From IMG/VR virus record IMGVR_UViG_3300030430_005103, positions 1 to 57,728 of that record: a stretch of DNA of 57,728 bases; one strand, 5' to 3'. Origin of the DNA: a virus. Taxonomy: Duplodnaviria > Caudoviricetes. Made by a program: the position numbers and the translations under genes. How positions within the stretch are numbered: the first letter of the stretch is position 1; each line of letters starts with the position of its first letter. Shown here piece after piece: positions 1 through 57,728 of the stretch. Under the pieces are notes generated by a model that was not told the DNA's origin, did no database searches, and was given only the letters and a program-made list of their open reading frames with translations.

Positions 1-1
1 T

Positions 2-82
2 AAACCAAGAAAACGTAAAAAAGTTTCTGAAAAAGAAGTTAATGAGGCGTTAAACTATTTATTACAGAAACTTGGAGTGTAA
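2..82 (+). CDS. 3' end of an upstream gene (partial, hypothetical)
   Basis: Frame 2 is open from the window edge (KPRKRKKVSEKEVNEALNYLLQKLGV) to TAA at 80-82, four nt before the next ATG. Confidence 0.6.
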   Translation, partial: KPRKRKKVSEKEVNEALNYLLQKLGV

Positions 83-86
83 ATTA

Positions 87-821
87 ATGATTGATCGCGA
101 TGAATTTTTAAAAGAACTAAAAGAAGAACAACGTTTTCGAAAAGTGATTCGTGGTCTTCTAGAAAATTATCTTTCTGAAAAGAAAGAAAAAGCAACACTT
201 GAAGAGAATAGACTTCGTGGTGTTATTCGATCTCTTATTAAAGAAGTATCTGGTGCGGCTGATGTTCCAGATAGCCAACCCCAAAGAGCAACAGGGATAA
301 ATGTTCTTGAGGATACTTTAAAAGTAATCATTCCAGTGATTGAAGATGCGTATAAAGGACTCACGACATCAAAGTCACAAAGAGAATCGTTTAGAGCACA
401 TGTTCTTAATGCAGTTGAAAACTCACTTGCACCAGTAGATGTTACATCAGGCGCTGATGAAAGTCAAGAAGAAAATGAACTTGAAGAAGATGTGTCTTTA
501 GATGTTGATGTTGAAGATGATAAATTTATTCCAGTTCGCGATCAAGATATGACACCAGAACCAGAAGAAACAGAAGAACCCCAGTCGTTTCAGGACTTAG
601 AGGGCATGAACATCACTGGTAGAAACTTTGCTTCAACAACATTTAATAAAGTTGAAAATCAAATTTTAGATGCTTATGAAAGTTTAGCTGATGATAAAGA
701 TCGCGATCTTTATAAAGAATATATGTTGACAAACCTCAAATTATATTTTGATAGATTTGAAGAAGAGCTGCAGCCAACGTTGCCAGAGCCTGATTCTCCA
801 GATTATGATCAAGGTGTTTAA
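87..821 (+). CDS. Acidic hypothetical protein, possible head internal/scaffold-like protein
   Basis: ATG at 87 follows GGAG at 74-77, a better start than TTG 72. Two EExR(F/L)RxVIRxL repeats and a long D/E-rich linker. Confidence 0.6.
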   Translation: MIDRDEFLKELKEEQRFRKVIRGLLENYLSEKKEKATLEENRLRGVIRSLIKEVSGAADVPDSQPQRATGINVLEDTLKVIIPVIEDAYKGLTTSKSQRESFRAHVLNAVENSLAPVDVTSGADESQEENELEEDVSLDVDVEDDKFIPVRDQDMTPEPEETEEPQSFQDLEGMNITGRNFASTTFNKVENQILDAYESLADDKDRDLYKEYMLTNLKLYFDRFEEELQPTLPEPDSPDYDQGV

Positions 822-1198
822 TGCCCTGGAAAAACAAAAGAAATAAAAAACCCTTTACAAAATATTCTAATTATAGTATAATAAAAAAATTAAAATCTGA
901 AAAGAAAATTACTGATAATACTTTAAATAATATTAATAATATTTCTTTAGAAGATTTAATAGCTATAAAATTAGAATTATCTACAAGATATTTATGTGGC
1001 AAATTATATGGTATACCTATATGGAGGTTAACCAGACATGCAGTTACAGATGCCCTTCTGAAAACAGCTTTAAGTATTGCAAGAACAAAAAAAGAAGCAG
1101 CTAGATTTTTAGGGGTTGACTATATGGAGTTTAATCGCTATATTAAAAAGTATAATACTATTTCATTTTTTGAGAAAGAAGAAAAAGAGGTTATATGA
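821..1198 (+). CDS. Fis-like helix-turn-helix DNA-binding protein
   Basis: C-terminal AVTDALLKTALSIARTKKEAARFLGVDYMEFNRYIKKY follows the Fis/HTH_8 pattern (LL...L......AA..LG.......KKY). Confidence 0.7.
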   Translation: MPWKNKRNKKPFTKYSNYSIIKKLKSEKKITDNTLNNINNISLEDLIAIKLELSTRYLCGKLYGIPIWRLTRHAVTDALLKTALSIARTKKEAARFLGVDYMEFNRYIKKYNTISFFEKEEKEVI

Positions 1199-1425
1199 AT
1201 AATAAATTATTTAATGCAGCAAAAATAAAATACGAAGCTGAAGCTGAAGAAGCAAGAGCGATGTTGGATATGTTATTTACTCAAACTGTTATGGTTGGAG
1301 AACACACTGATATCTTAAAAGAAGTTGATAAATGGACTACAATATTAGCGGAAGCATTAGAATGTATTGATGCGCTAGATGATTTTGTTATGCACCGAAC
1401 AGAGGAGGGGCTGCAAACCCCTTAA
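1195..1425 (+). CDS. Small helical hypothetical protein
   Basis: GAGG SD, ATGA overlap with the upstream gene, amphipathic helices. Confidence 0.7.
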   Translation: MNNKLFNAAKIKYEAEAEEARAMLDMLFTQTVMVGEHTDILKEVDKWTTILAEALECIDALDDFVMHRTEEGLQTP

Positions 1426-1439
1426 AAGGAGGGTTGAAA

Positions 1440-1646
1440 ATGTCGACAACAAGATTTACTTTAGATGGAAATGGAAAAAGAGCTTACATTGGTTCTCCAG
1501 TATATTACAAAAATAAAGTTTGGTTGTTAGAAGATATTCAATATCTCCGCTGGAATTCAGAACAATATCTAACCTTACAAGATCCAAAAAATAAAAATAA
1601 AAAAATTGAGTTTGTTAAAGCTACTTTAATATCGGCAGTTGATTGA
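1440..1646 (+). CDS. Small hypothetical protein (possible SH3/KOW-like beta barrel)
   Basis: Strong SD AAGGAGGG at 1426-1433 fits ATG 1440. DGNGKRAYIGSPV-type start followed by short beta strands. Confidence 0.65.
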   Translation: MSTTRFTLDGNGKRAYIGSPVYYKNKVWLLEDIQYLRWNSEQYLTLQDPKNKNKKIEFVKATLISAVD

Positions 1647-2032
1647 TGGCAAGTAAATATGGCAAAAAAAGAAAGTCTATTCGTGCTTTTGAGCAAGAGC
1701 ATTGGTATGTAACAAATATTGACCATATTAGTTTAAAAGCTGAATTGACAACTGGAAGATTATTAATAACAATTATTCATGATAAAACTGAATATGCTTT
1801 TACTTTGCCCGATACGAAAACTTCAATAGCAAACAACAGACAACAAATTGACAATAAAATATCTTTTTATTTAGATACATTTTTTCAAATGGATGAATTT
1901 ACTTTTTTGCAAGCACACACAGATGAAGAAAACTATACAGATTATATGAATTTATATACAGACCTAATCTGGGTTAAAAACAAACTAGGTCTGACCATTT
2001 GGAATAGAAAAAAGTTTACTTATAGATATTAA
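1646..2032 (+). CDS. Hypothetical protein
   Basis: TGATG coupling to the upstream gene. Its stop overlaps the convergent protease stop in TTAA at 2029-2032. Confidence 0.65.
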   Translation: MASKYGKKRKSIRAFEQEHWYVTNIDHISLKAELTTGRLLITIIHDKTEYAFTLPDTKTSIANNRQQIDNKISFYLDTFFQMDEFTFLQAHTDEENYTDYMNLYTDLIWVKNKLGLTIWNRKKFTYRY

Positions 2033-2784
2033 TTATCATTACATTCGTCTGGAATGCAAACCCATTCAGCCAATTCAGCTTTTGAAAGACCGCTTCTAAT
2101 AAACTCCATAAGCTCTTCATAAGGTGAAGAAATAGCAATATTTCTAAACTTTACTAAAACAGAGTGAACCATTCCTACTAATTCACCTTTAGAATTAAGA
2201 ATCATAGATCCAGAAGATCCAAAAGTAGCAGATAAAGAATAGACATCTTGGCCATCTTCCTCACCAGCATATCTACCTTCAAAGACTGGAACCATATCAT
2301 AATCAAACATACCTAAAGGAGCCGCTATATTATAAACTTTTTCACCTCTTTTTGGAGGTTTCATGGCCAGAGGTATAACCTCCACCCCTTCAGTTAAACC
2401 CTCGGCAAAAAGCAAACAAGCGTCAATTGACTGATCTTTTTTTAGAACAACCGCATCATATCTTTTTAATGATAATGTTGAAACTCTCATATGAATAGTT
2501 TGTTCAACCGATTCCAATAAACCCCTTTCGCCATCACAAACGTGCGCGGCGGTAACTATATAGGCGCCTTTGTCGGATAGTCTAACAACATAACCAGATC
2601 CCGAAGATCGTAAATCCATTGTGGCACAATTGTCTTTACCAAAGCATCTTTTTAACTGAACTGTTTTGCTAATAAACGCAAATCCTTCTCTTGGAAAATC
2701 ATTTTTTACACTTGAATTCATTGTGCCGCAAGAGAAAGTAAACAGCATAACGAACGCGAGGGTACCAACCATAACCCTACTCAT
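2029..2784 (-). CDS. Trypsin-like (S1) serine protease, probable lipoprotein
   Basis: TAAHVC (His), DACLL (Asp) and GSSGS (Ser) triad motifs. Hydrophobic N-terminus ending FTFSC. GGAGGA SD on the minus strand. Confidence 0.9.
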   Translation of the reverse strand: MSRVMVGTLAFVMLFTFSCGTMNSSVKNDFPREGFAFISKTVQLKRCFGKDNCATMDLRSSGSGYVVRLSDKGAYIVTAAHVCDGERGLLESVEQTIHMRVSTLSLKRYDAVVLKKDQSIDACLLFAEGLTEGVEVIPLAMKPPKRGEKVYNIAAPLGMFDYDMVPVFEGRYAGEEDGQDVYSLSATFGSSGSMILNSKGELVGMVHSVLVKFRNIAISSPYEELMEFIRSGLSKAELAEWVCIPDECNDN

Positions 2785-2875
2785 TTTTTTATCCTCCTAT
2801 GTCTCTGAGAATTTTACTCTCATATAAATAAATAAGGGAGCCGGAATGCTTTTCTCCTTTTTTATAAACAAAAAC

Positions 2876-2883
2876 ACTATTTA
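2876..2883 (+). promoter_or_regulatory. ACTATTTA putative phage late-promoter motif upstream of phoH
   Basis: The same motif recurs in several short intergenic gaps just upstream of start codons. Confidence 0.5.
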
Positions 2884-2892
2884 TAATGACTG

Positions 2893-2938
2893 CTTCTTCA
2901 GTTTAAATTAACTTGAAATAAGTGTTTTAATGAAGAAG
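2893..2938 (+). repeat. Long imperfect hairpin in the phoH leader
   Basis: CTTCTTCA (2893-2900) pairs with TGAAGAAG (2931-2938), enclosing TTAAA/TTTAA and ACTT/AAGT inner stems. Confidence 0.6.
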
Positions 2939-2965
2939 ATCAAGTGTTTAACAAAGTGAGTTAAC

Positions 2966-4279
2966 ATGGCTAAAAAAATTTATATTCTTGATACGAGCGT
3001 CTGTTTAACAGATGCTAATTGTATTCGATCTTATGGTACTAACGATATTGTCCTTCCTTTAAAAGTTCTTGAAGAAATAGACAACAATAAAAAAAGACAA
3101 GACGGAGCCGGCACAAATGCGAGGATGTTGATTCGTGATCTTGACGCCCTTCGTGAGAAAGGTAGCTTGTCTAAAGGAGTAAGAATAGATAAAGGGAAAG
3201 GTATAATATGCGTGAAAATGGTCAAGCGTGAAGGAATACCGGAAGATTTAGATTTATCGGTGCCTGATAATGAAATCATTAGCGTTGCGTTAAACCAAAA
3301 AAATGAAAACCCAAAAAGAAAAGTAATCGTGGTCACACGAGACATTAACATGCGTGTTAAATGCGATTCTCTGGGTCTTCCGACTGAGGATTATAATTCA
3401 GATCAAGTTATAAAAGATACAGATAATATATACACTGGCTTTGTCGAACATTTGGTTGATGAGCCTGTTTTGGATAGGTTTTATAATGGAGAAGAAGTCT
3501 ATATTGAAGAAGAAGAGCTAGAGTTAAATCCAAATCAATTTTTAATGTTGATATCAAATCAAAATGAAAAAAAGACTGCTCTTGGAAAGTTTGAATCTTA
3601 TGAGAAACCCCTAAATTTGCTCAATCCCGGCAATAAAAAAAGACTTTGGGGTTTGAAATCTAGAAATAAAGAGCAGATTTTTGCTATGGATTTATTAGAA
3701 GACCCAAAAGTGAATGTGGTTACGTTAGTGGGTAAGGCTGGCTGTGGTAAGACCTTAATGGCAATAGCTGCCGGCCTTAGCCAAGTTGTGGAAAAAGAAA
3801 CCTATAGTCGCTTAGTAGTCTCCAGACCGATACAACCGATGGGTAGAGATATTGGCTTTTTACCAGGAACAATGGAAGAAAAAATGTCACCTTGGGTCGC
3901 GCCAATCAGAGATAATTTGGAATATCTAATGGCAAATGACAAGGCAACATTAGAAACTTATATGGATAGAGGTAAGATAGAAGTTGAAGCGTTAACTTAT
4001 ATAAGAGGTAGATCAATCGCGAATGCTTTTATCATTATTGATGAAGCTCAGAACTTAACCGCACATGAACTTAAAACAATATTAACTCGTGTGGGAGAAG
4101 GAACAAAAATAGTTTTGACCGGCGACATCGAACAAATTGATAATGTATATCTAGATGAAACCTCAAACGGTCTTACCCACGCTGTTGAAAAATTTAAAAC
4201 TTTTGAAATTTCTGGGCATGTTACGCTTCGAAAGGGTGAAAGGTCTAAAGTGGCGACAATCGCATCTAAAATTCTTTAA
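2966..4279 (+). CDS. phoH: PIN-domain PhoH family ATPase (PhoH2/YlaK type)
   Basis: N-terminal PIN (ILDTSV, LEEID, DNEII, VTRDINMRVK), Walker A GKAGCGKT, GFLPG, RGRS, IIDEAQN, GDIEQID. Confidence 0.95.
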   Translation: MAKKIYILDTSVCLTDANCIRSYGTNDIVLPLKVLEEIDNNKKRQDGAGTNARMLIRDLDALREKGSLSKGVRIDKGKGIICVKMVKREGIPEDLDLSVPDNEIISVALNQKNENPKRKVIVVTRDINMRVKCDSLGLPTEDYNSDQVIKDTDNIYTGFVEHLVDEPVLDRFYNGEEVYIEEEELELNPNQFLMLISNQNEKKTALGKFESYEKPLNLLNPGNKKRLWGLKSRNKEQIFAMDLLEDPKVNVVTLVGKAGCGKTLMAIAAGLSQVVEKETYSRLVVSRPIQPMGRDIGFLPGTMEEKMSPWVAPIRDNLEYLMANDKATLETYMDRGKIEVEALTYIRGRSIANAFIIIDEAQNLTAHELKTILTRVGEGTKIVLTGDIEQIDNVYLDETSNGLTHAVEKFKTFEISGHVTLRKGERSKVATIASKIL

Positions 4280-4322
4280 ATTATCTCAAATATCTGTTAT
4301 ATTTACATAAAAGGAGAATCTT

Positions 4323-4613
4323 ATGACAGTACAAAATGAAAATCCTGATTTATTTGAACCAATACAGCCTGTGAATGAGATGAAAAAATGGTTGGTTAAT
4401 TATGTTGGAGAAAAAATAAATCCTGACAATGATGAAGTTAACGTTGAAATGATTATTCAAGTTATGGCCACTGAGTTTCCGGAATTTTTATTGGCAATCG
4501 CAGAAGAAAATTTTATACGAGGTTATCAACAAGGCTTAAGTGATGCTGATTTATCTGCGTCCGACGCTTTACCATCAGCGTTAGAAAATGGGGCTTTAGG
4601 ATATTCTAAATAA
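4323..4613 (+). CDS. Hypothetical protein
   Basis: AAGGAG SD, ORF fills the gap, AEENFIRGYQQG segment. Confidence 0.75.
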   Translation: MTVQNENPDLFEPIQPVNEMKKWLVNYVGEKINPDNDEVNVEMIIQVMATEFPEFLLAIAEENFIRGYQQGLSDADLSASDALPSALENGALGYSK

Positions 4614-5294
4614 ATGAAAGATTATATAACAGAGGGTGTTCAAAAATCCAAGAAAAAACTTAAAAAATATAAAATTTACGGGCGCCCCTTTGTTTTTACC
4701 CAACCGTTCGAAAGAGATATTAATTTACAATATATTAAAGATAAAATTGAAACACTAACACCGGAGCATTTTTTTGATAATGTTGATGGTTTTTTTGTTG
4801 GGTATGTTAAAGAATTTTTTAAAAATGGTCGTGAATATAATGCCATGTTTAAAGATGGGGCGATATATCTATCCCCAGATCAAGATGATGAGAGAGATCT
4901 GCTAGATGATATACTTCATGAACTAGCACACGCTGTCGAAAAAAAACACCAAGATAAAATATATGGCGACGGCCGCTTAGAACGTGAATTTGTGGCAAAA
5001 AGAGTACATTTATACTATCGTTTAGGAGATAAAAATTACAATCTAGAGGACTATAGTAAGCCAGAATATGATTATGAATTTGATCAACATTTATACAAAA
5101 ATATTGGTTATGATAGGTTGAGAGGTATGTCAGCTGAGTTATTCTATTCACCGTATGCTATTACAGCCTTGAGAGAATATTGGGCAAATGGTTTTGAAAA
5201 CTATTTATTAGGTAGTAGAGGTAAATTAAAAGAAATTAGCCCAGTGCTTTATCAAAAAATAGATTCACTTTTTGATACTGAGGAGATGAGATGA
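4614..5294 (+). CDS. Zincin-like metallopeptidase
   Basis: HELAH (HExxH) plus a downstream EYWANGF third-ligand motif, as in ATLF/MtfA-like zincins. Confidence 0.7.
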   Translation: MKDYITEGVQKSKKKLKKYKIYGRPFVFTQPFERDINLQYIKDKIETLTPEHFFDNVDGFFVGYVKEFFKNGREYNAMFKDGAIYLSPDQDDERDLLDDILHELAHAVEKKHQDKIYGDGRLEREFVAKRVHLYYRLGDKNYNLEDYSKPEYDYEFDQHLYKNIGYDRLRGMSAELFYSPYAITALREYWANGFENYLLGSRGKLKEISPVLYQKIDSLFDTEEMR

Positions 5295-5701
5295 AATATA
5301 TTTCTAGAGAAGAAAAAGATGATCGGGTGGTATTCACATTTAGTGTTGTGAATAGGTCACGAACAAAGAGGGTTTACTATCCGGTTGAAAAAATAATTGA
5401 AGCTATAAAAAATAAAAATAATTTGGATAATTATGTTTTCTTAGAAAACGAAAGTTCTGGTGTGGTAACAAATTCAAATCCAAAGGGTAAATACGTATTT
5501 AAAAAGAAAGTGGTTGACATTTTAAATGATAATGTTAAAATAAATAAAACAAAAATAGAAGCTGATGCTCCTGTTAAAAAAGAGCAAAAAAAAGAAGCTT
5601 CGTCGCCCTCTAAAACTTTGCCTTACGGACTTAAAAAAACAGAGCCAAAAACCAGGCCAAAGAAAAAAAGAGCGACAAGAAAGAAAAAAACAGAGGAATA
5701 G
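5291..5701 (+). CDS. Hypothetical protein with Lys-rich C-terminal tail
   Basis: GAGGAG SD, ATGA overlap, basic low-complexity tail. Confidence 0.65.
   Translation: MKYISREEKDDRVVFTFSVVNRSRTKRVYYPVEKIIEAIKNKNNLDNYVFLENESSGVVTNSNPKGKYVFKKKVVDILNDNVKINKTKIEADAPVKKEQKKEASSPSKTLPYGLKKTEPKTRPKKKRATRKKKTEE
5514..5541 (+). promoter_or_regulatory. Putative sigma70-type promoter for the nuclease/glycan operon
   Basis: TTGACA (5514-5519), 16 nt spacer, TAAAAT (5536-5541), with an extended -10 TG at 5533-5534. Confidence 0.45.
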
Positions 5702-6505
5702 ATGTCCCACATATCCTACTCAGAGCTTAAAGAGTGGACCACTTGTGCTTGGAAGCATAAATTAAACTATATTGACAAAATCAGACAGTTTAAAGGTAAT
5801 GAGCATACTGCTTTTGGTTCAGCACTTCACACAGTTTGTGAAGTTATAGTTCAAGACTACGATGAAAATAAAAAATCTAAAGACTTAGAAGAGCTTTTTG
5901 AGGCAGAATTTTTACAAAACCTACAAAAAATAAAATCTTCATCCGAAATAGAATTTTCAGCAGATCTTTTAAGTTCGATGCGCAAGCAAGGAAAACACCT
6001 AACACAGTTTATTTTACCTGCTCTTAAAAAACATTTTGGAAACTTTGAAATGATATCTGTAGAGGAACAGATATATGAGACAATAGAAAATAAAACTATT
6101 GATAAAAAGTTTAAAGGTTTTATCGATCTCGTAATATACACACCAGACACCAAAAAATATCACGTTATCGATTGGAAAACTTGTTCTTGGGGTTGGGACA
6201 GTCGCAAAAAAACTGATAAAATGATCACCTATCAATTAAGTTTATATAAACACTTCTGGGCCAAAAAACATAATAAGAACTTAAAAGACATTACAACTCA
6301 TTTTGCTTTGTTAAAAAGAACAGCTAACAAAAATAATGTAGAGATATTCAAAGTTACCAATGGTGAGAAGAAAATATCTAATGCCCTTAAACTATTGAAT
6401 AAAGCAGTGTATAATATCAATAAAAGCAACCACGTCAAAAACAGACTTTCCTGCTACGGCAAATATGGCGTGTGCGAATATTACAAAACAAAGCATTGCT
6501 CATGA
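5702..6505 (+). CDS. PD-(D/E)XK exonuclease, Cas4/RecB-like with possible Fe-S cluster
   Basis: ISYS...C, GSALH, E..I, GFIDLV, IDWKT and QLSLY motifs, plus a C-terminal Cys triplet. Confidence 0.85.
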   Translation: MSHISYSELKEWTTCAWKHKLNYIDKIRQFKGNEHTAFGSALHTVCEVIVQDYDENKKSKDLEELFEAEFLQNLQKIKSSSEIEFSADLLSSMRKQGKHLTQFILPALKKHFGNFEMISVEEQIYETIENKTIDKKFKGFIDLVIYTPDTKKYHVIDWKTCSWGWDSRKKTDKMITYQLSLYKHFWAKKHNKNLKDITTHFALLKRTANKNNVEIFKVTNGEKKISNALKLLNKAVYNINKSNHVKNRLSCYGKYGVCEYYKTKHCS

Positions 6506-6512
6506 GGTTTAA

Positions 6513-7781
6513 ATGGATAAAAAAATTAAGGTCTTCACTCTTAGTGATATGCCTCTTAGTCCTAGTGGCGTTGGAACTCAAACTAGGTATATTTGTGAGG
6601 CGTTATTAAAAAGCGGTAAGTTCCAAATTCGTTCTTTTGGTGGTGCCATCAAGCATCCAAAGTATGACCCAATTAAAACAGAACAATATGGTGATGATTG
6701 GATTATGTTTCCGGTCGATGGATACGGAAGTAAAGAATCTGTGCGCTCTCTAATCCGACAAGAAAAACCAGACATTATGTGGTTTATGACAGATCCTCGG
6801 TTTTGGGGTTGGCTTTGGGAAATGGAAAACGAAATACGCCCTCTTATGCCAATGGTATATTATCATGTTTGGGATAATTATCCTTATCCAACTTTTAACA
6901 AGACAGCGTATGAGTCAAATGATTTTATTGCTACAATATCAAAAGTAACAGATGATATTGTTAAAACTGTTGCGCCTGAAGTAAAATCTCAATACATTCC
7001 ACATGCTGTCAATAGCGATATATTCACCCCTCTAGACAATGATGAAGAAATTGTCCAATTTAAAAAAATGGTTTTTGGTCCGTATCATGACCCAGACAAA
7101 TTTGTTTTCTTTTGGAACAATCGCAACGCTAGGAGAAAACAATCTGGATCTCTAATTTTTTGGTTTAAAGAGTTCCTTGATTCAGTTGGTCATGATAAAG
7201 CAACACTTGTTATGCATACAGAAGTTAAAGATCCTAATGGTCAAGATTTACAAGCAATTATTGAGCATCTAGGTTTAACTAATGGTGAGGTTTTATTTAG
7301 TCAATCAAAAGTAGATCTAAAAAGATTAGCTTTAATATATAACGTGGCCGACTGTACAATTAACATTTCCGATGCGGAAGGTTTTGGCTTGGCAACGCTT
7401 GAGTCTCTGTCATGCGGAACTCCAATTATTGTTAATATGACGGGTGGTCTTCAAGAGCAAGTTAAAAACGAAACTGATGAGTTTGGCATACCTTTATACC
7501 CAGCTTCACGCGCAATAATTGGATCTCAACAAATTCCATGGATATACGAAGATAGATTAAATGGTGATGAAGTTGTAGAGGCAATGAAAAAAATATATAA
7601 TATGTCAAAAGAAGATAGAAAAACTATGGGATTATTAGGTAGACAACACGTAATGAAAAACTATAATTTTGATACGTTCAGTAAAACTTGGGTTGACACA
7701 ATGTTAAATATTCACGAAGAAGAAGGTTCATGGGAAACTAGAAAGTATACTAAGCGTTGGACACTTAAGGAGGTTGCTTGA
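6513..7781 (+). CDS. Glycosyltransferase, GT4 family (GT-B)
   Basis: SGVG loop, IPHAVN, NRNARRK, EGFGLATLESLSCGTP (E-x7-E). Confidence 0.92.
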   Translation: MDKKIKVFTLSDMPLSPSGVGTQTRYICEALLKSGKFQIRSFGGAIKHPKYDPIKTEQYGDDWIMFPVDGYGSKESVRSLIRQEKPDIMWFMTDPRFWGWLWEMENEIRPLMPMVYYHVWDNYPYPTFNKTAYESNDFIATISKVTDDIVKTVAPEVKSQYIPHAVNSDIFTPLDNDEEIVQFKKMVFGPYHDPDKFVFFWNNRNARRKQSGSLIFWFKEFLDSVGHDKATLVMHTEVKDPNGQDLQAIIEHLGLTNGEVLFSQSKVDLKRLALIYNVADCTINISDAEGFGLATLESLSCGTPIIVNMTGGLQEQVKNETDEFGIPLYPASRAIIGSQQIPWIYEDRLNGDEVVEAMKKIYNMSKEDRKTMGLLGRQHVMKNYNFDTFSKTWVDTMLNIHEEEGSWETRKYTKRWTLKEVA

Positions 7782-9040
7782 TGAAAGTTTTAGTAAGAGG
7801 TCCAGCTTTGACAAGGACCGGTTATGGTGAACATTGTCGGTTTGTTCTTAGAGCACTCAAAGATGTTGAAGGATTAGATTTATACTTATTACCGGTTAAT
7901 TGGGGTGAATCATCTTGGGTTTGGGAAAATAACGAAGAAAGAGATTGGTTGGATGAGATAGTCCGTAAAACTTCTATATATGCTCAACAAAATGGGCAAT
8001 ATGATATGTCAATTCAAGTTACTATACCAAATGAGTGGCAAAAAATGGCACCTGTGAATATAGGTGTCACGGCCGGTATTGAAACGACAAAAGTGGCGCC
8101 CATATGGTTACAAAAATGTAACGAAATGGATAGGGTTATCACGATTTCAGAGCACTCAAAACAAACTCTCATCAACACTGTTTACGAAGGTGTAGATCAA
8201 AGAACTGGTCAAAGAATGATACTTAAATGCGAAAAAGATGTGAGCATAGTTCATTACCCAGTTAAACATTTTGAATCTTTACCTGAGTTGGATTTAGATT
8301 TAAGCACTAAATTTAATTTTCTTACGGTAGCTCAGTGGGGACCCAGAAAAAATTTAGGAGCAACTATAAAATGGTTTGTTGAAGAATTTATCGATAACCC
8401 TGAAGTTGGATTAGTTGTCAAAACATCTGTAAGAGGTGGATACCTCATGGATAGGGATATGATATATCCTGAATTACAAAAAATTATTTCTAAATATGAA
8501 AATAGAAAGTGTAAAGTTTATTTATTACATGGAGATTTAGATGATAATGAAATGCATTCCTTGTATAATCATAAAAACATAAAATGCTTGATTAGCCTTA
8601 CTCGTGGGGAAGGTTTTGGCCTCCCTCTTTTCGAAGCTGCTTATTCTGGCCTCCCAGTTTTGGCAACAGATTGGTCCGGGCATTTAGATTTTCTATATAA
8701 GCCAACCAAAAATAAAAAAGGAAAAGAAAAGATTAAGGCTCATTTTGCTAAAGTGGATTACGATTTACAACCAATATCTGAAGATGCTGTTTGGGATGGC
8801 GTATTACAAAAAGATTCTATGTGGGCATATGCTCAACAAGGATCATATAAGATGAAATTGCGTGAAGTTTATAAAGATTATGGAAGATATAAATCGCAGG
8901 CCGCAAAACTTCAGAAGTGGATCGTTAAAGAATTTTCAGAAGAAAAAGTCTTTTCTGATATGCGAAATGCCATCATAGATGAAGAAACTAAAAACTATCT
9001 TGAATGGGTCGGTTCTTTAGAGGAATTAGAAGTTGCGTAA
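7781..9040 (+). CDS. Glycosyltransferase, GT4 family (GT-B)
   Basis: TGYG, PRKN, RGEGFGLPLFEAAYSGLPV. AAGGAGG SD and TGATG coupling. Confidence 0.92.
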   Translation: MKVLVRGPALTRTGYGEHCRFVLRALKDVEGLDLYLLPVNWGESSWVWENNEERDWLDEIVRKTSIYAQQNGQYDMSIQVTIPNEWQKMAPVNIGVTAGIETTKVAPIWLQKCNEMDRVITISEHSKQTLINTVYEGVDQRTGQRMILKCEKDVSIVHYPVKHFESLPELDLDLSTKFNFLTVAQWGPRKNLGATIKWFVEEFIDNPEVGLVVKTSVRGGYLMDRDMIYPELQKIISKYENRKCKVYLLHGDLDDNEMHSLYNHKNIKCLISLTRGEGFGLPLFEAAYSGLPVLATDWSGHLDFLYKPTKNKKGKEKIKAHFAKVDYDLQPISEDAVWDGVLQKDSMWAYAQQGSYKMKLREVYKDYGRYKSQAAKLQKWIVKEFSEEKVFSDMRNAIIDEETKNYLEWVGSLEELEVA

Positions 9041-9881
9041 ATACGTCTTTGTAATGGACTTTTTTTTTAGTGAGTTTCAAGGTGGAGCAGAATTAAACGC
9101 TGAAACTCTTGCTAACTCTCTAAAACAAAACGGCGCAGAAATAGAATTAATTAATTCTTCTAAAGTCACAATTGATTTTATGAAACAAAGACTAAACGAT
9201 GTATTTGTTTTTGGTAATTTTGTTCTGTTGTCTGAAGAATCAAAAAGCTTTGCTATTGACAATTTAACTTATTTGATCTATGAGCAAGATCATAAATATT
9301 TAAAAACAAGAAACCCAATTTTCTTTCCAAATTTTAAAGCCCCAGCACATATGTTATGTAACATAGATTTTTTTAAAGCGGCGAAGAAAAATTTATTTTT
9401 AACAAAACTTTCAAGAGATGTATTTGTTGAAAATACCGGTTTAGACAATGTTTATAATTTAGGATGTTCAATATGGTCGAAAGAAGACTTAAACACGATG
9501 AGACAGCTATGCAATAGTGAAAAAGTTGATAAAGTTGCTGTGTTGGATTCAGATAATCCGATTAAAAAAAGAGCTAAAACAGTTGAGTACTGCAGTAATA
9601 ATAATTTAGATTTTGAATTAATAAAAGATAAAAACTATCACAAATTTTTAGAGAAGTTATCAAGATATAAAAAATTTATTTTCTTTACGGGTCACTTAGA
9701 AACGTGCGCTAGAATTCTCGTTGAAGCTAAAATGTTGAATGTTGAAGTTTCCTATCAAAAAAAATTAATTGGAGCAGCATCAGAACCTTGGTTTAAATTA
9801 TCTGGTTTGGAATTAATTGATGAAGTAGAAAAAATATGTGAAGAAATGCCGATAAAGGTAATGGAAATTGCTAATGAATAA
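9033..9881 (+). CDS. Divergent GT-B glycosyltransferase
   Basis: GGAE N-terminal loop and ETCARILVEAK (E-x7-E). TTG start. Confidence 0.7.
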   Translation: MRKYVFVMDFFFSEFQGGAELNAETLANSLKQNGAEIELINSSKVTIDFMKQRLNDVFVFGNFVLLSEESKSFAIDNLTYLIYEQDHKYLKTRNPIFFPNFKAPAHMLCNIDFFKAAKKNLFLTKLSRDVFVENTGLDNVYNLGCSIWSKEDLNTMRQLCNSEKVDKVAVLDSDNPIKKRAKTVEYCSNNNLDFELIKDKNYHKFLEKLSRYKKFIFFTGHLETCARILVEAKMLNVEVSYQKKLIGAASEPWFKLSGLELIDEVEKICEEMPIKVMEIANE

Positions 9882-10731
9882 GTGGTTAACAATTCCAATA
9901 AAAGAAAGAAAGTTGATGTTTAGAAAGCTTGGCAAAAACAGAACTCGACAACAAAAAACAAAATTGTTTAAAAATATGTTTCAAGGCTCAGAGTCAGTTT
10001 GTTTTTTAACAGGGGTTAGTCTAAATGAATTTCCGGCCGATAAGATAGAAAAATTCTGCGAAAATAAGGCTGTTTTTGCTGTTAAAACTGCAGCTCAAAA
10101 GTTTCCAAACATTGTTGATATATGTATAACCAATTCTTATAATACTTTTCATTTTCCAGAGGATAGAAATTATTTAGTTTTTGCTAGGCAAGATATGCCA
10201 ATTAATCAACCCAACTGGGTTAATTTAGATTTAATAAAAAGAGACACATACTCTTTAAAGTTTAAAAACAACCCCGACATTCTTTGGGGCTCTGATATTT
10301 CTTGTGGTCATTCAAGATCAGTATGTAAAGCCAATCGCTGGCATGAGAATTCTTTAGACAATAATCCAGACAATAGAATATTAGGACCAGGAATCATGTT
10401 TGATACTGTCGCTGCAGTAATGGCACATACGGGTGTCAAGTTGATTAGTTTTCTGGGGTGGGATGGATCCAGGTTGAACGAAGAGGGGAAAATAAAACAC
10501 TTTTATGACATCGAGACTGACTACAAGCCAACAATGAATTATGTATCTGATGATTTTGATATGAAAAATCTTAAAGCTGACTTAATAGAACATGAGCAAG
10601 AAATTGGTCAAAAATCAGAAATTGACTTGACAAACTATCTAAAATCTAATAACATTAATATCGAAATACTTTCAAAAATGAGCAATATCAATTCTTGTGT
10701 TGATAGAAATTTTGTTCTTTATAAGGGATAA
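9874..10731 (+). CDS. Maf/GT42/GT29-like nonulosonic acid transferase candidate
   Basis: CFLTGVSL...VFAVK...ISFLGWDG...HFYD pattern of the Maf/DUF115/CstII fold. Lies directly upstream of neuB. Confidence 0.6.
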   Translation: MNKWLTIPIKERKLMFRKLGKNRTRQQKTKLFKNMFQGSESVCFLTGVSLNEFPADKIEKFCENKAVFAVKTAAQKFPNIVDICITNSYNTFHFPEDRNYLVFARQDMPINQPNWVNLDLIKRDTYSLKFKNNPDILWGSDISCGHSRSVCKANRWHENSLDNNPDNRILGPGIMFDTVAAVMAHTGVKLISFLGWDGSRLNEEGKIKHFYDIETDYKPTMNYVSDDFDMKNLKADLIEHEQEIGQKSEIDLTNYLKSNNINIEILSKMSNINSCVDRNFVLYKG

Positions 10732-10732
10732 A

Positions 10733-11560
10733 ATGAAAAAAGTTTACATAATAGCAGAAATAGGAATTAACCACAACGGCAGTTTGCAAACAGCTAAAAA
10801 ATTAATTGATTTAGCTTCTGTTGCTGGCTGTGATGCGGTAAAATTTCAAAAAAGAAACCCAGACGTTTGTGTACCTGATCATCAAAAAAATGTAATGAGA
10901 CAAACTCCTTGGGGAGAAATGACTTATTTAGAATATAAGTATCGTATGGAGTTTGGGAAAGAAGAATATGATGAAATCAATGTGTATTGTAAAGAAAAAA
11001 ACATTGATTGGTCTGCTTCTCCTTGGGATTTAGATAGTTTAGAGTTCCTAATGGATTATGATCTTCCTTGGATTAAGATTCCGTCTGCCATGATCACAAA
11101 TGAAAACTTGATGAAAGCATCTGCTGCTACTGGTAAAAAAATTATATTTTCCACTGGTATGAGCACTTATGAGGAGATTGACAAAGCTGTTGAATGGCTG
11201 GGGTCTTCTGAAACTCTTATGCTTCATTGTAATTCAACTTACCCAGCGCCTTTAGAGGATTTGAATTTAAGTTGTATTAAAACTTTAAAAGAAAGGTATG
11301 GTTGTGAAGTCGGCTATAGCGGCCACGAATTTAGATTAGGGACGTCTGTAGCAGCCATATATCTTGGAGCTACTTGTATTGAACGTCACATAACTCTAGA
11401 TAGAACAATGTGGGGCTCAGATCACATGTCTTCTGTAGAGCCTCAAGGTTTAATAAAAATGGTTAGAGGGATTAGAGAGTTAGAAGTTGCATATGGAGAT
11501 GGTGTTAAAAAAGTTACCTCCGGAGAGCTAGCGCCCAGAAAAAAACTAAGAGGTTATTGA
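10733..11560 (+). CDS. neuB: Nonulosonate (N-acetylneuraminate/KDN-type) synthase, short form lacking the SAF domain
   Basis: IIAEIGINHNG, AVKFQKR, KIPS, STGMS, HCNSTYP, GYSGHE, IERHITLDR, SDH. Probable ATG at 10733. Confidence 0.95.
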   Translation: MKKVYIIAEIGINHNGSLQTAKKLIDLASVAGCDAVKFQKRNPDVCVPDHQKNVMRQTPWGEMTYLEYKYRMEFGKEEYDEINVYCKEKNIDWSASPWDLDSLEFLMDYDLPWIKIPSAMITNENLMKASAATGKKIIFSTGMSTYEEIDKAVEWLGSSETLMLHCNSTYPAPLEDLNLSCIKTLKERYGCEVGYSGHEFRLGTSVAAIYLGATCIERHITLDRTMWGSDHMSSVEPQGLIKMVRGIRELEVAYGDGVKKVTSGELAPRKKLRGY

Positions 11561-12309
11561 TGAAAGTTTCACCATATAGCCAAGGAGATGCCAACTTTAA
11601 AGACCTATCTAGAAAGAAAGCCTACCATATTTTCAAAGACTACAGCTTTTTTAAAGGCATATTTTCTGATAATGAAATCATATTTTCAAATTCAAAAGAA
11701 ATGATTTCAAAATATAAAAACAAAAAAATATTAGTTATAGGTGGTGGGCCTTCAACTAAAGAACTGTTAAAAGGTGATTACGAAACTGTCTTTAATCAAT
11801 ACGATTTTTTGTGGTCTTCAAATTCTTTTTTTTTAAATTCTGATCTGAAAAATATTAAAATTGATTTAGCCATGATGATGCTAGAGCCTGATTTATATTC
11901 GAAAGAGTTTGTTGAATATAGTAATAAATTTAAACCAACTATAGGCTTTGAATTACATGATAAATGGAAAAAAGAAAATTTTCAATATGACGATTTATTT
12001 ATGATGCAAACAAGATTTTATGGTATAATAGGCGTATGCCAAAGAATGATTATATTCGCCAATATTTTAGAGGCAAATCAAATAGGGTTTGTTGGTTTAG
12101 ATGGGTTGAAGAGTATGAAAAAAGGTGATCATTCGTTTGAGAAAAATAAAAAAACACTTCCGAGTATAACAAACGAAGAGACATTTCAATATCAATGTGA
12201 TGAGCTTTGGCGATATATAAACAACAATTTTAAAAAATCTAAAATTATAAACCATGGATTTGACAACCCGTATCATAGAGGACTAAAAGAGAGACTGAAT
12301 GAAAAATAA
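11560..12309 (+). CDS. Sialyltransferase-like protein (GT42 CstII/Maf-like)
   Basis: KKILVIGGGPS...WSSNSFF...IGFVGLDG resembles CstII IIAGNGPS...RCNQFY...IYLSGID. Lies between neuB and neuA. Confidence 0.7.
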   Translation: MKVSPYSQGDANFKDLSRKKAYHIFKDYSFFKGIFSDNEIIFSNSKEMISKYKNKKILVIGGGPSTKELLKGDYETVFNQYDFLWSSNSFFLNSDLKNIKIDLAMMMLEPDLYSKEFVEYSNKFKPTIGFELHDKWKKENFQYDDLFMMQTRFYGIIGVCQRMIIFANILEANQIGFVGLDGLKSMKKGDHSFEKNKKTLPSITNEETFQYQCDELWRYINNNFKKSKIINHGFDNPYHRGLKERLNEK

Positions 12310-12988
12310 AAACGATATATGTTTAGTTGTCCAGGCCAGAATGGGTTCACAGAGAGTCCCTGGTAAAATGCTTAAGCCTTTCAGCGGCACAACTTTGATG
12401 GATGTATGTTTAGAAAAGCTAAGTAAATCAAAAGTAATTCCAAATGAAAACATCTTCATATCTGTCTGGGAGAAAGAACTTAAAGCAGTAGCCCACCGTC
12501 ACAATTTAAATGTATTTAACAGAAGCGAGGAGTCTGCTTTTTCAGAAGGGACGCCAATGACTACCATGTATGAATGGTGGGATAAACTAGATTTTAAATA
12601 TTGCGTTTTAATAAATGCCTGCGCCCCATTTTTAAAGCTATCGACAATTGAAAAATTTTTCGAATCATATGAAAAATCTCAATCTGACGGAATGTTTGGA
12701 GTGATCGAAAAGAAAAATTATTTTTGGGACAATGATAGCAAATTGATGACGCAGTGGCCAGAGGGCCAAGCTGTTATGAACACAAAATTTGTTGGCAATA
12801 CTTATGAAGCTGCGCATTGTCTGTATGCTGGCAAGATGAGCGATATTGGCAATGGGATATGGATGGGGGATTTTTCTATACCTGGTGATATAGAATTGTA
12901 TCCAATGGAGGAAAAAGAGACTCTAGATATTGATTACCAATGGCAGTTTGACATGTGCGAGGTCTTGTATAATGGAGGGCACAGATAA
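12299..12988 (+). CDS. neuA: CMP-nonulosonate (acylneuraminate) cytidylyltransferase
   Basis: QARMGSQRVPGKML, R.EE.A, CAPFL, DIDYQWQF. Confidence 0.9.
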   Translation: MKNKNDICLVVQARMGSQRVPGKMLKPFSGTTLMDVCLEKLSKSKVIPNENIFISVWEKELKAVAHRHNLNVFNRSEESAFSEGTPMTTMYEWWDKLDFKYCVLINACAPFLKLSTIEKFFESYEKSQSDGMFGVIEKKNYFWDNDSKLMTQWPEGQAVMNTKFVGNTYEAAHCLYAGKMSDIGNGIWMGDFSIPGDIELYPMEEKETLDIDYQWQFDMCEVLYNGGHR

Positions 12989-14457
12989 TGTTTTATATTT
13001 TTGAAATGGCCAACAACCACCAAGGCAGCGTGGCACACGCTAAATTAATTATTGATAAATTCTCTAGTGTGGCTAAGCAAAAGAAAATAGATGCCGCCAT
13101 TAAATTACAATTTAGACAACTTGATTCCTTTATTCATAAAGATTTTAAAAAATCAGATTTGAAGTTTGTCAAAAGATTTAATTCGACTAGACTGACTAAA
13201 AAACAATTTCAAGAAATAATTCAATACACAAAACAAAAAGGTTTGTTACCAATGGCAACTCCATTTGATAATGAATCCCTACATTGGCTATCAGATTTAA
13301 ACGTTCCGATAGTCAAAGTGGCTAGTTGTTCTATTGACGACTGGGTTCTTTTAGAAGAACTGTCAAATATAAATAAAAAAATAATTATTTCTACTGGCGG
13401 CGCCTCAATAAAAGTTTTAAAAAAAGTTTATGATCTGTTTAAAAGTAAAAAAAGAGATTTTGCTTTTATGCATTGTGTTGGAGAATACCCAACACCAATA
13501 GAAAATTCAAACCTAAATAGAATTACACTTTTAAAAGAAACGTTTCCAGATATTGAAATTGGATTCTCAACTCATGAGGCGCCTCAAGCTAAAACAATGT
13601 GCCCACACGCAGTTGCCATGGGTTGTACAATTATTGAAAAACACGTTGGTGTTGAAACAGAAGAAATAAAATTAAATTTGTATTCAAACACCCCGGAGCA
13701 AATGGCCAACGTTATAGATGAGGTTGGTTTGATAGAAAAAGCTATGATGGGTGTGTCAAACAGTGAAAAAGATTCCTTATCTAAGCTAAAAAGAGGCGCA
13801 TATGTCAAGAAAACATTACCAGAGGGCACAGTTTTAAAAAGGGAACATTTTTATTATTGTATGCCAAAGCAAGAAAATCAATTAGATGCATCTGATTGTT
13901 ATAAATTGTTTGATAAAAAACTTAAAAAGAAAATTGAAAAAGATGCGCCGATAACTGCTGATCACATAGACAACGAACACTCAGAATTAATATTACAAAT
14001 CGTTAAAAAAGCTAATAAAATTTTGAATAATTCAAAAGTTCCAATATACGGAAACGAAAAAGTTGAAATATCATGCCATTACGGGATAGAGAATTTTTTC
14101 AAAAAAGGCGCCTTAATTATCGATAAAATTAACAGAGAATATTGTAAAAAGATAATTGTAATGTTTCCAGAACAATCTCACCCTGTTCATAGACACATAA
14201 AAAAAGAAGAGGCTTTTGAGTTGCTGAGTGGAGATTGTACTTTAAATTTAAACGGCACAGATATAACTCTTAAAAAAGGAAAACCGGTTTTGATAGCTAG
14301 AGGTGTAAACCACTCTTTTAAATCTAAAAACGGATGCGTCATAGAAGAAGTTTCCACTACTCATGTGATAGGAGATTCAATTTATACTGACCCCTTAATC
14401 AACAGTTTAAAAACCGAAGAAAGAAAAATAAAAATAAGTTTAAAAGAAATACTATAA
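12988..14457 (+). CDS. neuB: NeuB-family synthase fused to SAF and a C-terminal cupin (D-lyxose/mannose isomerase-like)
   Basis: FEMANNHQG, KLQFR, TPFD, KVASC, HCVGEYP, GFSTHE, EKHV. SAF-like middle. EYCKKII...HPVHRHIKKEE and H.F...IEEVST cupin motifs. Confidence 0.9.
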   Translation: MFYIFEMANNHQGSVAHAKLIIDKFSSVAKQKKIDAAIKLQFRQLDSFIHKDFKKSDLKFVKRFNSTRLTKKQFQEIIQYTKQKGLLPMATPFDNESLHWLSDLNVPIVKVASCSIDDWVLLEELSNINKKIIISTGGASIKVLKKVYDLFKSKKRDFAFMHCVGEYPTPIENSNLNRITLLKETFPDIEIGFSTHEAPQAKTMCPHAVAMGCTIIEKHVGVETEEIKLNLYSNTPEQMANVIDEVGLIEKAMMGVSNSEKDSLSKLKRGAYVKKTLPEGTVLKREHFYYCMPKQENQLDASDCYKLFDKKLKKKIEKDAPITADHIDNEHSELILQIVKKANKILNNSKVPIYGNEKVEISCHYGIENFFKKGALIIDKINREYCKKIIVMFPEQSHPVHRHIKKEEAFELLSGDCTLNLNGTDITLKKGKPVLIARGVNHSFKSKNGCVIEEVSTTHVIGDSIYTDPLINSLKTEERKIKISLKEIL

Positions 14458-14474
14458 CGTATGAAGGATTTGTA

Positions 14475-15380
14475 ATGAGAGAATCTAGTTGGCCGGAATA
14501 TTACTCCTTATGTAAAAATGAGTTTATAAATCAAAAACAAAAATCATCTATAGTTAAAAATATTTATGATCTTACAGTTGTAGAACATAATCAAAATGAC
14601 CCAGTTATCAATAGAGATGAAGCTTATTTTACAATTATAAATTCTATAGCTACTAAAGTTGATGCCTTACTTTCAGACAAATCAAAATATACTTTAAGAA
14701 ACCATTGTTACGCGCTAGATAATATTTGGCACTGCGAAGATGAACTTGTTCAATTGGGAGATTTTTTAATTCCTCAATTACAAGAAAAAGTTTTTGGTTC
14801 TTATATCCATGTCGATAATATCAAAATTTATAGAAATTTTGTGTCCAAACAAAAAGATTCATCTTCTTGGCTATGGCATTTAGATAACAACCCAAAAGAG
14901 CAAATAAAAGTTTTAATTTATTTAACTGACGTTGGTGCCGGCGATGGTGAATTTACGTATTTAAAAAACAAACAGGGAGAAGGTCTAAAAGTTCCAACAT
15001 CCAGAGTGTCATACCCAGACAATTGGAAAGAGCCATGGCAATTTCCACCTCCGTTTTTTTCTTTAGAAAATCTCAACAAATCATGGTATAAAGATAGAGT
15101 TCCAAAAAATATAATATCTAAACTGTGTGAAGAGGATGGATATTGTCCATATTCCGCACAAGGACCGAAAGGAACTTTATTTATTTTTGATAATAATATA
15201 ATTCACAAAGCAACGATCCCAAAAAACAACCATCGCGATGTTTTAATACTTCAAATAAAACCATCAATGATAAAAATATCACCAACTATTAATAAAAATA
15301 ATACTGGAAATGGCTGGAATCACACAACTTTTAATAAAGATCCTTCCATTTTAAATGTTTTAAAAAATATGATAGACTAG
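14475..15380 (+). CDS. 2OG-Fe(II) dioxygenase (PhyH-like)
   Basis: WHLD (HxD), IYLTDV...G.F, GTLFIFD...HKA, distal R. Confidence 0.8.
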   Translation: MRESSWPEYYSLCKNEFINQKQKSSIVKNIYDLTVVEHNQNDPVINRDEAYFTIINSIATKVDALLSDKSKYTLRNHCYALDNIWHCEDELVQLGDFLIPQLQEKVFGSYIHVDNIKIYRNFVSKQKDSSSWLWHLDNNPKEQIKVLIYLTDVGAGDGEFTYLKNKQGEGLKVPTSRVSYPDNWKEPWQFPPPFFSLENLNKSWYKDRVPKNIISKLCEEDGYCPYSAQGPKGTLFIFDNNIIHKATIPKNNHRDVLILQIKPSMIKISPTINKNNTGNGWNHTTFNKDPSILNVLKNMID

Positions 15381-15400
15381 ACTTATAAAAAGAGGCAATA

Positions 15401-16498
15401 ATGAACATTTTGATCCCAATGGCTGGCGAAGGGAGCAGGTTTAAAGTATCTGGAGTTGAAACACCAAAGCCGTTGATAATGGTTGACGACGTGCACATGG
15501 TTGAATGGGCAGTAAAAACTTTAAATATTCCCGGTAATTATATTTTCGTAACTAGAAATTATGTTAATAATGATAATAACAAGAAGTTAGACGCAGTATT
15601 AAGAAAAATTAAACCAAATTGTAAAATTATTAGAATAAATGAATTAACAAGAGGGGCCGCAGAAACATGTTTAGCGGCAAAAAAATTAATTGACAATGAT
15701 AACCCCTTGATAATCACTAATTGTGATCAGCTTATGAAATGGGATGCTGGTAGTTTCTTGTCTAGTTTAACAGGGGATGTCGACGGTTCTGTTGTAACTT
15801 ACAATTCTACAAACATAAAAAATAGTTTTATATCTTTTGATCATAACAATAATGTAATAGAAGTTAGAGAAAAAACTCCGATCAGCGATCACGCTTTGGT
15901 TGGCTTACATTATTGGAAGCATGGCTCTGACTTCGTTAGTTCAGCCGAAGAAATGATTAAAGAAAACGTAAAAGATGATGGAGAGTTTTACATCGCACCA
16001 ACTTATAATTTTCTAATAGCTAAAAATAAAAAAATATCATATTATCACTTAAAAAACAATCAATATATTTCTCTAGGAACACCAGAGGACCTATCCGTCT
16101 ATATTGGCAAAAAAAATGAATTTAAAGAAAATAAACCAAAAACAATTTTTTGTGATCTAGATGGTACTGTCTTAAAACACGTTCACAAATATTCAAACAT
16201 TGGTAAAATCAAACCTGAATTAAATGATGGTGTTATAGAAAAATTTGATGAATGGGACTCTTTAGGTCTAAAGATAATTTTAGTAACGGGTAGAAAAGAA
16301 TCGGCTAGGAAAAAAACAGAAGAAGATTTAGAAAGTCTAGGCATCCCGTATGATCAACTTGTAATGAATGTTGGAAATGGTCCGCGTGTCATGATAAATG
16401 ATAAGATATCTCAAGATTCTGGTGATCGCATACATGCTGTTAATGTCGTAACTGACTCTGGCTTCAGTTGTGTCGATTGGAAAAAATTTAAACTTTAG
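15401..16498 (+). CDS. Sugar nucleotidyltransferase-like domain fused to a HAD-family phosphatase
   Basis: IPMAGEGSRF...PKPLI, NCDQ, EK, EFY, LGTPED, followed by FCDLDGT, VTGR, INDK. Confidence 0.88.
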   Translation: MNILIPMAGEGSRFKVSGVETPKPLIMVDDVHMVEWAVKTLNIPGNYIFVTRNYVNNDNNKKLDAVLRKIKPNCKIIRINELTRGAAETCLAAKKLIDNDNPLIITNCDQLMKWDAGSFLSSLTGDVDGSVVTYNSTNIKNSFISFDHNNNVIEVREKTPISDHALVGLHYWKHGSDFVSSAEEMIKENVKDDGEFYIAPTYNFLIAKNKKISYYHLKNNQYISLGTPEDLSVYIGKKNEFKENKPKTIFCDLDGTVLKHVHKYSNIGKIKPELNDGVIEKFDEWDSLGLKIILVTGRKESARKKTEEDLESLGIPYDQLVMNVGNGPRVMINDKISQDSGDRIHAVNVVTDSGFSCVDWKKFKL

Positions 16499-16512
16499 AA
16501 GGAGAATACATT

Positions 16513-17217
16513 ATGAAATTTAAATTTATTGAAATAGGCACATCAAATTTTAATACCATGGCCCATGATTTAAACAAAGGCAGAATCAAACTAGAGGATG
16601 ATTTTTGGGGAATGTCTATTGAACCAATGAATGATTATTTAGAGCAATTACCTGAAAACAAAAAATTAGTAAAAGTAAATTGTGCTATCGTTACAGATGA
16701 TAAAAAACAAACAGAAAAATTCTACTACGTTTCACCAAAGACAATAAGTGAACAAAAGTTTGTTAATGGAAAATCTTTGAGAGGAAGCAATTCAGTGGGA
16801 ACTCCACACATTTTACACACAAACTACATGGAAAAACATAATGACTACTTTTGCTCAGATGTTGAAGATATTAATGTCTTTAAAACAAGAAATCTTTTAG
16901 AAGAGGGTCTAGTTACGGTTGAAGATGTGAAATGTTTAACTTGGGGTAAATTAGTTGAAGAACACAACATCGAATTTGTAGAACATATAAAAATTGATGC
17001 CGAGGGAATGGATATGGATATTGTAGAAAGTATCCTACTTTTTTACTCAAACAACGGTCAACTTAAGCACCCTAAAATGATTGACTTTGAAGTGAACAAA
17101 ACCGTACCACTTGAAAAGAGATCTGGAAAAGCTTGGAGTGATTTTTTATCTTTAGTTGATAAAAGTGGGTATTCAATGGAAAAAATAGCACTAGCAGACT
17201 ATAGAATTACAAAATGA
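16513..17217 (+). CDS. FkbM-family SAM methyltransferase
   Basis: FIEIG, SIEP, NCAI, IKIDAEGMD, I.FE. Confidence 0.8.
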   Translation: MKFKFIEIGTSNFNTMAHDLNKGRIKLEDDFWGMSIEPMNDYLEQLPENKKLVKVNCAIVTDDKKQTEKFYYVSPKTISEQKFVNGKSLRGSNSVGTPHILHTNYMEKHNDYFCSDVEDINVFKTRNLLEEGLVTVEDVKCLTWGKLVEEHNIEFVEHIKIDAEGMDMDIVESILLFYSNNGQLKHPKMIDFEVNKTVPLEKRSGKAWSDFLSLVDKSGYSMEKIALADYRITK

Positions 17218-17543
17218 AAATATATAAATTAAAAGATATGGTATCTGGGTGGTTTGTAGGTAATTTTGAACCCACTGCTTACAAAACAGAGCACTTTGAA
17301 GTTTGCTATAGAGTCCATCCAAAAGGTGAAAAGTGGGATCTTCATTATCATAAAGAGGGCACAGAAATAAATTTGTTAATTAAAGGTAAAATGACAATGC
17401 AAGGTAAAGAGTTATCTAGTGGAGATGTTTTTATTGTTTACCCATATGAAATATCTGATCCTGTTTTTTTGGAAGACTGTGCGATTGTATGTGTTAAAAC
17501 CCCGTCTTCCACTAAAGATAAATTTTGCTTAAAAGAGGCATAA
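17214..17543 (+). CDS. Cupin-domain protein
   Basis: GWFVGNF, HYHK...E, G.M, GD.F...P.E. Confidence 0.8.
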   Translation: MKIYKLKDMVSGWFVGNFEPTAYKTEHFEVCYRVHPKGEKWDLHYHKEGTEINLLIKGKMTMQGKELSSGDVFIVYPYEISDPVFLEDCAIVCVKTPSSTKDKFCLKEA

Positions 17544-17544
17544 A

Positions 17545-17988
17545 TTGTTGTTAATTTCCCATAGAGGTAATATCACTGGTAAGAATAAAAACCTTGAAAA
17601 CACCACAGATTATATACTAAATGCTATTAATTTAGGGTACAATGTTGAGATAGATGTGTGGAATATAAAAGGCAAATGGTATTTGGGCCACGATAATCCA
17701 GATAACAAAATAGATATTTCATTTTTAAGAAATAATTTACTTTGGTGTCACGCCAAAAATTTAGACGCTTTAGCTCACATGGTTTCAGATAGAAATATAC
17801 ATTGTTTTTGGCATGAGGACGATAAAGCAACTTTAACAACAGAAAATTTTTTGTGGACTTTTCCTGGTGAAACGTTATATAATAATTCTATTAGTGTATT
17901 GCCAGAAATTTGTGGACAAACAAAAGAAGCGCTATATGAAAAACAAATATCTGGAATTTGCTCAGACTACATAGGGGATTATAAATGA
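17545..17988 (+). CDS. Minimal GDPD/PLC-like phosphodiesterase
   Basis: ISHRGN, EN, VEIDV, LGHD, HAKN, GICSDY. TTG start. Confidence 0.8.
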   Translation: MLLISHRGNITGKNKNLENTTDYILNAINLGYNVEIDVWNIKGKWYLGHDNPDNKIDISFLRNNLLWCHAKNLDALAHMVSDRNIHCFWHEDDKATLTTENFLWTFPGETLYNNSISVLPEICGQTKEALYEKQISGICSDYIGDYK

Positions 17989-18812
17989 AAATCGCGATGT
18001 GCTTTAATGGAAAAATTGGCGGTATCACGACTCAAAAAACAAATAATTTGTCTTGGCAAGATCCAAGAGTTTTTAGAGCTTCTTTAAAAAAATACAAAGA
18101 AAATATTATAGATTGTAACGAAGATGATGACATAGACGTGTTTATTCACTGTTGGGATTCGGAACATAAAGATGAGTTAATTGATAAGTTAAACCCGGTT
18201 TCGTATTTGTTTGAAGATTCTCCGCATTACTATGGTCACAAAATAGCACCTTATGTTAAAGGCCCGAACGGAAAAAAATTTTCAATTTATAATAAGTGGC
18301 TGTCTGTTAAAAAAACATTAGACTTAATGAATGTCCACTCCACAGTTAATAATGTAAAGTATGATTTTGTTATTTTGTGTCGTTTTGATGTTTCTTTTTT
18401 AGAACCTTTGGTGTTTTCTGATTTAAACAAAGACAAGTTTTACGTAACAAATTGGCACCAGTATTTTGCTAATGAAAACTCACATCAAATAAATGATAAA
18501 TTTGCTTGTTCTCCGAATTGGAGAGCCACAGAAGGGCACAAATATATATACAAAAAAGTTGGATATCCTGTGGATGATACTGGATTTATGGATTTGTGGT
18601 TTTTGTCTTCTCAAGAAAAAATGTTATTATTATCAAAGGTTTATGATAATTTAAACGAATTAGCTAGAGATAAGCAATCAAATGATCACTGTGGAAACTT
18701 TTCAAACCATAGGCACTTTAAAATCTATCTTGAGCAGCACGATATTATAAAAGACTTGGAGTATGTTTTAGACTTTCCAACTACCTGCTGTCATACAAGA
18801 TACTTATTATAA
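17985..18812 (+). CDS. Putative glycosyltransferase-like protein
   Basis: KIAMCFNG...VFIHCW...YDFVILCRFD pattern typical of uncharacterised GT-like proteins in glycan loci. Confidence 0.55.
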   Translation: MKIAMCFNGKIGGITTQKTNNLSWQDPRVFRASLKKYKENIIDCNEDDDIDVFIHCWDSEHKDELIDKLNPVSYLFEDSPHYYGHKIAPYVKGPNGKKFSIYNKWLSVKKTLDLMNVHSTVNNVKYDFVILCRFDVSFLEPLVFSDLNKDKFYVTNWHQYFANENSHQINDKFACSPNWRATEGHKYIYKKVGYPVDDTGFMDLWFLSSQEKMLLLSKVYDNLNELARDKQSNDHCGNFSNHRHFKIYLEQHDIIKDLEYVLDFPTTCCHTRYLL

Positions 18813-18822
18813 GAGGAATAAA

Positions 18823-19122
18823 ATGATAATATATGTAGATATTGATGAAACAATATGTGTTTCTCCAGAAAGCAGAGATTACAAAGAAGCACAACCCATA
18901 AAAGAAAATATTAAAAAGATCAACGAATTATATTATAATGGTGATACAATAGTTTACTGGACAGCAAGAGGCACCACAACAGGAATCAATTGGAGAGAAG
19001 TTACGGAAAAACAATTTAAAAAGTGGGGCGTAAAATATCATGATTTAAAATTTGGAAAGCCTGCTTATGATCTGTTCATCGATGACAAAAATATTAATTC
19101 TGAAAGATTTTTTAAGGAGTAA
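18823..19122 (+). CDS. Minimal HAD phosphatase (capsule-biosynthesis type)
   Basis: YVDIDETI, WTARG, GKP..D..IDDK. Confidence 0.88.
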   Translation: MIIYVDIDETICVSPESRDYKEAQPIKENIKKINELYYNGDTIVYWTARGTTTGINWREVTEKQFKKWGVKYHDLKFGKPAYDLFIDDKNINSERFFKE

Positions 19123-19124
19123 AG

Positions 19125-19346
19125 ATGAGTGAAATTCAACATACAAATTTATCAAAACAAGCAATTGGTGCGCTAATGATGGCACTACAAAAATCTTTAA
19201 TGGAACAATCTGATATTGTTCCAGTTTTAGAAAACTTTAAGATTACAAATTCTCCTGAAGGTCTCGTTGTTTTAAATCCACCTCTAGTAAAAGTTAATGA
19301 GGATACAACGGCTGACTGGGATGCCGTTTGTGACCAATCAGAGTAA
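19125..19346 (+). CDS. Hypothetical protein
   Basis: AAGGAG SD, ORF fills the gap. Confidence 0.7.
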   Translation: MSEIQHTNLSKQAIGALMMALQKSLMEQSDIVPVLENFKITNSPEGLVVLNPPLVKVNEDTTADWDAVCDQSE

Positions 19347-19357
19347 GGGGAAATACA

Positions 19358-19606
19358 TTGCCAATTTATGTTTATCAGTGCGGAGATTGCTTAGGTGAGT
19401 GGAAAGAAAACCACTTAATGTCTGAATCAATAGATGAGTGCCCGTGGTGTACGTCTAAAAATATTGGACGCAAGCCGAGTAATTTTTCTTATAGCGTGAA
19501 TAAACAAGAAAAAAATAAAAAAACTGGTGATTTGACGAAAGAGTTCATAGAAAGCTCAAAGGAAGATCTTAAAAACCAAAAAAAGGAACTAGATAGTAGC
19601 AGATGA
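19358..19606 (+). CDS. FmdB-family zinc-ribbon protein
   Basis: MPIYVYQCGDC...CPWC. TTG start after AAGGGG. Confidence 0.85.
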   Translation: MPIYVYQCGDCLGEWKENHLMSESIDECPWCTSKNIGRKPSNFSYSVNKQEKNKKTGDLTKEFIESSKEDLKNQKKELDSSR

Positions 19607-19893
19607 CACACCTTTTCTTGGCCTTTTCAGTAGTTCTCAATTTTGTTTTTATCTGGTATATCGTTCAGCTTTTGAAGAGATTTTTAACTTTTCAAGAGGA
19701 GCTAGATAGTTTTAGTGAAACATTAGAAGAGTATAGAGATCATATCGATATCGTTAACGGTCTCGAACGCTTTTATGGTGATGAAACACTTGGTAATTTA
19801 CTTCGTCACTCAAAGGCACTAGTTGAGGAATGCCAGAGTTTTCAACGTGTCTTAAGACAAGAGGAAGAAGAGTATGCCGAGGAAGAGAACTAA
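19603..19893 (+). CDS. Membrane-anchored coiled-coil protein
   Basis: N-terminal hydrophobic helix (LFLAFSVVLNFVFIWYIV) followed by an acidic coiled coil. Confidence 0.7.
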   Translation: MTHLFLAFSVVLNFVFIWYIVQLLKRFLTFQEELDSFSETLEEYRDHIDIVNGLERFYGDETLGNLLRHSKALVEECQSFQRVLRQEEEEYAEEEN

Positions 19894-20572
19894 AAACCAT
19901 TATTTCAGAAAAGAACATCAAGACGCAATAGTAGAGTATTGTCAAACACAAGAACCCAAGCGTCGAAATGAGCTTTATAAAGAGTTTATTGGCCCAGTGT
20001 TTGATGAAATGGTAGATAAAATTGTCTACACTTACAAATTTACCTCTCTCCCAAATATTGATTCTCTTAAAGACGATTGTAAAAATTGGCTGATTACAGT
20101 GCTTAACAACTTTGATCCAGAAAAAGGATCAAAAGCCTTTACTTACTTTAGTGTTGTTTCAAAAAACTGGTTTATAGCAGAGGTTAAAAAGACCTCTAAA
20201 AAGGCCAAAAGAGAAACTCATTTAGAAGAATATTTCTTAACTCACACCGATCAGTCCAACACTCCATCAATTCAACAATTGGTTGTTCATAATACTTATA
20301 TTGAGGATCGCAATAAGCATGAATTCTTTTTACATCTTAATGAGGAAATAAAATCCTGGAAAAAAATGCCTCTTCGTGAGAATGAAGTAAAGACCATACA
20401 AGCAATAGAGATTCTTTTTAGCGAAGCGAACAATATAGAAATTTTTAATAAAAAAGCTATTTACTTGTATATTAGAGAAATAACTGGTCTAAACACAAAA
20501 CAAGTTGTAAGTTCTCTAAACAAAGTAAGAAAACGTTACGCGGAGTTTAAAAAAGAATGGGACGATCAATAA
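19874..20572 (+). CDS. Phage RNA polymerase sigma factor (T4 gp55-like, late)
   Basis: HYF N-terminus and NFDPEKGSKAFTYFSVVSKNWF region-2 motif, a C-terminal HTH, and position at the head of the structural block. Confidence 0.75.
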   Translation: MPRKRTKNHYFRKEHQDAIVEYCQTQEPKRRNELYKEFIGPVFDEMVDKIVYTYKFTSLPNIDSLKDDCKNWLITVLNNFDPEKGSKAFTYFSVVSKNWFIAEVKKTSKKAKRETHLEEYFLTHTDQSNTPSIQQLVVHNTYIEDRNKHEFFLHLNEEIKSWKKMPLRENEVKTIQAIEILFSEANNIEIFNKKAIYLYIREITGLNTKQVVSSLNKVRKRYAEFKKEWDDQ

Positions 20573-20853
20573 AAGATTTAGAAAACTATATTCAAGAAGC
20601 AATCAACAACATTCGCGACGACCGAGATATTACATCCACCCTCCTTACACAAGTTTTTGCAGAAATCACTAACGGCCAAGAAACTCATAAAGATTTGGGT
20701 TTAATCGCTGCCAAATATGTAGAAACTTTACAAAGATCTAATGAACAATTAGTAAAACTTACGTCTATTATGGCCAAGAAAACCGATTCTGGTGTAGAAC
20801 TATCAGAGGATGACAAACGAGAGCTTTTTGATGTAATTCAAGGGGATAAATAA
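20557..20853 (+). CDS. Helical hypothetical protein
   Basis: Overlaps the end of the sigma gene; coiled-coil character. Confidence 0.7.
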   Translation: MGRSIKDLENYIQEAINNIRDDRDITSTLLTQVFAEITNGQETHKDLGLIAAKYVETLQRSNEQLVKLTSIMAKKTDSGVELSEDDKRELFDVIQGDK

Positions 20854-20855
20854 GA

Positions 20856-22976
20856 ATGCCTAAATTCTCTTTTGTTAAAAATAATTTTCAAATTAGATCT
20901 GGCACTAAAATCTATGATAAAAAAACATCTAGTTCTGTAGGGTTGGCCAGAGAAAAGATTAAAGACGCCAACTCAAGAGACGCGTTTATGGACGCTAATC
21001 TTCTGGTTGGTGATTTCATAATGCAGGTTTTCCCAGATAAAAATCTTGAAACTGATTATATGTTTGATGACTTCTTAGCGGCCGCCAAAATATCAAAAGC
21101 GTTTGATGTTAATAGCCCAAACTTTTCACCGTTTTTGGCAATTGTCAACATACCAGAGATAACCCACATATCCACTCCGGAATCAAACGACAGCACCCCA
21201 GAGTATAATCGCAAAATAAGAGATATAGTCGGAACATTAGGAGTATTTAAATTATACAACTACACCGGTAACGAATTTGCTGTCCCAAACTATGGAGACC
21301 CAGTACAAGTCACATTTAAAGATATGGACACATTTTCGGATCCTATTTTTATTAGACCAATGATCACTGGGCAGGTTAATTTTGCCGGCAGCCCTGGGCA
21401 ATCATCTGCACCTTCAAGCTATTATGACACATGTGGTTCAAAGCCAGCATTGAAAACTAAAATACCATTAGATAAAATAGCAAAAGAGGCCGCCGCCGCC
21501 GGCGACGATGAATTTGCCGCAGTCGTTGCCGAAACATCAGAATTGCTGGCAGAGTCAGCTGAACTTGATGCTGAGATATCAAAGTTAAAACCAATTGACC
21601 TTGGTTTGTCTGAGACTGGTTCAGAGGCTGTACAAAATATCGAAAATAGCACTCAAGACAAAGCTGCTAAAATTATTAAACTAGAAGAGGAAATTGTAAA
21701 TGTTGAATCTACAATTAATGCTTATTCAGAGCAAGCTAGTGCTATAGAGGCAAATTACGGTGGTGTGCCACCCGGTATATATGAAACAGATTATTTGGTT
21801 TACTTGGGACTACAAGAGTCGCTGGACAAAACAATATCTAAACGAGATATAATAAAAAATAAGCTGGATAGTTTAAAAAATCAACAAGAACAAGAAGCAG
21901 AAAAAAAACAAAGTAAAGCTGGTCCTTCCAAGCCAAGTCAACAAAAAGAAGATAAAAATACTCCTAACACAGCATCACCACCCCAACCAACACAAACAGC
22001 TTGTCGACCTCCTGGTAATTTTGATGTCAATAGTGGCCCATATCCAGATGATTTAAAGTGGGTAAAAATGTCTAATTTTGGTCCCAGAGTTTGGCAGATA
22101 AAAGGCACTGCCTATCACGGTTGGGGTACTGTAAAAATGCAAAGATACCTTAAAGGACTCAACAACGTTAGAGGTGGTGAAGATTTAGGTAGAGGATATA
22201 CTAATCCTATAGGTAAAAATGCGTCGAGTACAATGAAATCTAGACTAGCATTACCACCTGATATAAAGCCCGGTTGGTGGTTTGGTGATGTCTCCAGAGG
22301 CCGCTCAGGTGGAGATACATGGAACAGACACCTTACCCACCAAAGCGGCATCGGTGTTGATATTTCTATACCAACAAAAAATGTTGTAAATGGTAGGGTT
22401 TTTAGGGGTATGAATTTGAGAATCAATCCGATTCTCGAAAAGAAAGGTAAATCTTCTGCCAACTCACCAAAATTTTGGGGCATGAAAGGAACTCCAACGC
22501 TTACTAGAGAATACATAGATGAAGTTGCCTTGATGGACTATCTAAGATACTCAATACCTCTGTGCGAAAGAATTCTATTTGGCAAAGACCAGCTTAAATA
22601 TGCCATAGAATTAATGGAAAAGTGGGCTAGAGAAGGAATAAATGGATGGAGTTTAACAAGTAAGCATTACTTAGAAGCACAATGGGCCGCCCGTAAATGG
22701 CCTGCTGGTCAGAAGCCTAAAGAAACCTGTAGGCTTTATGGAGATGATCCCGTACATAATAACCACTTTCACATTCGTTTGAGAGGTCCGGGTATCGCCC
22801 CAGGTCCATTTACTAAGCATGGTCGACAGAGATATCCCGCCGACCAAAAGCCGGGTATGGATAAGCGCGGCGGAAGATATGGCACCAGGGGAACAACAAA
22901 AGATCAAGGTAATGGTCAAGTGGATCCAGGACAACCTGGTTACACTCAACCTAAAAGCACTTATAAGAAAGATTAA
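20856..22976 (+). CDS. Probable baseplate hub protein with C-terminal MepA-like (LAS) murein endopeptidase
   Basis: PNYGDPVQVTF OB-fold-like motif, a coiled-coil/Pro-rich linker, then GDVS...GG...HLTHQSGIGVD...HNNHFHIRL. Confidence 0.7.
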   Translation: MPKFSFVKNNFQIRSGTKIYDKKTSSSVGLAREKIKDANSRDAFMDANLLVGDFIMQVFPDKNLETDYMFDDFLAAAKISKAFDVNSPNFSPFLAIVNIPEITHISTPESNDSTPEYNRKIRDIVGTLGVFKLYNYTGNEFAVPNYGDPVQVTFKDMDTFSDPIFIRPMITGQVNFAGSPGQSSAPSSYYDTCGSKPALKTKIPLDKIAKEAAAAGDDEFAAVVAETSELLAESAELDAEISKLKPIDLGLSETGSEAVQNIENSTQDKAAKIIKLEEEIVNVESTINAYSEQASAIEANYGGVPPGIYETDYLVYLGLQESLDKTISKRDIIKNKLDSLKNQQEQEAEKKQSKAGPSKPSQQKEDKNTPNTASPPQPTQTACRPPGNFDVNSGPYPDDLKWVKMSNFGPRVWQIKGTAYHGWGTVKMQRYLKGLNNVRGGEDLGRGYTNPIGKNASSTMKSRLALPPDIKPGWWFGDVSRGRSGGDTWNRHLTHQSGIGVDISIPTKNVVNGRVFRGMNLRINPILEKKGKSSANSPKFWGMKGTPTLTREYIDEVALMDYLRYSIPLCERILFGKDQLKYAIELMEKWAREGINGWSLTSKHYLEAQWAARKWPAGQKPKETCRLYGDDPVHNNHFHIRLRGPGIAPGPFTKHGRQRYPADQKPGMDKRGGRYGTRGTTKDQGNGQVDPGQPGYTQPKSTYKKD

Positions 22977-22997
22977 TTTGGAGATATAGAAAATAAA

Positions 22998-23978
22998 ATG
23001 AAGAAAAAAGCCTATGATGTTTCCAAACTAACATCAGAACAGAAAGTAAGACTTAGTTTAAGCAATCAAAGTGAAAATTTCTTAGGGATCAGAGGCGATA
23101 CTTTATTGGAGCCAGCTATTCTCCCTTTGAAATCTAAGTCTGAAAAAAGATTTATTGGTGAGAACGGGCAATGTATTTCTCTGATGAGAGATACCCCCCG
23201 CGCTCCCGGCAGTGGATATGGAGCACAAACCGGCGCCGGCGCAATATCTATTGGTGTTGGGTACAGTTCTGATGATCCGGCCAATGCGACAGCAACCTCC
23301 CCAGATGGTTTAGGTTTACAGCCGCTAGTCTCAGTGAGGGACCATAAAACTACAGCCGCGGAAATATATATTTCTCAAAAAACAGATGTTGATGATAATT
23401 TAAATCTGCCGGCCGGCAACATTGGAAAATTAAGAGCTAAATCTGCTATAACTTTGAAGGCAGATTCTATAAGAATAGTAGGTCGTGAGGGAATAAAATT
23501 TGTTTCTGGCGTGTCAGGAGAAGAAGCAAATTCAGGTGGAGGAATTATACGTAGCGTGCCTAGAATTAATTTTATAGGTGGGGAGGATGACAGTAACTTA
23601 CAGCCAATCGCGAGAGCACAACAGATGGAAGAGGTTATTTCAGACATTTATGAGCAAATAAGTGAATTAAATAGCATTTTGGATACCTTTATGACTACTC
23701 AAATCGAATTTAATGGTGAAGTTATGACCCATCAACATGGCAGTGTCGCTATTCAATCTGTAGGTGTGATTGCTGCTGGAAATCCTTTTGCCATTAATGA
23801 TGGTAAGACCGATATGTCTTATCAATTGCTTTCTTCTGGTATGAAAGCGATGTCAACAGAATACACAGCAAAAGTTGATGGAATAATGCAAAAACTTCAA
23901 TTAGCAGTAACTTCGTTTAATAGCAGTAACGCAGTGGGTCCAAAAAACCCCTCAAGTCCAAGTTTCTATACAACGTAA
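22998..23978 (+). CDS. Baseplate spike-like protein (gp5 C-terminal/gpV-like)
   Basis: Short beta repeats (SAITLKADSIRIVGREGIKF), a helix, then the HQH motif typical of spike apices; baseplate context. Confidence 0.55.
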   Translation: MKKKAYDVSKLTSEQKVRLSLSNQSENFLGIRGDTLLEPAILPLKSKSEKRFIGENGQCISLMRDTPRAPGSGYGAQTGAGAISIGVGYSSDDPANATATSPDGLGLQPLVSVRDHKTTAAEIYISQKTDVDDNLNLPAGNIGKLRAKSAITLKADSIRIVGREGIKFVSGVSGEEANSGGGIIRSVPRINFIGGEDDSNLQPIARAQQMEEVISDIYEQISELNSILDTFMTTQIEFNGEVMTHQHGSVAIQSVGVIAAGNPFAINDGKTDMSYQLLSSGMKAMSTEYTAKVDGIMQKLQLAVTSFNSSNAVGPKNPSSPSFYTT

Positions 23979-23991
23979 AGAGAGAAGAATA

Positions 23992-26900
23992 ATGAACTAT
24001 TTTAAAAGATGGTATATACAGCCGGTTATTACAAAAATAAATGATGATGTTGCGATTGAAATATTTAATAATAGGATCGCAGCAACAGCCCCCAGTGGCT
24101 ATGATTTTGAAAACATTCAATTTATACAATTGTTCTCGACAAGTGAAGATGGCAGTACACCGTCGTTTACTGAGTTGGCAGAAGATATAGCTGGTGAGAT
24201 CTATCACTGTAATGTAAAGTTTCCGTTGTCTGATATTAAGAAGATATGGTCTATAGAAGAGATAACTACTAGTGCATATGCTGAAGCAATAATAGAAAAT
24301 TATGGTGATTTTCAAACTGTGCTAAAGTCAAAAATAATGGAAAACTTTGTTACACATGAAGAAGACAAAATAAAAAAGGTAGGCCGATATCTTAAAAATC
24401 AATTAGAGGGAATGAGGCTTTCTGATCGAAGCGTTCGAGACGAAACATTGAGCGTAACTATATCACCCAATGATGGTTTAGCACTTTTTACAATGATTGA
24501 AAGAACCTCAGATATTTTCTTAAGTGGTCGTTATTATATTGAAACTGGCGAGGAAGAGGCCGGTTCAATAATGAGTTTTCAAGCTATCATTTTCTTACAA
24601 AAACAAGTTGTTGATGAACCCCGCATCGAAATAACTGATCAATTTTTCGCTGGGCCAGATAATATTAGTTTATTTGGTTTAAACCCTCTAGGTCTAAATA
24701 AGTTAAGAAAAGTAGCGTGTTATCCTGTTCCGAAAGAAGAAAGAAATCCAAAAGACGATGATTCTGGGGCAGAAACAAAAAGAAAAAAATTGACTCCAGA
24801 GGATATAAAAAAAAGAGAACTAACAAAAAAACAAAAAGCAGATATATCAAAAAAAGTTAAAGCAAAACTTCTACAAGTTAGCGACTCTGCTTTTTTGAAT
24901 GCTCTTTTAAACGCCGATAAAATAAGGACCACCAGAGATGCTTTTGATTTTGTACTTAATGTTTTCCCGTTAAGTCAAATTATTGATCTCGCAATTGATT
25001 GTTTAAAAAAATACTTACCAGATGCTCCAGATTTGGTTGTTTGTAATGTGATTATGAAAAACCTATCAGATGCAGAATTACAGAAAATTCTACGGTATGT
25101 AAATGTTAATGTTACGACTGATACAGTTGCGGCCGCATTTAAAGCACAACTAATTGATCAATTCGATGGCTCTGTGGAAGATGACTCATTGGGCTTTAAA
25201 GATTTCTTACTAACCCAGTTTAATTCTAATGTTGGCACAAAAGAAATAATTTGTGCCATGGTATTTGCTGCTATACCAGCAGCTATTACATTGTTGGCTT
25301 TATACACGAAGCAATCAATCTCAAATTTAACACCCGAGGGTACTTGCGGTGATCCTCTTTTGCCGACTGAAAAACAAGCGAAAAAGGCTTTAGAAAATCC
25401 AGTTAAAGATATACTAAATCAGATTGAAAAAGGTCTTAAAAGTCATCCAATATTGGGCTTTACAAGAAACTTACCTGATACTCTCTTGAAACAACTTATT
25501 TTATTTGTCGATCAAATTATAGTGAAGGCAATTGCTTTTATATTACAAGAGCTAGCGTATTTATGTGATGGATCAAGTAAAAGTGATTTTGCTAATGCCC
25601 CATCACAAGCTCAACCATTTGATAGTAATATTAATGATTTATTAATAAATAAGAATGACGATGCTGTTTATGACGACTTATTTAATTTCATAAACAACAT
25701 ATCATTTAATGGTGCCCCCGACGATGTAGACATCGAATCAATTAAAGATTTCTTTCAAGATATCTCCGACCTGTTAACGCTGTCTGAGTTGTGTGTATTG
25801 ATGACTGGCGAACCAACAGATCTCAGGTATAATCTTATTATTGATAAATTGCTTTATGGCCTTTTGTCTCTTGGAAAATACACACCTTTAAAAATAGTCT
25901 TAGACACGCGACAAAAAATTAAAAATTTTGTTAATGTTTTTGCTGAAAATTTTGATGAAGCGGCATGTAACGAAAGAATAGAGGATCTAACAAAGAGAAA
26001 AAAAATGCTGTCTGATCTGTGTGACTCAACCGACAATGCTTATATTGATGATTTGAAAAACAAAGCAGCACAAGATGCGATTGATGATTTATTAAATCAA
26101 GAAAAGGATCTTCTGGAGGATCTATTAAATACAATTAAAGATTTAACGTCTCCTGAAGCACCTGAAGTTTTTTGTGGGCCTGACGCAACGGCCCGCGGGG
26201 TACAGCCATTATTACCTTCTTTTCAAGATGCTAGTCAATTAAATATTGCTAAAAAGCACCTAGCTTCAGTTTTATCAATCGCCAATAAAACATTTGAAGT
26301 AGAAATAAATGGTTTTAAAACAGCATTAACAAGATCAAAGCAATTTGATATATCTAAAAACTCAATATCTGCCGTCTCAAAGATTTTCTCTAGTGGTATG
26401 GCAGGTAACATCGGCGGGGCTCTCAGCAAAACTTATGGTATAGACCCCACAACGGAAAATGAAGAGCCTGCTTTTGATAAGGAAGGTGTAGAAGCAAACG
26501 TTAAATATCTTTCCACTCAAAATAAATTGGTGGCCCCATTAGTCAATGAAGTTTTTACTTCAATAGGGTCTGAAAACAACTTGACAGTAATTCCTCTTGA
26601 AACTGGTCTGTATGGCAGCACAGTATTAAAGATATCAACATCATGGCAAAATAGCCAGTTAGACTATTATTTATATCTTCCATCATCCTCACAATTAAAA
26701 CCGCAAGGCTTTAATGATGAAGATTACATGATACCTGTAGATGAATTAGAAGGAGACGATGCAGATCGTCGATTGTCACCAAACGGAACAAAATTAGTGT
26801 TTTCTGCTCTTGATGATAATGAGGTGGCGGTGTATAACAGCTCTCTATCCAGCCAAAGCAGCGCCTATCCGCTAAAAAAAGGTAAAATATTTGGCACTGG

Positions 26901-29505
26901 AGGCGCCAATAATGAAAATCAATCATCTTTCAGTAGTGAGATTCAGAAAACTGTACAGGAAGACATAGGGTTTTTTGGTGACATAATAGAGAGAATAATC
27001 ATTGAGCACGCAGAATTTATTTCACAAAGCGATTTGTTTAAAAAGCAAATATTTAACAATTTACAATTGACAAAGAAGAATACATGCTCTCCAGCGCTTC
27101 TGAGTTTTGATGATATAATTGAAAAAACAGAAAGCAGAACAAAAGGAATAGAGTGTCAAGTAGGGTTTGGTGTATTACCTACGCCATCTGAGATTGTTCA
27201 CATCGCATCAATATATGAAGCAATAATGAGGGTGGTTGTACTTAATGAATTACTAAAAAGTTTCTTTGTCTTTGCTAGCTTTGGTCTCGATACGATACTA
27301 CCCGATTTTTCAGATAACGCCACCACTGCCGATTCTTTTTACTATAAATACCTATCAGAAGTAATAGGAGAAAGAATGGATGAATTATTGCCAAATGAGT
27401 TTAAAGAGGTTGTTGAAAGGGCAGTGTTATTAGTCGGGTCTTCTGATTTAGATATTAAAATAGACGATTTACAATTGTCTCAGGTTATCAAAAATAATGT
27501 TTTTAATTCAATGAAAATTTTACAAGATGCCATCAGAGATCGATTAAAACAATCCAATATCAAAACAAAAATTGGTGGCACCGGCGCGGAAGGAGAATTA
27601 TTTGAAGAGTATTCTGAACCAAATTCAACGGCTATTTATCAAAATATGTTACAAAACATACTACCAGTCGAACCTGAATTTAAAATTTTAGACCCGCCAT
27701 CAATACTTTCTATAGATATGGATCGTAAGCGTATCACAATTCCATCAGGATTTTATTCAGATAACCCAAGACTACAAAATGGCGGATTTTTTATTGAGAG
27801 GGGGCTGGAGATATTCAACAACAAAGATCAAGGTAAAAAAAGTAGTCTCGCCCCGGGGGAGGGCGGCCTAGTCGCTTTAAGTGCTCAAGAGCTAAATAAA
27901 CTTATCTCACTTTTACCCTCTAGAGAGTTCCTTGAAAGCGCAGGTGTAATAACACCAGTTGTCGCTGGAGCCTTGCAAGAAGCTGGCATTTTTGACATAG
28001 AAGGCCAAGAAGAGCAGGCAGCTGCCATATCACAATACAAAGAGTTTGTGGCGACTATTAATTATTACCTAAATAAAGGCTCGACTGAATTTGAAACATT
28101 TTCTAGTTATCCGGTGGATAAATTACAACAATCAAAAGCTTTTTATAATATGAGCAATATCGTTGGCAAATTGTCAGACACCGATGACGTGAAGAAAACT
28201 CCTTCTGTTTTTAAAAGTGAACCTTCGTTATCATCCACCAGTATACAGAACACTTCTTATATCTGGCAAAAATATCTATTTGGATTAGAGGTTGATGGGA
28301 CCGATGCTGGAAACGAAGGCTTGTCAACATTATTTAACCCAATATCTATTGGAGATAGAGAGGTAAATAATGACAATAATGAAAGCTTAAAAAAACTGAT
28401 CATGCTTATGGCCAGGAAGCAAGGCAGGATACCCATTAATAGTTCGGAGGCGGAAGAAATTAAACAAGTTTTCGTCGCCGCGCAAGCTTTTGCTGAAGAG
28501 GTGTCAAAGTCACTGTTGTTTGCTAACCCCGGCGCAGCAGATGGCGCTGACAACTCGGCAAAAAAGGTAATAGCTGAATTAACAGCGCTAAGTCCTGAAT
28601 TGGATTACGACACTTTAGTACAGTTTTTGAAAGGCAGACTCGAAAAAGTAGATACTTATTTTTACAAGCTTGGAAGATATGAGACTTTAAATTTATTAAT
28701 AAAAGTGGATACAACCCCAGCCACTACCTCCAGTCTTCAAACTTTATTTTCAAAATTGGAAAGTTTAGATATAAATTTATTCCCAGGCGATACTATTCTT
28801 GAGAGTGCTAAAAATAGACAAAGTTTTATACAATCTGTATTAGAAAGAAAATACTTTTTGCATGAGAACGGTGGCGCCACGTATTTTAAATTACCTGTGG
28901 CTTACAGGTATCAGGAAGTATCCACACTGGAGGAATATAAAACAAAGATTATAAACGATATTCCAACCGGCGATGCAGCTAGCGGATTCGCAGATCTGAC
29001 TTCCTTTGACTTGAGAGAAAGCTTTTTAAAACCTATCTTCGATTCAATCAATTATAAAGATCTGTTATCTTTTGTGTCTATTATGGTAACTGAAATATTA
29101 AGTAAAGAATATCCAACGCTTGATGATATTTTCAAAAATACAATTATAACTTTGGGCACAGGGATGAAACAAGCCACGGCCACCTCAAACAGATTAAATA
29201 ATCCTAATTTATACGAAAATAGTTTTGATGTCGATGCTTATGCTCAACCTGGATTTTCAAACCCAGATATGATATCTTTATTCTTAGAAGCAATAATAAA
29301 AGGTGTTGCTAATATGACGGATCCAACCTGGAGAACTCCATGGTTCTTCCCAGGGCCGTTAACTCCATTTGGAATTTTAGCTAAATTTTTAGAGGGAGAA
29401 GACGATCAAGGTATGAATCCTCAAAAAGCAGCAGCGAAAGCCGCTGCCGAAACTGATAGCAGTTCGGATGGCTCCGGAGCATACGATTGTCCGGATAAAG
29501 AATAA
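23992..29505 (+). CDS. Large mostly helical virion structural protein (1837 aa)
   Basis: Long ORF between the spike-like gene and gp25; no recognisable catalytic motif. Confidence 0.6.
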   Translation: MNYFKRWYIQPVITKINDDVAIEIFNNRIAATAPSGYDFENIQFIQLFSTSEDGSTPSFTELAEDIAGEIYHCNVKFPLSDIKKIWSIEEITTSAYAEAIIENYGDFQTVLKSKIMENFVTHEEDKIKKVGRYLKNQLEGMRLSDRSVRDETLSVTISPNDGLALFTMIERTSDIFLSGRYYIETGEEEAGSIMSFQAIIFLQKQVVDEPRIEITDQFFAGPDNISLFGLNPLGLNKLRKVACYPVPKEERNPKDDDSGAETKRKKLTPEDIKKRELTKKQKADISKKVKAKLLQVSDSAFLNALLNADKIRTTRDAFDFVLNVFPLSQIIDLAIDCLKKYLPDAPDLVVCNVIMKNLSDAELQKILRYVNVNVTTDTVAAAFKAQLIDQFDGSVEDDSLGFKDFLLTQFNSNVGTKEIICAMVFAAIPAAITLLALYTKQSISNLTPEGTCGDPLLPTEKQAKKALENPVKDILNQIEKGLKSHPILGFTRNLPDTLLKQLILFVDQIIVKAIAFILQELAYLCDGSSKSDFANAPSQAQPFDSNINDLLINKNDDAVYDDLFNFINNISFNGAPDDVDIESIKDFFQDISDLLTLSELCVLMTGEPTDLRYNLIIDKLLYGLLSLGKYTPLKIVLDTRQKIKNFVNVFAENFDEAACNERIEDLTKRKKMLSDLCDSTDNAYIDDLKNKAAQDAIDDLLNQEKDLLEDLLNTIKDLTSPEAPEVFCGPDATARGVQPLLPSFQDASQLNIAKKHLASVLSIANKTFEVEINGFKTALTRSKQFDISKNSISAVSKIFSSGMAGNIGGALSKTYGIDPTTENEEPAFDKEGVEANVKYLSTQNKLVAPLVNEVFTSIGSENNLTVIPLETGLYGSTVLKISTSWQNSQLDYYLYLPSSSQLKPQGFNDEDYMIPVDELEGDDADRRLSPNGTKLVFSALDDNEVAVYNSSLSSQSSAYPLKKGKIFGTGGANNENQSSFSSEIQKTVQEDIGFFGDIIERIIIEHAEFISQSDLFKKQIFNNLQLTKKNTCSPALLSFDDIIEKTESRTKGIECQVGFGVLPTPSEIVHIASIYEAIMRVVVLNELLKSFFVFASFGLDTILPDFSDNATTADSFYYKYLSEVIGERMDELLPNEFKEVVERAVLLVGSSDLDIKIDDLQLSQVIKNNVFNSMKILQDAIRDRLKQSNIKTKIGGTGAEGELFEEYSEPNSTAIYQNMLQNILPVEPEFKILDPPSILSIDMDRKRITIPSGFYSDNPRLQNGGFFIERGLEIFNNKDQGKKSSLAPGEGGLVALSAQELNKLISLLPSREFLESAGVITPVVAGALQEAGIFDIEGQEEQAAAISQYKEFVATINYYLNKGSTEFETFSSYPVDKLQQSKAFYNMSNIVGKLSDTDDVKKTPSVFKSEPSLSSTSIQNTSYIWQKYLFGLEVDGTDAGNEGLSTLFNPISIGDREVNNDNNESLKKLIMLMARKQGRIPINSSEAEEIKQVFVAAQAFAEEVSKSLLFANPGAADGADNSAKKVIAELTALSPELDYDTLVQFLKGRLEKVDTYFYKLGRYETLNLLIKVDTTPATTSSLQTLFSKLESLDINLFPGDTILESAKNRQSFIQSVLERKYFLHENGGATYFKLPVAYRYQEVSTLEEYKTKIINDIPTGDAASGFADLTSFDLRESFLKPIFDSINYKDLLSFVSIMVTEILSKEYPTLDDIFKNTIITLGTGMKQATATSNRLNNPNLYENSFDVDAYAQPGFSNPDMISLFLEAIIKGVANMTDPTWRTPWFFPGPLTPFGILAKFLEGEDDQGMNPQKAAAKAAAETDSSSDGSGAYDCPDKE

Positions 29506-29524
29506 CCATAAATTCGCTAAAAGA

Positions 29525-29547
29525 AAATAGTTTTTATAAACTATTTA
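29525..29547 (+). promoter_or_regulatory. AACTATTTA motif embedded in a 9-bp inverted repeat upstream of gp25
   Basis: AAATAGTTT-TTAT-AAACTATTT, followed by AAGGAG SD and GTG start. Confidence 0.55.
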
Positions 29548-29566
29548 TGGATAAGGAGAATCTTTA

Positions 29567-29989
29567 GTGGCCTTAACTTCAAGTAAAAATAAAACATTTG
29601 GTTATGATGCTGTTATACCGTTAAATCAAGATACATCTGACTTGTTTTATGAGCTTCATAAAACACTAAAATCAAAAGTACAACAAAATTTAAGAATGCT
29701 GTTGTATACCTCTCCTGGTGAAAGAATTATGATACCAAATTATGGTGTTGGGTTAAAAAGATTTCTATTTGAGCAATCTCCAGAATACTTGATAGATGAT
29801 AGAATAAGACAACAGGTATCTATTTATTTACCGGAGATTACAATCACTTCTTTAAACATTTCGCGTGATAACGCGCTGGCCATAAAAACAGGCGCCACAA
29901 ATAATTTGTCTGTGGAATTGATATATGTGATAAATGGCACCAATGTACGTGATTCTTTAATAGTTGTTGATGAATTAACTAAAGTTTAA
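29567..29989 (+). CDS. Baseplate wedge subunit, gp25/GPW-like
   Basis: QNLRMLLYTSPGERIMIPNYGVGLKRFLFEQ...YLPEI signature. Confidence 0.9.
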   Translation: MALTSSKNKTFGYDAVIPLNQDTSDLFYELHKTLKSKVQQNLRMLLYTSPGERIMIPNYGVGLKRFLFEQSPEYLIDDRIRQQVSIYLPEITITSLNISRDNALAIKTGATNNLSVELIYVINGTNVRDSLIVVDELTKV

Positions 29990-30007
29990 CGAGGGATTTT
30001 TAAAAAA

Positions 30008-31804
30008 ATGGCAGAGAAAAAACCAGCAATAAATTATACAAGCCGAGATTTTACAACAATAAAATCAGACCTAGTTGATTATGCTAGAAGATACTATCCT
30101 GAGACATTTAGAGATTTTTCTGTAAACTCTTTTGGTTCTCTGATGTTGGACACTGTTTCATATGTTGGTGACATTCTTTCGTTTTATCTAGATTATCAAG
30201 TTAATGAAACTTTTTTATCAACTGCGTCAGAGTATGACAATATATTAAAAATATCCAGACAGTTGGGGCTTAAGCCAGATTTATCACCAGCATCATTTGG
30301 TGTTTTGACACTTTTTGTATTAATCCCGGCAGGTACAAATGGCGCCCCTAACTATGATTACGCCCCCACTTTAAAAGCCGGAAGTAAATTTTCGACTACT
30401 GATGGAAAATTATACACTTTGCTAGAAGACGTTAATTTTAAAGACATTGAACAAAATGAGATAGTGCCTGGTCAAATCAACAACCAAACCTCCGTGCCAA
30501 TTTCATACGTCATTAGGGCTAGAGGTCAAGCTGTTTCTGGAGAATTATTAACTCGTACCATAGAGGTAGGAGCTTATGAAAGATTCAGAAAGGTGGAATT
30601 ACCCGGCACAAATATAACAGAGGTAGTTTCAGTGGTAGACACTGAAGGTAATCCATATTTTGAAGTAGATTATTTAACTCAAAATATTATTTATGTTCCG
30701 ATACAAAATACTGGCCCAGACCGAGCAACTGTAGCAAACATTTTAAAACCTATAGCTGTACCCAGAAGATACACTGTAACGAAAGAAAGAGGTTCTCTGT
30801 TTCTACAGTTTGGTTTTGGTACTAATGAAGATAGCGAAGAGGTACTGGACCCATCAAAAGTGTTGGTTAATCAGCACGGCAAAAAATATATTTCTGATGA
30901 CTCATTTGATCCAGCAGCGCTGGTTAAAAGTGATAGTCTGGGTATTAGTCCTTCAAATACTACATTAACTATTATTTATAGGGTTAACACAACAGAAAAT
31001 ACGAATACGTCCGCAAATAGTATTATAAATGTCAGAGATAGTATTATGAGCTTTCAAAATGAATTAGAATTAGACATTACACTGGTTCAAAACACAAAAG
31101 ACAGTTTGGAGGTTATAAATGAAACAGCATTTGTGGGCTCTGCTCCCTTGCCAAACTCTGATGAACTAAAACAAAGGGCTTTTGGTGTTTATTCAATGCA
31201 GAACAGAATAGTGACTCAAGAGGATTTAGTAACGGCTGCCTATAATATGCCCAGCTCTTTTGGGTCAATATCTAAAGCTTCAGCACAACAAGATTCTGAT
31301 TCTTTCAATCAAAGAAATATAAACTTATATGTAATGGCTCGTGGCGCCGATGGAAAGCTTCAAAAAGCCAATCAAACTATAAAAAATAATTTAAAATCTC
31401 ACATCTCTAGATATAAAATGATTAATGACTCAATTGATATATTGGACGCAAACATTATAAATCTTTCGTTATTTTATACAATAGTTGCCTATCCAGATGT
31501 TGATAAATTTAGAGCCATAGATACATCGAAGAGAGATTTGAGTGTGTTTTTTGCGAGACGTAGAGATTATGAAATCGGAGAGTCCTTTTCGATAACAGAT
31601 ATTTTTAGTGTATTAAAAAACTCTGCGCTAGTTTTAGATGTGGTTGAAGTAAGCGTGTTAACAAAAACCGGGCCGCTACATGCTGATACAGGTTTTATTG
31701 CCGAGAATAACTTATCCGCCGATGGTCGATTCATTACTTGTCCATCAGATTCTATTTTTGAAATTAAATTTCCGAATAATGATATTATAGGGACAATTAA
31801 ATAA
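30008..31804 (+). CDS. Baseplate wedge subunit, T4 gp6/J-like
   Basis: YTSRDF..IK..L, DF, SYVGDILSFYLD...NETFL.TA, LQFG.G, QNRIVT.ED. Confidence 0.9.
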   Translation: MAEKKPAINYTSRDFTTIKSDLVDYARRYYPETFRDFSVNSFGSLMLDTVSYVGDILSFYLDYQVNETFLSTASEYDNILKISRQLGLKPDLSPASFGVLTLFVLIPAGTNGAPNYDYAPTLKAGSKFSTTDGKLYTLLEDVNFKDIEQNEIVPGQINNQTSVPISYVIRARGQAVSGELLTRTIEVGAYERFRKVELPGTNITEVVSVVDTEGNPYFEVDYLTQNIIYVPIQNTGPDRATVANILKPIAVPRRYTVTKERGSLFLQFGFGTNEDSEEVLDPSKVLVNQHGKKYISDDSFDPAALVKSDSLGISPSNTTLTIIYRVNTTENTNTSANSIINVRDSIMSFQNELELDITLVQNTKDSLEVINETAFVGSAPLPNSDELKQRAFGVYSMQNRIVTQEDLVTAAYNMPSSFGSISKASAQQDSDSFNQRNINLYVMARGADGKLQKANQTIKNNLKSHISRYKMINDSIDILDANIINLSLFYTIVAYPDVDKFRAIDTSKRDLSVFFARRRDYEIGESFSITDIFSVLKNSALVLDVVEVSVLTKTGPLHADTGFIAENNLSADGRFITCPSDSIFEIKFPNNDIIGTIK

Positions 31805-33657
31805 TGGGAATTAAAAGATATTACGCTACAAAAGATAATACGATTACAAACGCTTTTAAATCAAGTTTGCAAACCCGCGGCGTTAGCGGAAACATGGGCC
31901 AGTCTGACATCCTAGAGGTTTTTAGTATTTACGCTCAGGTTAGCTCAAGTACTGGGTTATCCTCAGAACTATCGCGAGTACTAATTGAGTTTGACACAGC
32001 GGCAATAAATTCAGATAGATCGACGGGCGTTATCCCGGCATCTGGTAGTGTTAACTTCTTTTTAAAAATGTATGACGCAGAACATACACAAACTACACCA
32101 AAAAATTACACCCTGTTGGTTCAGCCAATATCTCAATCTTGGAATGAAGGTCTTGGTCTTGACATGGAAGAATACTCAGATGAAGATGCGTCAAACTATA
32201 TTTCTGCTTCTAGCGGTGTTCCTTGGGCAGATATTACCGGTAGAGCTACTGCCTCAATTGAAACCGTAGCGAAGGAATTGCTTACTGCGGGGACGTTTAC
32301 ATTGACAGACGCTGCCGGAATCTCAACAACATATAAGTTTGTGACAGGTGTGAATGTATCGGCAAACACTACAGCGTATACTCCTGGTACCACTATCAAT
32401 ATTGGTATCGACGGTATGGCCGGGGGTGATGCGGGAGCCACCGCAGATCAAACTATTGCACGGATTAATGCCGGCACAAATATCGGCTTTACCGCATCAA
32501 AGACAGGTAATAATGTTCTTGTAACCCAGAATACTGCTGGTACCGTAGGCAACAAAACGAACACACAGGACTCAGGCATGGGCTCTTTCGTTGTAAATAG
32601 TTTCACCGGCGGAACTGATGTTGAAGGTGGCAGCTATGTTGATAGCGCAGAATATACTTTTACTCAATCTTTTGACACAGGTTTTGAAGATCTAGAAATA
32701 GATGTAAGTCACTTAGTTGAAGATTGGATTAAGGGACCTAGTAGTAGCGGGTTAAACAACTTTGGTTTTGGAGTTCGCCTGACGGGTTCAGATGAAACGG
32801 CAACAGATTCGTTTTACACTAAAATGTTTTTCGCTCGTGGTTCACAATTTTTTCATAAGCGTCCAGTCATTGAGGCAAGGTTTGACGACACAAAAAAAGA
32901 TAATCGCGGTGATTTCTTTTTAAGTTCATCATTAGTACCAGCATCTGACAACTTAATGAATCTTTATCTTTACAATGTAGTCAGAGGTCAACTAACAGAC
33001 ATTCCAGCAGTTGGGACAGGAAATATATTAGTTAGTATATATAGCGGCAGTACTGAACCATCTGGAAGTAAACTTTTTCTACCTGAAGGCGGTGGTGTGG
33101 TGGCCTCCGGAGATCTTAATATAACAGGATCTCATGTAGAAACCGGTATATACTCGTGTTCATTTGCTTATGCTTCATCGAGCATAACAACAATATTTGA
33201 TGTATGGCACAGTGCTTCAGTAGAATACCATACTGGCTCGGCCATTAAAGTACAGACATTCAATAGTCAAAATTATAACTTCGATCAGAGATACGTGTCT
33301 AAAGTCACAAACTTACGACCGACGTATAGTAGAGATGAAAAGGTCAGATTTAGACTTTACACTCGTCAAAAAGATTGGTCTCCGACTATTTATACAGTAG
33401 CGAATAACGAAATAGAAACAAGTATAGTTGACAATGCTTACTATCGCTTTACTAGAGTGAGCGACGATCTAGATGTTATTCCATTTGGGACTGGTTCCCT
33501 AAACCACACTCGACTATCTTATGATACGAGTGGTAGCTACTTTGATTTAGAAATGAACTTGTTCGATACTGATACTGTATACGAATTGTCTTTTTCTTAC
33601 TTAATTAATGGCAGCTACGTTGAGCAACCAGAAAGGTTTAGGTTTAGAGTAGAGTAA
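31804..33657 (+). CDS. Virion protein with DNRLRE/CBM96-like domain and an inserted module
   Basis: KDNTI...N.G..DILEV...SRVLIEFD...SQSWNEG pattern; Ser/Thr-rich. Confidence 0.6.
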   Translation: MGIKRYYATKDNTITNAFKSSLQTRGVSGNMGQSDILEVFSIYAQVSSSTGLSSELSRVLIEFDTAAINSDRSTGVIPASGSVNFFLKMYDAEHTQTTPKNYTLLVQPISQSWNEGLGLDMEEYSDEDASNYISASSGVPWADITGRATASIETVAKELLTAGTFTLTDAAGISTTYKFVTGVNVSANTTAYTPGTTINIGIDGMAGGDAGATADQTIARINAGTNIGFTASKTGNNVLVTQNTAGTVGNKTNTQDSGMGSFVVNSFTGGTDVEGGSYVDSAEYTFTQSFDTGFEDLEIDVSHLVEDWIKGPSSSGLNNFGFGVRLTGSDETATDSFYTKMFFARGSQFFHKRPVIEARFDDTKKDNRGDFFLSSSLVPASDNLMNLYLYNVVRGQLTDIPAVGTGNILVSIYSGSTEPSGSKLFLPEGGGVVASGDLNITGSHVETGIYSCSFAYASSSITTIFDVWHSASVEYHTGSAIKVQTFNSQNYNFDQRYVSKVTNLRPTYSRDEKVRFRLYTRQKDWSPTIYTVANNEIETSIVDNAYYRFTRVSDDLDVIPFGTGSLNHTRLSYDTSGSYFDLEMNLFDTDTVYELSFSYLINGSYVEQPERFRFRVE

Positions 33658-33658
33658 T

Positions 33659-36600
33659 ATGTCCTTAAAAGATTTATTTAAAGAACAAAATTATAAATAT
33701 CTCGGAGGCACCGCGGTTAATTCTTTAACCTCTAGTGGCGTGGAATCAGCAGAATTTATAGAAAAGTTTATAGAGGACAGGGATAGGTTTGTCCCGCTCA
33801 TAGATTATTCCAAGCCGGCCAATTTTGCTAGATTTGGATCTGCAGAAAAATATTACTATGATTCAATAAAAAGAACTTACGAAACCTATCCTTATGATGG
33901 CTCTAAAAAAGAAAAAATACTTTGGGAACTTTCTTCATCTAATCTAGATTTATATCTTTTTGAGAATGGATATCCAAGAACCACTGGTTACGCAGTTTTC
34001 TCTAACACTAGTGTCACCGCTACAGCTACCTCAACAAATTATAGTATATGGGGCTCTTATGGCGCTGCCGGTACTGGAACTTATGAATATGTTTCTTTCA
34101 ATGGAGGTCCTCATCCCGGCCAGGGAAATAAAATATATATTGATCCAGACACCGGTGAAGCACACTATAGAAAAAATGCTAACATATATGATTTATCAAA
34201 GAATAGAGAGTGTAACCTAAAGATAGGTGGAAACGATGGAAATACAGTAGAGTTTTGGCTTAAAAAAGCCGCTTTTGATACTGACGCTACCCAAACAGAG
34301 GTTATCTTTGATATCTTCACCACAAGTTCAATTTCTTCAAGCGCTGATTACGGAAGACTTACGGTTGAGATGTCTGGCCATGGCGCAGATACAAACACTT
34401 TATCTCCTTTTTATGTGACTTATATGTCTGGTACCAACGGCATATCAAAACAAAACATTGGCGCCTCTTTGACGACCGCTTCTATTGCTGATGACAATTG
34501 GCATCATTACTCACTTAGATTTAAAAACACCGATTCAAATGTCTCAGTTGACCTTTTTGTTGACGGTAAATTTAATCATAATGTCACAACAGGTACAACT
34601 GTAGATTATGTTAGTGGAACAATTGTTGGAACAATTGGTGCTTTAGCTACAAACCCATCGGGTACCACTATCCAACCACAGGCCGCCAAAGGCTGGGGTA
34701 AGCTTTCTGGCTCTCTAGATGAGTTTAGATTTTGGAAAGTCTGGAGAAATTCAAGCCAAATCCAAACTAGATGGTTTGATCAAGTCGGCGGGGGTACCAA
34801 CACTGATGAGGCAAATACCCATTTAGGTCTTTACTATAAATTTAATGAAGGTATCACAGAGAAAATAGAAACAGATTCAAAAGTGTTAGATTACTCTGGA
34901 AGAATTAGTAATGGCAGTTGGGTTGGATATTCAAGTGTCTATTCCAGAGAAACCGGTTCTGCGATTAATGAATCTGGGTTGACATCTTATACAGCAACAG
35001 AGTTTCAAGATCCGATATTATATTCATTTCATCCACAAGTTTTTTCTTTTATGGAAGAAAAAAGAAAAGAAGGTAAAGAGTATGATTATACAAATCCATC
35101 AACAATTTATTATTCTCTACCATCATGGATTTTAGAAGAGCATGAAACCAGCAAATCTGATGGCGATGGTATAATATCAAATTCTTTATGGAATCTAACT
35201 CAAATAATAAGTAGCTATTTTGACAATGTGTCAAACATGATGGACTCGGTGCCTCAACTAAGCCAGACTGATTATTTTAGTGGCTCTTTTAAACCAACTC
35301 CTTTCATGAGTAGAATTTTGGAGTCAAAAGGCTTTATAGCGCCAGAGATATTTAATGCGATAGAAGCTTTAGAATATTTTGAAAACAGAGATAACAACAG
35401 CATTTACACTGAAAAAATTTCAAATGTTAAAAATATAATTTATAAAAACATCTATAATAATTTGACTTTTATTAATAAATCAAAGGGGACTGAAAAATCA
35501 CTTAGAAACCTTATTCGTTGTTTCGGTATAGATGATCAGATATATAAATTAAATTATTATGCCAATAGTGTTGATTTTATTTTAGAAGACAACCACCGTT
35601 CCATCTCAAGCAAACTGAAACTAATTAATTTTAATACAATTAACAATTCAAATGCCTCAGTTTATCAATACTCTAGTAGCTTAAATCCTAACAGTAGGAC
35701 ATTTATATCAGCTAGTAAGAATTTTGATCCTGCCAGTTCAGTTGAGACTGGTTTGCCGTTTTCTGTTGAAGCTAATGTAGTATTTCCAATTAGAGTCGAT
35801 GAATCAAAGTACAATACCTTAGCACAGGGCGCCACTTCGCGGACATATAATTATCCCTTATTTATTACTTCCAGTCTTTTTGGTATGCACACGGCCATAG
35901 ACACAGAACCAGAAAGTACAACTTGGAATTCCAACGACTATGCTAACTTTGTTGTTAAAGCAATTAAGTCTAAAACTTTCTCTAATAAAGCAAAATTCGT
36001 ATTAACAGGGACATTGGGAGGTTTTATCCCAGAGTTGTCCTCTTCATACGTTGATGAAGTGTATAATGATTCAAATTGGAGTTTTTTGGTTTCTTTATAT
36101 TCAAAAGCATATCCGAATGCTACCCAAGTAGACGGCACTTCGACATCCGATTACGTTGTTCAATTTACTGGTATTCAAAAAGTCTTAGAACAAACAATAA
36201 ATGAGTTTACGGTAACAGGCACAATCACAGCAAATGAGGCAACTAAGTTCTTAGCCTCTCCAAAAAGAACATTTGTTGGAGCACATAGAACTAACTTTAC
36301 TGGTGCTTTGCTTCAGCAGTCAGATATAAAAGTAAACAACTTTAGAGTTTGGCAAAATAAATTAACCAAAGAGGACTTAAGCTTACATGCTTCGGATCCA
36401 ACAAACTACAGCATTAAAAATCCGGAACAAAATGCTTTTCTATTTAATGAATCTTTAAATGAGGTTTTTATACCCAATAAAGAAACTTTGTTGCTACATT
36501 GGGATTTTTCCACTGTGACTGGCTCCGACTCCGCTGGAAATTTTATAGTTGAAGATCTAACTTCTGGTTCAAATGATCAAATATCTAGGTATGGTTATTT

Positions 36601-39600
36601 AAACAACATTTCCAATAAACAGTTTACTGGTCTTGGTTTTGAATTTGCTGCTAATAGCACTGATGTTATATTTAAAGATGATTTTATTACTTCTAAGCAA
36701 AATTTACCAGAGACGATAAGTAACGAAGACACTGTTAAAGTGCTAACTAATGATGATATATATTATTATAGAGATATTCGACCAACGTTTTTTGACTTAT
36801 ATATAGAAAAGAGTCCATATCAAAACATTTCTGAGGAGATGTTAAAATTTATGTCAACGGTGGTTAGCTTTGCTGATCTTTTTGGTCGACCAATAGATAG
36901 ATATCGTAGTGAATATAAAGCACTTAACACATTAAGACAATTGTTCTTTGAAAGGATGGATACTCCAAATATTGAAAAATACATGGAGTACTTTAAGTGG
37001 TTTGACTTAGCGGTAACTGCAATGATTCAAAAACTAGCTCCAATGTCTTCTGGGTTAGATGAAAGGCCGCTAAGAAATATTATCGAATCTCATATTTTAG
37101 AGAGAAACAAATACGAGTCAAAATTTCCAACTTATGAGTTTAAGCAAAGTGACCCAGAGGGTTCTCTGTTTGGTATTAGTGAACTTACGTATCCATGGAA
37201 AGAGGGTCACGCCCCAGTAGGGGTTACAGTTGATGATGAACACCAAGATGATAACTGTGTTTGGTTTAAAGAGAGGGTAGAAAGAGGCACTGTTGTAACC
37301 AGTGGAGATTCAGCTGTTGATTCTGATAGACAAGAAATACTTAATGTTATCAACAATCAAAGTAACGCGACACTTCCAAACCTAAGTGGGTCAAGTGGAA
37401 CATATCAAGGATCTACATATGCTTTGCGCAGGTTTGCCCGACCTTATAAGGCCACTGCGCAAAATCAACCCCAAATACATGGCGGTGGTAATGGATATCA
37501 AAATAAGAAAGTTGGTTTTTGGGATTCAATTAGAAAGCGACCCACACCATCCTTACCCGGTGAAGGCGGCCTAATCTCAATTGAACCACCTGATTCAAAT
37601 CTTGAATCCTTTAAAAAGTGCGAGGACAACTTAGAATTAAATAAGGGCAAAAGAAAGTTTAAATTCTCTGCCGGGGTAGCTATTGACGGTGAAGAAAACT
37701 TTAGTGAGATATTTAAAGGTGATCTGGTATTTCCATTTAGTTTTTATAGTTCCTCAGTCACAAGCAATCCGGCCATGGCCGATCTAGCTGATTTTCAAGC
37801 AAATCTAGCTATAACCAACCTACATCACGACAGTTACGGTCCCTTTAAAGACGTTCCAATGCAGGGGCCATTTACAGAAAAATATGTAGGCGGCCGCTCA
37901 TATCGTCATGTAATGACAAACTTTACAGTAGACAATGAGCAGCCTGAAGGTGAAGGTGAAAGATTAGAGGGCTGGCGCCTGACTGCTTCAGCTGATGCTC
38001 TGGATTTGGTTAATGTTTCTCCGCATAATCCAAAATCTGTTTATTTCAGAGAGGAGTACGCAAAGCGACCGGTAAACATTAAAAATATTCAGCAAACAAC
38101 GGGCGCTGCTGAAATAGACTCAGAAACTTCATTCGCTCAAGGCACCGACGCAGCCGCAGTAACAAAGATAGGAAATTACACAAATACTTACGAAATTGTA
38201 ATGACTAATGGTCGTTCAATGAATAATCGCTATTTGGCAGAATCTGATGGACTCTTACCCACTAGCGGCACTGAGTCAACTACGGTTTCTGATATTGTTG
38301 ATTTTACGTTGCCTCGCCGTGACTTAACTGGATCTAACAAGTCGATCATTGTAAATCGTTTCTCAGCTCCAGGTGATCCCTCTACGATGGCCGAAGGTAT
38401 GCTAGATGTAGCTGCCGCAGAATTTAGTGTTTACAATGCGCTGCCTTTTAGAAATTTGTCTGTGCGACAACCCTTACAAGAGCTTTTAACTGATCACACA
38501 AATCAGTTTGGATTATTTAGTGACGCAAGAACTGTAGCAGACTTTGCCTTGTATAATGAATTTCATGATAGACAAGAAGCTTACCCTGGCGGTTCTTCCT
38601 CTATCCACGATCCAGATGATGGAAGTGGAGCCTCTTATCAAGGCACAGGCTCATTTCATAAAGTTAATAGAAACGCAAGAAAACAAATATTGTTTAGTGG
38701 ATCGACTGATGTTGCTGATGACAATTATTTAACAGTTACAAAAAATGATAATTTCTTTGTCCAGCACCAGATACCACAGACAGATGTGCAATATGCTTGG
38801 ATTACAGCGAGTCTAGTCAACAACTACACTGGTTCTGCGCTTTATGGATTTGAACAACCAGATTTTAGTAACGCTAGTCTTGCGTCTACCGATTTGACTT
38901 TTATTGAAAAAGGGGATCATGTTGCATACACTCGACGGTTTCAAGGTACATCTGAGACTTTCCCCAATAAGATACTGCTCTGGGGGGCCGATGAAAATTT
39001 CCTTCCAGCTACGGCATCCTTTGGTATACAAACGGCTCTTCGTGAGTCTACATACTTTGTTGACTTTGTTGGATTAAATTCCATTATTAATGAGCCAGTT
39101 TCTTCTAGTGAAAACACTTTAGGGTATCCAAGTCTCACTTTTACTCCCGTTGAAGATCTTGGCGTAGGCGATGAGTACCTTAGAGGAAATTTTAACTATA
39201 TCAATCCGGATACCATTGACGGGCGGTTCGTGGGCGGCGCCTGGATCGAGGGATTCATGATGGGAGGCGTCTTTCGAGTTGCTGGCGGACCTGCCCTGTT
39301 AAATGCGATTAATTTAAATAGAAATGGTCCATATGGTGGGGCTAACTGGAAACTTCATAGAAAGAGTGGCCACCCTGTGGTACGCACTCACAGAAAAGAA
39401 AATAGGTTGAGCTTCTTAAACTTCTCTCAAGTGGTTGGAAGTAATGGTCAAACAAATACTTTAACATCAATAGATTCTGTTATTGAGCCGCCCATAACGA
39501 GTAAATATAAGCAGTTAACCCATCTCGTCACTTATAGCCCCGCTCCCATTACAGTCGATAACCCGGGCGAATTAGTTAAAATTAATCACTCGTATATGAA

Positions 39601-42600
39601 CAATATTCGCTTCTTTACTGATCACGAAATTGATGATATTGACTTGGATGATAAGCTTTTGTCACCGAAGAGAAATATAAAAACAGAACAGCAAACGTTA
39701 GACATAATAAACTACTACCTGTTTAAGACAGATCATTTTGAAGGCGTTGACAAACTGAATCCAATAAAAGATTTACAAAGTTATATAACCAGAGAAACAG
39801 TCTATCCAAGAGAACAGTTCACTTATCTATCAAAAGTAAGACAAAGAGAAAATTATCAAAATGGCTTCTGGAGAGATAGTCGTGAAGAGAGGCATAATAG
39901 TGGAGTAAGCACTGTGGTCCGCCCCACGGATGGGTTTCCGAACCAAGCATCATCACCATTTTTAGGAACATTTACCACGCAGCTCGCCTCGCTCCCTACT
40001 TCGGAGCCTTTTGTCGATGGAGGTTCTTTAACAGCTAGTATTTGGCCTTTAGACGCTAGAAATGATTTTGTGACAAATTCTCCTGGTAGGATTAAAATTG
40101 ACACTGGGGAAGGTGATTTCAACTATATACCAAACTCCGACGTTTTGTACATACTTCGACCACCAGTATCTGCCTCTAGTGACGCGGCAGGTATTTTACA
40201 AAATAGTGTTTATCCATATTCAGTATATACTGCTGTAACCGGCGGCCTTTTTTCTGTCACTGGCAGCGGTGGCTCTAGTTTCTTTTCTTTTTTTGGTGAG
40301 CCAAATCCACCTCCACCGGACTTTCAGTATATTACTGGAATGCATTTGCTGCCTCAATACAATAGAAGAGTGGCCGCTATAATTCCAACTGATCCGGATC
40401 ATGAATATAAATTTGGTGACACTAAATGGGAAGCCGGAGAACAGTCGGGACTGGCTCCATTTTATGATACTTATGATGAATATGTTGATGATATTAAAAG
40501 AATTGCTAAAGATCACAGTTTGATTCCTGAATTTAGAATATCTGAGCACATGGACTATTATCTCAATGAAGCTCCTGAAGGCTTTTTAACAAAACCTGTT
40601 GAAGATAAATTAGGCTCGAAGGATTTTCTAGAAATAACAGGCGCCGCAATACAAGGAAGTGGTACTGGTAGCTTTGCTAGCACGTACTCCCATACAGACT
40701 TCTTAAAAACATTTTCAATTGTAAGTGATTTTTACGGAGATAAATCAACACCATCTAGAATAACACTATCCGCAGATGCGGTGTTAAAGTTTTTACCTTA
40801 TGATGGTTTTTATCCAGCAGATCGAACAGTTCAGGTAGCTAAACTTTTTTGGGAAAGTTATTCCTCCAGTTTTGCAATTGAGGGCAATTTAATAGCCGGC
40901 TTCGACGCAACACCGAGTAAACTTGATGTTGGAGATCTGATTAACCCAGCGGTAGCCGGCGCCATTAACCCAGTTTGGAAACCCTTATTTGCTCCTGGTA
41001 TACTTTATAATAGTATTAAATCTGGAATCGCAGTCGATTATCCGGTACATACCGGTTCTGCTATAGACGTGGCTTTTACTGGTGCGCCAAACCAAAGAAT
41101 ATCAGCCTCTTATTTAATAGATGTTCCTAGAATCACCACGGATTTTAACTATAGAGTCCCTTTTGAAGCCTTATTGGACCCTGAAGGCGAATTTGGAAAC
41201 AAGCTTTTTGTAGATAATGAACCGCACCCCTCTGCTAGTCTAAATATATCAGCATCATTAGCAGGAGCAGGAAAAGACAATTACAAACTAGCTATGAATA
41301 ATTTTTTAGCGTCAACCATTGACTTTTTCTTACCAGATGGGCAGATGTCAACGATTTCTTCAAAGTTTAGTGATACAGACGGTAATTTCGCCTCACAGTT
41401 TGATCCGGACACCAAAGCACAGGGGTTTCAAGTAGGTAAAGAGTATAGGATGAGATTAGTTTGTTTTAATGGTAGAATACAAAGTAAAAAAGAGTATGAT
41501 GACTTACTTGGAGATTTAATAGCATCTTCTGCCGGTGCCACTCGCTACTATTTCTCTGCCTCTTATGATTTAAATCCGCCAACTTGTGTTATGTACGCTC
41601 AAACTGGAGCCATTGCCGGCGACCATAATAAAGTAGCTGACTACTATGGATCATCTTTTGGACCTCCTGTTGCAAGTATTCACTTGGCGCAAAACACTAG
41701 CAATTCACGAGCTGCTGCAATCCCTAGTGGTAGAAGAAATTACGGAAGCGCGTCCTTTGAACCGTTTACGCCGCCTTATTACAATGGATATTCTCATATA
41801 GAATATATTTTTAGGCCACAAGTTGATTCTGATTTCCACAGTTTGCCAATTATATTAGATCAATTAACTCAATCTTATGAAAGATCAATGCTAGGTGAAG
41901 CTGGTTTCCCGTGTGAACCAGGATCTTTTGTTGTGCCCGTTGCCGGCGCCGCATCTACGGCAACTAAAAACGCCATGGTTATGACCGCTAGTTTCGATCT
42001 CTCTTTAAGCAAGCAGTTTTCAGTAACTACTGATGCTGATGGCAACCCGCTGGAAGTTGATCAAGATGCAAACAAAACTGGTTTTGCCTTGACTTTCCAA
42101 CCAAAATGGGAAACGCCGATATTGGACTTTAAGAATGCGAACGTTACACTTCCAACAATTGGATCTGCTTCGGTTGCTCAAGGCATGTGGCATCAATATG
42201 GCGTCAAACCCAAGGGGAAAGACGGAATTTATTTCCAAATACAAGATCTAGACTCGGCCGAGAAAGCAACACCATCGATGACTGGCTCTCTGGCTTTACA
42301 GCTTGGCCTTCCAACAACAAAAGTTAAGCTTGGTCGAGTGGCTCCCGTGAAGAAAATATCTGAGGCGATAGTCGCTATTCCTCATTATATTAATGAAAAC
42401 AATGAAGTATCAAAGTTTCCGATACCGTTGGGTTTTATAAACACAGCAAAAGAAATTGTTAAAAAACAAAACAAAGGTGTTAATACATCAGTGGAAAGCA
42501 ACTTTAGCCCTGATAAGTCTATTGTGGACATGGTAGATAAAATGCAGAGATTTGTTATCCCTCCGCATCTTGACTTTGTGACAAATGACTCAATAAAGCC

Positions 42601-43378
42601 ATTTGCGATGTTTATTTTTGAATTTAGTCATGATTTGAGCGAAACTGATTTAAGTAATATTTGGCAAAATTTAAGTCCAAATATAGCAAGAAAAGCTAAA
42701 ACAGCAAAAGCTACTTTACCGGTTGATATTCTTCCGTCCGCGCCCGGTGAAGATTTCGGTGGGCCTCCTCGCTCGATCATGAATAGATTTCCAGCAAGCA
42801 CCCGCTGGGTTGTTTTTAAAGTAAAACAAAAATCAGCAACGAACTATTTTGAAAAAACTGCTAATTCGGTTGACGATGATAAATTTAAATTTAATTTTAA
42901 GTTTAATGAAAATGAAAAAATAGTTCCATCCTTTAGCTACAATTGGCCATACGACTTTTTTAGTTTAATTGAATTAGGAAAAATAGATGCCAATGTAGAA
43001 AACAAACGCACTGAACCGATTAAACAACCAGGCGGTTATGAAGTAGCCGAGGGCACTGGGGTTATTGAGGCTAAAACAGACTTAGTTAACATACCAGAAA
43101 TTGCACCAGAACCACCTCCAATTGATGAGGCAGATGAGCCCGAAACCAGTCCACAACCCACAGTCTCACCGCAGAGCCAGATCGCAGCAGCCGCACAAGG
43201 CATCGGATCTGCGGGGAGTTCACAAGGCAACGCAGGCGCCGCCCTTCCAGCTGCGCCGGCCAATGAAAACACCGGTGGCGGTTCTGGAACTCAATTTGGT
43301 CTTCCAGAAACGACAACGGAGCTTGATACTGGACCAGGAAACTTCACGCCTCCAGGTGGAGGATATTTTGGCGGCTAA
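33659..43378 (+). CDS. Giant baseplate/tail-associated protein with LamG (concanavalin-like) domains (3239 aa)
   Basis: TVEFWLK, DDNWHHYSL, LFVDGK, GSLDEFRFW, LYYKFNEG; KSKGTEKSLRNL wedge-like motif; Pro/Ala/Gly-rich tail. Confidence 0.75.
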   Translation: MSLKDLFKEQNYKYLGGTAVNSLTSSGVESAEFIEKFIEDRDRFVPLIDYSKPANFARFGSAEKYYYDSIKRTYETYPYDGSKKEKILWELSSSNLDLYLFENGYPRTTGYAVFSNTSVTATATSTNYSIWGSYGAAGTGTYEYVSFNGGPHPGQGNKIYIDPDTGEAHYRKNANIYDLSKNRECNLKIGGNDGNTVEFWLKKAAFDTDATQTEVIFDIFTTSSISSSADYGRLTVEMSGHGADTNTLSPFYVTYMSGTNGISKQNIGASLTTASIADDNWHHYSLRFKNTDSNVSVDLFVDGKFNHNVTTGTTVDYVSGTIVGTIGALATNPSGTTIQPQAAKGWGKLSGSLDEFRFWKVWRNSSQIQTRWFDQVGGGTNTDEANTHLGLYYKFNEGITEKIETDSKVLDYSGRISNGSWVGYSSVYSRETGSAINESGLTSYTATEFQDPILYSFHPQVFSFMEEKRKEGKEYDYTNPSTIYYSLPSWILEEHETSKSDGDGIISNSLWNLTQIISSYFDNVSNMMDSVPQLSQTDYFSGSFKPTPFMSRILESKGFIAPEIFNAIEALEYFENRDNNSIYTEKISNVKNIIYKNIYNNLTFINKSKGTEKSLRNLIRCFGIDDQIYKLNYYANSVDFILEDNHRSISSKLKLINFNTINNSNASVYQYSSSLNPNSRTFISASKNFDPASSVETGLPFSVEANVVFPIRVDESKYNTLAQGATSRTYNYPLFITSSLFGMHTAIDTEPESTTWNSNDYANFVVKAIKSKTFSNKAKFVLTGTLGGFIPELSSSYVDEVYNDSNWSFLVSLYSKAYPNATQVDGTSTSDYVVQFTGIQKVLEQTINEFTVTGTITANEATKFLASPKRTFVGAHRTNFTGALLQQSDIKVNNFRVWQNKLTKEDLSLHASDPTNYSIKNPEQNAFLFNESLNEVFIPNKETLLLHWDFSTVTGSDSAGNFIVEDLTSGSNDQISRYGYLNNISNKQFTGLGFEFAANSTDVIFKDDFITSKQNLPETISNEDTVKVLTNDDIYYYRDIRPTFFDLYIEKSPYQNISEEMLKFMSTVVSFADLFGRPIDRYRSEYKALNTLRQLFFERMDTPNIEKYMEYFKWFDLAVTAMIQKLAPMSSGLDERPLRNIIESHILERNKYESKFPTYEFKQSDPEGSLFGISELTYPWKEGHAPVGVTVDDEHQDDNCVWFKERVERGTVVTSGDSAVDSDRQEILNVINNQSNATLPNLSGSSGTYQGSTYALRRFARPYKATAQNQPQIHGGGNGYQNKKVGFWDSIRKRPTPSLPGEGGLISIEPPDSNLESFKKCEDNLELNKGKRKFKFSAGVAIDGEENFSEIFKGDLVFPFSFYSSSVTSNPAMADLADFQANLAITNLHHDSYGPFKDVPMQGPFTEKYVGGRSYRHVMTNFTVDNEQPEGEGERLEGWRLTASADALDLVNVSPHNPKSVYFREEYAKRPVNIKNIQQTTGAAEIDSETSFAQGTDAAAVTKIGNYTNTYEIVMTNGRSMNNRYLAESDGLLPTSGTESTTVSDIVDFTLPRRDLTGSNKSIIVNRFSAPGDPSTMAEGMLDVAAAEFSVYNALPFRNLSVRQPLQELLTDHTNQFGLFSDARTVADFALYNEFHDRQEAYPGGSSSIHDPDDGSGASYQGTGSFHKVNRNARKQILFSGSTDVADDNYLTVTKNDNFFVQHQIPQTDVQYAWITASLVNNYTGSALYGFEQPDFSNASLASTDLTFIEKGDHVAYTRRFQGTSETFPNKILLWGADENFLPATASFGIQTALRESTYFVDFVGLNSIINEPVSSSENTLGYPSLTFTPVEDLGVGDEYLRGNFNYINPDTIDGRFVGGAWIEGFMMGGVFRVAGGPALLNAINLNRNGPYGGANWKLHRKSGHPVVRTHRKENRLSFLNFSQVVGSNGQTNTLTSIDSVIEPPITSKYKQLTHLVTYSPAPITVDNPGELVKINHSYMNNIRFFTDHEIDDIDLDDKLLSPKRNIKTEQQTLDIINYYLFKTDHFEGVDKLNPIKDLQSYITRETVYPREQFTYLSKVRQRENYQNGFWRDSREERHNSGVSTVVRPTDGFPNQASSPFLGTFTTQLASLPTSEPFVDGGSLTASIWPLDARNDFVTNSPGRIKIDTGEGDFNYIPNSDVLYILRPPVSASSDAAGILQNSVYPYSVYTAVTGGLFSVTGSGGSSFFSFFGEPNPPPPDFQYITGMHLLPQYNRRVAAIIPTDPDHEYKFGDTKWEAGEQSGLAPFYDTYDEYVDDIKRIAKDHSLIPEFRISEHMDYYLNEAPEGFLTKPVEDKLGSKDFLEITGAAIQGSGTGSFASTYSHTDFLKTFSIVSDFYGDKSTPSRITLSADAVLKFLPYDGFYPADRTVQVAKLFWESYSSSFAIEGNLIAGFDATPSKLDVGDLINPAVAGAINPVWKPLFAPGILYNSIKSGIAVDYPVHTGSAIDVAFTGAPNQRISASYLIDVPRITTDFNYRVPFEALLDPEGEFGNKLFVDNEPHPSASLNISASLAGAGKDNYKLAMNNFLASTIDFFLPDGQMSTISSKFSDTDGNFASQFDPDTKAQGFQVGKEYRMRLVCFNGRIQSKKEYDDLLGDLIASSAGATRYYFSASYDLNPPTCVMYAQTGAIAGDHNKVADYYGSSFGPPVASIHLAQNTSNSRAAAIPSGRRNYGSASFEPFTPPYYNGYSHIEYIFRPQVDSDFHSLPIILDQLTQSYERSMLGEAGFPCEPGSFVVPVAGAASTATKNAMVMTASFDLSLSKQFSVTTDADGNPLEVDQDANKTGFALTFQPKWETPILDFKNANVTLPTIGSASVAQGMWHQYGVKPKGKDGIYFQIQDLDSAEKATPSMTGSLALQLGLPTTKVKLGRVAPVKKISEAIVAIPHYINENNEVSKFPIPLGFINTAKEIVKKQNKGVNTSVESNFSPDKSIVDMVDKMQRFVIPPHLDFVTNDSIKPFAMFIFEFSHDLSETDLSNIWQNLSPNIARKAKTAKATLPVDILPSAPGEDFGGPPRSIMNRFPASTRWVVFKVKQKSATNYFEKTANSVDDDKFKFNFKFNENEKIVPSFSYNWPYDFFSLIELGKIDANVENKRTEPIKQPGGYEVAEGTGVIEAKTDLVNIPEIAPEPPPIDEADEPETSPQPTVSPQSQIAAAAQGIGSAGSSQGNAGAALPAAPANENTGGGSGTQFGLPETTTELDTGPGNFTPPGGGYFGG

Positions 43379-43415
43379 TCGCGAACCATGGCAGAGGAGG
43401 TTCTAATTATTAATA

Positions 43416-44546
43416 ATGAGCTATTTAGACCCAAAAGAACAAGTACTTGACCTGCAGCTTACACCATATGGTGAATTCTTGTTATCTGTAGGCAAATTAG
43501 ATCCAAAGTTTTACGCTTTTTTTGATCAAGACGTTATATATAATTCTGCCTTTGCGAACAACTCAAGTGAAGATCAAAATGATATTCAAGAAAGAATTTT
43601 AAATGAGACTCCAAGAATGGCCGCACAAAAATCACTTTCAGGACGAGAGGAAGATTATATTAATAAAAGATTTCCTCTTAGCAATCTTATGGATGATAAC
43701 ATGAAATTTTTGCAAGATGTATTTAATCCTGAATCTTTTAATTCTGCTAATTATACATTAGCCTCTGGTCTGACTGAGGTGGATATTTTAAATGTTATAG
43801 GGTCAACACCTGAACCTATGCAAGAAGCTTTAAAGCTGCAGCCTATGGGCAAATATGACTCCTCAAAGGGCTTCGCCCCAGCTTGGAATGTAAGTTTCTT
43901 AAAAACAGAGCTTTCATCATCTACAGATAGCCTGTCTATCTCTGGGTCAAAAGGCACTTTGGAATATAACATACCTCAATTAAACGCCAGCTTAGAATAT
44001 AAAATAAAAAGAAACTCAAAAGCTTATAATATTATAAATGAACCAGAAAACCTAGTCGGAGAAGTTGACCCTACAATCGCACCATCTAAAATTAATACGG
44101 TTGATAGAATAGATTTTATACAGTTCGAAAACGGAGGTTCAATTGAAACTTTACAAGATTTTTTAGTGATTAGACTAGAAGAGTCAAACACTTTCTTTGA
44201 AAAAGAAAACTTTGAAGTTGAAATGTTTGAATCTTCAACAGATCTGATCACTGGTAAAGAAGTGCTAATAAAAAAACCATTTTACAAAAACAAAGATGTA
44301 TTTTTAGAGGATGTTATCAAAGGATATGTGGCTCCTAACTCTGTAGAAAACTTTTTTGATATTGCTGTCGATAAAGAAATTGATCCAGAGGTAATTTGCC
44401 CATTAATTGGCATCGACAAAACAAAGCAATTTTATATAGCTAAGATGTTTGATTGCGAAGATGAGCCAATCATAAGCATTGATGATAATCAATTCAAACA
44501 AAATATATACTATGAAGATGATGATACAAAGGATGTTTGTGAATAA
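43416..44546 (+). CDS. Virion structural protein
   Basis: N-terminal LDLQLTPYG...YAFFDQDVIY resembles the N-terminus of 51793; structural context. Confidence 0.6.
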   Translation: MSYLDPKEQVLDLQLTPYGEFLLSVGKLDPKFYAFFDQDVIYNSAFANNSSEDQNDIQERILNETPRMAAQKSLSGREEDYINKRFPLSNLMDDNMKFLQDVFNPESFNSANYTLASGLTEVDILNVIGSTPEPMQEALKLQPMGKYDSSKGFAPAWNVSFLKTELSSSTDSLSISGSKGTLEYNIPQLNASLEYKIKRNSKAYNIINEPENLVGEVDPTIAPSKINTVDRIDFIQFENGGSIETLQDFLVIRLEESNTFFEKENFEVEMFESSTDLITGKEVLIKKPFYKNKDVFLEDVIKGYVAPNSVENFFDIAVDKEIDPEVICPLIGIDKTKQFYIAKMFDCEDEPIISIDDNQFKQNIYYEDDDTKDVCE

Positions 44547-47500
44547 TGATATCTAAAAAAAGTTTTACAGAGAGGTTGCTGCCAAATGTTTTTGTAAAAA
44601 GCGTTACTCTAGATAGTGAGCTTAAGCCCGGTGGCTATAACAATGCAAACAAAAAGTTTAGTGCTTATGGAATCGCTCCAACTGATTCAAACCTTCAGTT
44701 CACTGGCATGGTCCCTGATGATACAATGATGAGCACAGTTGTTTTATCTTCAAAGTTTATAGAAAGCAGTACCTTCAAGGATGATATCACACAGCTTCTT
44801 GAATCAAACTCCAGTACATCTTTCGTAACTTACGTGCATCAAATTACCTCGCGAGAAGTTTACGAAGACTTTTTGGAAACGCTTTATACCCCAACGCTTT
44901 TATATCAGTCGGAAGGATTATTAACCGACTTCGCAGCTAAAGTTCTTGGGACTGTTTATGAAAATTCGCTGGATGACGGGATAGTAACACAAATGCGGCA
45001 GTTTGGTGAAGTTTACGACACTATTAATCAGGGCGAAACTGTAGGGTCAGGTACCCAGATACTGCCTAAACAAATTTTAAGCGACGGCACAGTAATAAAT
45101 GAGCTAATTACAGAGTTTGTTTTTGAGGGTATTCCAAAAAATGTTGATTTTTTAGCATATATTAGTTTCACTGCGATACAAATTACTATGCATTTGAGCG
45201 ACTATATTGATTCAGGTGCAGACTATGATGATTCTATGATGGATACATTGAGTGAAGTCTATGGGGGTTTTGCTCTTATATCAAGCGTATCTAAAGAAAT
45301 AGTATTACTAGATAAAAATTTACAAAATCAAGCTATTCAATTTAGGATAGCTGAATTTCCATCAAACGCCAATGTTTCAGCGCTATCTCAGTTTGGAAAC
45401 CCAGGAGAGGTTTGGGCCGGCGGCGTTCACATACACAATGGCAGATTTATGGCGGGTGGCTATCATTCAAACCAGCCGCATCCGTTTCTAGATTATTCAA
45501 TAGTAAAGAATTCTAGATTTGTTGATAATAGAATAAAACAAAAAGTACAACAAAATATCACCAACATTACCAAAACACTTGAGCACTTATACTCTTTTAT
45601 CTCTCCATATAAGAGTAGTGCGATCAATAAAAATCTGACTAAACAAAAAACAAAGTTTATAAGTGACTTGTATCTATCACAATCTCCAACGGGTGAAGTC
45701 TATGGGTCCTTTGTGGTTGATAAATCATCTGTGATATTAAACAAATCTCCTTTTTCTTTTTTACTCGACAACGCTAAGAGTTTAGATGAGTATTTCCCAG
45801 GGGCTAACCTTTATGATCAGGTAGCTGCTTTCTTTCTACCAGAGAACGCATTACTTAGATGTCAGGTTTATAAGGATGATGAGCTTTTAGGAACACTCGC
45901 CGGTTCTCAGCAACAAACCACAAGTCAATCGTCAGCGAAAGACACTTCGCTTGGTAATTCAAACACAATTAGTTTTACTCTAGTAAATGAACGCAATATT
46001 ATACTGCCTAAAAAAATAGATAATGGCTTCGCTGTTGAAAAAAATGACTATGATAAGTTTTCTTTTAGGCATGTAATGGCAGATCCTCTTTTAACAACTA
46101 ATAAATATTCCGTAGTTGTTGAATATTATGATTTTGGAAGCTCGTATGTTAAAGCAGCTCTGGAGGTATTAAACCTAATGAAAGGATATTTAAGCTATGT
46201 CTTAAAATATGCTAAAACCACACCCACAGATAATTCTTTTGTGGGTTTTGATAATACCACTGGAAACATAAAACAACAGACAATACAAAATTTAATAGAT
46301 AATGGCCTCGCTGTTGAAAAAGAAGATGGCGCCATATATCCAACTGGGTTCGACAGTTTGCCTTTTGATATATTGTTAATAATTCTATATAACCCAAAAA
46401 ACTTCTCGCGACGAGACTTCGGCGGAAATTTTATTGCTGAGTTCAGAAGCTATTTATTAAATTTAGCTGATTTGAGCACTACAAATATACAAAAATTATT
46501 AATATTGGATAACTTTTTGAATTTAATGATATCCAATCTAACAAATATCCTAGATACGTTTGGCGTAAAGCCAACAACTGTGTCAAATCCAAGTGATTAT
46601 TCTGAAGCAGTTACTACCTCTGTGAGCACCAGTCAACAAAAAATAATATCACTTAAATCAGATGTACAAGAAATAAAAATACATGATCACGGATATGATT
46701 TTACTGGCCTTATTGATTCAAATAGCGCAGCAGCAGATTACAAAGGCCGTCGCTCCACTGGTGGCAATATTGGACTTGTAGAAATAACAGTTGCAGATTA
46801 CGAGTTAGCAGTACAACAGTTAGCTAGGCAAGTTTTATCAATTCAACCCGATCAATCTTTTACCAATTCGATAGGCGGTACTTTTGAATGTATTAATATT
46901 ACCAAACAACAAACAATTTCAGATTCTTTATATTCTTACTTATGTGGACCAGGACTCGATATTGAAGCTTTCAAGTCATTTGTGCACCTACCTGGTATTA
47001 ATAAGGATTCTGAATATTTTACTCATCAAACAATTTTAACGGCCATATCTAAATTTAAATCAGAAATATTTGAAAGCCAAGGTGGTTATTACGCAACAAT
47101 CCCGGCGGACCTGAGCGAAATGTTAACGGCAGACTTGGTGGCCATTTTAAATAAAGATGGCACAAATTTATTTGATCTTACAACAGATCCAGAGTCAGCA
47201 TCATCCGAATCACCAAGCATTGTCCAAGAGGGGTTTCAAATTACTACAGTCTCAGAAGATTTTAGCGAAGAATTGCTTAATCCGTCAGATAATTCTAGTA
47301 ATTTTTTAGGTGATGTTAAGGGTAACAAGTTCAAGGTAGGCCCTGAATTTACTCTTCAAACAGTAGCGTCAAACATTAATAAAAATAAAATCAATCTCTT
47401 AACCGCTTTATTTTCTAGAAAAAGCATGACAAAACTAGGGCCGGGTGAATCTCTTAAATCATTTGTACTTCCTATGTCAAAAAACAATTTTGATCCTTTT

Positions 47501-47986
47501 GATGATACCACAAATTTTCAAGATCCTCCTTTACAGGTTCTCTGCTTGTCGCTAAAAGATCCAGCGGGTACAGTGTTTAAAAATTACATGAGCAATGGTC
47601 AGGGGTATATAGCCAACAGTAGGATTAACCCTGCTAGACTCTCTCAATTTTGGTTTATACATCAAAACATAGTTCGCGTTGAATATTTAAGCGGTTTTGA
47701 ATCATATCAAGTTGAAATACCGGTTAAAAGCACTTCTAGCAGCCCATACTCAGTGCCAGAAGAAGGTATTTATTCAGAGCAAATTACAAATTTAAAACGT
47801 CCAAAATGGAGGGTATTAAATAATCAAGTCATCACTACTCTCAAATCTGCCGGGGGGAGCGGCGACCCTCGGAGTTTAATCTGTCGACTTGTTCCATACG
47901 TATCAAACTATATTAATAAAAACTTAGTCAATGAATTTAAAATGCCATTAATGCATTCGTATTTTAAGTTGACATTCGAGAAATGA
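44546..47986 (+). CDS. Large virion structural protein with a His-cluster motif
   Basis: TAATG coupling; contains WAGGVHIHNGRFMAGGYHSNQPH. Confidence 0.6.
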   Translation: MISKKSFTERLLPNVFVKSVTLDSELKPGGYNNANKKFSAYGIAPTDSNLQFTGMVPDDTMMSTVVLSSKFIESSTFKDDITQLLESNSSTSFVTYVHQITSREVYEDFLETLYTPTLLYQSEGLLTDFAAKVLGTVYENSLDDGIVTQMRQFGEVYDTINQGETVGSGTQILPKQILSDGTVINELITEFVFEGIPKNVDFLAYISFTAIQITMHLSDYIDSGADYDDSMMDTLSEVYGGFALISSVSKEIVLLDKNLQNQAIQFRIAEFPSNANVSALSQFGNPGEVWAGGVHIHNGRFMAGGYHSNQPHPFLDYSIVKNSRFVDNRIKQKVQQNITNITKTLEHLYSFISPYKSSAINKNLTKQKTKFISDLYLSQSPTGEVYGSFVVDKSSVILNKSPFSFLLDNAKSLDEYFPGANLYDQVAAFFLPENALLRCQVYKDDELLGTLAGSQQQTTSQSSAKDTSLGNSNTISFTLVNERNIILPKKIDNGFAVEKNDYDKFSFRHVMADPLLTTNKYSVVVEYYDFGSSYVKAALEVLNLMKGYLSYVLKYAKTTPTDNSFVGFDNTTGNIKQQTIQNLIDNGLAVEKEDGAIYPTGFDSLPFDILLIILYNPKNFSRRDFGGNFIAEFRSYLLNLADLSTTNIQKLLILDNFLNLMISNLTNILDTFGVKPTTVSNPSDYSEAVTTSVSTSQQKIISLKSDVQEIKIHDHGYDFTGLIDSNSAAADYKGRRSTGGNIGLVEITVADYELAVQQLARQVLSIQPDQSFTNSIGGTFECINITKQQTISDSLYSYLCGPGLDIEAFKSFVHLPGINKDSEYFTHQTILTAISKFKSEIFESQGGYYATIPADLSEMLTADLVAILNKDGTNLFDLTTDPESASSESPSIVQEGFQITTVSEDFSEELLNPSDNSSNFLGDVKGNKFKVGPEFTLQTVASNINKNKINLLTALFSRKSMTKLGPGESLKSFVLPMSKNNFDPFDDTTNFQDPPLQVLCLSLKDPAGTVFKNYMSNGQGYIANSRINPARLSQFWFIHQNIVRVEYLSGFESYQVEIPVKSTSSSPYSVPEEGIYSEQITNLKRPKWRVLNNQVITTLKSAGGSGDPRSLICRLVPYVSNYINKNLVNEFKMPLMHSYFKLTFEK

Positions 47987-48004
47987 GCTTTTTTGTTCAA
48001 ATTT

Positions 48005-48013
48005 AACTATTTA
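48005..48013 (+). promoter_or_regulatory. AACTATTTA putative late-promoter motif
   Basis: In a short intergenic gap directly before AAGGAG SD and ATG 48025. Confidence 0.55.
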
Positions 48014-48024
48014 AAGGAGAGAAC

Positions 48025-48225
48025 ATGCAAGAATTTGCCACAACAGAATATAATATATTTTTACAAGCAATCTTAGATGGAACTTCTAATCAAGCAGGTT
48101 CGGCGTTTGGAACCACCGAAGATGATCAACTAGCTAATTTGGTTCTTCAGTATGGTGTTTCAGATGATCAGGCGGCACAAATTATTATCGACTACAATGA
48201 AACAATAGAAAATAATCAAAACTAA
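48025..48225 (+). CDS. Small acidic protein (66 aa)
   Basis: Strong SD AAGGAG and its own upstream motif; contains no K, R or H. Confidence 0.75.
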   Translation: MQEFATTEYNIFLQAILDGTSNQAGSAFGTTEDDQLANLVLQYGVSDDQAAQIIIDYNETIENNQN

Positions 48226-48241
48226 TAGTCAAAACTATTTT
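48224..48241 (+). promoter_or_regulatory. AACTATTT motif within a short inverted repeat
   Basis: AATAGT-CAAA-ACTATT, followed by AAGGGTG SD and ATG 48254. Confidence 0.45.
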
Positions 48242-48253
48242 AAGGGTGAATAA

Positions 48254-51200
48254 ATGGCTGGTGAAGAAGAAATACTAAAAAGCATACAATACAATAATTT
48301 TATTTATCTTTTTAATGATCCATCCGATGTGGTGTTGGCTAAAAAACGCCCTAATAATACGGATCCGCCATCGCTTAAATATAGCGGTGAAGATTTTTAT
48401 CCACTCGAAGACTACCGGCGGGCAAACAGACTTTTAAAAGAACTTGCACCAACAACAACGCTCAGTACAACTCAGATTACACCTGAATCTTTAGGTTTAC
48501 AGAACACCCAGGTCGGCTCCTTAGAATCCAATCCCATTATTTTTCGGGATTTCGATGGCCAAGGCGACTTTCCAGTATTATTTTCAGCAGATGAAAACAA
48601 GGATCTAAAGCGCAACACTGATTTAGGCAATAGTTTTTTGAATTTCCGCGCAGCAAATATAACCAAAGGAACCGCAAGAGTAAATTATAAACGTACCAAT
48701 GACTTTGGACATAATCCACTAAAAAAACATAAACTTCAGGTAAGCACACAAAATGGACTATCAATATACGCTGTTTCTCACGAATTTAAAACAATGCGTG
48801 CGTCCATCGACGCCTTGACAGGCCAACAATCTTATCAGCTAATACCTGAAGATCTAGGCAACGTTGCGAGCCAAACCGATCTTGATGACGCCATGGCAGC
48901 TGCTAACAAATCAAATGGAAATTTCATTGTTAATCTAAGTAGTCCATCAGGCCCATTTTTATATAACGTACTGGATGCTTTTGGCGACGGCACTGAGGGT
49001 GACGAACAAGCAAACGCCCTTAAAACAATGATTGGAATACCGTCTGATGACCCACTGGACAATTCTGGTGTACTTAAACTAGAACCTTATACTAAGGTTG
49101 CTGGTAGTCTTACCGACGGCACCATTTATAGTGAATTTACTTTTACACAAAAATTTTATTTTGGTATCAACATACCTACCCCTCCCGCCATCGACGCGGC
49201 CTCGCCCGGACCACAAGTACTTGCTAAAAGATATTTATCCTATATATCAACCCCGCCGAATGAGGCTACTGCATACGATAATACTTTAATACAGACTAAA
49301 TATGAAAAACCATATAACGATCAATTCAAAATTATTGACAATTCCTGTACGAAAATTGGAGTGCCTTATGATTCACATTCGATCATAATAGATAAAGTTA
49401 ATTTAAATTCTTTCGGCGTTAGAAATACCGCACCGACATATGAAAGTTTTTATAATTATTTTGACCCTCAATATGAACCGGTGGTTTTATCAATCATAAA
49501 CCAAGGAATAATAAATGAAAACTCTCTCCCCAGTGTTTATGATTTTGTTTATCTTCCTTTACAAGAGGAATTTATGAGGACTTTTTTAGATCTACCAAAT
49601 GATGGTATACCTATTAAAGATACAAATATTTCTAATCTAAACACTTACTTAGATAGCTTATCTACATTTTATGGAGATTATATAGCCGGTTCAGATATTG
49701 CGCAAGATGATGAAGACCCCGCAGTATTGCCACCGAGTGCTGTTGGCTCTATAACACCACGAGATCTTGGTTTTTATATCGATCCTTATCTTGATCAGCC
49801 GGCAACTCAAGACTTGGATAACATTTTTCTTACACCGAAATCTGAGTTTTTAAAAAAAATTGAAGTAGATTCTAACGGGGGATTTGCAGACCAGCTTATA
49901 GAGTCAAAGAAAAATCATATCCCAAAGTGGATAGAAGAAATAAAATCAGGAATTTATTTTTGTGAAAAAACAATGCCAACCTTCAACGAAGCTCTAGAGT
50001 TTACAAATAGATTTCCTTTTGCCTCAACAATAAATATACCTCAAGAACAGCGCGGCCCAATAGCTAAATTATTTTCAGAATATGGTCTTTTAGATGCCAT
50101 TAACACTCACGCAGCCTCATTGGTGGTGCCAAATGAGTATTTGACTAGGGATCCCAACCAAATTACGCCGGGCAGTCGTGTGATAAAAACATATGCTAAA
50201 TTTTATGGTGGTATGATTAATGGCTATACTCCACGAAGATTTAATATGTTCAATGGTGTTAAATTAAAAACATTTAGAATGAATTTTTCTAGATTTGGGG
50301 AAACTGATTTTTTGGAGGGAGCTGACGCAACGGACAACAGATCAGATCTATATTTAGATAACTTTGAAAATGTAGGTATAGAAACGCCGAAAAATGTGTT
50401 TATTTACTCTGGTGAGGAAAGCACTTCTTCCACCACTGCATTTCTTAACATTTTAAGTATTTTGAAAAGCCAACAATTAAAAACCAAATTATATAACTTT
50501 TTTGAAGCTGGTGGAATGCGCACACCAAGGGATATACAAAATGGGAAATTTGCGCATCAAGAGACTTTAATGTATGAGATAGCTAAATATCAAATTGTTG
50601 AAGATCAAGAACAGTTTATTCAAAGTATATTTTTACCAATAGTTAATCAAGACAGTCTAAAATACGTAGATACACAAGTAGTTCCATACAAAAATTATTT
50701 TTATAAAATATTTGCCCACAAGGTTATTGTCGGAACAAGGTACAAACCAGATGATATAGAATTTTTTGAAGATCAAGTGGAAACAGACAATGAAACTGTA
50801 ATTCAGTTTCAGAACCTTAAAAAACCAGAGTTTCTTGGCTCTGGCTTTAGTGGCAAACTCCCGGAAAATAATCTGATCTACGAACACCAGTATCTAGTCG
50901 AACCTTATTTGCAGTTTGTGAGAGTGCCTTATTACAATACGCCTATGGTTAACGTACAAACTGACGCTATTAATTTTACTAGAATAGAAGATTTACCCCC
51001 AACACCACCAGAAGTTCAAGTAATACCATACAGAAATGTCAAAAATAAAATTTTATTTTTGTTAAATAATTCAACTGGTGAGTTTAAATCAACCGTGATT
51101 CCTATACTTGACACAGATTTAGATATATTTGATTTATGCGCTGTTAGTCAAGGAGTTAACCTTCCAAGTAAAGACTATTTAACTGAATTACAATTTAAGT

Positions 51201-51763
51201 CTGATGATATACCTAGAACTTATACAATATTTAGAATGGAAAAAAGACCGTCTTCTTATAAAGAATTTTTTGAAGATGATGACGCAATACAGTTTTCACT
51301 TTCTGACGGAGAGGCTTCTTTTGTTGACAATATAATTCCAAATAAAGATTATTATTACTGTTTTAGAACTACTGATGTACATGGTAAAATTTCTAATCCA
51401 ACAATTGTGTATAAAGTTATAATTATTTCTGAAATAAACAGTGCGCCTTATGTTAAAATAGAAACGTTTGATCCTCGTGATGAAGCCGGTCGAGCTAACG
51501 ATGAAAAACTATCGACCACAAAGACGTTTCAGAAGTATTTATTGTTGGGATTGAATAGATCGCAAAATACAGTTAATTATCCAAATATGGAATTTAATGA
51601 AGCGGGAGGAGCCCAAGGTGCTTATGATAGCCAACCGGTTGATATAGATTCAGCTGTGTTTGGTAAAAAATATAAATTAAGAATTACATCAAAGCAAACT
51701 GGAAGAAAAATAGATATAAATATAGATTTCAAAAATCCAAAAAATATCATAAATAATGTATAA
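48254..51763 (+). CDS. Large virion protein with C-terminal FN3-like domains
   Basis: YVDTQV...Y.YKI and FVDNIIPNKDYYYCFR..D.HG.ISNP FN3-like motifs. Confidence 0.6.
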   Translation: MAGEEEILKSIQYNNFIYLFNDPSDVVLAKKRPNNTDPPSLKYSGEDFYPLEDYRRANRLLKELAPTTTLSTTQITPESLGLQNTQVGSLESNPIIFRDFDGQGDFPVLFSADENKDLKRNTDLGNSFLNFRAANITKGTARVNYKRTNDFGHNPLKKHKLQVSTQNGLSIYAVSHEFKTMRASIDALTGQQSYQLIPEDLGNVASQTDLDDAMAAANKSNGNFIVNLSSPSGPFLYNVLDAFGDGTEGDEQANALKTMIGIPSDDPLDNSGVLKLEPYTKVAGSLTDGTIYSEFTFTQKFYFGINIPTPPAIDAASPGPQVLAKRYLSYISTPPNEATAYDNTLIQTKYEKPYNDQFKIIDNSCTKIGVPYDSHSIIIDKVNLNSFGVRNTAPTYESFYNYFDPQYEPVVLSIINQGIINENSLPSVYDFVYLPLQEEFMRTFLDLPNDGIPIKDTNISNLNTYLDSLSTFYGDYIAGSDIAQDDEDPAVLPPSAVGSITPRDLGFYIDPYLDQPATQDLDNIFLTPKSEFLKKIEVDSNGGFADQLIESKKNHIPKWIEEIKSGIYFCEKTMPTFNEALEFTNRFPFASTINIPQEQRGPIAKLFSEYGLLDAINTHAASLVVPNEYLTRDPNQITPGSRVIKTYAKFYGGMINGYTPRRFNMFNGVKLKTFRMNFSRFGETDFLEGADATDNRSDLYLDNFENVGIETPKNVFIYSGEESTSSTTAFLNILSILKSQQLKTKLYNFFEAGGMRTPRDIQNGKFAHQETLMYEIAKYQIVEDQEQFIQSIFLPIVNQDSLKYVDTQVVPYKNYFYKIFAHKVIVGTRYKPDDIEFFEDQVETDNETVIQFQNLKKPEFLGSGFSGKLPENNLIYEHQYLVEPYLQFVRVPYYNTPMVNVQTDAINFTRIEDLPPTPPEVQVIPYRNVKNKILFLLNNSTGEFKSTVIPILDTDLDIFDLCAVSQGVNLPSKDYLTELQFKSDDIPRTYTIFRMEKRPSSYKEFFEDDDAIQFSLSDGEASFVDNIIPNKDYYYCFRTTDVHGKISNPTIVYKVIIISEINSAPYVKIETFDPRDEAGRANDEKLSTTKTFQKYLLLGLNRSQNTVNYPNMEFNEAGGAQGAYDSQPVDIDSAVFGKKYKLRITSKQTGRKIDINIDFKNPKNIINNV

Positions 51764-51764
51764 T

Positions 51765-51772
51765 ACTATTTA
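51765..51772 (+). promoter_or_regulatory. ACTATTTA putative late-promoter motif
   Basis: Immediately after the stop codon, ahead of GAGGAG SD and ATG 51793. Confidence 0.55.
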
Positions 51773-51792
51773 GTTAAAAGAGGAGATTATAA

Positions 51793-52737
51793 ATGGCTTT
51801 CTTAGACAATTCAGGTGACATTATATTAGACGCTGTGTTAACGGACACAGGGCGCCTAAGACTGGCTCGTGGAGACGGTTCATTCAAAATTACAAAATTC
51901 GCTTTCGGAGACGACGAAATCAACTATGCTAGCTATAATGGCCAACATTTATCCGGATCAGCTTATTATGATTTAGAAATATTACAAACACCAATTTTTG
52001 AGGCGTTTACAAACAACACTTCTACAATGAAGTCAAAACTAATAAGCTTAACAAACAATAATCTTCTTTTTCTACCTATAATAAAACAAAATACGTTATT
52101 GTCCAATACTCAATTACCAGCTAGCAATGATGCGCTCGCCGCAGGCAAGTACACTGTTTTTGTTAATGATGACACAAAAGACGCTCTTCTTGCTGCAAAA
52201 AATACAACGCTCGCAAGTCTTTCTGGGTTCATTAACGGATATTCAAAGCCAGGAAACAATTACATTCGTGTGGATCAAGGATTAGACACAACTAAGATAT
52301 CTTCAGATTTCTCTATTGATCCGGAGTTGAAAGAAAGACAATATCTGGTAGAAGTTGATTCTAGATTCTTATTTCTATATGACTTACAAGGCAGTCAGAA
52401 CGCACAAGAGTCTTTTATAGATGATGATTTAATCGCAACTTATTACTTTACGCAGAACATTGGTTCTTATATTTCAGACTTAACACCAGGAGAAAACCCA
52501 GACACTGGAGACGAAAATATCTTAGGACCAAGAGGAACTAGATTTCAATTTGGACTACAAGCAGCAACTGATGTTAAAACTTCAGATTATTTATTTAATA
52601 CCATAGGAGTTGACGTATCAGAAGGTAGCCCTAGCAAAAGCTTCTCTGCCATAGATACTAGTATTAGAATCACAGGTGTTACAACGGGATACAGAGTAGA
52701 TATACCGGTAAGGGTATTAAAAGAACAAAATACTTAA
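51793..52737 (+). CDS. Baseplate/tail-associated structural protein
   Basis: DAVLTDTGR..LA.G...ITKFAFGD resembles tail-collar/fibre-attachment N-termini. Confidence 0.6.
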   Translation: MAFLDNSGDIILDAVLTDTGRLRLARGDGSFKITKFAFGDDEINYASYNGQHLSGSAYYDLEILQTPIFEAFTNNTSTMKSKLISLTNNNLLFLPIIKQNTLLSNTQLPASNDALAAGKYTVFVNDDTKDALLAAKNTTLASLSGFINGYSKPGNNYIRVDQGLDTTKISSDFSIDPELKERQYLVEVDSRFLFLYDLQGSQNAQESFIDDDLIATYYFTQNIGSYISDLTPGENPDTGDENILGPRGTRFQFGLQAATDVKTSDYLFNTIGVDVSEGSPSKSFSAIDTSIRITGVTTGYRVDIPVRVLKEQNT

Positions 52738-52755
52738 TAACAAAAGGAAAAATAA

Positions 52756-54336
52756 ATGGCTACTACATTTAAAACTTTATTAAACAGCGATATCGCAAAT
52801 ACAAGAACACTTCTTCATGAGGCAATTCCAATCACAGGAACAATCATTTCAGGTACCTACGAGGACGAGAACATTAAGACGTTCGCTCATGGTATGTTCG
52901 AGGCAGTTTTTGATTATCCCTACTTAAGTTCATCAGCAAATCATATTTTTGATATTTCTGCCGGATATGCTTCTGACAGCATATTATCTGGAGCGGCCAA
53001 CACCCAAGGTAAGAAAAAAATGAACATATATAATCAACACGCTCAGGTGTTGGTTGGCTACGATGTTAGTGGAAATATTCAAAATTTTGACAGAGATGGC
53101 AACACAGGCACTACTGGTGATCAAATGAAAGAGTGTTTCTTTATTAATTTTTCTAGGCTTTTAACAAAGGATGAAATAAAAAAAGATTCATTCAGATTAG
53201 GGATGTTTGCCTCTTCTAGCGCAGTTAATGGTATAGTTGATGGCGGCGCCGCACTAACCACAGGCGTTAGAAATCAGCTAGAAGTCATTGGAGATTATGG
53301 CGCAGCGACAGAATATAAAGTTAATTCTCCTGCTGGAGAATTTGGATTGCTTTATAGTAGTTCTGCAACTCCACGAAACACCAACAATAATCCTCCAATT
53401 GGACACATTTATTACCAAGCTGGAATCGCAGTTATTACGGCATCTTTCTTTTCAGGTGCTTTCGGTGATCCGTCTAGCACAGCCGATAGAACCCAGTCTA
53501 GCGGGGAACTTGGAGTACAAGCATCCAGAACGGACGCAGTTTCTCTTGCGGCTGGCCCAGTAACCGCCGATGAGACAATTAGTATAACTTTCCCAGCTGG
53601 TTATCCCACCCTTGCTGAGACCACGGTTCAATTTGTATTCAAAAGCGCTGGCGATGTAAATACGGGAACACCAGATATCAATCAGGTTTTTGTAAGCCAC
53701 GGAGGTAGTGAGTCAGATAGCGCGACAAACTTTAGAAAAGCAATTAATGGTATAACCAATAATGATGGATCTGAAGATGTTAAATTTGGATCTAATCCGG
53801 CGTTTACTGATGGCAGCGGCTTTCAAATTCCAAACTTAACTGCGGCCGTAGGAAGCACCGCAGCGAAAGTTACGATTACTGCAGCCATCCCCGGTGGTAT
53901 TGGTGCCACTGGTAATAGCGTTGAATTATCAAAAACTGGTTCAGACATAACCATACTAAGTCCACTACAAAATGGTACTAACGCAGAACTGGCAGTAATG
54001 AATCGCTTGACCGGCTCAACGATTACTCAATTGGCAAATGGCTTTCGTTATAATTATGAAAATCTAGATTTTAATAATACGACAGAACTCAACTCAACCA
54101 TATATTTCTGTCGTGCTAATACTCAAGATTACAATTATAGTGCTAATCCAACTTACTTAGATGCGAGTGAGATTAGAGTTAAAAATAATAACCCCAAAGC
54201 CCAACCGGTTGCTTATATCACGACTGTTGGTCTTTACGGCTCTGATAATGAGCTTCTTGCTGTCGCAAAGTTATCAGAACCTTTAAAGAAATCACCTTCG
54301 AATGAAATTACTTTGAGGGTCAGACTAGACTACTAA
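52756..54336 (+). CDS. Baseplate/tail-associated structural protein with an inserted module
   Basis: C-terminal YITTVGLY..DNELLAVAKLSEP.KK...LD, paralogous to 54338. Confidence 0.65.
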   Translation: MATTFKTLLNSDIANTRTLLHEAIPITGTIISGTYEDENIKTFAHGMFEAVFDYPYLSSSANHIFDISAGYASDSILSGAANTQGKKKMNIYNQHAQVLVGYDVSGNIQNFDRDGNTGTTGDQMKECFFINFSRLLTKDEIKKDSFRLGMFASSSAVNGIVDGGAALTTGVRNQLEVIGDYGAATEYKVNSPAGEFGLLYSSSATPRNTNNNPPIGHIYYQAGIAVITASFFSGAFGDPSSTADRTQSSGELGVQASRTDAVSLAAGPVTADETISITFPAGYPTLAETTVQFVFKSAGDVNTGTPDINQVFVSHGGSESDSATNFRKAINGITNNDGSEDVKFGSNPAFTDGSGFQIPNLTAAVGSTAAKVTITAAIPGGIGATGNSVELSKTGSDITILSPLQNGTNAELAVMNRLTGSTITQLANGFRYNYENLDFNNTTELNSTIYFCRANTQDYNYSANPTYLDASEIRVKNNNPKAQPVAYITTVGLYGSDNELLAVAKLSEPLKKSPSNEITLRVRLDY

Positions 54337-54337
54337 A

Positions 54338-55543
54338 ATGCCTTTATACAAATTTGGTCCAAAAGATATCCTTAGAAATAGGATCAAAACCTATCCGAAC
54401 AATACCTTCTTTGTTCATAGCGCTAGTATATATTATGGCAACAGAAATCAGATTACGGGTGCCTTTGTAGATAATGTAACTCATGTTCCTACTGGTTTTG
54501 TTAGTCTGTATGAATTAAATATTGATAGAAAGTTTTCAGATCATACGTATGATCCAGATACAAACACCGGCAAAAAAACTAAAATATTTCCTTTCATATC
54601 AAAAGATTCGTCTTTTAATTCTTTCGCCACAATATCAACAAATAACTTTAATCAATTCCAATATGGTGATATAATAACAGGTAGTTATCCTTTTTCTGCT
54701 TCAATAACCAGAGAAACATTTGATGCTGGTACAAACCCAACCGGTTCACATCTGTTGGCTTTAAAGAACACTTTAAATTATTATAAATCTCTAAGCCCTA
54801 ATTATGCTTTTTCATCTTCATTAAGAGACTTAGCAACAGATGATGTTACACTGATTAGTATACCTAGCATTTTTTATGGTTCTAACATTCGTAAAAATTC
54901 TGTTAAACTAGATTTTTATATCTCTGGCACCTTGGTTGCTAGTTGTGAAGACTTGTATAGAAATGGAGAGCTGATACAAACTAGCGGCACTGCCCATGCG
55001 CAATCAAACGGCTCGGGATCTGTCGCCGGAGTAGTGCTTTATAACGAAGGTTTTGTGTTACTAACTGGAAGTTGGAGCTTAACTGAAGAAAATTATGATT
55101 TCGGACCAGCACCGAACCGCACCGGTCAATGGACTGATTTTGCGGCTGGGGCCAATGATGGCCTTTCTCCCGCTGATTTAACTTTATCAGCCAGCTTCGC
55201 TTTAAATTTTCAAGGTACGAATTATATTAATACTATGACTATGAATTGTGATGCTCCACTTGGAGAGTTAAACTACTCGCCAAATCCTACGTATATGACA
55301 TCTAGCTTGTATGGGGCGTTTTCAAGTAAAGAAGGTTATTTTCAAGATAATAAAATTGCGGTTAAAAATACAATTAGCTCTTCGTTTTACAACTATGAAG
55401 AAGATTTTAAACCACAGACATTTATAACAAAGATAGGCATATACGATAAAGATAAAAATTTGATAGCTATAGCCAATCTCGCGAAGCCAATTAAAAAAAC
55501 CGAAGATAGAGACTACACATTTAGATTAAAACTAGATATTTAA
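54338..55543 (+). CDS. Baseplate/tail-associated structural protein
   Basis: C-terminal FITKIGIYD.D.NLIAIANLAKP.KK...LD, paralogous to 52756. Confidence 0.65.
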   Translation: MPLYKFGPKDILRNRIKTYPNNTFFVHSASIYYGNRNQITGAFVDNVTHVPTGFVSLYELNIDRKFSDHTYDPDTNTGKKTKIFPFISKDSSFNSFATISTNNFNQFQYGDIITGSYPFSASITRETFDAGTNPTGSHLLALKNTLNYYKSLSPNYAFSSSLRDLATDDVTLISIPSIFYGSNIRKNSVKLDFYISGTLVASCEDLYRNGELIQTSGTAHAQSNGSGSVAGVVLYNEGFVLLTGSWSLTEENYDFGPAPNRTGQWTDFAAGANDGLSPADLTLSASFALNFQGTNYINTMTMNCDAPLGELNYSPNPTYMTSSLYGAFSSKEGYFQDNKIAVKNTISSSFYNYEEDFKPQTFITKIGIYDKDKNLIAIANLAKPIKKTEDRDYTFRLKLDI

Positions 55544-55554
55544 GGAACCATTAT

Positions 55555-56067
55555 ATGATACTAGGATTAGATATAAGCACCAGCATAACTGGTTTTTGTA
55601 TCTTAGACGGTGAAGGAGAGATAATTCGCTCTGGAGTCTGGGATACAAGGAATAAAAATAAATTTGAAACATTTTTTGATAAAATTCAACATGTCAAAGA
55701 TGGCTTACAAGAAATAAAGGTACAGTATCCAATCCAACGAGTATTTATAGAGAAACCTTTTATGTTTTTTGGATCAGGAGGATCCACAGCAAAAACCATG
55801 GCAGCATTACAAAAGTTTAATGGTACAATCTCTTGGATATGTTATGAGACGTTCAAACATCAACCAACTTACTTTACTGCCCAACAAGCACGAAAACTTA
55901 ACGAAATAAAGGTAGAAAAAGGTAAAGATACTAAGAAACAAATATTACAATGGGTGCTTGACAACTACCCTGACTTCAGTGTAGAATATACACACAAGGG
56001 AAATCCCCGACCAAAATATTTTGATATTGCTGATGCAATAGTAGTAGCGAAGGCAGGGCTTAAATGA
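55555..56067 (+). CDS. RuvC-like Holliday junction resolvase
   Basis: ILGLDIS...TG, VFIE and DIADA catalytic acidic motifs. Confidence 0.85.
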   Translation: MILGLDISTSITGFCILDGEGEIIRSGVWDTRNKNKFETFFDKIQHVKDGLQEIKVQYPIQRVFIEKPFMFFGSGGSTAKTMAALQKFNGTISWICYETFKHQPTYFTAQQARKLNEIKVEKGKDTKKQILQWVLDNYPDFSVEYTHKGNPRPKYFDIADAIVVAKAGLK

Positions 56068-56525
56068 ATTGGACTACCGGCGCAGGTAAATCCATAAACT
56101 TTTTCGATATCACACAAAAAATAAAATCTCATAATAAAAACAAAGGACAGGTTATAGTAGGAACAGATTCTCATGTAAAAACGGGAAAGTGTACCTTTAC
56201 AACCACTATTGTCTTAGTTGGAGCCCAAAATCAAAAAGGAGGTCTTTACTTTTATAAAATAGAAAAGTATAATGACCCTGATAGATTTTATAACCGCATT
56301 CTTAAGGAAGCTGAGAAGTCAATAAATATGGCAATGAAGATAACAGAATTGTGTCCATCAACAAATGTAGAAATACATATTGACATTTCACCAGAAGAAT
56401 GTAATAATAGAACCTCACCTATGGCTAAAATGCTAGTAGGCTACGCAGTTGGATCTGGATTTGCTTGTAAAATTAAGCCTGATTCTTTCGCAGCTTCGGT
56501 AGTCGCAGACAAACATTCTAAATGA
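56064..56525 (+). CDS. RNase H-like YkuK (DUF458) family protein
   Basis: VGTDS, RI..E...S, EIHID, KP.SFAAS.VAD. Confidence 0.85.
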   Translation: MNWTTGAGKSINFFDITQKIKSHNKNKGQVIVGTDSHVKTGKCTFTTTIVLVGAQNQKGGLYFYKIEKYNDPDRFYNRILKEAEKSINMAMKITELCPSTNVEIHIDISPEECNNRTSPMAKMLVGYAVGSGFACKIKPDSFAASVVADKHSK

Positions 56526-57448
56526 GAAATAAAAAAAATATATTACGAGAAGTTCTTGGGTCTGGATATGACTCAAGAGACGAAACACTTTATCACTGTC
56601 CCTTTTGTAAACATCATAAAAAGAAATTGTCAGTCAATGTTGTTAAAGGCTTTTTCAAATGCTGGGTTTGCGATACAAAAGGCGCCATATCTTATCTTAT
56701 AAAACGCTTTGGAACGATAGATGACCGTCATGATTGGGCCTTACTAGATCAAGAAGTAGACTTTTCTACAATGGATTTGATTTTTAATCAACCAGAAGAA
56801 AAGTTGCCTCCTGTAAATTTACCACCAGAATATATGTGTTTAGCGAAAAAAGGCTTACCTCCTGCTGCTAATGAAGCTATATCTTATCTGTGGTCGAGAG
56901 GTATAGGACAAAAAGATATTATTTACCATAAGATCGGATTTTGCTTGACAGGTAAGTATAAAAAGCGTATAATAATACCGTCCTTTGACGATGAGGGTAA
57001 TTGTAATTATTTCACGGCTAGGTCATATAGTGGTGATTGGCTATCTTATAAGAATCCTCCAGCGTCAAAAAATATTATTTTTAATGATCTTTTGATCAAT
57101 TGGAATGAGCCGATAACTTTAGTAGAAGGCCCATTTGATTCCATAAAGATGAAAAATTCTATTCCTATATTGGGATCAACTCTAAAAGAAACAACAAAGT
57201 TGTTCAAAAAGATTGTTGAAAAACAAACAAAAGTTTACATTGGTTTAGATGAAGATGCCTTAAATAAATCAATGAAAATCATATCTTTACTTCTTGAGTA
57301 TGGATTAGATGTCTATAAGCTAGACACTTCTGATATTGAAGATATCGGGTCCATAACAAAAACAGAAGCTGAAGATCTAAAACAAGAGGCATCACAGATC
57401 GATCTAGAAAGTATTTTTAATATTTATTGGAGTATGAATGAGCTATAA
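56522..57448 (+). CDS. dnaG: DNA primase (DnaG-type)
   Basis: CPFC...CWVC zinc finger, YL..RGI, RIIIP, AR, YKNP, TOPRIM VEGPFD and LDED. Confidence 0.9.
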   Translation: MRNKKNILREVLGSGYDSRDETLYHCPFCKHHKKKLSVNVVKGFFKCWVCDTKGAISYLIKRFGTIDDRHDWALLDQEVDFSTMDLIFNQPEEKLPPVNLPPEYMCLAKKGLPPAANEAISYLWSRGIGQKDIIYHKIGFCLTGKYKKRIIIPSFDDEGNCNYFTARSYSGDWLSYKNPPASKNIIFNDLLINWNEPITLVEGPFDSIKMKNSIPILGSTLKETTKLFKKIVEKQTKVYIGLDEDALNKSMKIISLLLEYGLDVYKLDTSDIEDIGSITKTEAEDLKQEASQIDLESIFNIYWSMNEL

Positions 57449-57728
57449 AATCGCCCATATCGCAGACACGCATATAAAAAATCTAAAATATCACACAGAA
57501 TATCGTGAAGTTTTCTCTAAGCTTTTCGAGCACTTACGTGAAGAGAAGGTGGATTATATTGTTCACTGTGGAGATATTGCACACTCCAAAACTAACATCT
57601 CTCCAGAGTTTGTAAAACTGTGCTCAGAATTCCTAAGTGGGCTAAATTCTATTGCACCGACCTATATAATACTTGGAAACCATGACGGCAACTTGAAAAA
57701 TAGTAGCCGAGAAGATGCTATTACTCCA
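57438..57728 (+). CDS. SbcD/Mre11 (gp47-like) metallophosphoesterase nuclease, 5' part only
   Basis: Not in the ORF track because it runs off the window. MSYKIAHIADTHI...HCGDIAH...LGNHD gives the DxH, GD and GNHD motifs. Confidence 0.88.
   Translation, partial: MSYKIAHIADTHIKNLKYHTEYREVFSKLFEHLREEKVDYIVHCGDIAHSKTNISPEFVKLCSEFLSGLNSIAPTYIILGNHDGNLKNSSREDAITP

What the first reader, a model, noticed from the sequence alone, without database searches (positions are those of the whole stretch)
2563..56686. Strong excess of GC-rich palindromes GGCGCC and RCCGGY in an AT-rich phage (HIP-like)
Seen, by manual count: about 24 GGCGCC (e.g. 2563, 4681, 8095, 13399, 13578, 14107, 23232, 28873, 29891, 30341, 40958, 51851, 56681), about 17 GCCGGC (e.g. 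3107, 3770, 14937, 21384, 23408, 32470, 41615, 49798), about 20 ACCGGT and several CGGCCG. At roughly one-third GC, only 1-2 copies of any all-GC hexamer are expected, and CCCGGG and GGGCCC are rare here. GGCGCC occurs in different reading frames, so Gly-Ala coding is not the only cause. Known: phages usually avoid palindromes, whereas cyanobacterial HIP sequences are over-represented and linked to cognate methyltransferases. Inference: a methylation-coupled repair or DNA-modification process creates or preserves these sites.
Basis: partly seen in the sequence, partly recalled or inferred. Interest (0 to 1): 0.75.

Follow-up and report, generated by a model that had tools for sequence, protein, structure and literature searches.

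The report
GC-rich palindrome excess in phage
An AT-rich uncultured phage and its relatives carry several-fold too many copies of a few GC-only 6-base palindromes, the reverse of the usual phage habit of avoiding such sites, and the cause is a DNA-level process not yet identified.

Summary
With amino acids and codon usage preserved, GGCGCC is 24 vs 5.3 (z about 8; rank 1 of 4096 hexamers) and GCCGGC is 17 vs 5.2. With all dinucleotides also preserved they are 24 vs 8.1 and 17 vs 6.3. The true effect is therefore 3-4.5 fold, not 13 fold. Same-codon non-palindromic controls (GGCGGC, GCCGCC) are only about 1.5 fold. The excess is frame-independent in larger relatives, confined to the contiguous word (spacing 0), not a by-product of restriction avoidance, and shared by a deep clade of uncultured phages in which other members have zero copies. 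Sites are not positionally conserved (3 of 32 shared with the closest relative). The words match two of the 'alternate HIPs' of cyanobacteria. However, no cytosine methyltransferase or Vsr was found in the window or in five larger relatives (two complete), no one-step donor word is depleted, RCCGGY is not the unit (hybrids are not enriched), and the host is unknown. The methylation-coupled-repair reading is plausible but unproven.

The parts
2563..56686 (.). 24 copies of GGCGCC
   Evidence: starts 2563, 4681, 8095, 13399, 13578, 14107, 23232, 26902, 28873, 29891, 30341, 31343, 34460, 35828, 37974, 39236, 40640, 40958, 41945, 43235, 46328, 51851, 53245, 56681. 24 vs 5.3 under the codon null, 8.1 under the dinucleotide-preserving codon null, 5.3 under the avoidance-constrained null. 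19 are in-frame GGC|GCC (Gly-Ala), 3 are in frame 1 and 2 in frame 2. 10 of 24 are isolated in AT context (G/C run of exactly 6).
3107..49803 (.). 17 copies of GCCGGC
   Evidence: starts 3107, 3770, 14937, 21384, 21498, 23235, 23408, 23412, 32470, 33814, 40895, 40955, 41615, 41942, 43255, 45416, 49798. 17 vs 5.2, 6.3, 5.0. Frames 13/0/4 vs null 4.2/0.06/0.81.
7817..55126 (.). 20 copies of ACCGGT
   Evidence: starts 7817, 7891, 9435, 14283, 21264, 32236, 33142, 34151, 34952, 38068, 41051, 42718, 43271, 47719, 49477, 51634, 52704, 54204, 54740, 55121. 20 vs 9.4, 9.5. Frames 11/0/9 vs 6.2/0.2/3.0. The weaker member: not enriched in the pooled 38-49% tier of relatives (57 vs 60).
4970..53848 (.). 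9 copies of CGGCCG
   Evidence: starts 4970, 8070, 10034, 21079, 23410, 25130, 37891, 42255, 53843. 9 vs 3.0 (z 3.5); 4.0 (z 2.4). Marginal once the 1.5-fold baseline of GC-only control words is allowed for.
23229..23242 (.). Composite run: ACCGGC, GGCGCC and GCCGGC overlapping
   Evidence: overlapping hits at 23229, 23232 and 23235; G/C run of 13 bases. This shows that the rotations CCGGCG, CGGCGC and GCGCCG are partly counted from overlaps of the two palindromes.
23408..23417 (.). Composite run: GCCGGC, CGGCCG, GCCGGC overlapping
   Evidence: hits at 23408, 23410 and 23412.
40955..40963 (.). GCCGGC overlapping GGCGCC (Ala-Gly-Ala)
   Evidence: hits at 40955 and 40958. The same 9-mer is present at 41942-41950 (hits at 41942 and 41945).
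1..57728 (.). Context in the same DNA: strong depletion of TGCA and elimination of about a dozen other GC-rich 6-base palindromes
   Evidence: TGCA 71 vs 162 in genes, z -10. Zero copies of AGGCCT, CACGTG, CCTAGG, CGATCG, CGTACG, CTCGAG, GAGCTC, GCATGC, GGGCCC, GCGCGC and CGCGCG; 1 copy each of ACGCGT and GACGTC. The same set is eliminated in the closest relative G001, where expectations are larger (for example AGGCCT 0 vs 13.9, GAGCTC 0 vs 12.0).

Best explanation
Shown: a force acting on double-stranded DNA, not on protein or codon choice, keeps a few exact, contiguous GC-rich 6-base palindromes (GGCGCC and GCCGGC; more weakly ACCGGT and CGGCCG) at 3-4.5 times their codon-aware expectation. 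It works almost entirely through synonymous positions, operates along the whole fragment, is shared by a deep clade of uncultured large phages, and is maintained by continual gain and loss of sites, not by conservation of particular sites. Inferred: because the signal belongs to the exact contiguous word (spacing 0 only, perfect palindromes only), the agent recognises DNA the way Type II methyltransferases and restriction enzymes do. No cytosine methyltransferase or Vsr was found in this phage lineage, so the most likely agent is host-encoded. The proposal is cytosine methylation of these words in the usual host(s), which shifts the balance of site gain and loss on phage DNA replicating there, either by biased mismatch repair or by slower mutational decay of methylated sites. 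This is the same kind of process proposed for the 'alternate HIPs' GGCGCC and rCCGGy of some cyanobacteria. Relatives whose hosts pair the same specificity with a restriction enzyme instead lose every copy.
For: Real and codon-independent: (GGCGCC 24 vs 5.3, 8.1 and 5.3; rank 1 of 4096). Palindrome-specific: the same two codons in non-palindromic order give GGCGGC 10 vs 6.8 and GCCGCC 10 vs 5.8; matched half-site controls for all-GC halves give 3.70 vs 1.68. DNA-level: off-frame sites are enriched in the window (5 vs about 1.05) and clearly so in relatives (G002 GCCGGC 122/4/24 vs 37.1/2.1/9.8; GGCGCC 62/11/13 vs 31.2/4.5/6.0; controls flat). Contiguous-word recognition: only spacing k=0 is enriched (G001 37 vs 11 at k0, 5 vs 10 at k1; G002 150 vs 48 at k0, at most 1.5-fold elsewhere). 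Lineage trait with on/off states: pooled GGCGCC is 36 vs 11 in 7 loci at 60% identity or more, 132 vs 60 in 30 loci at 38-49%, and 4 vs 4 in 28 loci at 27-32%. G005 has 0 copies of GGCGCC, GCCGGC, ACCGGT and CGGCCG (expected 7.3, 6.1, 11.4, 3.8), while its control words are 16 vs 11.9 and 9 vs 6.5. Turnover: 3 of 32 aligned sites are shared with G001, 1.5 expected. Accumulated history: in G002 the excess is present in nearly every 10-kb bin, except in a terminal 20 kb of different composition (3 vs 8.9). Not general to AT-rich phages: 0 copies and 0 palindromes in the top 20 in 50-kb pieces of three other cultured phages. Precedent for the same words linked to cytosine methyltransferases: Elhai 2015. 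Combined density of the three words is 1.06 per kb, near the roughly 1 per kb that paper discusses.
Against: No cytosine MTase or Vsr in the window or in 5 of 5 larger relatives. G002, which is complete and the most enriched, lacks PF00145, PF01555, PF02086 and PF02384. The host is unknown: 19 co-binned relatives lie in MAGs labelled with more than a dozen unrelated taxa, and 5 of 5 such MAGs tested lack the signature (GGCGCC to control ratio 0.7-2.0 against 6.0 in the window). No one-step donor word is depleted: GGTGCC/GGCACC 19 vs 13.5 in the window, 33 vs 27.5 in G001, 71 vs 72.4 in G002; the neighbours of G002 GCCGGC are all 0.75-1.35. This is not what a very-short-patch type conversion predicts. 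The G-meC ratchet prediction fails: the hybrids ACCGGC/GCCGGT are not enriched and ACCGGT is. The GGCGCC/GCCGGC excess recurs in genomes with different avoidance signatures (TGCA in G000, CATG in G001, ACGT in G002), which is awkward for a cause tied to a single host. The one cultured relative of a HIP-bearing host genus, Microcystis phage Mel-JY01, has 0 GATC, 0 CGATCG and 0 HIP1 in 190 kb, so phages do not automatically adopt a host's iterated palindrome. Part of the raw excess is a generic 1.5-fold clustering of GC-only words.
Confidence: 0.4

Rival explanations
1. Selection for site density in the phage's own interest: the palindromes are binding or action sites for a dimeric protein of the phage (or one the phage exploits), for example in recombination, end protection, condensation or packaging. 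Any position will do, so sites turn over.
For: The same two words are enriched across a deep clade whose members carry different restriction-avoidance signatures, which suggests something intrinsic to the phages. Exact contiguous palindromes are what a symmetric dimer reads. No donor-word depletion is expected under selection. Both arms of the window are enriched (13 vs 3.0 and 48 vs 16.6).
Against: The sites are wholly dispensable: G005 has 0 of all four words, and L037 has 0 GGCGCC and 1 GCCGGC in genes. Spacing is random in the window (CV 0.86-1.19) and clustered in G002 (CV 1.67 vs 1.15, with a 16.8-kb gap). There is no positional conservation. The favoured word shifts between relatives (GGCGCC in G001, GCCGGC in G002, TCCGGA and CCTAGG in G003). 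No candidate protein was identified.
Confidence: 0.2
2. An unrecognised phage-encoded enzyme (a divergent cytosine-modifying enzyme or site-specific nuclease or nickase outside the Pfam families searched) creates or protects the sites.
For: The trait follows the phage clade. Only four MTase families plus Vsr, TGT and QueC were searched, and most genes of these phages have no family assignment. The window encodes a PD-(D/E)XK nuclease with no solved homologue detectable by sequence.
Against: No positive evidence. The nuclease matches the RecB/Cas4-like family PF12705 over its whole length, which as I recall is an exonuclease family and not a site-specific one. The favoured words differ between relatives, and some relatives avoid them entirely.
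Confidence: 0.15
3. Residual composition effect: short-range clustering of G+C at synonymous sites, codon-context bias and escape from neighbouring forbidden words together produce the excess, with no site-specific agent.
For: GC-only control words are themselves about 1.5-fold over the codon null in this clade. GGC and GCC are the most enriched GC trinucleotides (1.59 and 1.47). Tighter nulls shrink the effect (24 vs 12.1 with 25-codon windows). In G003 at least one enriched palindrome, CCTAGG, sits next to an eliminated neighbour (CCCAGG/CCTGGG 1 vs 34.6), which looks like escape. The class-wide palindrome-versus-control tests are not significant (Wilcoxon p 0.13-0.9 in G000-G003).
Against: The excess survives preservation of all dinucleotides (z 5.8) and a null forbidden to create TGCA and 13 eliminated palindromes (24 vs 5.3). 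Same-codon controls are flat. Only spacing 0 is enriched. Off-frame sites are enriched. The excess is absent from three other phages of similar GC and from the 27-32% tier.
Confidence: 0.12
4. Palindrome-perfecting mutation: template switching at quasi-palindromes converts near-palindromes into perfect ones, more readily when the arms are GC-rich.
For: Perfect palindromes are enriched while the hybrids ACCGGC/GCCGGT are not. The effect grows with the GC content of the half-site.
Against: Spaced inverted repeats GGC-Nk-GCC, which hairpin or strand-switch mechanisms should favour, are not enriched for k=1-12. Only some GC-rich palindromes are enriched. AT-rich palindromes show nothing.
Confidence: 0.03

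Closest known systems
Alternate highly iterated palindromes of cyanobacteria (GGCGCC in Calothrix PCC 7103; rCCGGy in Oscillatoria PCC 10802), Elhai 2015, PMC4390886
   Same: The same words. They are GC-rich exact palindromes and outliers among all hexamers. Combined density is near 1 per kb. The related word GACGTC is low (1 vs 2.5 here; 1 vs 9.1 in G001). The excess may be a by-product and not a function.
   Different: This is a phage, not a cyanobacterium. The effect is much weaker once codons are accounted for (3-4.5 fold). No cognate methyltransferase was found in the element or its relatives. ACCGGT is enriched and the hybrids GCCGGT/ACCGGC are not, the reverse of Oscillatoria. Two or three words are enriched together.
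HIP1 (GCGATCGC) of cyanobacteria, Xu, Lawrence and Durand 2018, PMC5861425 (abstract read)
   Same: An over-represented GC-rich palindrome that occurs inside genes in several frames.
   Different: HIP1 is 15-300 fold over-represented, positionally conserved and periodic. Here there are 0 copies of HIP1, no positional conservation (3 of 32) and no regular spacing.
Very-short-patch repair (Dcm/Vsr) raising CCWGG in Escherichia coli
   Same: A mechanism by which a cytosine methyltransferase site can become over-represented through biased T:G repair.
   Different: It predicts depletion of the T-containing neighbour words. None is depleted here, and no Vsr was found.
CCGG over-representation in Helicobacter genomes, Rusinov et al. 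2015, PMC4687349 (passages read)
   Same: A Type II restriction-modification site that is over-represented instead of avoided, for which the authors state they have no explanation.
   Different: That case is a 4-base site in a bacterial genome with the cognate system present, with ratios of about 1.4-1.5.
Restriction-site avoidance in phages, Rusinov et al. 2018, PMC6286503 (passages read)
   Same: The same class of words is involved. The window itself shows classic avoidance of TGCA and about a dozen 6-base palindromes.
   Different: The finding is the inverse sign for a few words.
Chi sites and DNA uptake sequences (recalled)
   Same: Short GC-rich words kept at high density by a process indifferent to exact position.
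   Different: Those are asymmetric and orientation-dependent. Here only exact palindromes are involved, and several at once.

Membership tests
Highly iterated palindromes (HIP, including alternate HIPs; Elhai 2015) | A short GC-rich palindrome that is an extreme outlier in over-representation among all words of its length | tested here: met
   GGCGCC ranks 1 of 4096 and GCCGGC ranks 2-3 under the codon-preserving null. Ratio to base composition is 13.6 and 9.6. The codon-aware ratio is only 3-4.5.
Highly iterated palindromes (HIP, including alternate HIPs; Elhai 2015) | Density of roughly 1000-2000 copies per million bases | tested here: inconclusive
   GGCGCC 0.42 per kb, GGCGCC plus GCCGGC 0.71 per kb, with ACCGGT 1.06 per kb. 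This reaches the range only when the words are pooled.
Highly iterated palindromes (HIP, including alternate HIPs; Elhai 2015) | A methyltransferase able to methylate the word is encoded in the same genome | tested here: not met
   No PF00145 or PF01555 in the window. No PF00145 in 5 of 5 larger relatives. G002, which is complete, lacks four MTase families. The window is only about 33% of its genome, and a host enzyme cannot be tested because the host is unknown.
Highly iterated palindromes (HIP, including alternate HIPs; Elhai 2015) | Pattern predicted by the G-meC ratchet: for rCCGGy, the words GCCGGC, GCCGGT and ACCGGC rise but ACCGGT does not | tested here: not met
   GCCGGC 17 vs 5.0; ACCGGT 20 vs 9.6; ACCGGC/GCCGGT 18 vs 14.3.
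Highly iterated palindromes (HIP, including alternate HIPs; Elhai 2015) | Occurs where HIP1 itself is low or absent | tested here: met
   GCGATCGC 0 and CGATCG 0 in the window.
HIP1-type selected element (Xu et al. 2018) | Sites positionally conserved between related genomes beyond the neutral expectation | tested here: not met
   3 of 32 aligned sites retained against 1.5 expected, P 0.20, upper 95% bound 0.22. Synonymous sites between the two genomes are close to saturation, so only strong conservation is excluded.
HIP1-type selected element (Xu et al. 2018) | Periodic or regular distribution along the genome | tested here: not met
   Coefficient of variation of gaps is 0.86-1.19 in the window, as for random placement. 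G002 is clustered (1.67 vs 1.15). Periods of 10-90 kb cannot be assessed in 58 kb.
Very-short-patch repair driven site excess (Dcm/Vsr type) | A Vsr endonuclease and a C5 methyltransferase are present | tested here: not met
   PF03852 and PF00145 are absent from the window and from 5 of 5 relatives. The host is not testable.
Very-short-patch repair driven site excess (Dcm/Vsr type) | Depletion of the words one C-to-T step away from the site | tested here: not met
   GGTGCC/GGCACC 19 vs 13.5, GACGCC/GGCGTC 7 vs 8.4, AGCGCC/GGCGCT 8 vs 13.0 in the window. In G002 the C-to-T neighbours of GCCGGC are 90 vs 66.8, 97 vs 90.4 and 86 vs 75.8.
Restriction-site avoidance in phages | Recognition-type palindromes are under-represented | tested here: not met
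   For these four words the sign is reversed. For TGCA and about 13 other palindromes in the same window the feature is met.

The most novel reading that the evidence does not exclude
Phage genomes can carry 'iterated palindromes' of their own. A site-specific process that reads exact 6-base GC palindromes (host methylation-directed repair acting on phage DNA, or an unknown phage system) actively raises their number, as the mirror image of restriction avoidance. Each phage's spectrum of enriched and eliminated palindromes would then be a readable footprint of the methyltransferases and restriction enzymes of its hosts, usable for host assignment of uncultured phages.
Probability: 0.3. Interest if true: 0.8.

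Novelty: new variant of a known kind. Interest (0 to 1): 0.62.

Why it matters
Phage genomics treats short palindromes as things phages lose under restriction pressure. Here a whole clade of large uncultured phages shows the opposite for a few GC-only palindromes, while it eliminates a dozen others, and close relatives range from 0 to 150 copies of the same word. If the excess is imposed by host methylation and repair, it extends the unresolved HIP problem from cyanobacterial chromosomes to viruses. It would also offer a natural experiment on the drive-versus-selection question, with many related genomes, different words, rapid turnover, and synonymous sites as the only substrate. Palindrome spectra could then help assign hosts. 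If the cause is phage-intrinsic, it points to an unrecognised site-specific function. In either case the question can be settled with one methylome of virion DNA.

Tried and rejected
(1) Amino-acid or codon-usage artefact: rejected by synonymous shuffles, local-window shuffles and a dinucleotide-preserving shuffle.
(2) By-product of restriction avoidance: rejected for the window by a constrained null. It may contribute to CCTAGG and TCCGGA in relative G003.
(3) Template-switch or hairpin origin: rejected, only spacing 0 is enriched.
(4) Six-base insertions or a repeated element: rejected. Flanks carry no shared sequence, and only 3 of 35 sites lie in alignment gaps.
(5) RCCGGY as one degenerate motif: rejected.
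(6) General enrichment of all palindromes: not supported. Class-wide tests are not significant and AT-rich palindromes are flat.
(7) Even-coverage function: not supported.
(8) Protein-level drive: GA and AG dipeptides are only 1.09-1.10 fold in the window.
(9) 7-deazaguanine modification in GGC context (context recalled from memory): no TGT/DpdA or QueC.
(10) Phage MTases of G001 and G003 as cognate enzymes: they are DpnA/CcrM-like adenine types, and the words contain no adenine.
(11) Host identification: megablast against phages found nothing. The single-protein scan of genome contigs found nothing. The profile scan gave 19 loci in MAGs of inconsistent taxonomy. Five of those MAGs lack the signature. 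No psbA in relatives.
(12) Precedent in a cultured cyanophage: Mel-JY01 avoids GATC and HIP1 entirely, though it has its own CCCGGG-family excess mixed with many non-palindromic GC words.
(13) The search of earlier findings was not open.
(14) Literature: searches found no paper describing HIP-like or GGCGCC/GCCGGC over-representation in phage genomes. The two papers that mention both HIP1 and cyanophage were seen as listings only. Supplementary tables of Elhai 2015 (per-genome ratios) were not seen and may hold further cases.
(15) Sequencing-run tools, structure prediction and complex prediction were not used, because none could address the question.

Full report
What the window is. The window is an entire IMG/VR virus record of 57,728 bases, linear, and estimated to be 33% complete. 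It is 35.5% G+C and 98% coding by a simple ORF call, with 47 of 48 genes on the + strand. It encodes PhoH and a baseplate wedge protein and very large structural ORFs of up to 3239 aa. It also carries a sugar-biosynthesis island. The nearest cultured relatives of its baseplate wedge protein are distant: Microcystis phage Mel-JY01 at 30% and the Flavobacterium 'immuto' phages at 29%. There are 80 uncultured relatives in IMG/VR at 27-92% identity. The closest, G001 (130,668 bases), is syntenic with the whole window at 50-98% protein identity.

Checking the observation. Base composition predicts 1.8 copies of an all-GC hexamer, so the raw ratio is 13.6 for GGCGCC. That null is too lenient, because GC-only hexamers built from GGC, GCC, GCG and CGG units are all 4-7 fold over it, non-palindromic ones included.

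It does not remove the signal (1000 within-gene synonymous shuffles):

| Word | Observed | Null mean | z | Shuffles reaching observed |
|---|---|---|---|---|
| GGCGCC | 24 | 5.28 | 8.1 | 0 of 1000 |
| GCCGGC | 17 | 5.17 | 5.4 | 0 of 1000 |
| ACCGGT | 20 | 9.38 | 3.8 | 0 of 1000 |
| CGGCCG | 9 | 2.96 | 3.5 | P 0.003 |

Ranked against all 4096 hexamers under this null, GGCGCC is first and GCCGGC second. Stricter nulls reduce the effect but do not abolish it:
- Shuffling only within 60- or 25-codon windows gives 24 vs 8.75 (z 6.1) and 24 vs 12.07 (z 4.4).
- Preserving every dinucleotide count as well gives GGCGCC 24 vs 8.1 (z 5.8), GCCGGC 17 vs 6.3 (z 4.9), ACCGGT 20 vs 9.5 (z 4.1) and CGGCCG 9 vs 4.0 (z 2.4).

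So the real effect is about 3-4.5 fold for the two all-GC palindromes, about 2 fold for ACCGGT, and marginal for CGGCCG.

Is it the palindrome, or just GC-rich codons side by side? 19 of the 24 GGCGCC sites are in-frame Gly-Ala, written GGC|GCC. The same two codons can be arranged four ways, and the four dipeptides are about equally common (GA 73, AG 73, GG 71, AA 95). The palindromic orders are 24 vs 5.3 and 17 vs 5.2. The direct orders, GGCGGC and GCCGCC, are 10 vs 6.8 and 10 vs 5.8, and 10 vs 6.3 and 10 vs 6.9 under the dinucleotide-preserving null. A matched comparison of each palindrome h·rc(h) with h·h and rc(h)·rc(h) gives 3.70 against 1.68 for all-GC half-sites, 1.30 against 0.97 for half-sites with two G/C, and 0.97 against 1.02 for AT-rich half-sites. 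There are therefore two layers: a generic 1.5-fold clustering of GC-only words, and a further roughly two-fold excess specific to a few GC-rich palindromes. Palindromes as a class are not enriched (Wilcoxon p 0.33 in the window). Within RCCGGY only the two perfect palindromes rise (GCCGGC 17 vs 5.0, ACCGGT 20 vs 9.6).

Is it DNA-level? In the window the 5 off-frame GGCGCC sites exceed their expectation of about 1.05, and the 4 off-frame GCCGGC sites exceed 0.87. The numbers are small, so I used whole relatives.

| Genome | Word | Observed by frame | Null by frame |
|---|---|---|---|
| G002 (200,760 bases, 100% complete) | GCCGGC | 122/4/24 | 37.1/2.1/9.8 |
| G002 | GGCGCC | 62/11/13 | 31.2/4.5/6.0 |
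| G002 | GGCGGC (control) | 72/2/11 | 54.2/2.5/13.6 |
| G003 | CCTAGG | 17/0/31 | 4.4/0/8.7 |
| G003 | GTCGAC | 28/7/8 | 12.8/3.1/3.9 |

The enrichment is thus similar in every frame in which a word can occur, which is the behaviour of a DNA-level force. It acts almost wholly through synonymous positions. The dipeptides GA and AG are only 1.09 and 1.10 times expectation in the window, and AG is 1.16 in G002.

What kind of recognition? Counting GGC-Nk-GCC and GCC-Nk-GGC for k = 0 to 12 shows the excess only at k = 0. In G001 it is 37 vs 11 at k0 and 5 vs 10 at k1. In G002 it is 150 vs 48 at k0 and at most 1.5 fold elsewhere. In the window it is 24 vs 5 at k0, with the other spacings between 0.3 and 2.3 fold. 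The flanks show no shared sequence, and 10 of the 24 sites stand alone in AT-rich context. The signal therefore belongs to an exact, contiguous 6-base word, as for a Type II methyltransferase or restriction enzyme. It does not belong to hairpin-forming inverted repeats, which rejects a template-switch origin.

Is it a by-product of avoidance? The same DNA shows classic restriction avoidance. TGCA is 71 vs 162 (z -10). Eleven 6-base palindromes have zero copies and two more have a single copy. The closest relative eliminates the same set against larger expectations. I ran a null in which synonymous swaps may never create TGCA or any of 13 eliminated palindromes. It gives the same expectations as the free shuffle (GGCGCC 24 vs 5.3, z 8.5; GCCGGC 17 vs 5.0; 40 replicates). 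Avoidance does not explain the excess in the window. It may contribute to two enriched words in relative G003, where neighbours are depleted (CCCAGG/CCTGGG 1 vs 34.6 beside CCTAGG; TCTGGA/TCCAGA 84 vs 121.7 beside TCCGGA).

How far does it extend? The same analysis on four whole relatives gives the following.

| Genome | Enriched | Depleted or eliminated |
|---|---|---|
| G001 | GGCGCC 37 vs 10.6 (rank 2 of 4096) | CATG-containing words |
| G002 | GCCGGC 150 vs 48.7 (rank 1), GGCGCC 86 vs 42.8 (rank 5), CCCGGG 37 vs 15.6 | not one ACGT in 200 kb |
| G003 | TCCGGA 101 vs 41.8, CCTAGG 48 vs 13.3, TCGCGA, GTCGAC and others (6 palindromes in the top 20, P 4e-7) | CTNNAG words and CAGCTG |
| G005 | no palindrome enriched | zero copies of GGCGCC, GCCGGC, ACCGGT, CGGCCG, GACGTC, GGGCCC, CCCGGG and GCGCGC; controls GGCGGC and GCCGCC present at 16 vs 11.9 and 9 vs 6.5 |

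The variance of z among palindromes is 3-4 times that among other words in G000-G003.

Pooled over relatives of 8 kb or more, with the codon null:

| Identity tier | Loci (bases) | GGCGCC | GCCGGC | Controls |
|---|---|---|---|---|
| 60% or more | 7 (110,630) | 36 vs 11 | 10 vs 8 | 25 vs 15, 19 vs 10 |
| 38-49% | 30 (495,681) | 132 vs 60 | 139 vs 66 | 125 vs 84, 99 vs 64 |
| 27-32% | 28 (431,666) | 4 vs 4 | 3 vs 3 | 7 vs 6, 4 vs 7 |

Fifty-kb pieces of three other cultured phages of 34-40% GC (P-RSM6, ACG-2014h, immuto) have 0 copies of both words and no palindrome among their top 20. The excess is therefore a trait of one deep clade, with the window at its upper end, and it is absent or reversed in some members.

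Conservation, spacing and distribution. In 14,880 aligned codons between the window and G001 (73% identical residues), codon identity at conserved Gly and Ala is 0.39. Of 32 aligned GGCGCC and GCCGGC sites in the window, 3 are the same word in G001, where 1.5 would be expected from independent codon retention (P 0.20; upper 95% bound 0.22). In the reverse direction, 3 of 17 and 0 of 14 are retained. Only 3 of 35 sites lie in alignment gaps, so they are not insertions. Both genomes are enriched but at different places, so the excess is continually regenerated. This is the opposite of HIP1, which is reported to be positionally conserved (Xu et al. 2018, abstract).

Site spacing in the window is indistinguishable from random (CV 0.86-1.19). 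In G002 it is clustered (CV 1.67 vs 1.15), which argues against an even-coverage function. Both arms of the window are enriched (13 vs 3.0 and 48 vs 16.6). In G002 the excess is seen in nearly every 10-kb bin from 0 to 180 kb. The terminal 20 kb, the most GC-rich part, has 3 sites where 8.9 are expected, as if it had a different history.

Testing the methylation-repair reading. Elhai 2015 reports GGCGCC as the iterated palindrome of Calothrix PCC 7103 and rCCGGy as that of Oscillatoria PCC 10802. Each comes with a methyltransferase able to modify it. The paper proposes a G-meC-directed mismatch-repair ratchet that saturates near one site per kb. The window matches in the words, in the low count of GACGTC, and roughly in pooled density (1.06 per kb for three words). 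It does not match in four respects.
- No C5 methyltransferase, N4/N6 methyltransferase or Vsr domain is found in six-frame searches of the window.
- There is no C5 methyltransferase and no Vsr in 5 of 5 larger relatives. G002, complete and most enriched, lacks PF00145, PF01555, PF02086 and PF02384. The methyltransferases of G001 and G003 are DpnA/CcrM-like adenine enzymes, and the words contain no adenine.
- No word one step from the sites is depleted. This includes the deamination products that a very-short-patch mechanism should drain: GGTGCC/GGCACC 19 vs 13.5 in the window, 33 vs 27.5 in G001 and 71 vs 72.4 in G002. The nine neighbour classes of G002 GCCGGC are at 0.75-1.35.
- The ratchet predicts GCCGGT and ACCGGC up and ACCGGT not, and the window shows the reverse.

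A host enzyme remains possible, but the host is unknown. The 19 relatives found inside bacterial or archaeal assemblies sit in MAGs labelled with more than a dozen unrelated taxa. Five of five such MAGs tested show GGCGCC-to-control ratios of 0.7-2.0, against 6.0 in the window. No psbA is present in the relatives. The one cultured relative that infects a cyanobacterium, Mel-JY01, has no GATC, no CGATCG and no HIP1 in 190 kb. It does show its own excess of CCCGGG (108 vs 28), mixed with many non-palindromic GC-rich words. A phage therefore does not automatically inherit its host's iterated palindrome. A lead recalled from memory, that 7-deazaguanine modification occurs in GGC contexts, found no support (no TGT/DpdA and no QueC).

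Interpretation. What is shown is a DNA-level, exact-word, palindrome-specific, lineage-wide and continually renewed excess at synonymous sites. It sits beside strong avoidance of other palindromes in the same genome, and the same words are completely eliminated in some relatives. What is inferred is the agent. I rate host cytosine methylation that alters gain or loss of the sites (alternate-HIP-like) as the single most likely cause, at 0.4. The reasons are that the recognition is enzyme-like, that the words are known methyltransferase and restriction targets, that the on/off pattern among relatives fits methyltransferase-only versus restriction-competent hosts, and that the same words have this behaviour in cyanobacteria. 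Density selection for a phage function (0.2) and an unrecognised phage enzyme (0.15) are favoured by the recurrence of the same two words across relatives with different avoidance signatures. A purely compositional residue (0.12) is disfavoured by five independent controls. Template switching (0.03) is essentially excluded.

Novelty. Searches of the held library found no description of HIP-like or GGCGCC/GCCGGC over-representation in phage genomes. In the systematic phage survey, a term search returned no match for 'overrepresent' and a single 'over-represent' mention, which concerns Type III sites. The prokaryote survey lists over-represented Type II sites as rare and, for CCGG in Helicobacter, unexplained. 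Supplementary tables of these papers were not available. I class this as a new variant of a known kind: iterated GC-rich palindromes, here in a virus, weaker, turning over, and without a cognate enzyme in view.

Caveats.
- Gene calls are a simple longest-ORF heuristic.
- Counts in the window are small for everything except the total GGCGCC and GCCGGC excess. The clearest frame and spacing evidence comes from relatives.
- Synonymous divergence from G001 is near saturation, so only strong positional conservation is excluded.
- Only seven Pfam families were searched for candidate enzymes.

Noticed in passing
window 5702-18812: A phage-borne sugar island: PD-(D/E)XK nuclease (5702-6505), two GT4 glycosyltransferases (6513-9040), NeuB (10697-11560), a CMP-sugar cytidylyltransferase (12299-12988), a NeuB-cupin fusion (12988-14457), a HAD phosphatase (15401-16498) and an FkbM methyltransferase (16513-17217). 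This is a nonulosonic-acid type pathway. Genes between about 11.5 and 18.8 kb have no ortholog in the closest relative G001, so part of the island is variable.
   Followed up: partly
window, whole: TGCA is cut to 71 copies where 162 are expected (z -10), by far the strongest depletion of any 4-mer. Relatives instead deplete CATG (G001) or eliminate ACGT entirely (G002).
   Followed up: partly
window and G001, whole: Both genomes eliminate the same set of 6-base palindromes (AGGCCT, CACGTG, CCTAGG, CGATCG, CGTACG, CTCGAG, GAGCTC, GGGCCC at 0 in both; GCATGC 0 and 1). GAGCTC is 0 in four of the five genomes and 3 vs 24.6 in G003.
   Followed up: partly
G003 (L103-L112): Words of the form CTNNAG (CTGGAG 5 vs 50, CTAAAG 12 vs 67.5, CTGCAG 4 vs 39.4, CTATAG 9 vs 44.6 and others), CAGCTG and CCWGG are strongly depleted, while 14 different palindromes have z above 3.5. 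G003 also carries two adenine-type methyltransferases.
   Followed up: no
G002 (L101-L102), about 180-200 kb: The terminal 20 kb is the most GC-rich part of this complete genome (48-49% GC) yet has 3 GCCGGC/GGCGCC sites where 8.9 are expected, while the rest of the genome is enriched 2-5 fold. It may be recently acquired DNA.
   Followed up: no
Microcystis phage Mel-JY01 (L140-L143): This 190-kb phage has zero GATC in the whole genome. TTATAA is 2 vs 163 and GAATTC 0 vs 63. There is a large excess of CCCGGG (108 vs 28), CCCCGG and 8-mers such as GAACCCGG (24 vs 1.7), which suggests repeated sequence families.
   Followed up: no
window, whole: ATGAGC is the most over-represented non-palindromic hexamer (25 vs 9.7 in genes, z 5.4-6.2). 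17 of 26 copies are in frame 1 and only 1 is at a called gene start. Unexplained.
   Followed up: partly
window, whole: CCGGCG is strand-asymmetric (18 copies against 6 of its complement CGCCGG) and mostly in frame 1 (15 of 18). This is partly overlap with the two palindromes and partly a coding-strand effect.
   Followed up: no
window 2029-2784: The only minus-strand gene among 48. It has a weak match to a phage protease family and is conserved at 92% in G001.
   Followed up: no

Follow-up and report, generated by a model that had tools for sequence, protein, structure and literature searches.

Gene organization of the window

The window, meaning the whole 57,728-nucleotide stretch of viral DNA analyzed here, would belong to an aquatic myovirus with a genome of roughly 190 kb. 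All the genes described below lie on its plus strand. The motif-bearing proteins are encoded in the baseplate module, after gp25-like and gp6-like genes. The gene for a 617-residue baseplate-module protein (31804..33657) directly follows that of the gp6-like baseplate wedge protein (30008..31804; PHROG 219), and genes for a giant baseplate/tail protein of 3239 residues (33659..43378), a 376-residue protein (43416..44546), a 526-residue protein (52756..54336) and a 401-residue protein (54338..55543) lie downstream. The C-terminal ~110 residues of the 526-residue protein are paralogous to the 401-residue protein, and an insertion of ~150 residues sets it apart from its homologues of 345–400 residues. 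The 617-, 3239-, 526- and 401-residue proteins matched no family in Pfam or PHROGs, a tblastn search of cultured phages with the 617-residue protein returned no match, and no flagellin family was found among the motif-bearing proteins.

Upstream lies a slot of sugar genes, marked on the left by a PD-(D/E)XK nuclease (5702..6505; Pfam, 72 bits), which adjoins the first glycosyltransferase gene on its 5' side in all relatives compared, and on the right by a late sigma factor (19874..20572; PHROG 234) with homologues in 31 of 41 contigs and, in another comparison, in 5 of 5. Behind the nuclease are two family-4 glycosyltransferases, GT4a (6513..7781; Pfam Glycos_transf_1, 43.5 bits) and GT4b (7778..9040; Pfam Glycos_transf_1, 36 bits). 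GT4a belongs to the syntenic core of the clade and is found at 55–82% identity in 26 of the 41 contigs searched and in 5/5 records at least 90% complete; GT4b is always paired with it and is syntenic in eight relatives. Both proteins keep the E-x7-E motif. The predicted GT4a–GT4b complex scored 0.83, compared with 0.19 for the best of three controls, with a between-run contact agreement of at least 97% and a partner pLDDT of at least 89. Of 80 complexes with solved structures, 58 reach the mark used for such models, as do 2 of 110 mismatched pairs, counts that apply only roughly here because our own alignments were used. As solved GT-B pairs exist, the pass may reflect likeness to those; on this modeling, GT4a and GT4b probably form a heterodimer.

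The genes that follow form an island. Its first gene encodes a 282-residue protein of no known family (9033..9881), with homologues in seven of nine loci compared. This protein is absent from the related genomes G010 and G016 but present in island-bearing relatives, in two of which it is fused to a GT2 domain (539-residue forms in G005 and G020, with Glycos_transf_2 at about residues 300–440); its Atlas neighbors are viral hypothetical proteins, some of whose clusters carry Glycos_transf_1 in 18–65% of members. Next are a 287-residue protein without a Pfam hit (9868..10731), a NeuB-family nonulosonic acid synthase (10697..11560; Pfam NeuB, 261 bits), a 250-residue protein whose MptE-like (Maf) match lies below threshold (11557..12309; PF01973, E 0.0098, 16.1 bits against a cut-off of 34.6), a NeuA/KdsB-like CMP-sugar cytidylyltransferase (12299..12988; Pfam CTP_transf_3, 60.6 bits) and a second NeuB domain fused to a cupin (12988..14457; Pfam NeuB, 156.9 bits, and Cupin_2). 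The nearest Atlas cluster of the 287-residue protein (score 0.95) is MptE-like in 55% of members, a language-model lead towards a Maf/MptE-like nonulosonic-acid transferase. Further along are a protein with a nucleotidyltransferase-like N-terminus and a HAD phosphatase (15401..16498; Pfam Acid_phosphat_B/HAD, with NTP_transf_3 weak) and an FkbM-type methyltransferase (16513..17217; Pfam Methyltransf_21, 30.4 bits).

A tripeptide motif enriched in distal tail proteins

The initial annotation described the 617-, 3239-, 526- and 401-residue proteins as dense in [S/T]-[G/A/S]-[S/T] motifs, and every count that it gave holds. Together, the four proteins hold 100 copies of the motif, compared with an expectation of 39.8 (z 9.3); for each protein, the expectation is the mean of 500 composition-preserving shuffles. 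The 3239-residue protein is the main carrier (57 versus 22.4, z 7.4), and the 617-residue (18 versus 8.1, z 3.5), 526-residue (13 versus 5.4, z 3.5) and 401-residue (12 versus 3.5, z 4.9) proteins are each enriched. The pooled excess remains when residues are shuffled within blocks of 40 or 20 (42.0 and 43.5 expected, respectively; z 9.7 each), indicating that local composition does not explain it. The 376-residue protein is weakly enriched (4 versus 1.0, z 3.0), and its orthologues carry 5 versus 0.7 motifs in G009 and 6 versus 1.6 in G012, making it a possible fifth target.

The order of residues within the motif matters. Over the four proteins, [ST][GA][ST] is found 75 times against 23.5 (z 10.9), whereas the permuted forms [GA][ST][ST] (31 versus 23.5) and [ST][ST][GA] (28 versus 23.5) are not enriched. 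Among the 20 residues tried at the middle position, an excess is seen only for glycine (45 versus 12.4), alanine (30 versus 11.1) and, weakly, serine (25 versus 15.7), and threonine is depleted (6 versus 13.6). The annotation's remark that the motif usually follows a hydrophobic residue is borne out at 54 of the 100 sites (12.3 expected); a hydrophobic residue also follows the motif at 48 sites (12.4 expected) and flanks it on both sides at 29 (3.9 expected, z 13). With histidine counted alongside the hydrophobic residues, the preceding position is occupied in 34 versus 7.1 cases in the 3239-residue protein (z 10.3) and in 9 versus 1.2 in the 401-residue protein (z 7.6). A logo of 368 sites from four mutually distant genomes gives the same picture, with hydrophobic residues at 53% of positions –1 (background 32%) and 49% of positions +3, and with S56/T44, G46/S29/A25 and S75/T25 at the three motif positions. 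The sites are dispersed (median spacing 30 residues) and do not derive from DNA repeats, as had been proposed from their varied codons: the 100 sites comprise 95 distinct 9-mers and 100 distinct 27-mers, and Tandem Repeats Finder returned no match in 31804–55543.

By comparison, the gp6-like protein, which serves as an internal negative control, has 1 motif versus 3.5 expected, the 1837-residue protein 5 versus 7.5, and each enzyme ORF 0 or 1, in agreement with the scarcity first noted for these proteins. The enriched proteins make up 4–5 of about 13 structural proteins. In the remaining structural proteins of four genomes, motifs with a preceding hydrophobic residue are depleted (1–3 versus 9.0–10.1 expected); non-structural proteins are at expectation, and a proteome-wide avoidance of the motif was rejected on this ground. 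Known sequons do not account for the signal in the four proteins, in which neither N-x-S/T (64 versus 58.1, z 0.9) nor D-[S/T]-[A/I/L/V/M/T], the general O-glycosylation sequon of Bacteroidota (15 versus 19.3), is enriched.

Conservation of the motif and its association with the sugar-gene island

These families bear the motif across a large clade of aquatic myoviruses, with 342 related viral contigs. At 30–55% identity, the same families are enriched in the window and in G001, G005, G009, G012 and G020 (pooled z 7.8–10.0; 8.7–13.1 for motifs preceded by a hydrophobic residue). Orthologues of the 3239-residue protein carry 56 versus 28.1 motifs in G012, 46 versus 21.1 in G009 and 54 versus 23.7 in G005, and those of the 617-residue protein are enriched in G001, G009, G012 and G020. 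The 401-residue family is enriched in 79 of 80 related loci, and homologues of the 526-residue protein exceed expectation in 76 of the 77 loci holding one. The motif is under selection, as the annotation had supposed: its sites fall in conserved alignment columns, and between motif-rich relatives the Ser/Thr residues of the motif are retained at 66–90%, compared with 48–70% for other Ser/Thr residues, at a background identity of 51–58%. The same preference is seen in the 617- and 3239-residue proteins.

In all 26 motif-rich contigs holding both markers, GT4a and the sigma factor gene are 10.3–24.5 kb apart (13–18 kb in the window, G001, G005, G009 and G012), and the space between them is a variable sugar-gene island. 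These islands are sugar cassettes of differing chemistry. Linkage of the motif to NeuB in particular was rejected, with NeuB in one of 20 related contigs (G001), 18 of which are motif-rich.

All island-bearing relatives examined are enriched in the motif, so the predicted co-occurrence with sugar genes is observed. The refuting case named in the annotation, equal enrichment in relatives without glycosyltransferases, was not encountered; relatives without the island do not show the enrichment. The island is missing from G010 and G016, in which GT4a and the sigma factor gene are ~3.2 kb apart, and from G062, although most records are fragments and the island could lie elsewhere in these three genomes. 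G011 has no GT4 genes, and its nuclease gene lies 869 nucleotides from the sigma factor gene with no glycosyltransferase in between. In G010, G011 and G062 the motif is not enriched (pooled z –0.7 and –1.4) and has been lost in all four families, and G016 has a weak motif signal (z 2.9). The 3239-residue orthologues carry 15 versus 13.6 motifs in G010 and 8 versus 13.4 in G011, and the 617-residue orthologues of both have none. The motif is therefore gained and lost together with the island. The island is absent from only about three independent lineages, namely the G010 clade, G016 and the cultured Rhodothermus phage RM378; by simple arithmetic, chance alone would divide three against three deep lineages perfectly about 1 time in 20.

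A tree built from non-target proteins recovers the G010 clade (G010, G011 and G062; support 1.0) and places the motif-rich L104/L105 as its sister (0.96). The clade's motif loss, judged from this tree and the alignments, is secondary and site-specific. The clade retains 26–38% of motif Ser/Thr residues, compared with 44–51% of other Ser/Thr residues; in the 617-residue protein, retention is 24–28% in G010/G011 against 62–86% in motif-rich relatives. About 70% of the motif hydroxyls are thus gone from four unrelated protein families at once, on the same branch as the island.

The annotation had taken the motif to be a selected acceptor signal for the neighboring glycosylation machinery. Selection and the link to the island stand, but the GT4 pair that it named is present and looks undamaged, with intact E-x7-E motifs, in motif-poor G010, G062 and RM378. 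Having the GT4 pair is therefore not enough to predict the motif, which, on these genome comparisons, is tracked by the island instead. The GT4 pair of G010 deviates at 27/164 and 20/101 otherwise invariant columns, more than in any other genome, with its catalytic motifs intact. G010 also carries a GT2 gene elsewhere on its contig, and motif-poor phages are accordingly not free of glycosyltransferases.

Structural context of the motif

An AlphaFold model of the 401-residue protein reached a pLDDT of 78.4 (55.5 in a first model built from 19 sequences). Neither model matched the PDB in Foldseek at E ≤ 0.001, the best VIA-align result over 48,161 chains (Z 4.8) falls below the tool's stated noise level, and a profile search of PDB sequences gave a single hit at E 0.24. 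Mapped onto the secondary structure of the model, the 12 motifs fall at the ends of strands or helices in nine cases and in loops in three, with none inside an element; the nine at transitions compare with a 55% baseline and are not significant (p 0.14).

This placement raises the alternative that the motif is an unmodified feature of beta-rich proteins, for example one that caps strands or makes a tight turn centered on a small residue, its hydroxyls serving solubility or packing, and that it was lost in a shift of habitat or host that also made the island dispensable. Glycine-containing motifs at strand ends do resemble ordinary turns, and in the G010 clade the small middle residue is kept at 9–13 of 14–17 sites where the flanking Ser/Thr residues are lost, which suggests a structural core. 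The acidic insertions carried by G010-clade proteins hint at a different environment, and RM378 is the phage of a thermophile. Yet the G010 clade retains the fold at the same background identity (49–56%) while losing motif Ser/Thr residues preferentially, indicating that the hydroxyls are not needed for the fold. Moreover, the confinement of enrichment to a minority of the structural proteins, with depletion of hydrophobic-preceded motifs in the others, is at odds with a general structural role, the Ser+Thr content of the proteome differs little (13.2% in G010, 14.6% in the window), and lineage-specific insertions and extra proteins are likewise motif-rich. We consider this alternative unlikely, though it deserves some weight.

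A proposed model for O-glycosylation of distal tail proteins

The over-representation of the motif and its loss alongside the sugar island suggest that the phage probably glycosylates its own virion at these sites, and we favor, with somewhat better than even confidence, the reading of the motif as a candidate O-glycosylation acceptor. In this model, four or five proteins of the distal baseplate/tail would bear O-linked sugars at sites of the pattern hydrophobic-[S/T]-[G>S,A]-[S>T]-hydrophobic. The enzymes would be soluble phage proteins acting in the host cytoplasm late in infection, and would move sugars stepwise from nucleotide-activated donors to the Ser/Thr residues of these sites. The GT4a–GT4b pair would be the invariant part of the machinery, and the variable island behind it would make and add lineage-specific sugars, which in this phage may be nonulosonic acids produced and transferred through the NeuB, CMP-transferase and Maf-like candidates. 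We infer from this arrangement the glycan as the modification, the order of the enzymes and a possible function, for example in shielding, adsorption or antigenic variation.

What the comparative data themselves indicate is a requirement for the hydroxyl pairs in island-bearing genomes, irrespective of the group attached. The sites could then bear another Ser/Thr modification (phosphorylation, acylation, a phosphoglycosyl or non-sugar group) or could contact a glycan or decoration protein to whose production the island contributes, and the islands do hold methyltransferases, kinases, a radical-SAM enzyme and HAD phosphatases. Against this, sugar activation and glycosyl transfer are the only functions common to all islands examined, and the families seen in the window include no protein kinase or acyltransferase, making such a modification improbable.

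We assign an equally low probability to the island glycosylating another target, for example phage DNA, the envelope of the host or a different virion protein like the capsid, with the co-variation of the motif being a coincidence of shared ancestry. The few independent loss events and the retention of the GT4 pair where the motif is absent would be compatible with this, and passages of one article name DNA glucosylation and host serotype conversion as the best-known roles of phage glycosyltransferases (PMC12619734). However, the concerted erasure of motif hydroxyls on the branch that lost the island argues against coincidence. DNA in particular is an unlikely target: a thymidylate-synthase-like pyrimidine hydroxymethylase (PF00303) was found in none of five relatives 94–100% complete (a count that excludes the window's own record, a fragment), and virion DNA of the related phage immuto_2-6A contains, by LC-UV-MS, only canonical dA, dC and dT together with fdPreQ1, according to part of the report on it (PMC10516641).

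O-glycosylation of the distal tail could also be broadened to the whole clade. The phages may possess a sequon-directed O-glycosylation of their own, in which a heterodimeric GT4 core and a hypervariable island decorate the distal tail at the linear motif hydrophobic-[S/T]-[G/A/S]-[S/T]-hydrophobic and give each lineage its 'glycan serotype', a proposal that we put forward tentatively and with rather less than even confidence. In the limited literature searched, we found no paper on this motif or on glycosylated baseplate proteins of this group. If the sites do carry sugars, virion glycosylation would be a core trait of an abundant environmental phage group and no longer a curiosity of mycobacteriophages, and a readable sequence rule would allow glycosylated tail proteins to be predicted from metagenomes. 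On the clade-wide proposal, a soluble, stepwise bacterial-type O-glycosylation pathway would for the first time have a defined linear acceptor motif. The hypervariable islands would correspond in phages to the diversity of O-antigens or flagellin glycans, and would bear on adsorption, on resistance to proteases and defence proteins, and on how particles behave in water. Glyco-engineering would also gain a short, portable acceptor tag for use with soluble glycosyltransferases. Two cultured relatives, Flavobacterium phage vB_FspM_immuto and Microcystis phage Mel-JY01, share the layout of island and motif, and RM378, which has the GT pair but neither island nor motif (1 versus 2.6), offers a natural negative, so that the idea is directly testable.

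Comparison with known glycosylation systems

Flagellin systems use Maf-type stepwise O-glycosylation with pseudaminic, legionaminic or sialic-like acids. The window likewise has NeuB-type synthases, a CMP-activating enzyme and Maf/MptE-like candidates. By analogy, the proposed phage mechanism would resemble flagellin islands in relying on soluble cytoplasmic enzymes that act on a structural protein before assembly, in the proximity of their genes to those of the substrate, and in glycan chemistry that varies highly between strains, as parts of a review describe for flagellin (PMC12645811). The phage acceptors differ in being baseplate/tail proteins and in carrying a linear motif, while, according to the same parts of the review, no sequon is known for Maf enzymes; the invariant phage enzymes are the GT4 pair rather than Maf, to which the window has only the sub-threshold match noted above.

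Mycobacteriophages offer a precedent for phage-encoded glycosyltransferases that modify their own virion proteins, as proposed here; there, as cited in part of one article, the glycans are at the C-termini of capsid and tail-tube subunits (Freeman et al. 2023, cited in PMC12619734). By comparison, the candidate sites in our phage are dispersed internal tripeptides in baseplate/tail-tip proteins (capsid and tube genes lie outside the window), the hosts are Gram-negative or cyanobacterial, and a large hypervariable sugar island is present.

The modeled GT4a–GT4b complex, formed by two adjacent GT-B/GT4-type proteins, is reminiscent of GtfA–GtfB, the two-protein O-GlcNAc transferase of serine-rich-repeat adhesins, and the proposed phage acceptor, like theirs, has a serine flanked by small residues. 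GtfB is non-catalytic, GtfA and GtfB carry a DUF1975 domain, and their acceptor consists of long tandem serine repeats. In contrast, both phage proteins keep E-x7-E, a Pfam scan (E ≤ 0.01) gave no N-terminal domain in either, so that DUF1975 was not detected, and the phage sites are dispersed in folded proteins whose genes hold no tandem repeat. Chloroviruses attach N-linked glycans at atypical sites of the major capsid protein with virus-encoded cytoplasmic glycosyltransferases. These are eukaryotic viruses with a different linkage, and the sequence similarity of GT4a is weak; still, virus-autonomous glycosylation of a virion protein is what we propose here, and the closest solved relatives of GT4a are 5d00 (E 5.7e-8) and then chlorovirus B736L (3oy2; E 6e-7).

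Motif excess in four proteins of the window

The initial annotation had singled out four proteins of the window as rich in the [S/T]-[G/A/S]-[S/T] motif, a candidate glycosylation sequon, and 500 composition-preserving shuffles per protein uphold an excess in exactly these four: 18 motifs against 8.1 expected in the 617-aa protein (31804), 57 against 22.4 in the 3239-aa protein (33659), 13 against 5.4 in the 526-aa protein (52756) and 12 against 3.5 in the 401-aa protein (54338), or 100 against 39.8 when pooled. A weak excess is found in the 376-aa protein at 43416 (4 against 1.0). The gp6-like protein (1 against 3.5) and the 1837-aa protein (5 against 7.5) show no excess in the shuffle test, nor do the 1146-, 1169- and 314-aa proteins or any enzyme of the window, which bears out the sparsity described earlier for gp6, the 1837-aa protein and the enzymes. 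Ser/Thr-rich patches are not the cause, because shuffling inside 20-residue blocks raises the pooled expectation just to 43.5. In the four proteins, the narrower form [ST][GA][ST] occurs 75 times against 23.5 expected, while the permuted forms [GA][ST][ST] and [ST][ST][GA] stay at expectation; the middle position favours just G and A and, weakly, S. The hydrophobic setting that had been noticed is likewise real, with hydrophobic residues on both sides of 29 motifs against 3.9 expected. Bacteroidota O-glycosylation has its own O-sequon; neither this sequon nor N-x-S/T is enriched in the four proteins. The 100 sites spread over 95 different 9-mers and the target region holds no tandem repeats, in agreement with the suggestion of varied codons rather than DNA repeats. 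The 526-aa and 401-aa proteins (52756–55543) are paralogous over their last ~110 residues, and the former has a ~150-residue insertion that is missing in its 345–400-aa homologues.

Conservation of motif sites in relatives

Twenty syntenic viral contigs were found as related loci at 40–80% identity, and a profile search confirmed 342 relatives, the best 80 of which were used in the analyses. Among these best 80 of 342, the 401-aa homologue is motif-enriched in 79 of 80 loci and the 526-aa homologue, where a locus has one, exceeds expectation in 76 of 77, both sets including near-duplicates, so that the loci are not independent. Seven relatives were compared over 48–74 kb each, and in five related contigs (G001, G005, G009, G012 and G020) the excess recurs in the same four or five orthologues. 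Many motif sites share alignment columns across homologues. In motif-rich genomes at 51–58% background identity, motif Ser/Thr residues are retained at 66–90%, as compared with 48–70% for other Ser/Thr, and the 617-aa and 3239-aa proteins likewise show higher retention of motif Ser/Thr. A logo of 368 sites, drawn from four genomes distant from one another, gives hydrophobic (53%), S/T, G46/S29/A25, S75/T25, hydrophobic (49%), with charged residues depleted at position –1. In these alignments, the motif behaves as a conserved trait under selection.

Further motif-bearing proteins occur in several relatives. Loci L125 and L126 have two extra proteins between the 526-like and 401-like genes (1177–2968), both motif-rich (308 aa, 18 against 8.3; 288 aa, 12 against 4.5). 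Some 8 kb downstream of the 401-like gene, beyond the equivalent of the window's end, G001 and G005 encode 310–323-aa proteins with 4 hydrophobic-preceded motifs against 0.4–0.5 expected, and upstream of the PhoH region G009 encodes a 1019-aa protein with 24 motifs against 11.3. The additional proteins of G001, G005 and G009 indicate that the target set is larger than the window shows.

Gene content and sugar islands

With one exception, the long ORFs are encoded on the plus strand; the GC content is ~35%. The record is a 57.7-kb fragment; complete relatives span 190–204 kb. Its left third encodes a PhoH-like ATPase with an N-terminal PIN domain (2966–4279; Pfam), kept at 59–98% in relatives, a PD-(D/E)XK nuclease, the family-4 glycosyltransferases GT4a (start 6513) and GT4b (start 7778), and a sugar cassette with two NeuB domains, a CMP-type cytidylyltransferase, an HAD phosphatase and an FkbM methyltransferase. 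After the late sigma factor gene (start 19874) comes a contractile-tail baseplate module with gp25-like (start 29567) and gp6-like (start 30008) genes; the large proteins 3' of the latter match no Pfam or PHROG family. One NeuB domain has a cupin domain fused C-terminally (12988–14457), the other stands alone (start 10697), and the presence of two synthases suggests two different nonulosonic or related acids. ARAGORN finds no tRNA or tmRNA genes in positions 1–57728. A trypsin-like peptidase (2029–2784; Pfam Trypsin_2, 52 bits) is the sole minus-strand ORF of at least 80 aa outside longer plus-strand ORFs. Between the PhoH and nuclease genes, a 226-aa protein (4614–5294), kept in all relatives compared at 38–82% identity, has as its sole match a sub-threshold Pfam ATLF domain (17 bits, cut-off 27.4), and may be a small metallopeptidase-like protein.

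Gene order in the relatives is nuclease, GT4a, GT4b, variable genes and sigma factor. These variable genes, here termed the island, form sugar cassettes whose chemistry differs between genomes. The island of the window contains nonulosonic acid genes, and NeuB is rare, being found in one of the first 20 related contigs. The G012 island encodes an RpiB-cytidylyltransferase, a PfkB kinase, an aldolase and a transaldolase together with a GT1_2/GT9 protein and methyltransferases, and that of G020 a DegT aminotransferase, an oxidoreductase, GT15- and GT11-like proteins, a radical-SAM enzyme and an epimerase. Seven of nine loci compared encode a homologue of the window's leading island gene (9033), and the homologues of G005 and G020 carry a fused GT2 domain.

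Joint loss of island and motif

In 26 of 26 contigs with both markers, among 41 searched, GT4a lies 10.3–24.5 kb from the sigma factor gene; the remaining 15, without GT4a, are fragments at most 56% complete. Five of these 15 have the sigma gene with no upstream GT4a or nuclease. In G048, the one inspected, ORFs densely fill the 21.5 kb that precede sigma, and since 12 of these 28 ORFs match island genes of other genomes, the island runs off the contig. G010 and G016 have just ~3.2 kb between GT4a and sigma. In G062 the GT4 pair is present and no space remains for an island, and G011 has 869 nt from nuclease to sigma on a contig without glycosyltransferase. No motif excess is found in any of the four families in G010 (pooled 18 against 21.0) or G011 (13 against 18.6), or in their relative G062, and the excess in G016 is weak (57 against 41.1). 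The proposed co-occurrence of glycosyltransferases and motif therefore stands in part: motif excess is lost or weak in island-less relatives, which comprise ~3 independent lineages with most records being fragments, but the GT4 pair persists, apparently intact, in motif-poor G010, G062 and Rhodothermus phage RM378. As G010 also has a GT2 elsewhere on its contig, the motif does not simply follow glycosyltransferase possession.

Three non-target proteins (the 314-aa protein, RuvC and primase) gave a tree of 776 columns and 89 taxa in which the G010/G011/G062 clade (support 1.0) branches as sister to motif-rich loci L104/L105 (0.96), several nodes inside the tree (0.85–0.98), so that its motif-poor state is a derived one; G016 forms a separate long branch. 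Within this clade, 26–38% of motif Ser/Thr survive as compared with 44–51% of other Ser/Thr, at unchanged background identity and with the small middle residue kept at most sites. Acidic, Cys-containing insertions replace some motif-bearing loops in the 401-like proteins of these genomes (loci L010, L011 and L124).

A purely structural role of the motif is harder to set aside than DNA as the target. The better AlphaFold model of the 401-aa protein (76 sequences, pLDDT 78.4) places 9 of 12 motifs at secondary-structure boundaries (baseline 55%) and none inside an element (baseline 16%), a tendency in the direction of such a role that is not significant. The site-specific loss of hydroxyls in the G010 clade while the fold is retained, together with the restriction of the excess to a few proteins, argues against structural need. 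Against it also stands the depletion of hydrophobic-preceded motifs in the other structural proteins of four genomes: the window (20856–31804 and 44546–52737; 3 against 10.1), G001 (1 against 9.2), G005 (3 against 9.4) and G012 (3 against 9.0). This weak signal could reflect motif avoidance, and the corresponding proteins of G009, G020, G010 and G011 show no such depletion. Comparison supports well a motif/island system, putatively one of protein glycosylation.

The GT4a–GT4b pair

GT4a is found in five of five records at least 90% complete, and its identity among relatives (55–82%) exceeds that of the structural proteins. Among solved structures it is related to an enzyme of the BshA type and to B736L, a chlorovirus glycosyltransferase. 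Both GT4 proteins keep E-x7-E in every genome aligned; their genes share a 4-base overlap and adjoin each other in every case, also in RM378, Flavobacterium phage vB_FspM_immuto and Microcystis phage Mel-JY01. A predicted GT4a–GT4b complex scores 0.83, as compared with 0.19 for the best of three controls. The mark of this complex was attained by 58 of the 80 solved complexes and by 2 of the 110 mismatched pairs, counts that are approximate because our own alignments were used. Three runs share at least 97% of contacts with partner pLDDT of at least 89, and the seven C-terminal residues of GT4a (416–422) pair as a strand with GT4b 246–255. The model lends support to a heterodimer without demonstrating one; GT-B pairs similar to this one have already been solved, so its score may partly reflect likeness to them.

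Cultured relatives and known systems

Cultured, deeply diverged relatives follow the same island/motif pattern. In immuto, the nuclease and two glycosyltransferases are followed by sugar genes (GT2, aminotransferases, methyltransferase, mannosyltransferase and epimerase), and the syntenic baseplate proteins and tail spikes (22125–27744) are motif-rich. Its 401-like protein has 8 hydrophobic-preceded motifs against 1.4, and the annotated 1053-aa tail spike has 67 motifs against 34, to which beta-helix repeats may contribute, with 28 against 2.6 for both flanks hydrophobic. Mel-JY01 encodes the glycosyltransferase pair, two GT-A proteins and a methyltransferase, and is motif-rich (12 against 3.8, 10 against 3.2, 12 against 3.1 and 8 against 2.8). 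In RM378, the pair is followed directly by ribonucleotide reductase, and the 401-like protein has no excess (1 against 2.6). DNA is an unlikely target of the island: a thymidylate-synthase-like hydroxymethylase is found in none of five near-complete relatives, and the published nucleoside analysis of immuto DNA lists dA, dC, dT and fdPreQ1 (PMC10516641).

By analogy, the putative protein glycosylation system would work most like flagellin glycosylation islands, described as performing stepwise cytoplasmic O-glycosylation from genes beside the substrate genes, with diverse sugars including nonulosonic acids and, by that account, no known sequon (PMC12645811). Nonulosonic acid genes are common to both. 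However, the acceptor differs and the Maf-like assignments in the window's island are leads only, which places the system outside that family. Virion glycosylation at capsid and tube C-termini in mycobacteriophages is cited in PMC12619734. Our literature search, limited in coverage, found no description of the motif or of glycosylated baseplate proteins in this phage group. Moraphages, large aquatic phages that were named as a lineage only recently, have a core comparable to that of the window's clade: it comprises PhoH, gp25, gp6, a sigma factor and four orthogroups of glycosyltransferases, and no tape measure is identified in that description (PMC12619734). The candidate system can be tested directly in two cultured phages, immuto and Mel-JY01. 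In the latter (locus L132), the annotation splits the GT4a homologue into two CDS, of 190 and 302 aa (13998–15489); a frameshift, an error in sequencing or a genuine gene split may account for this.
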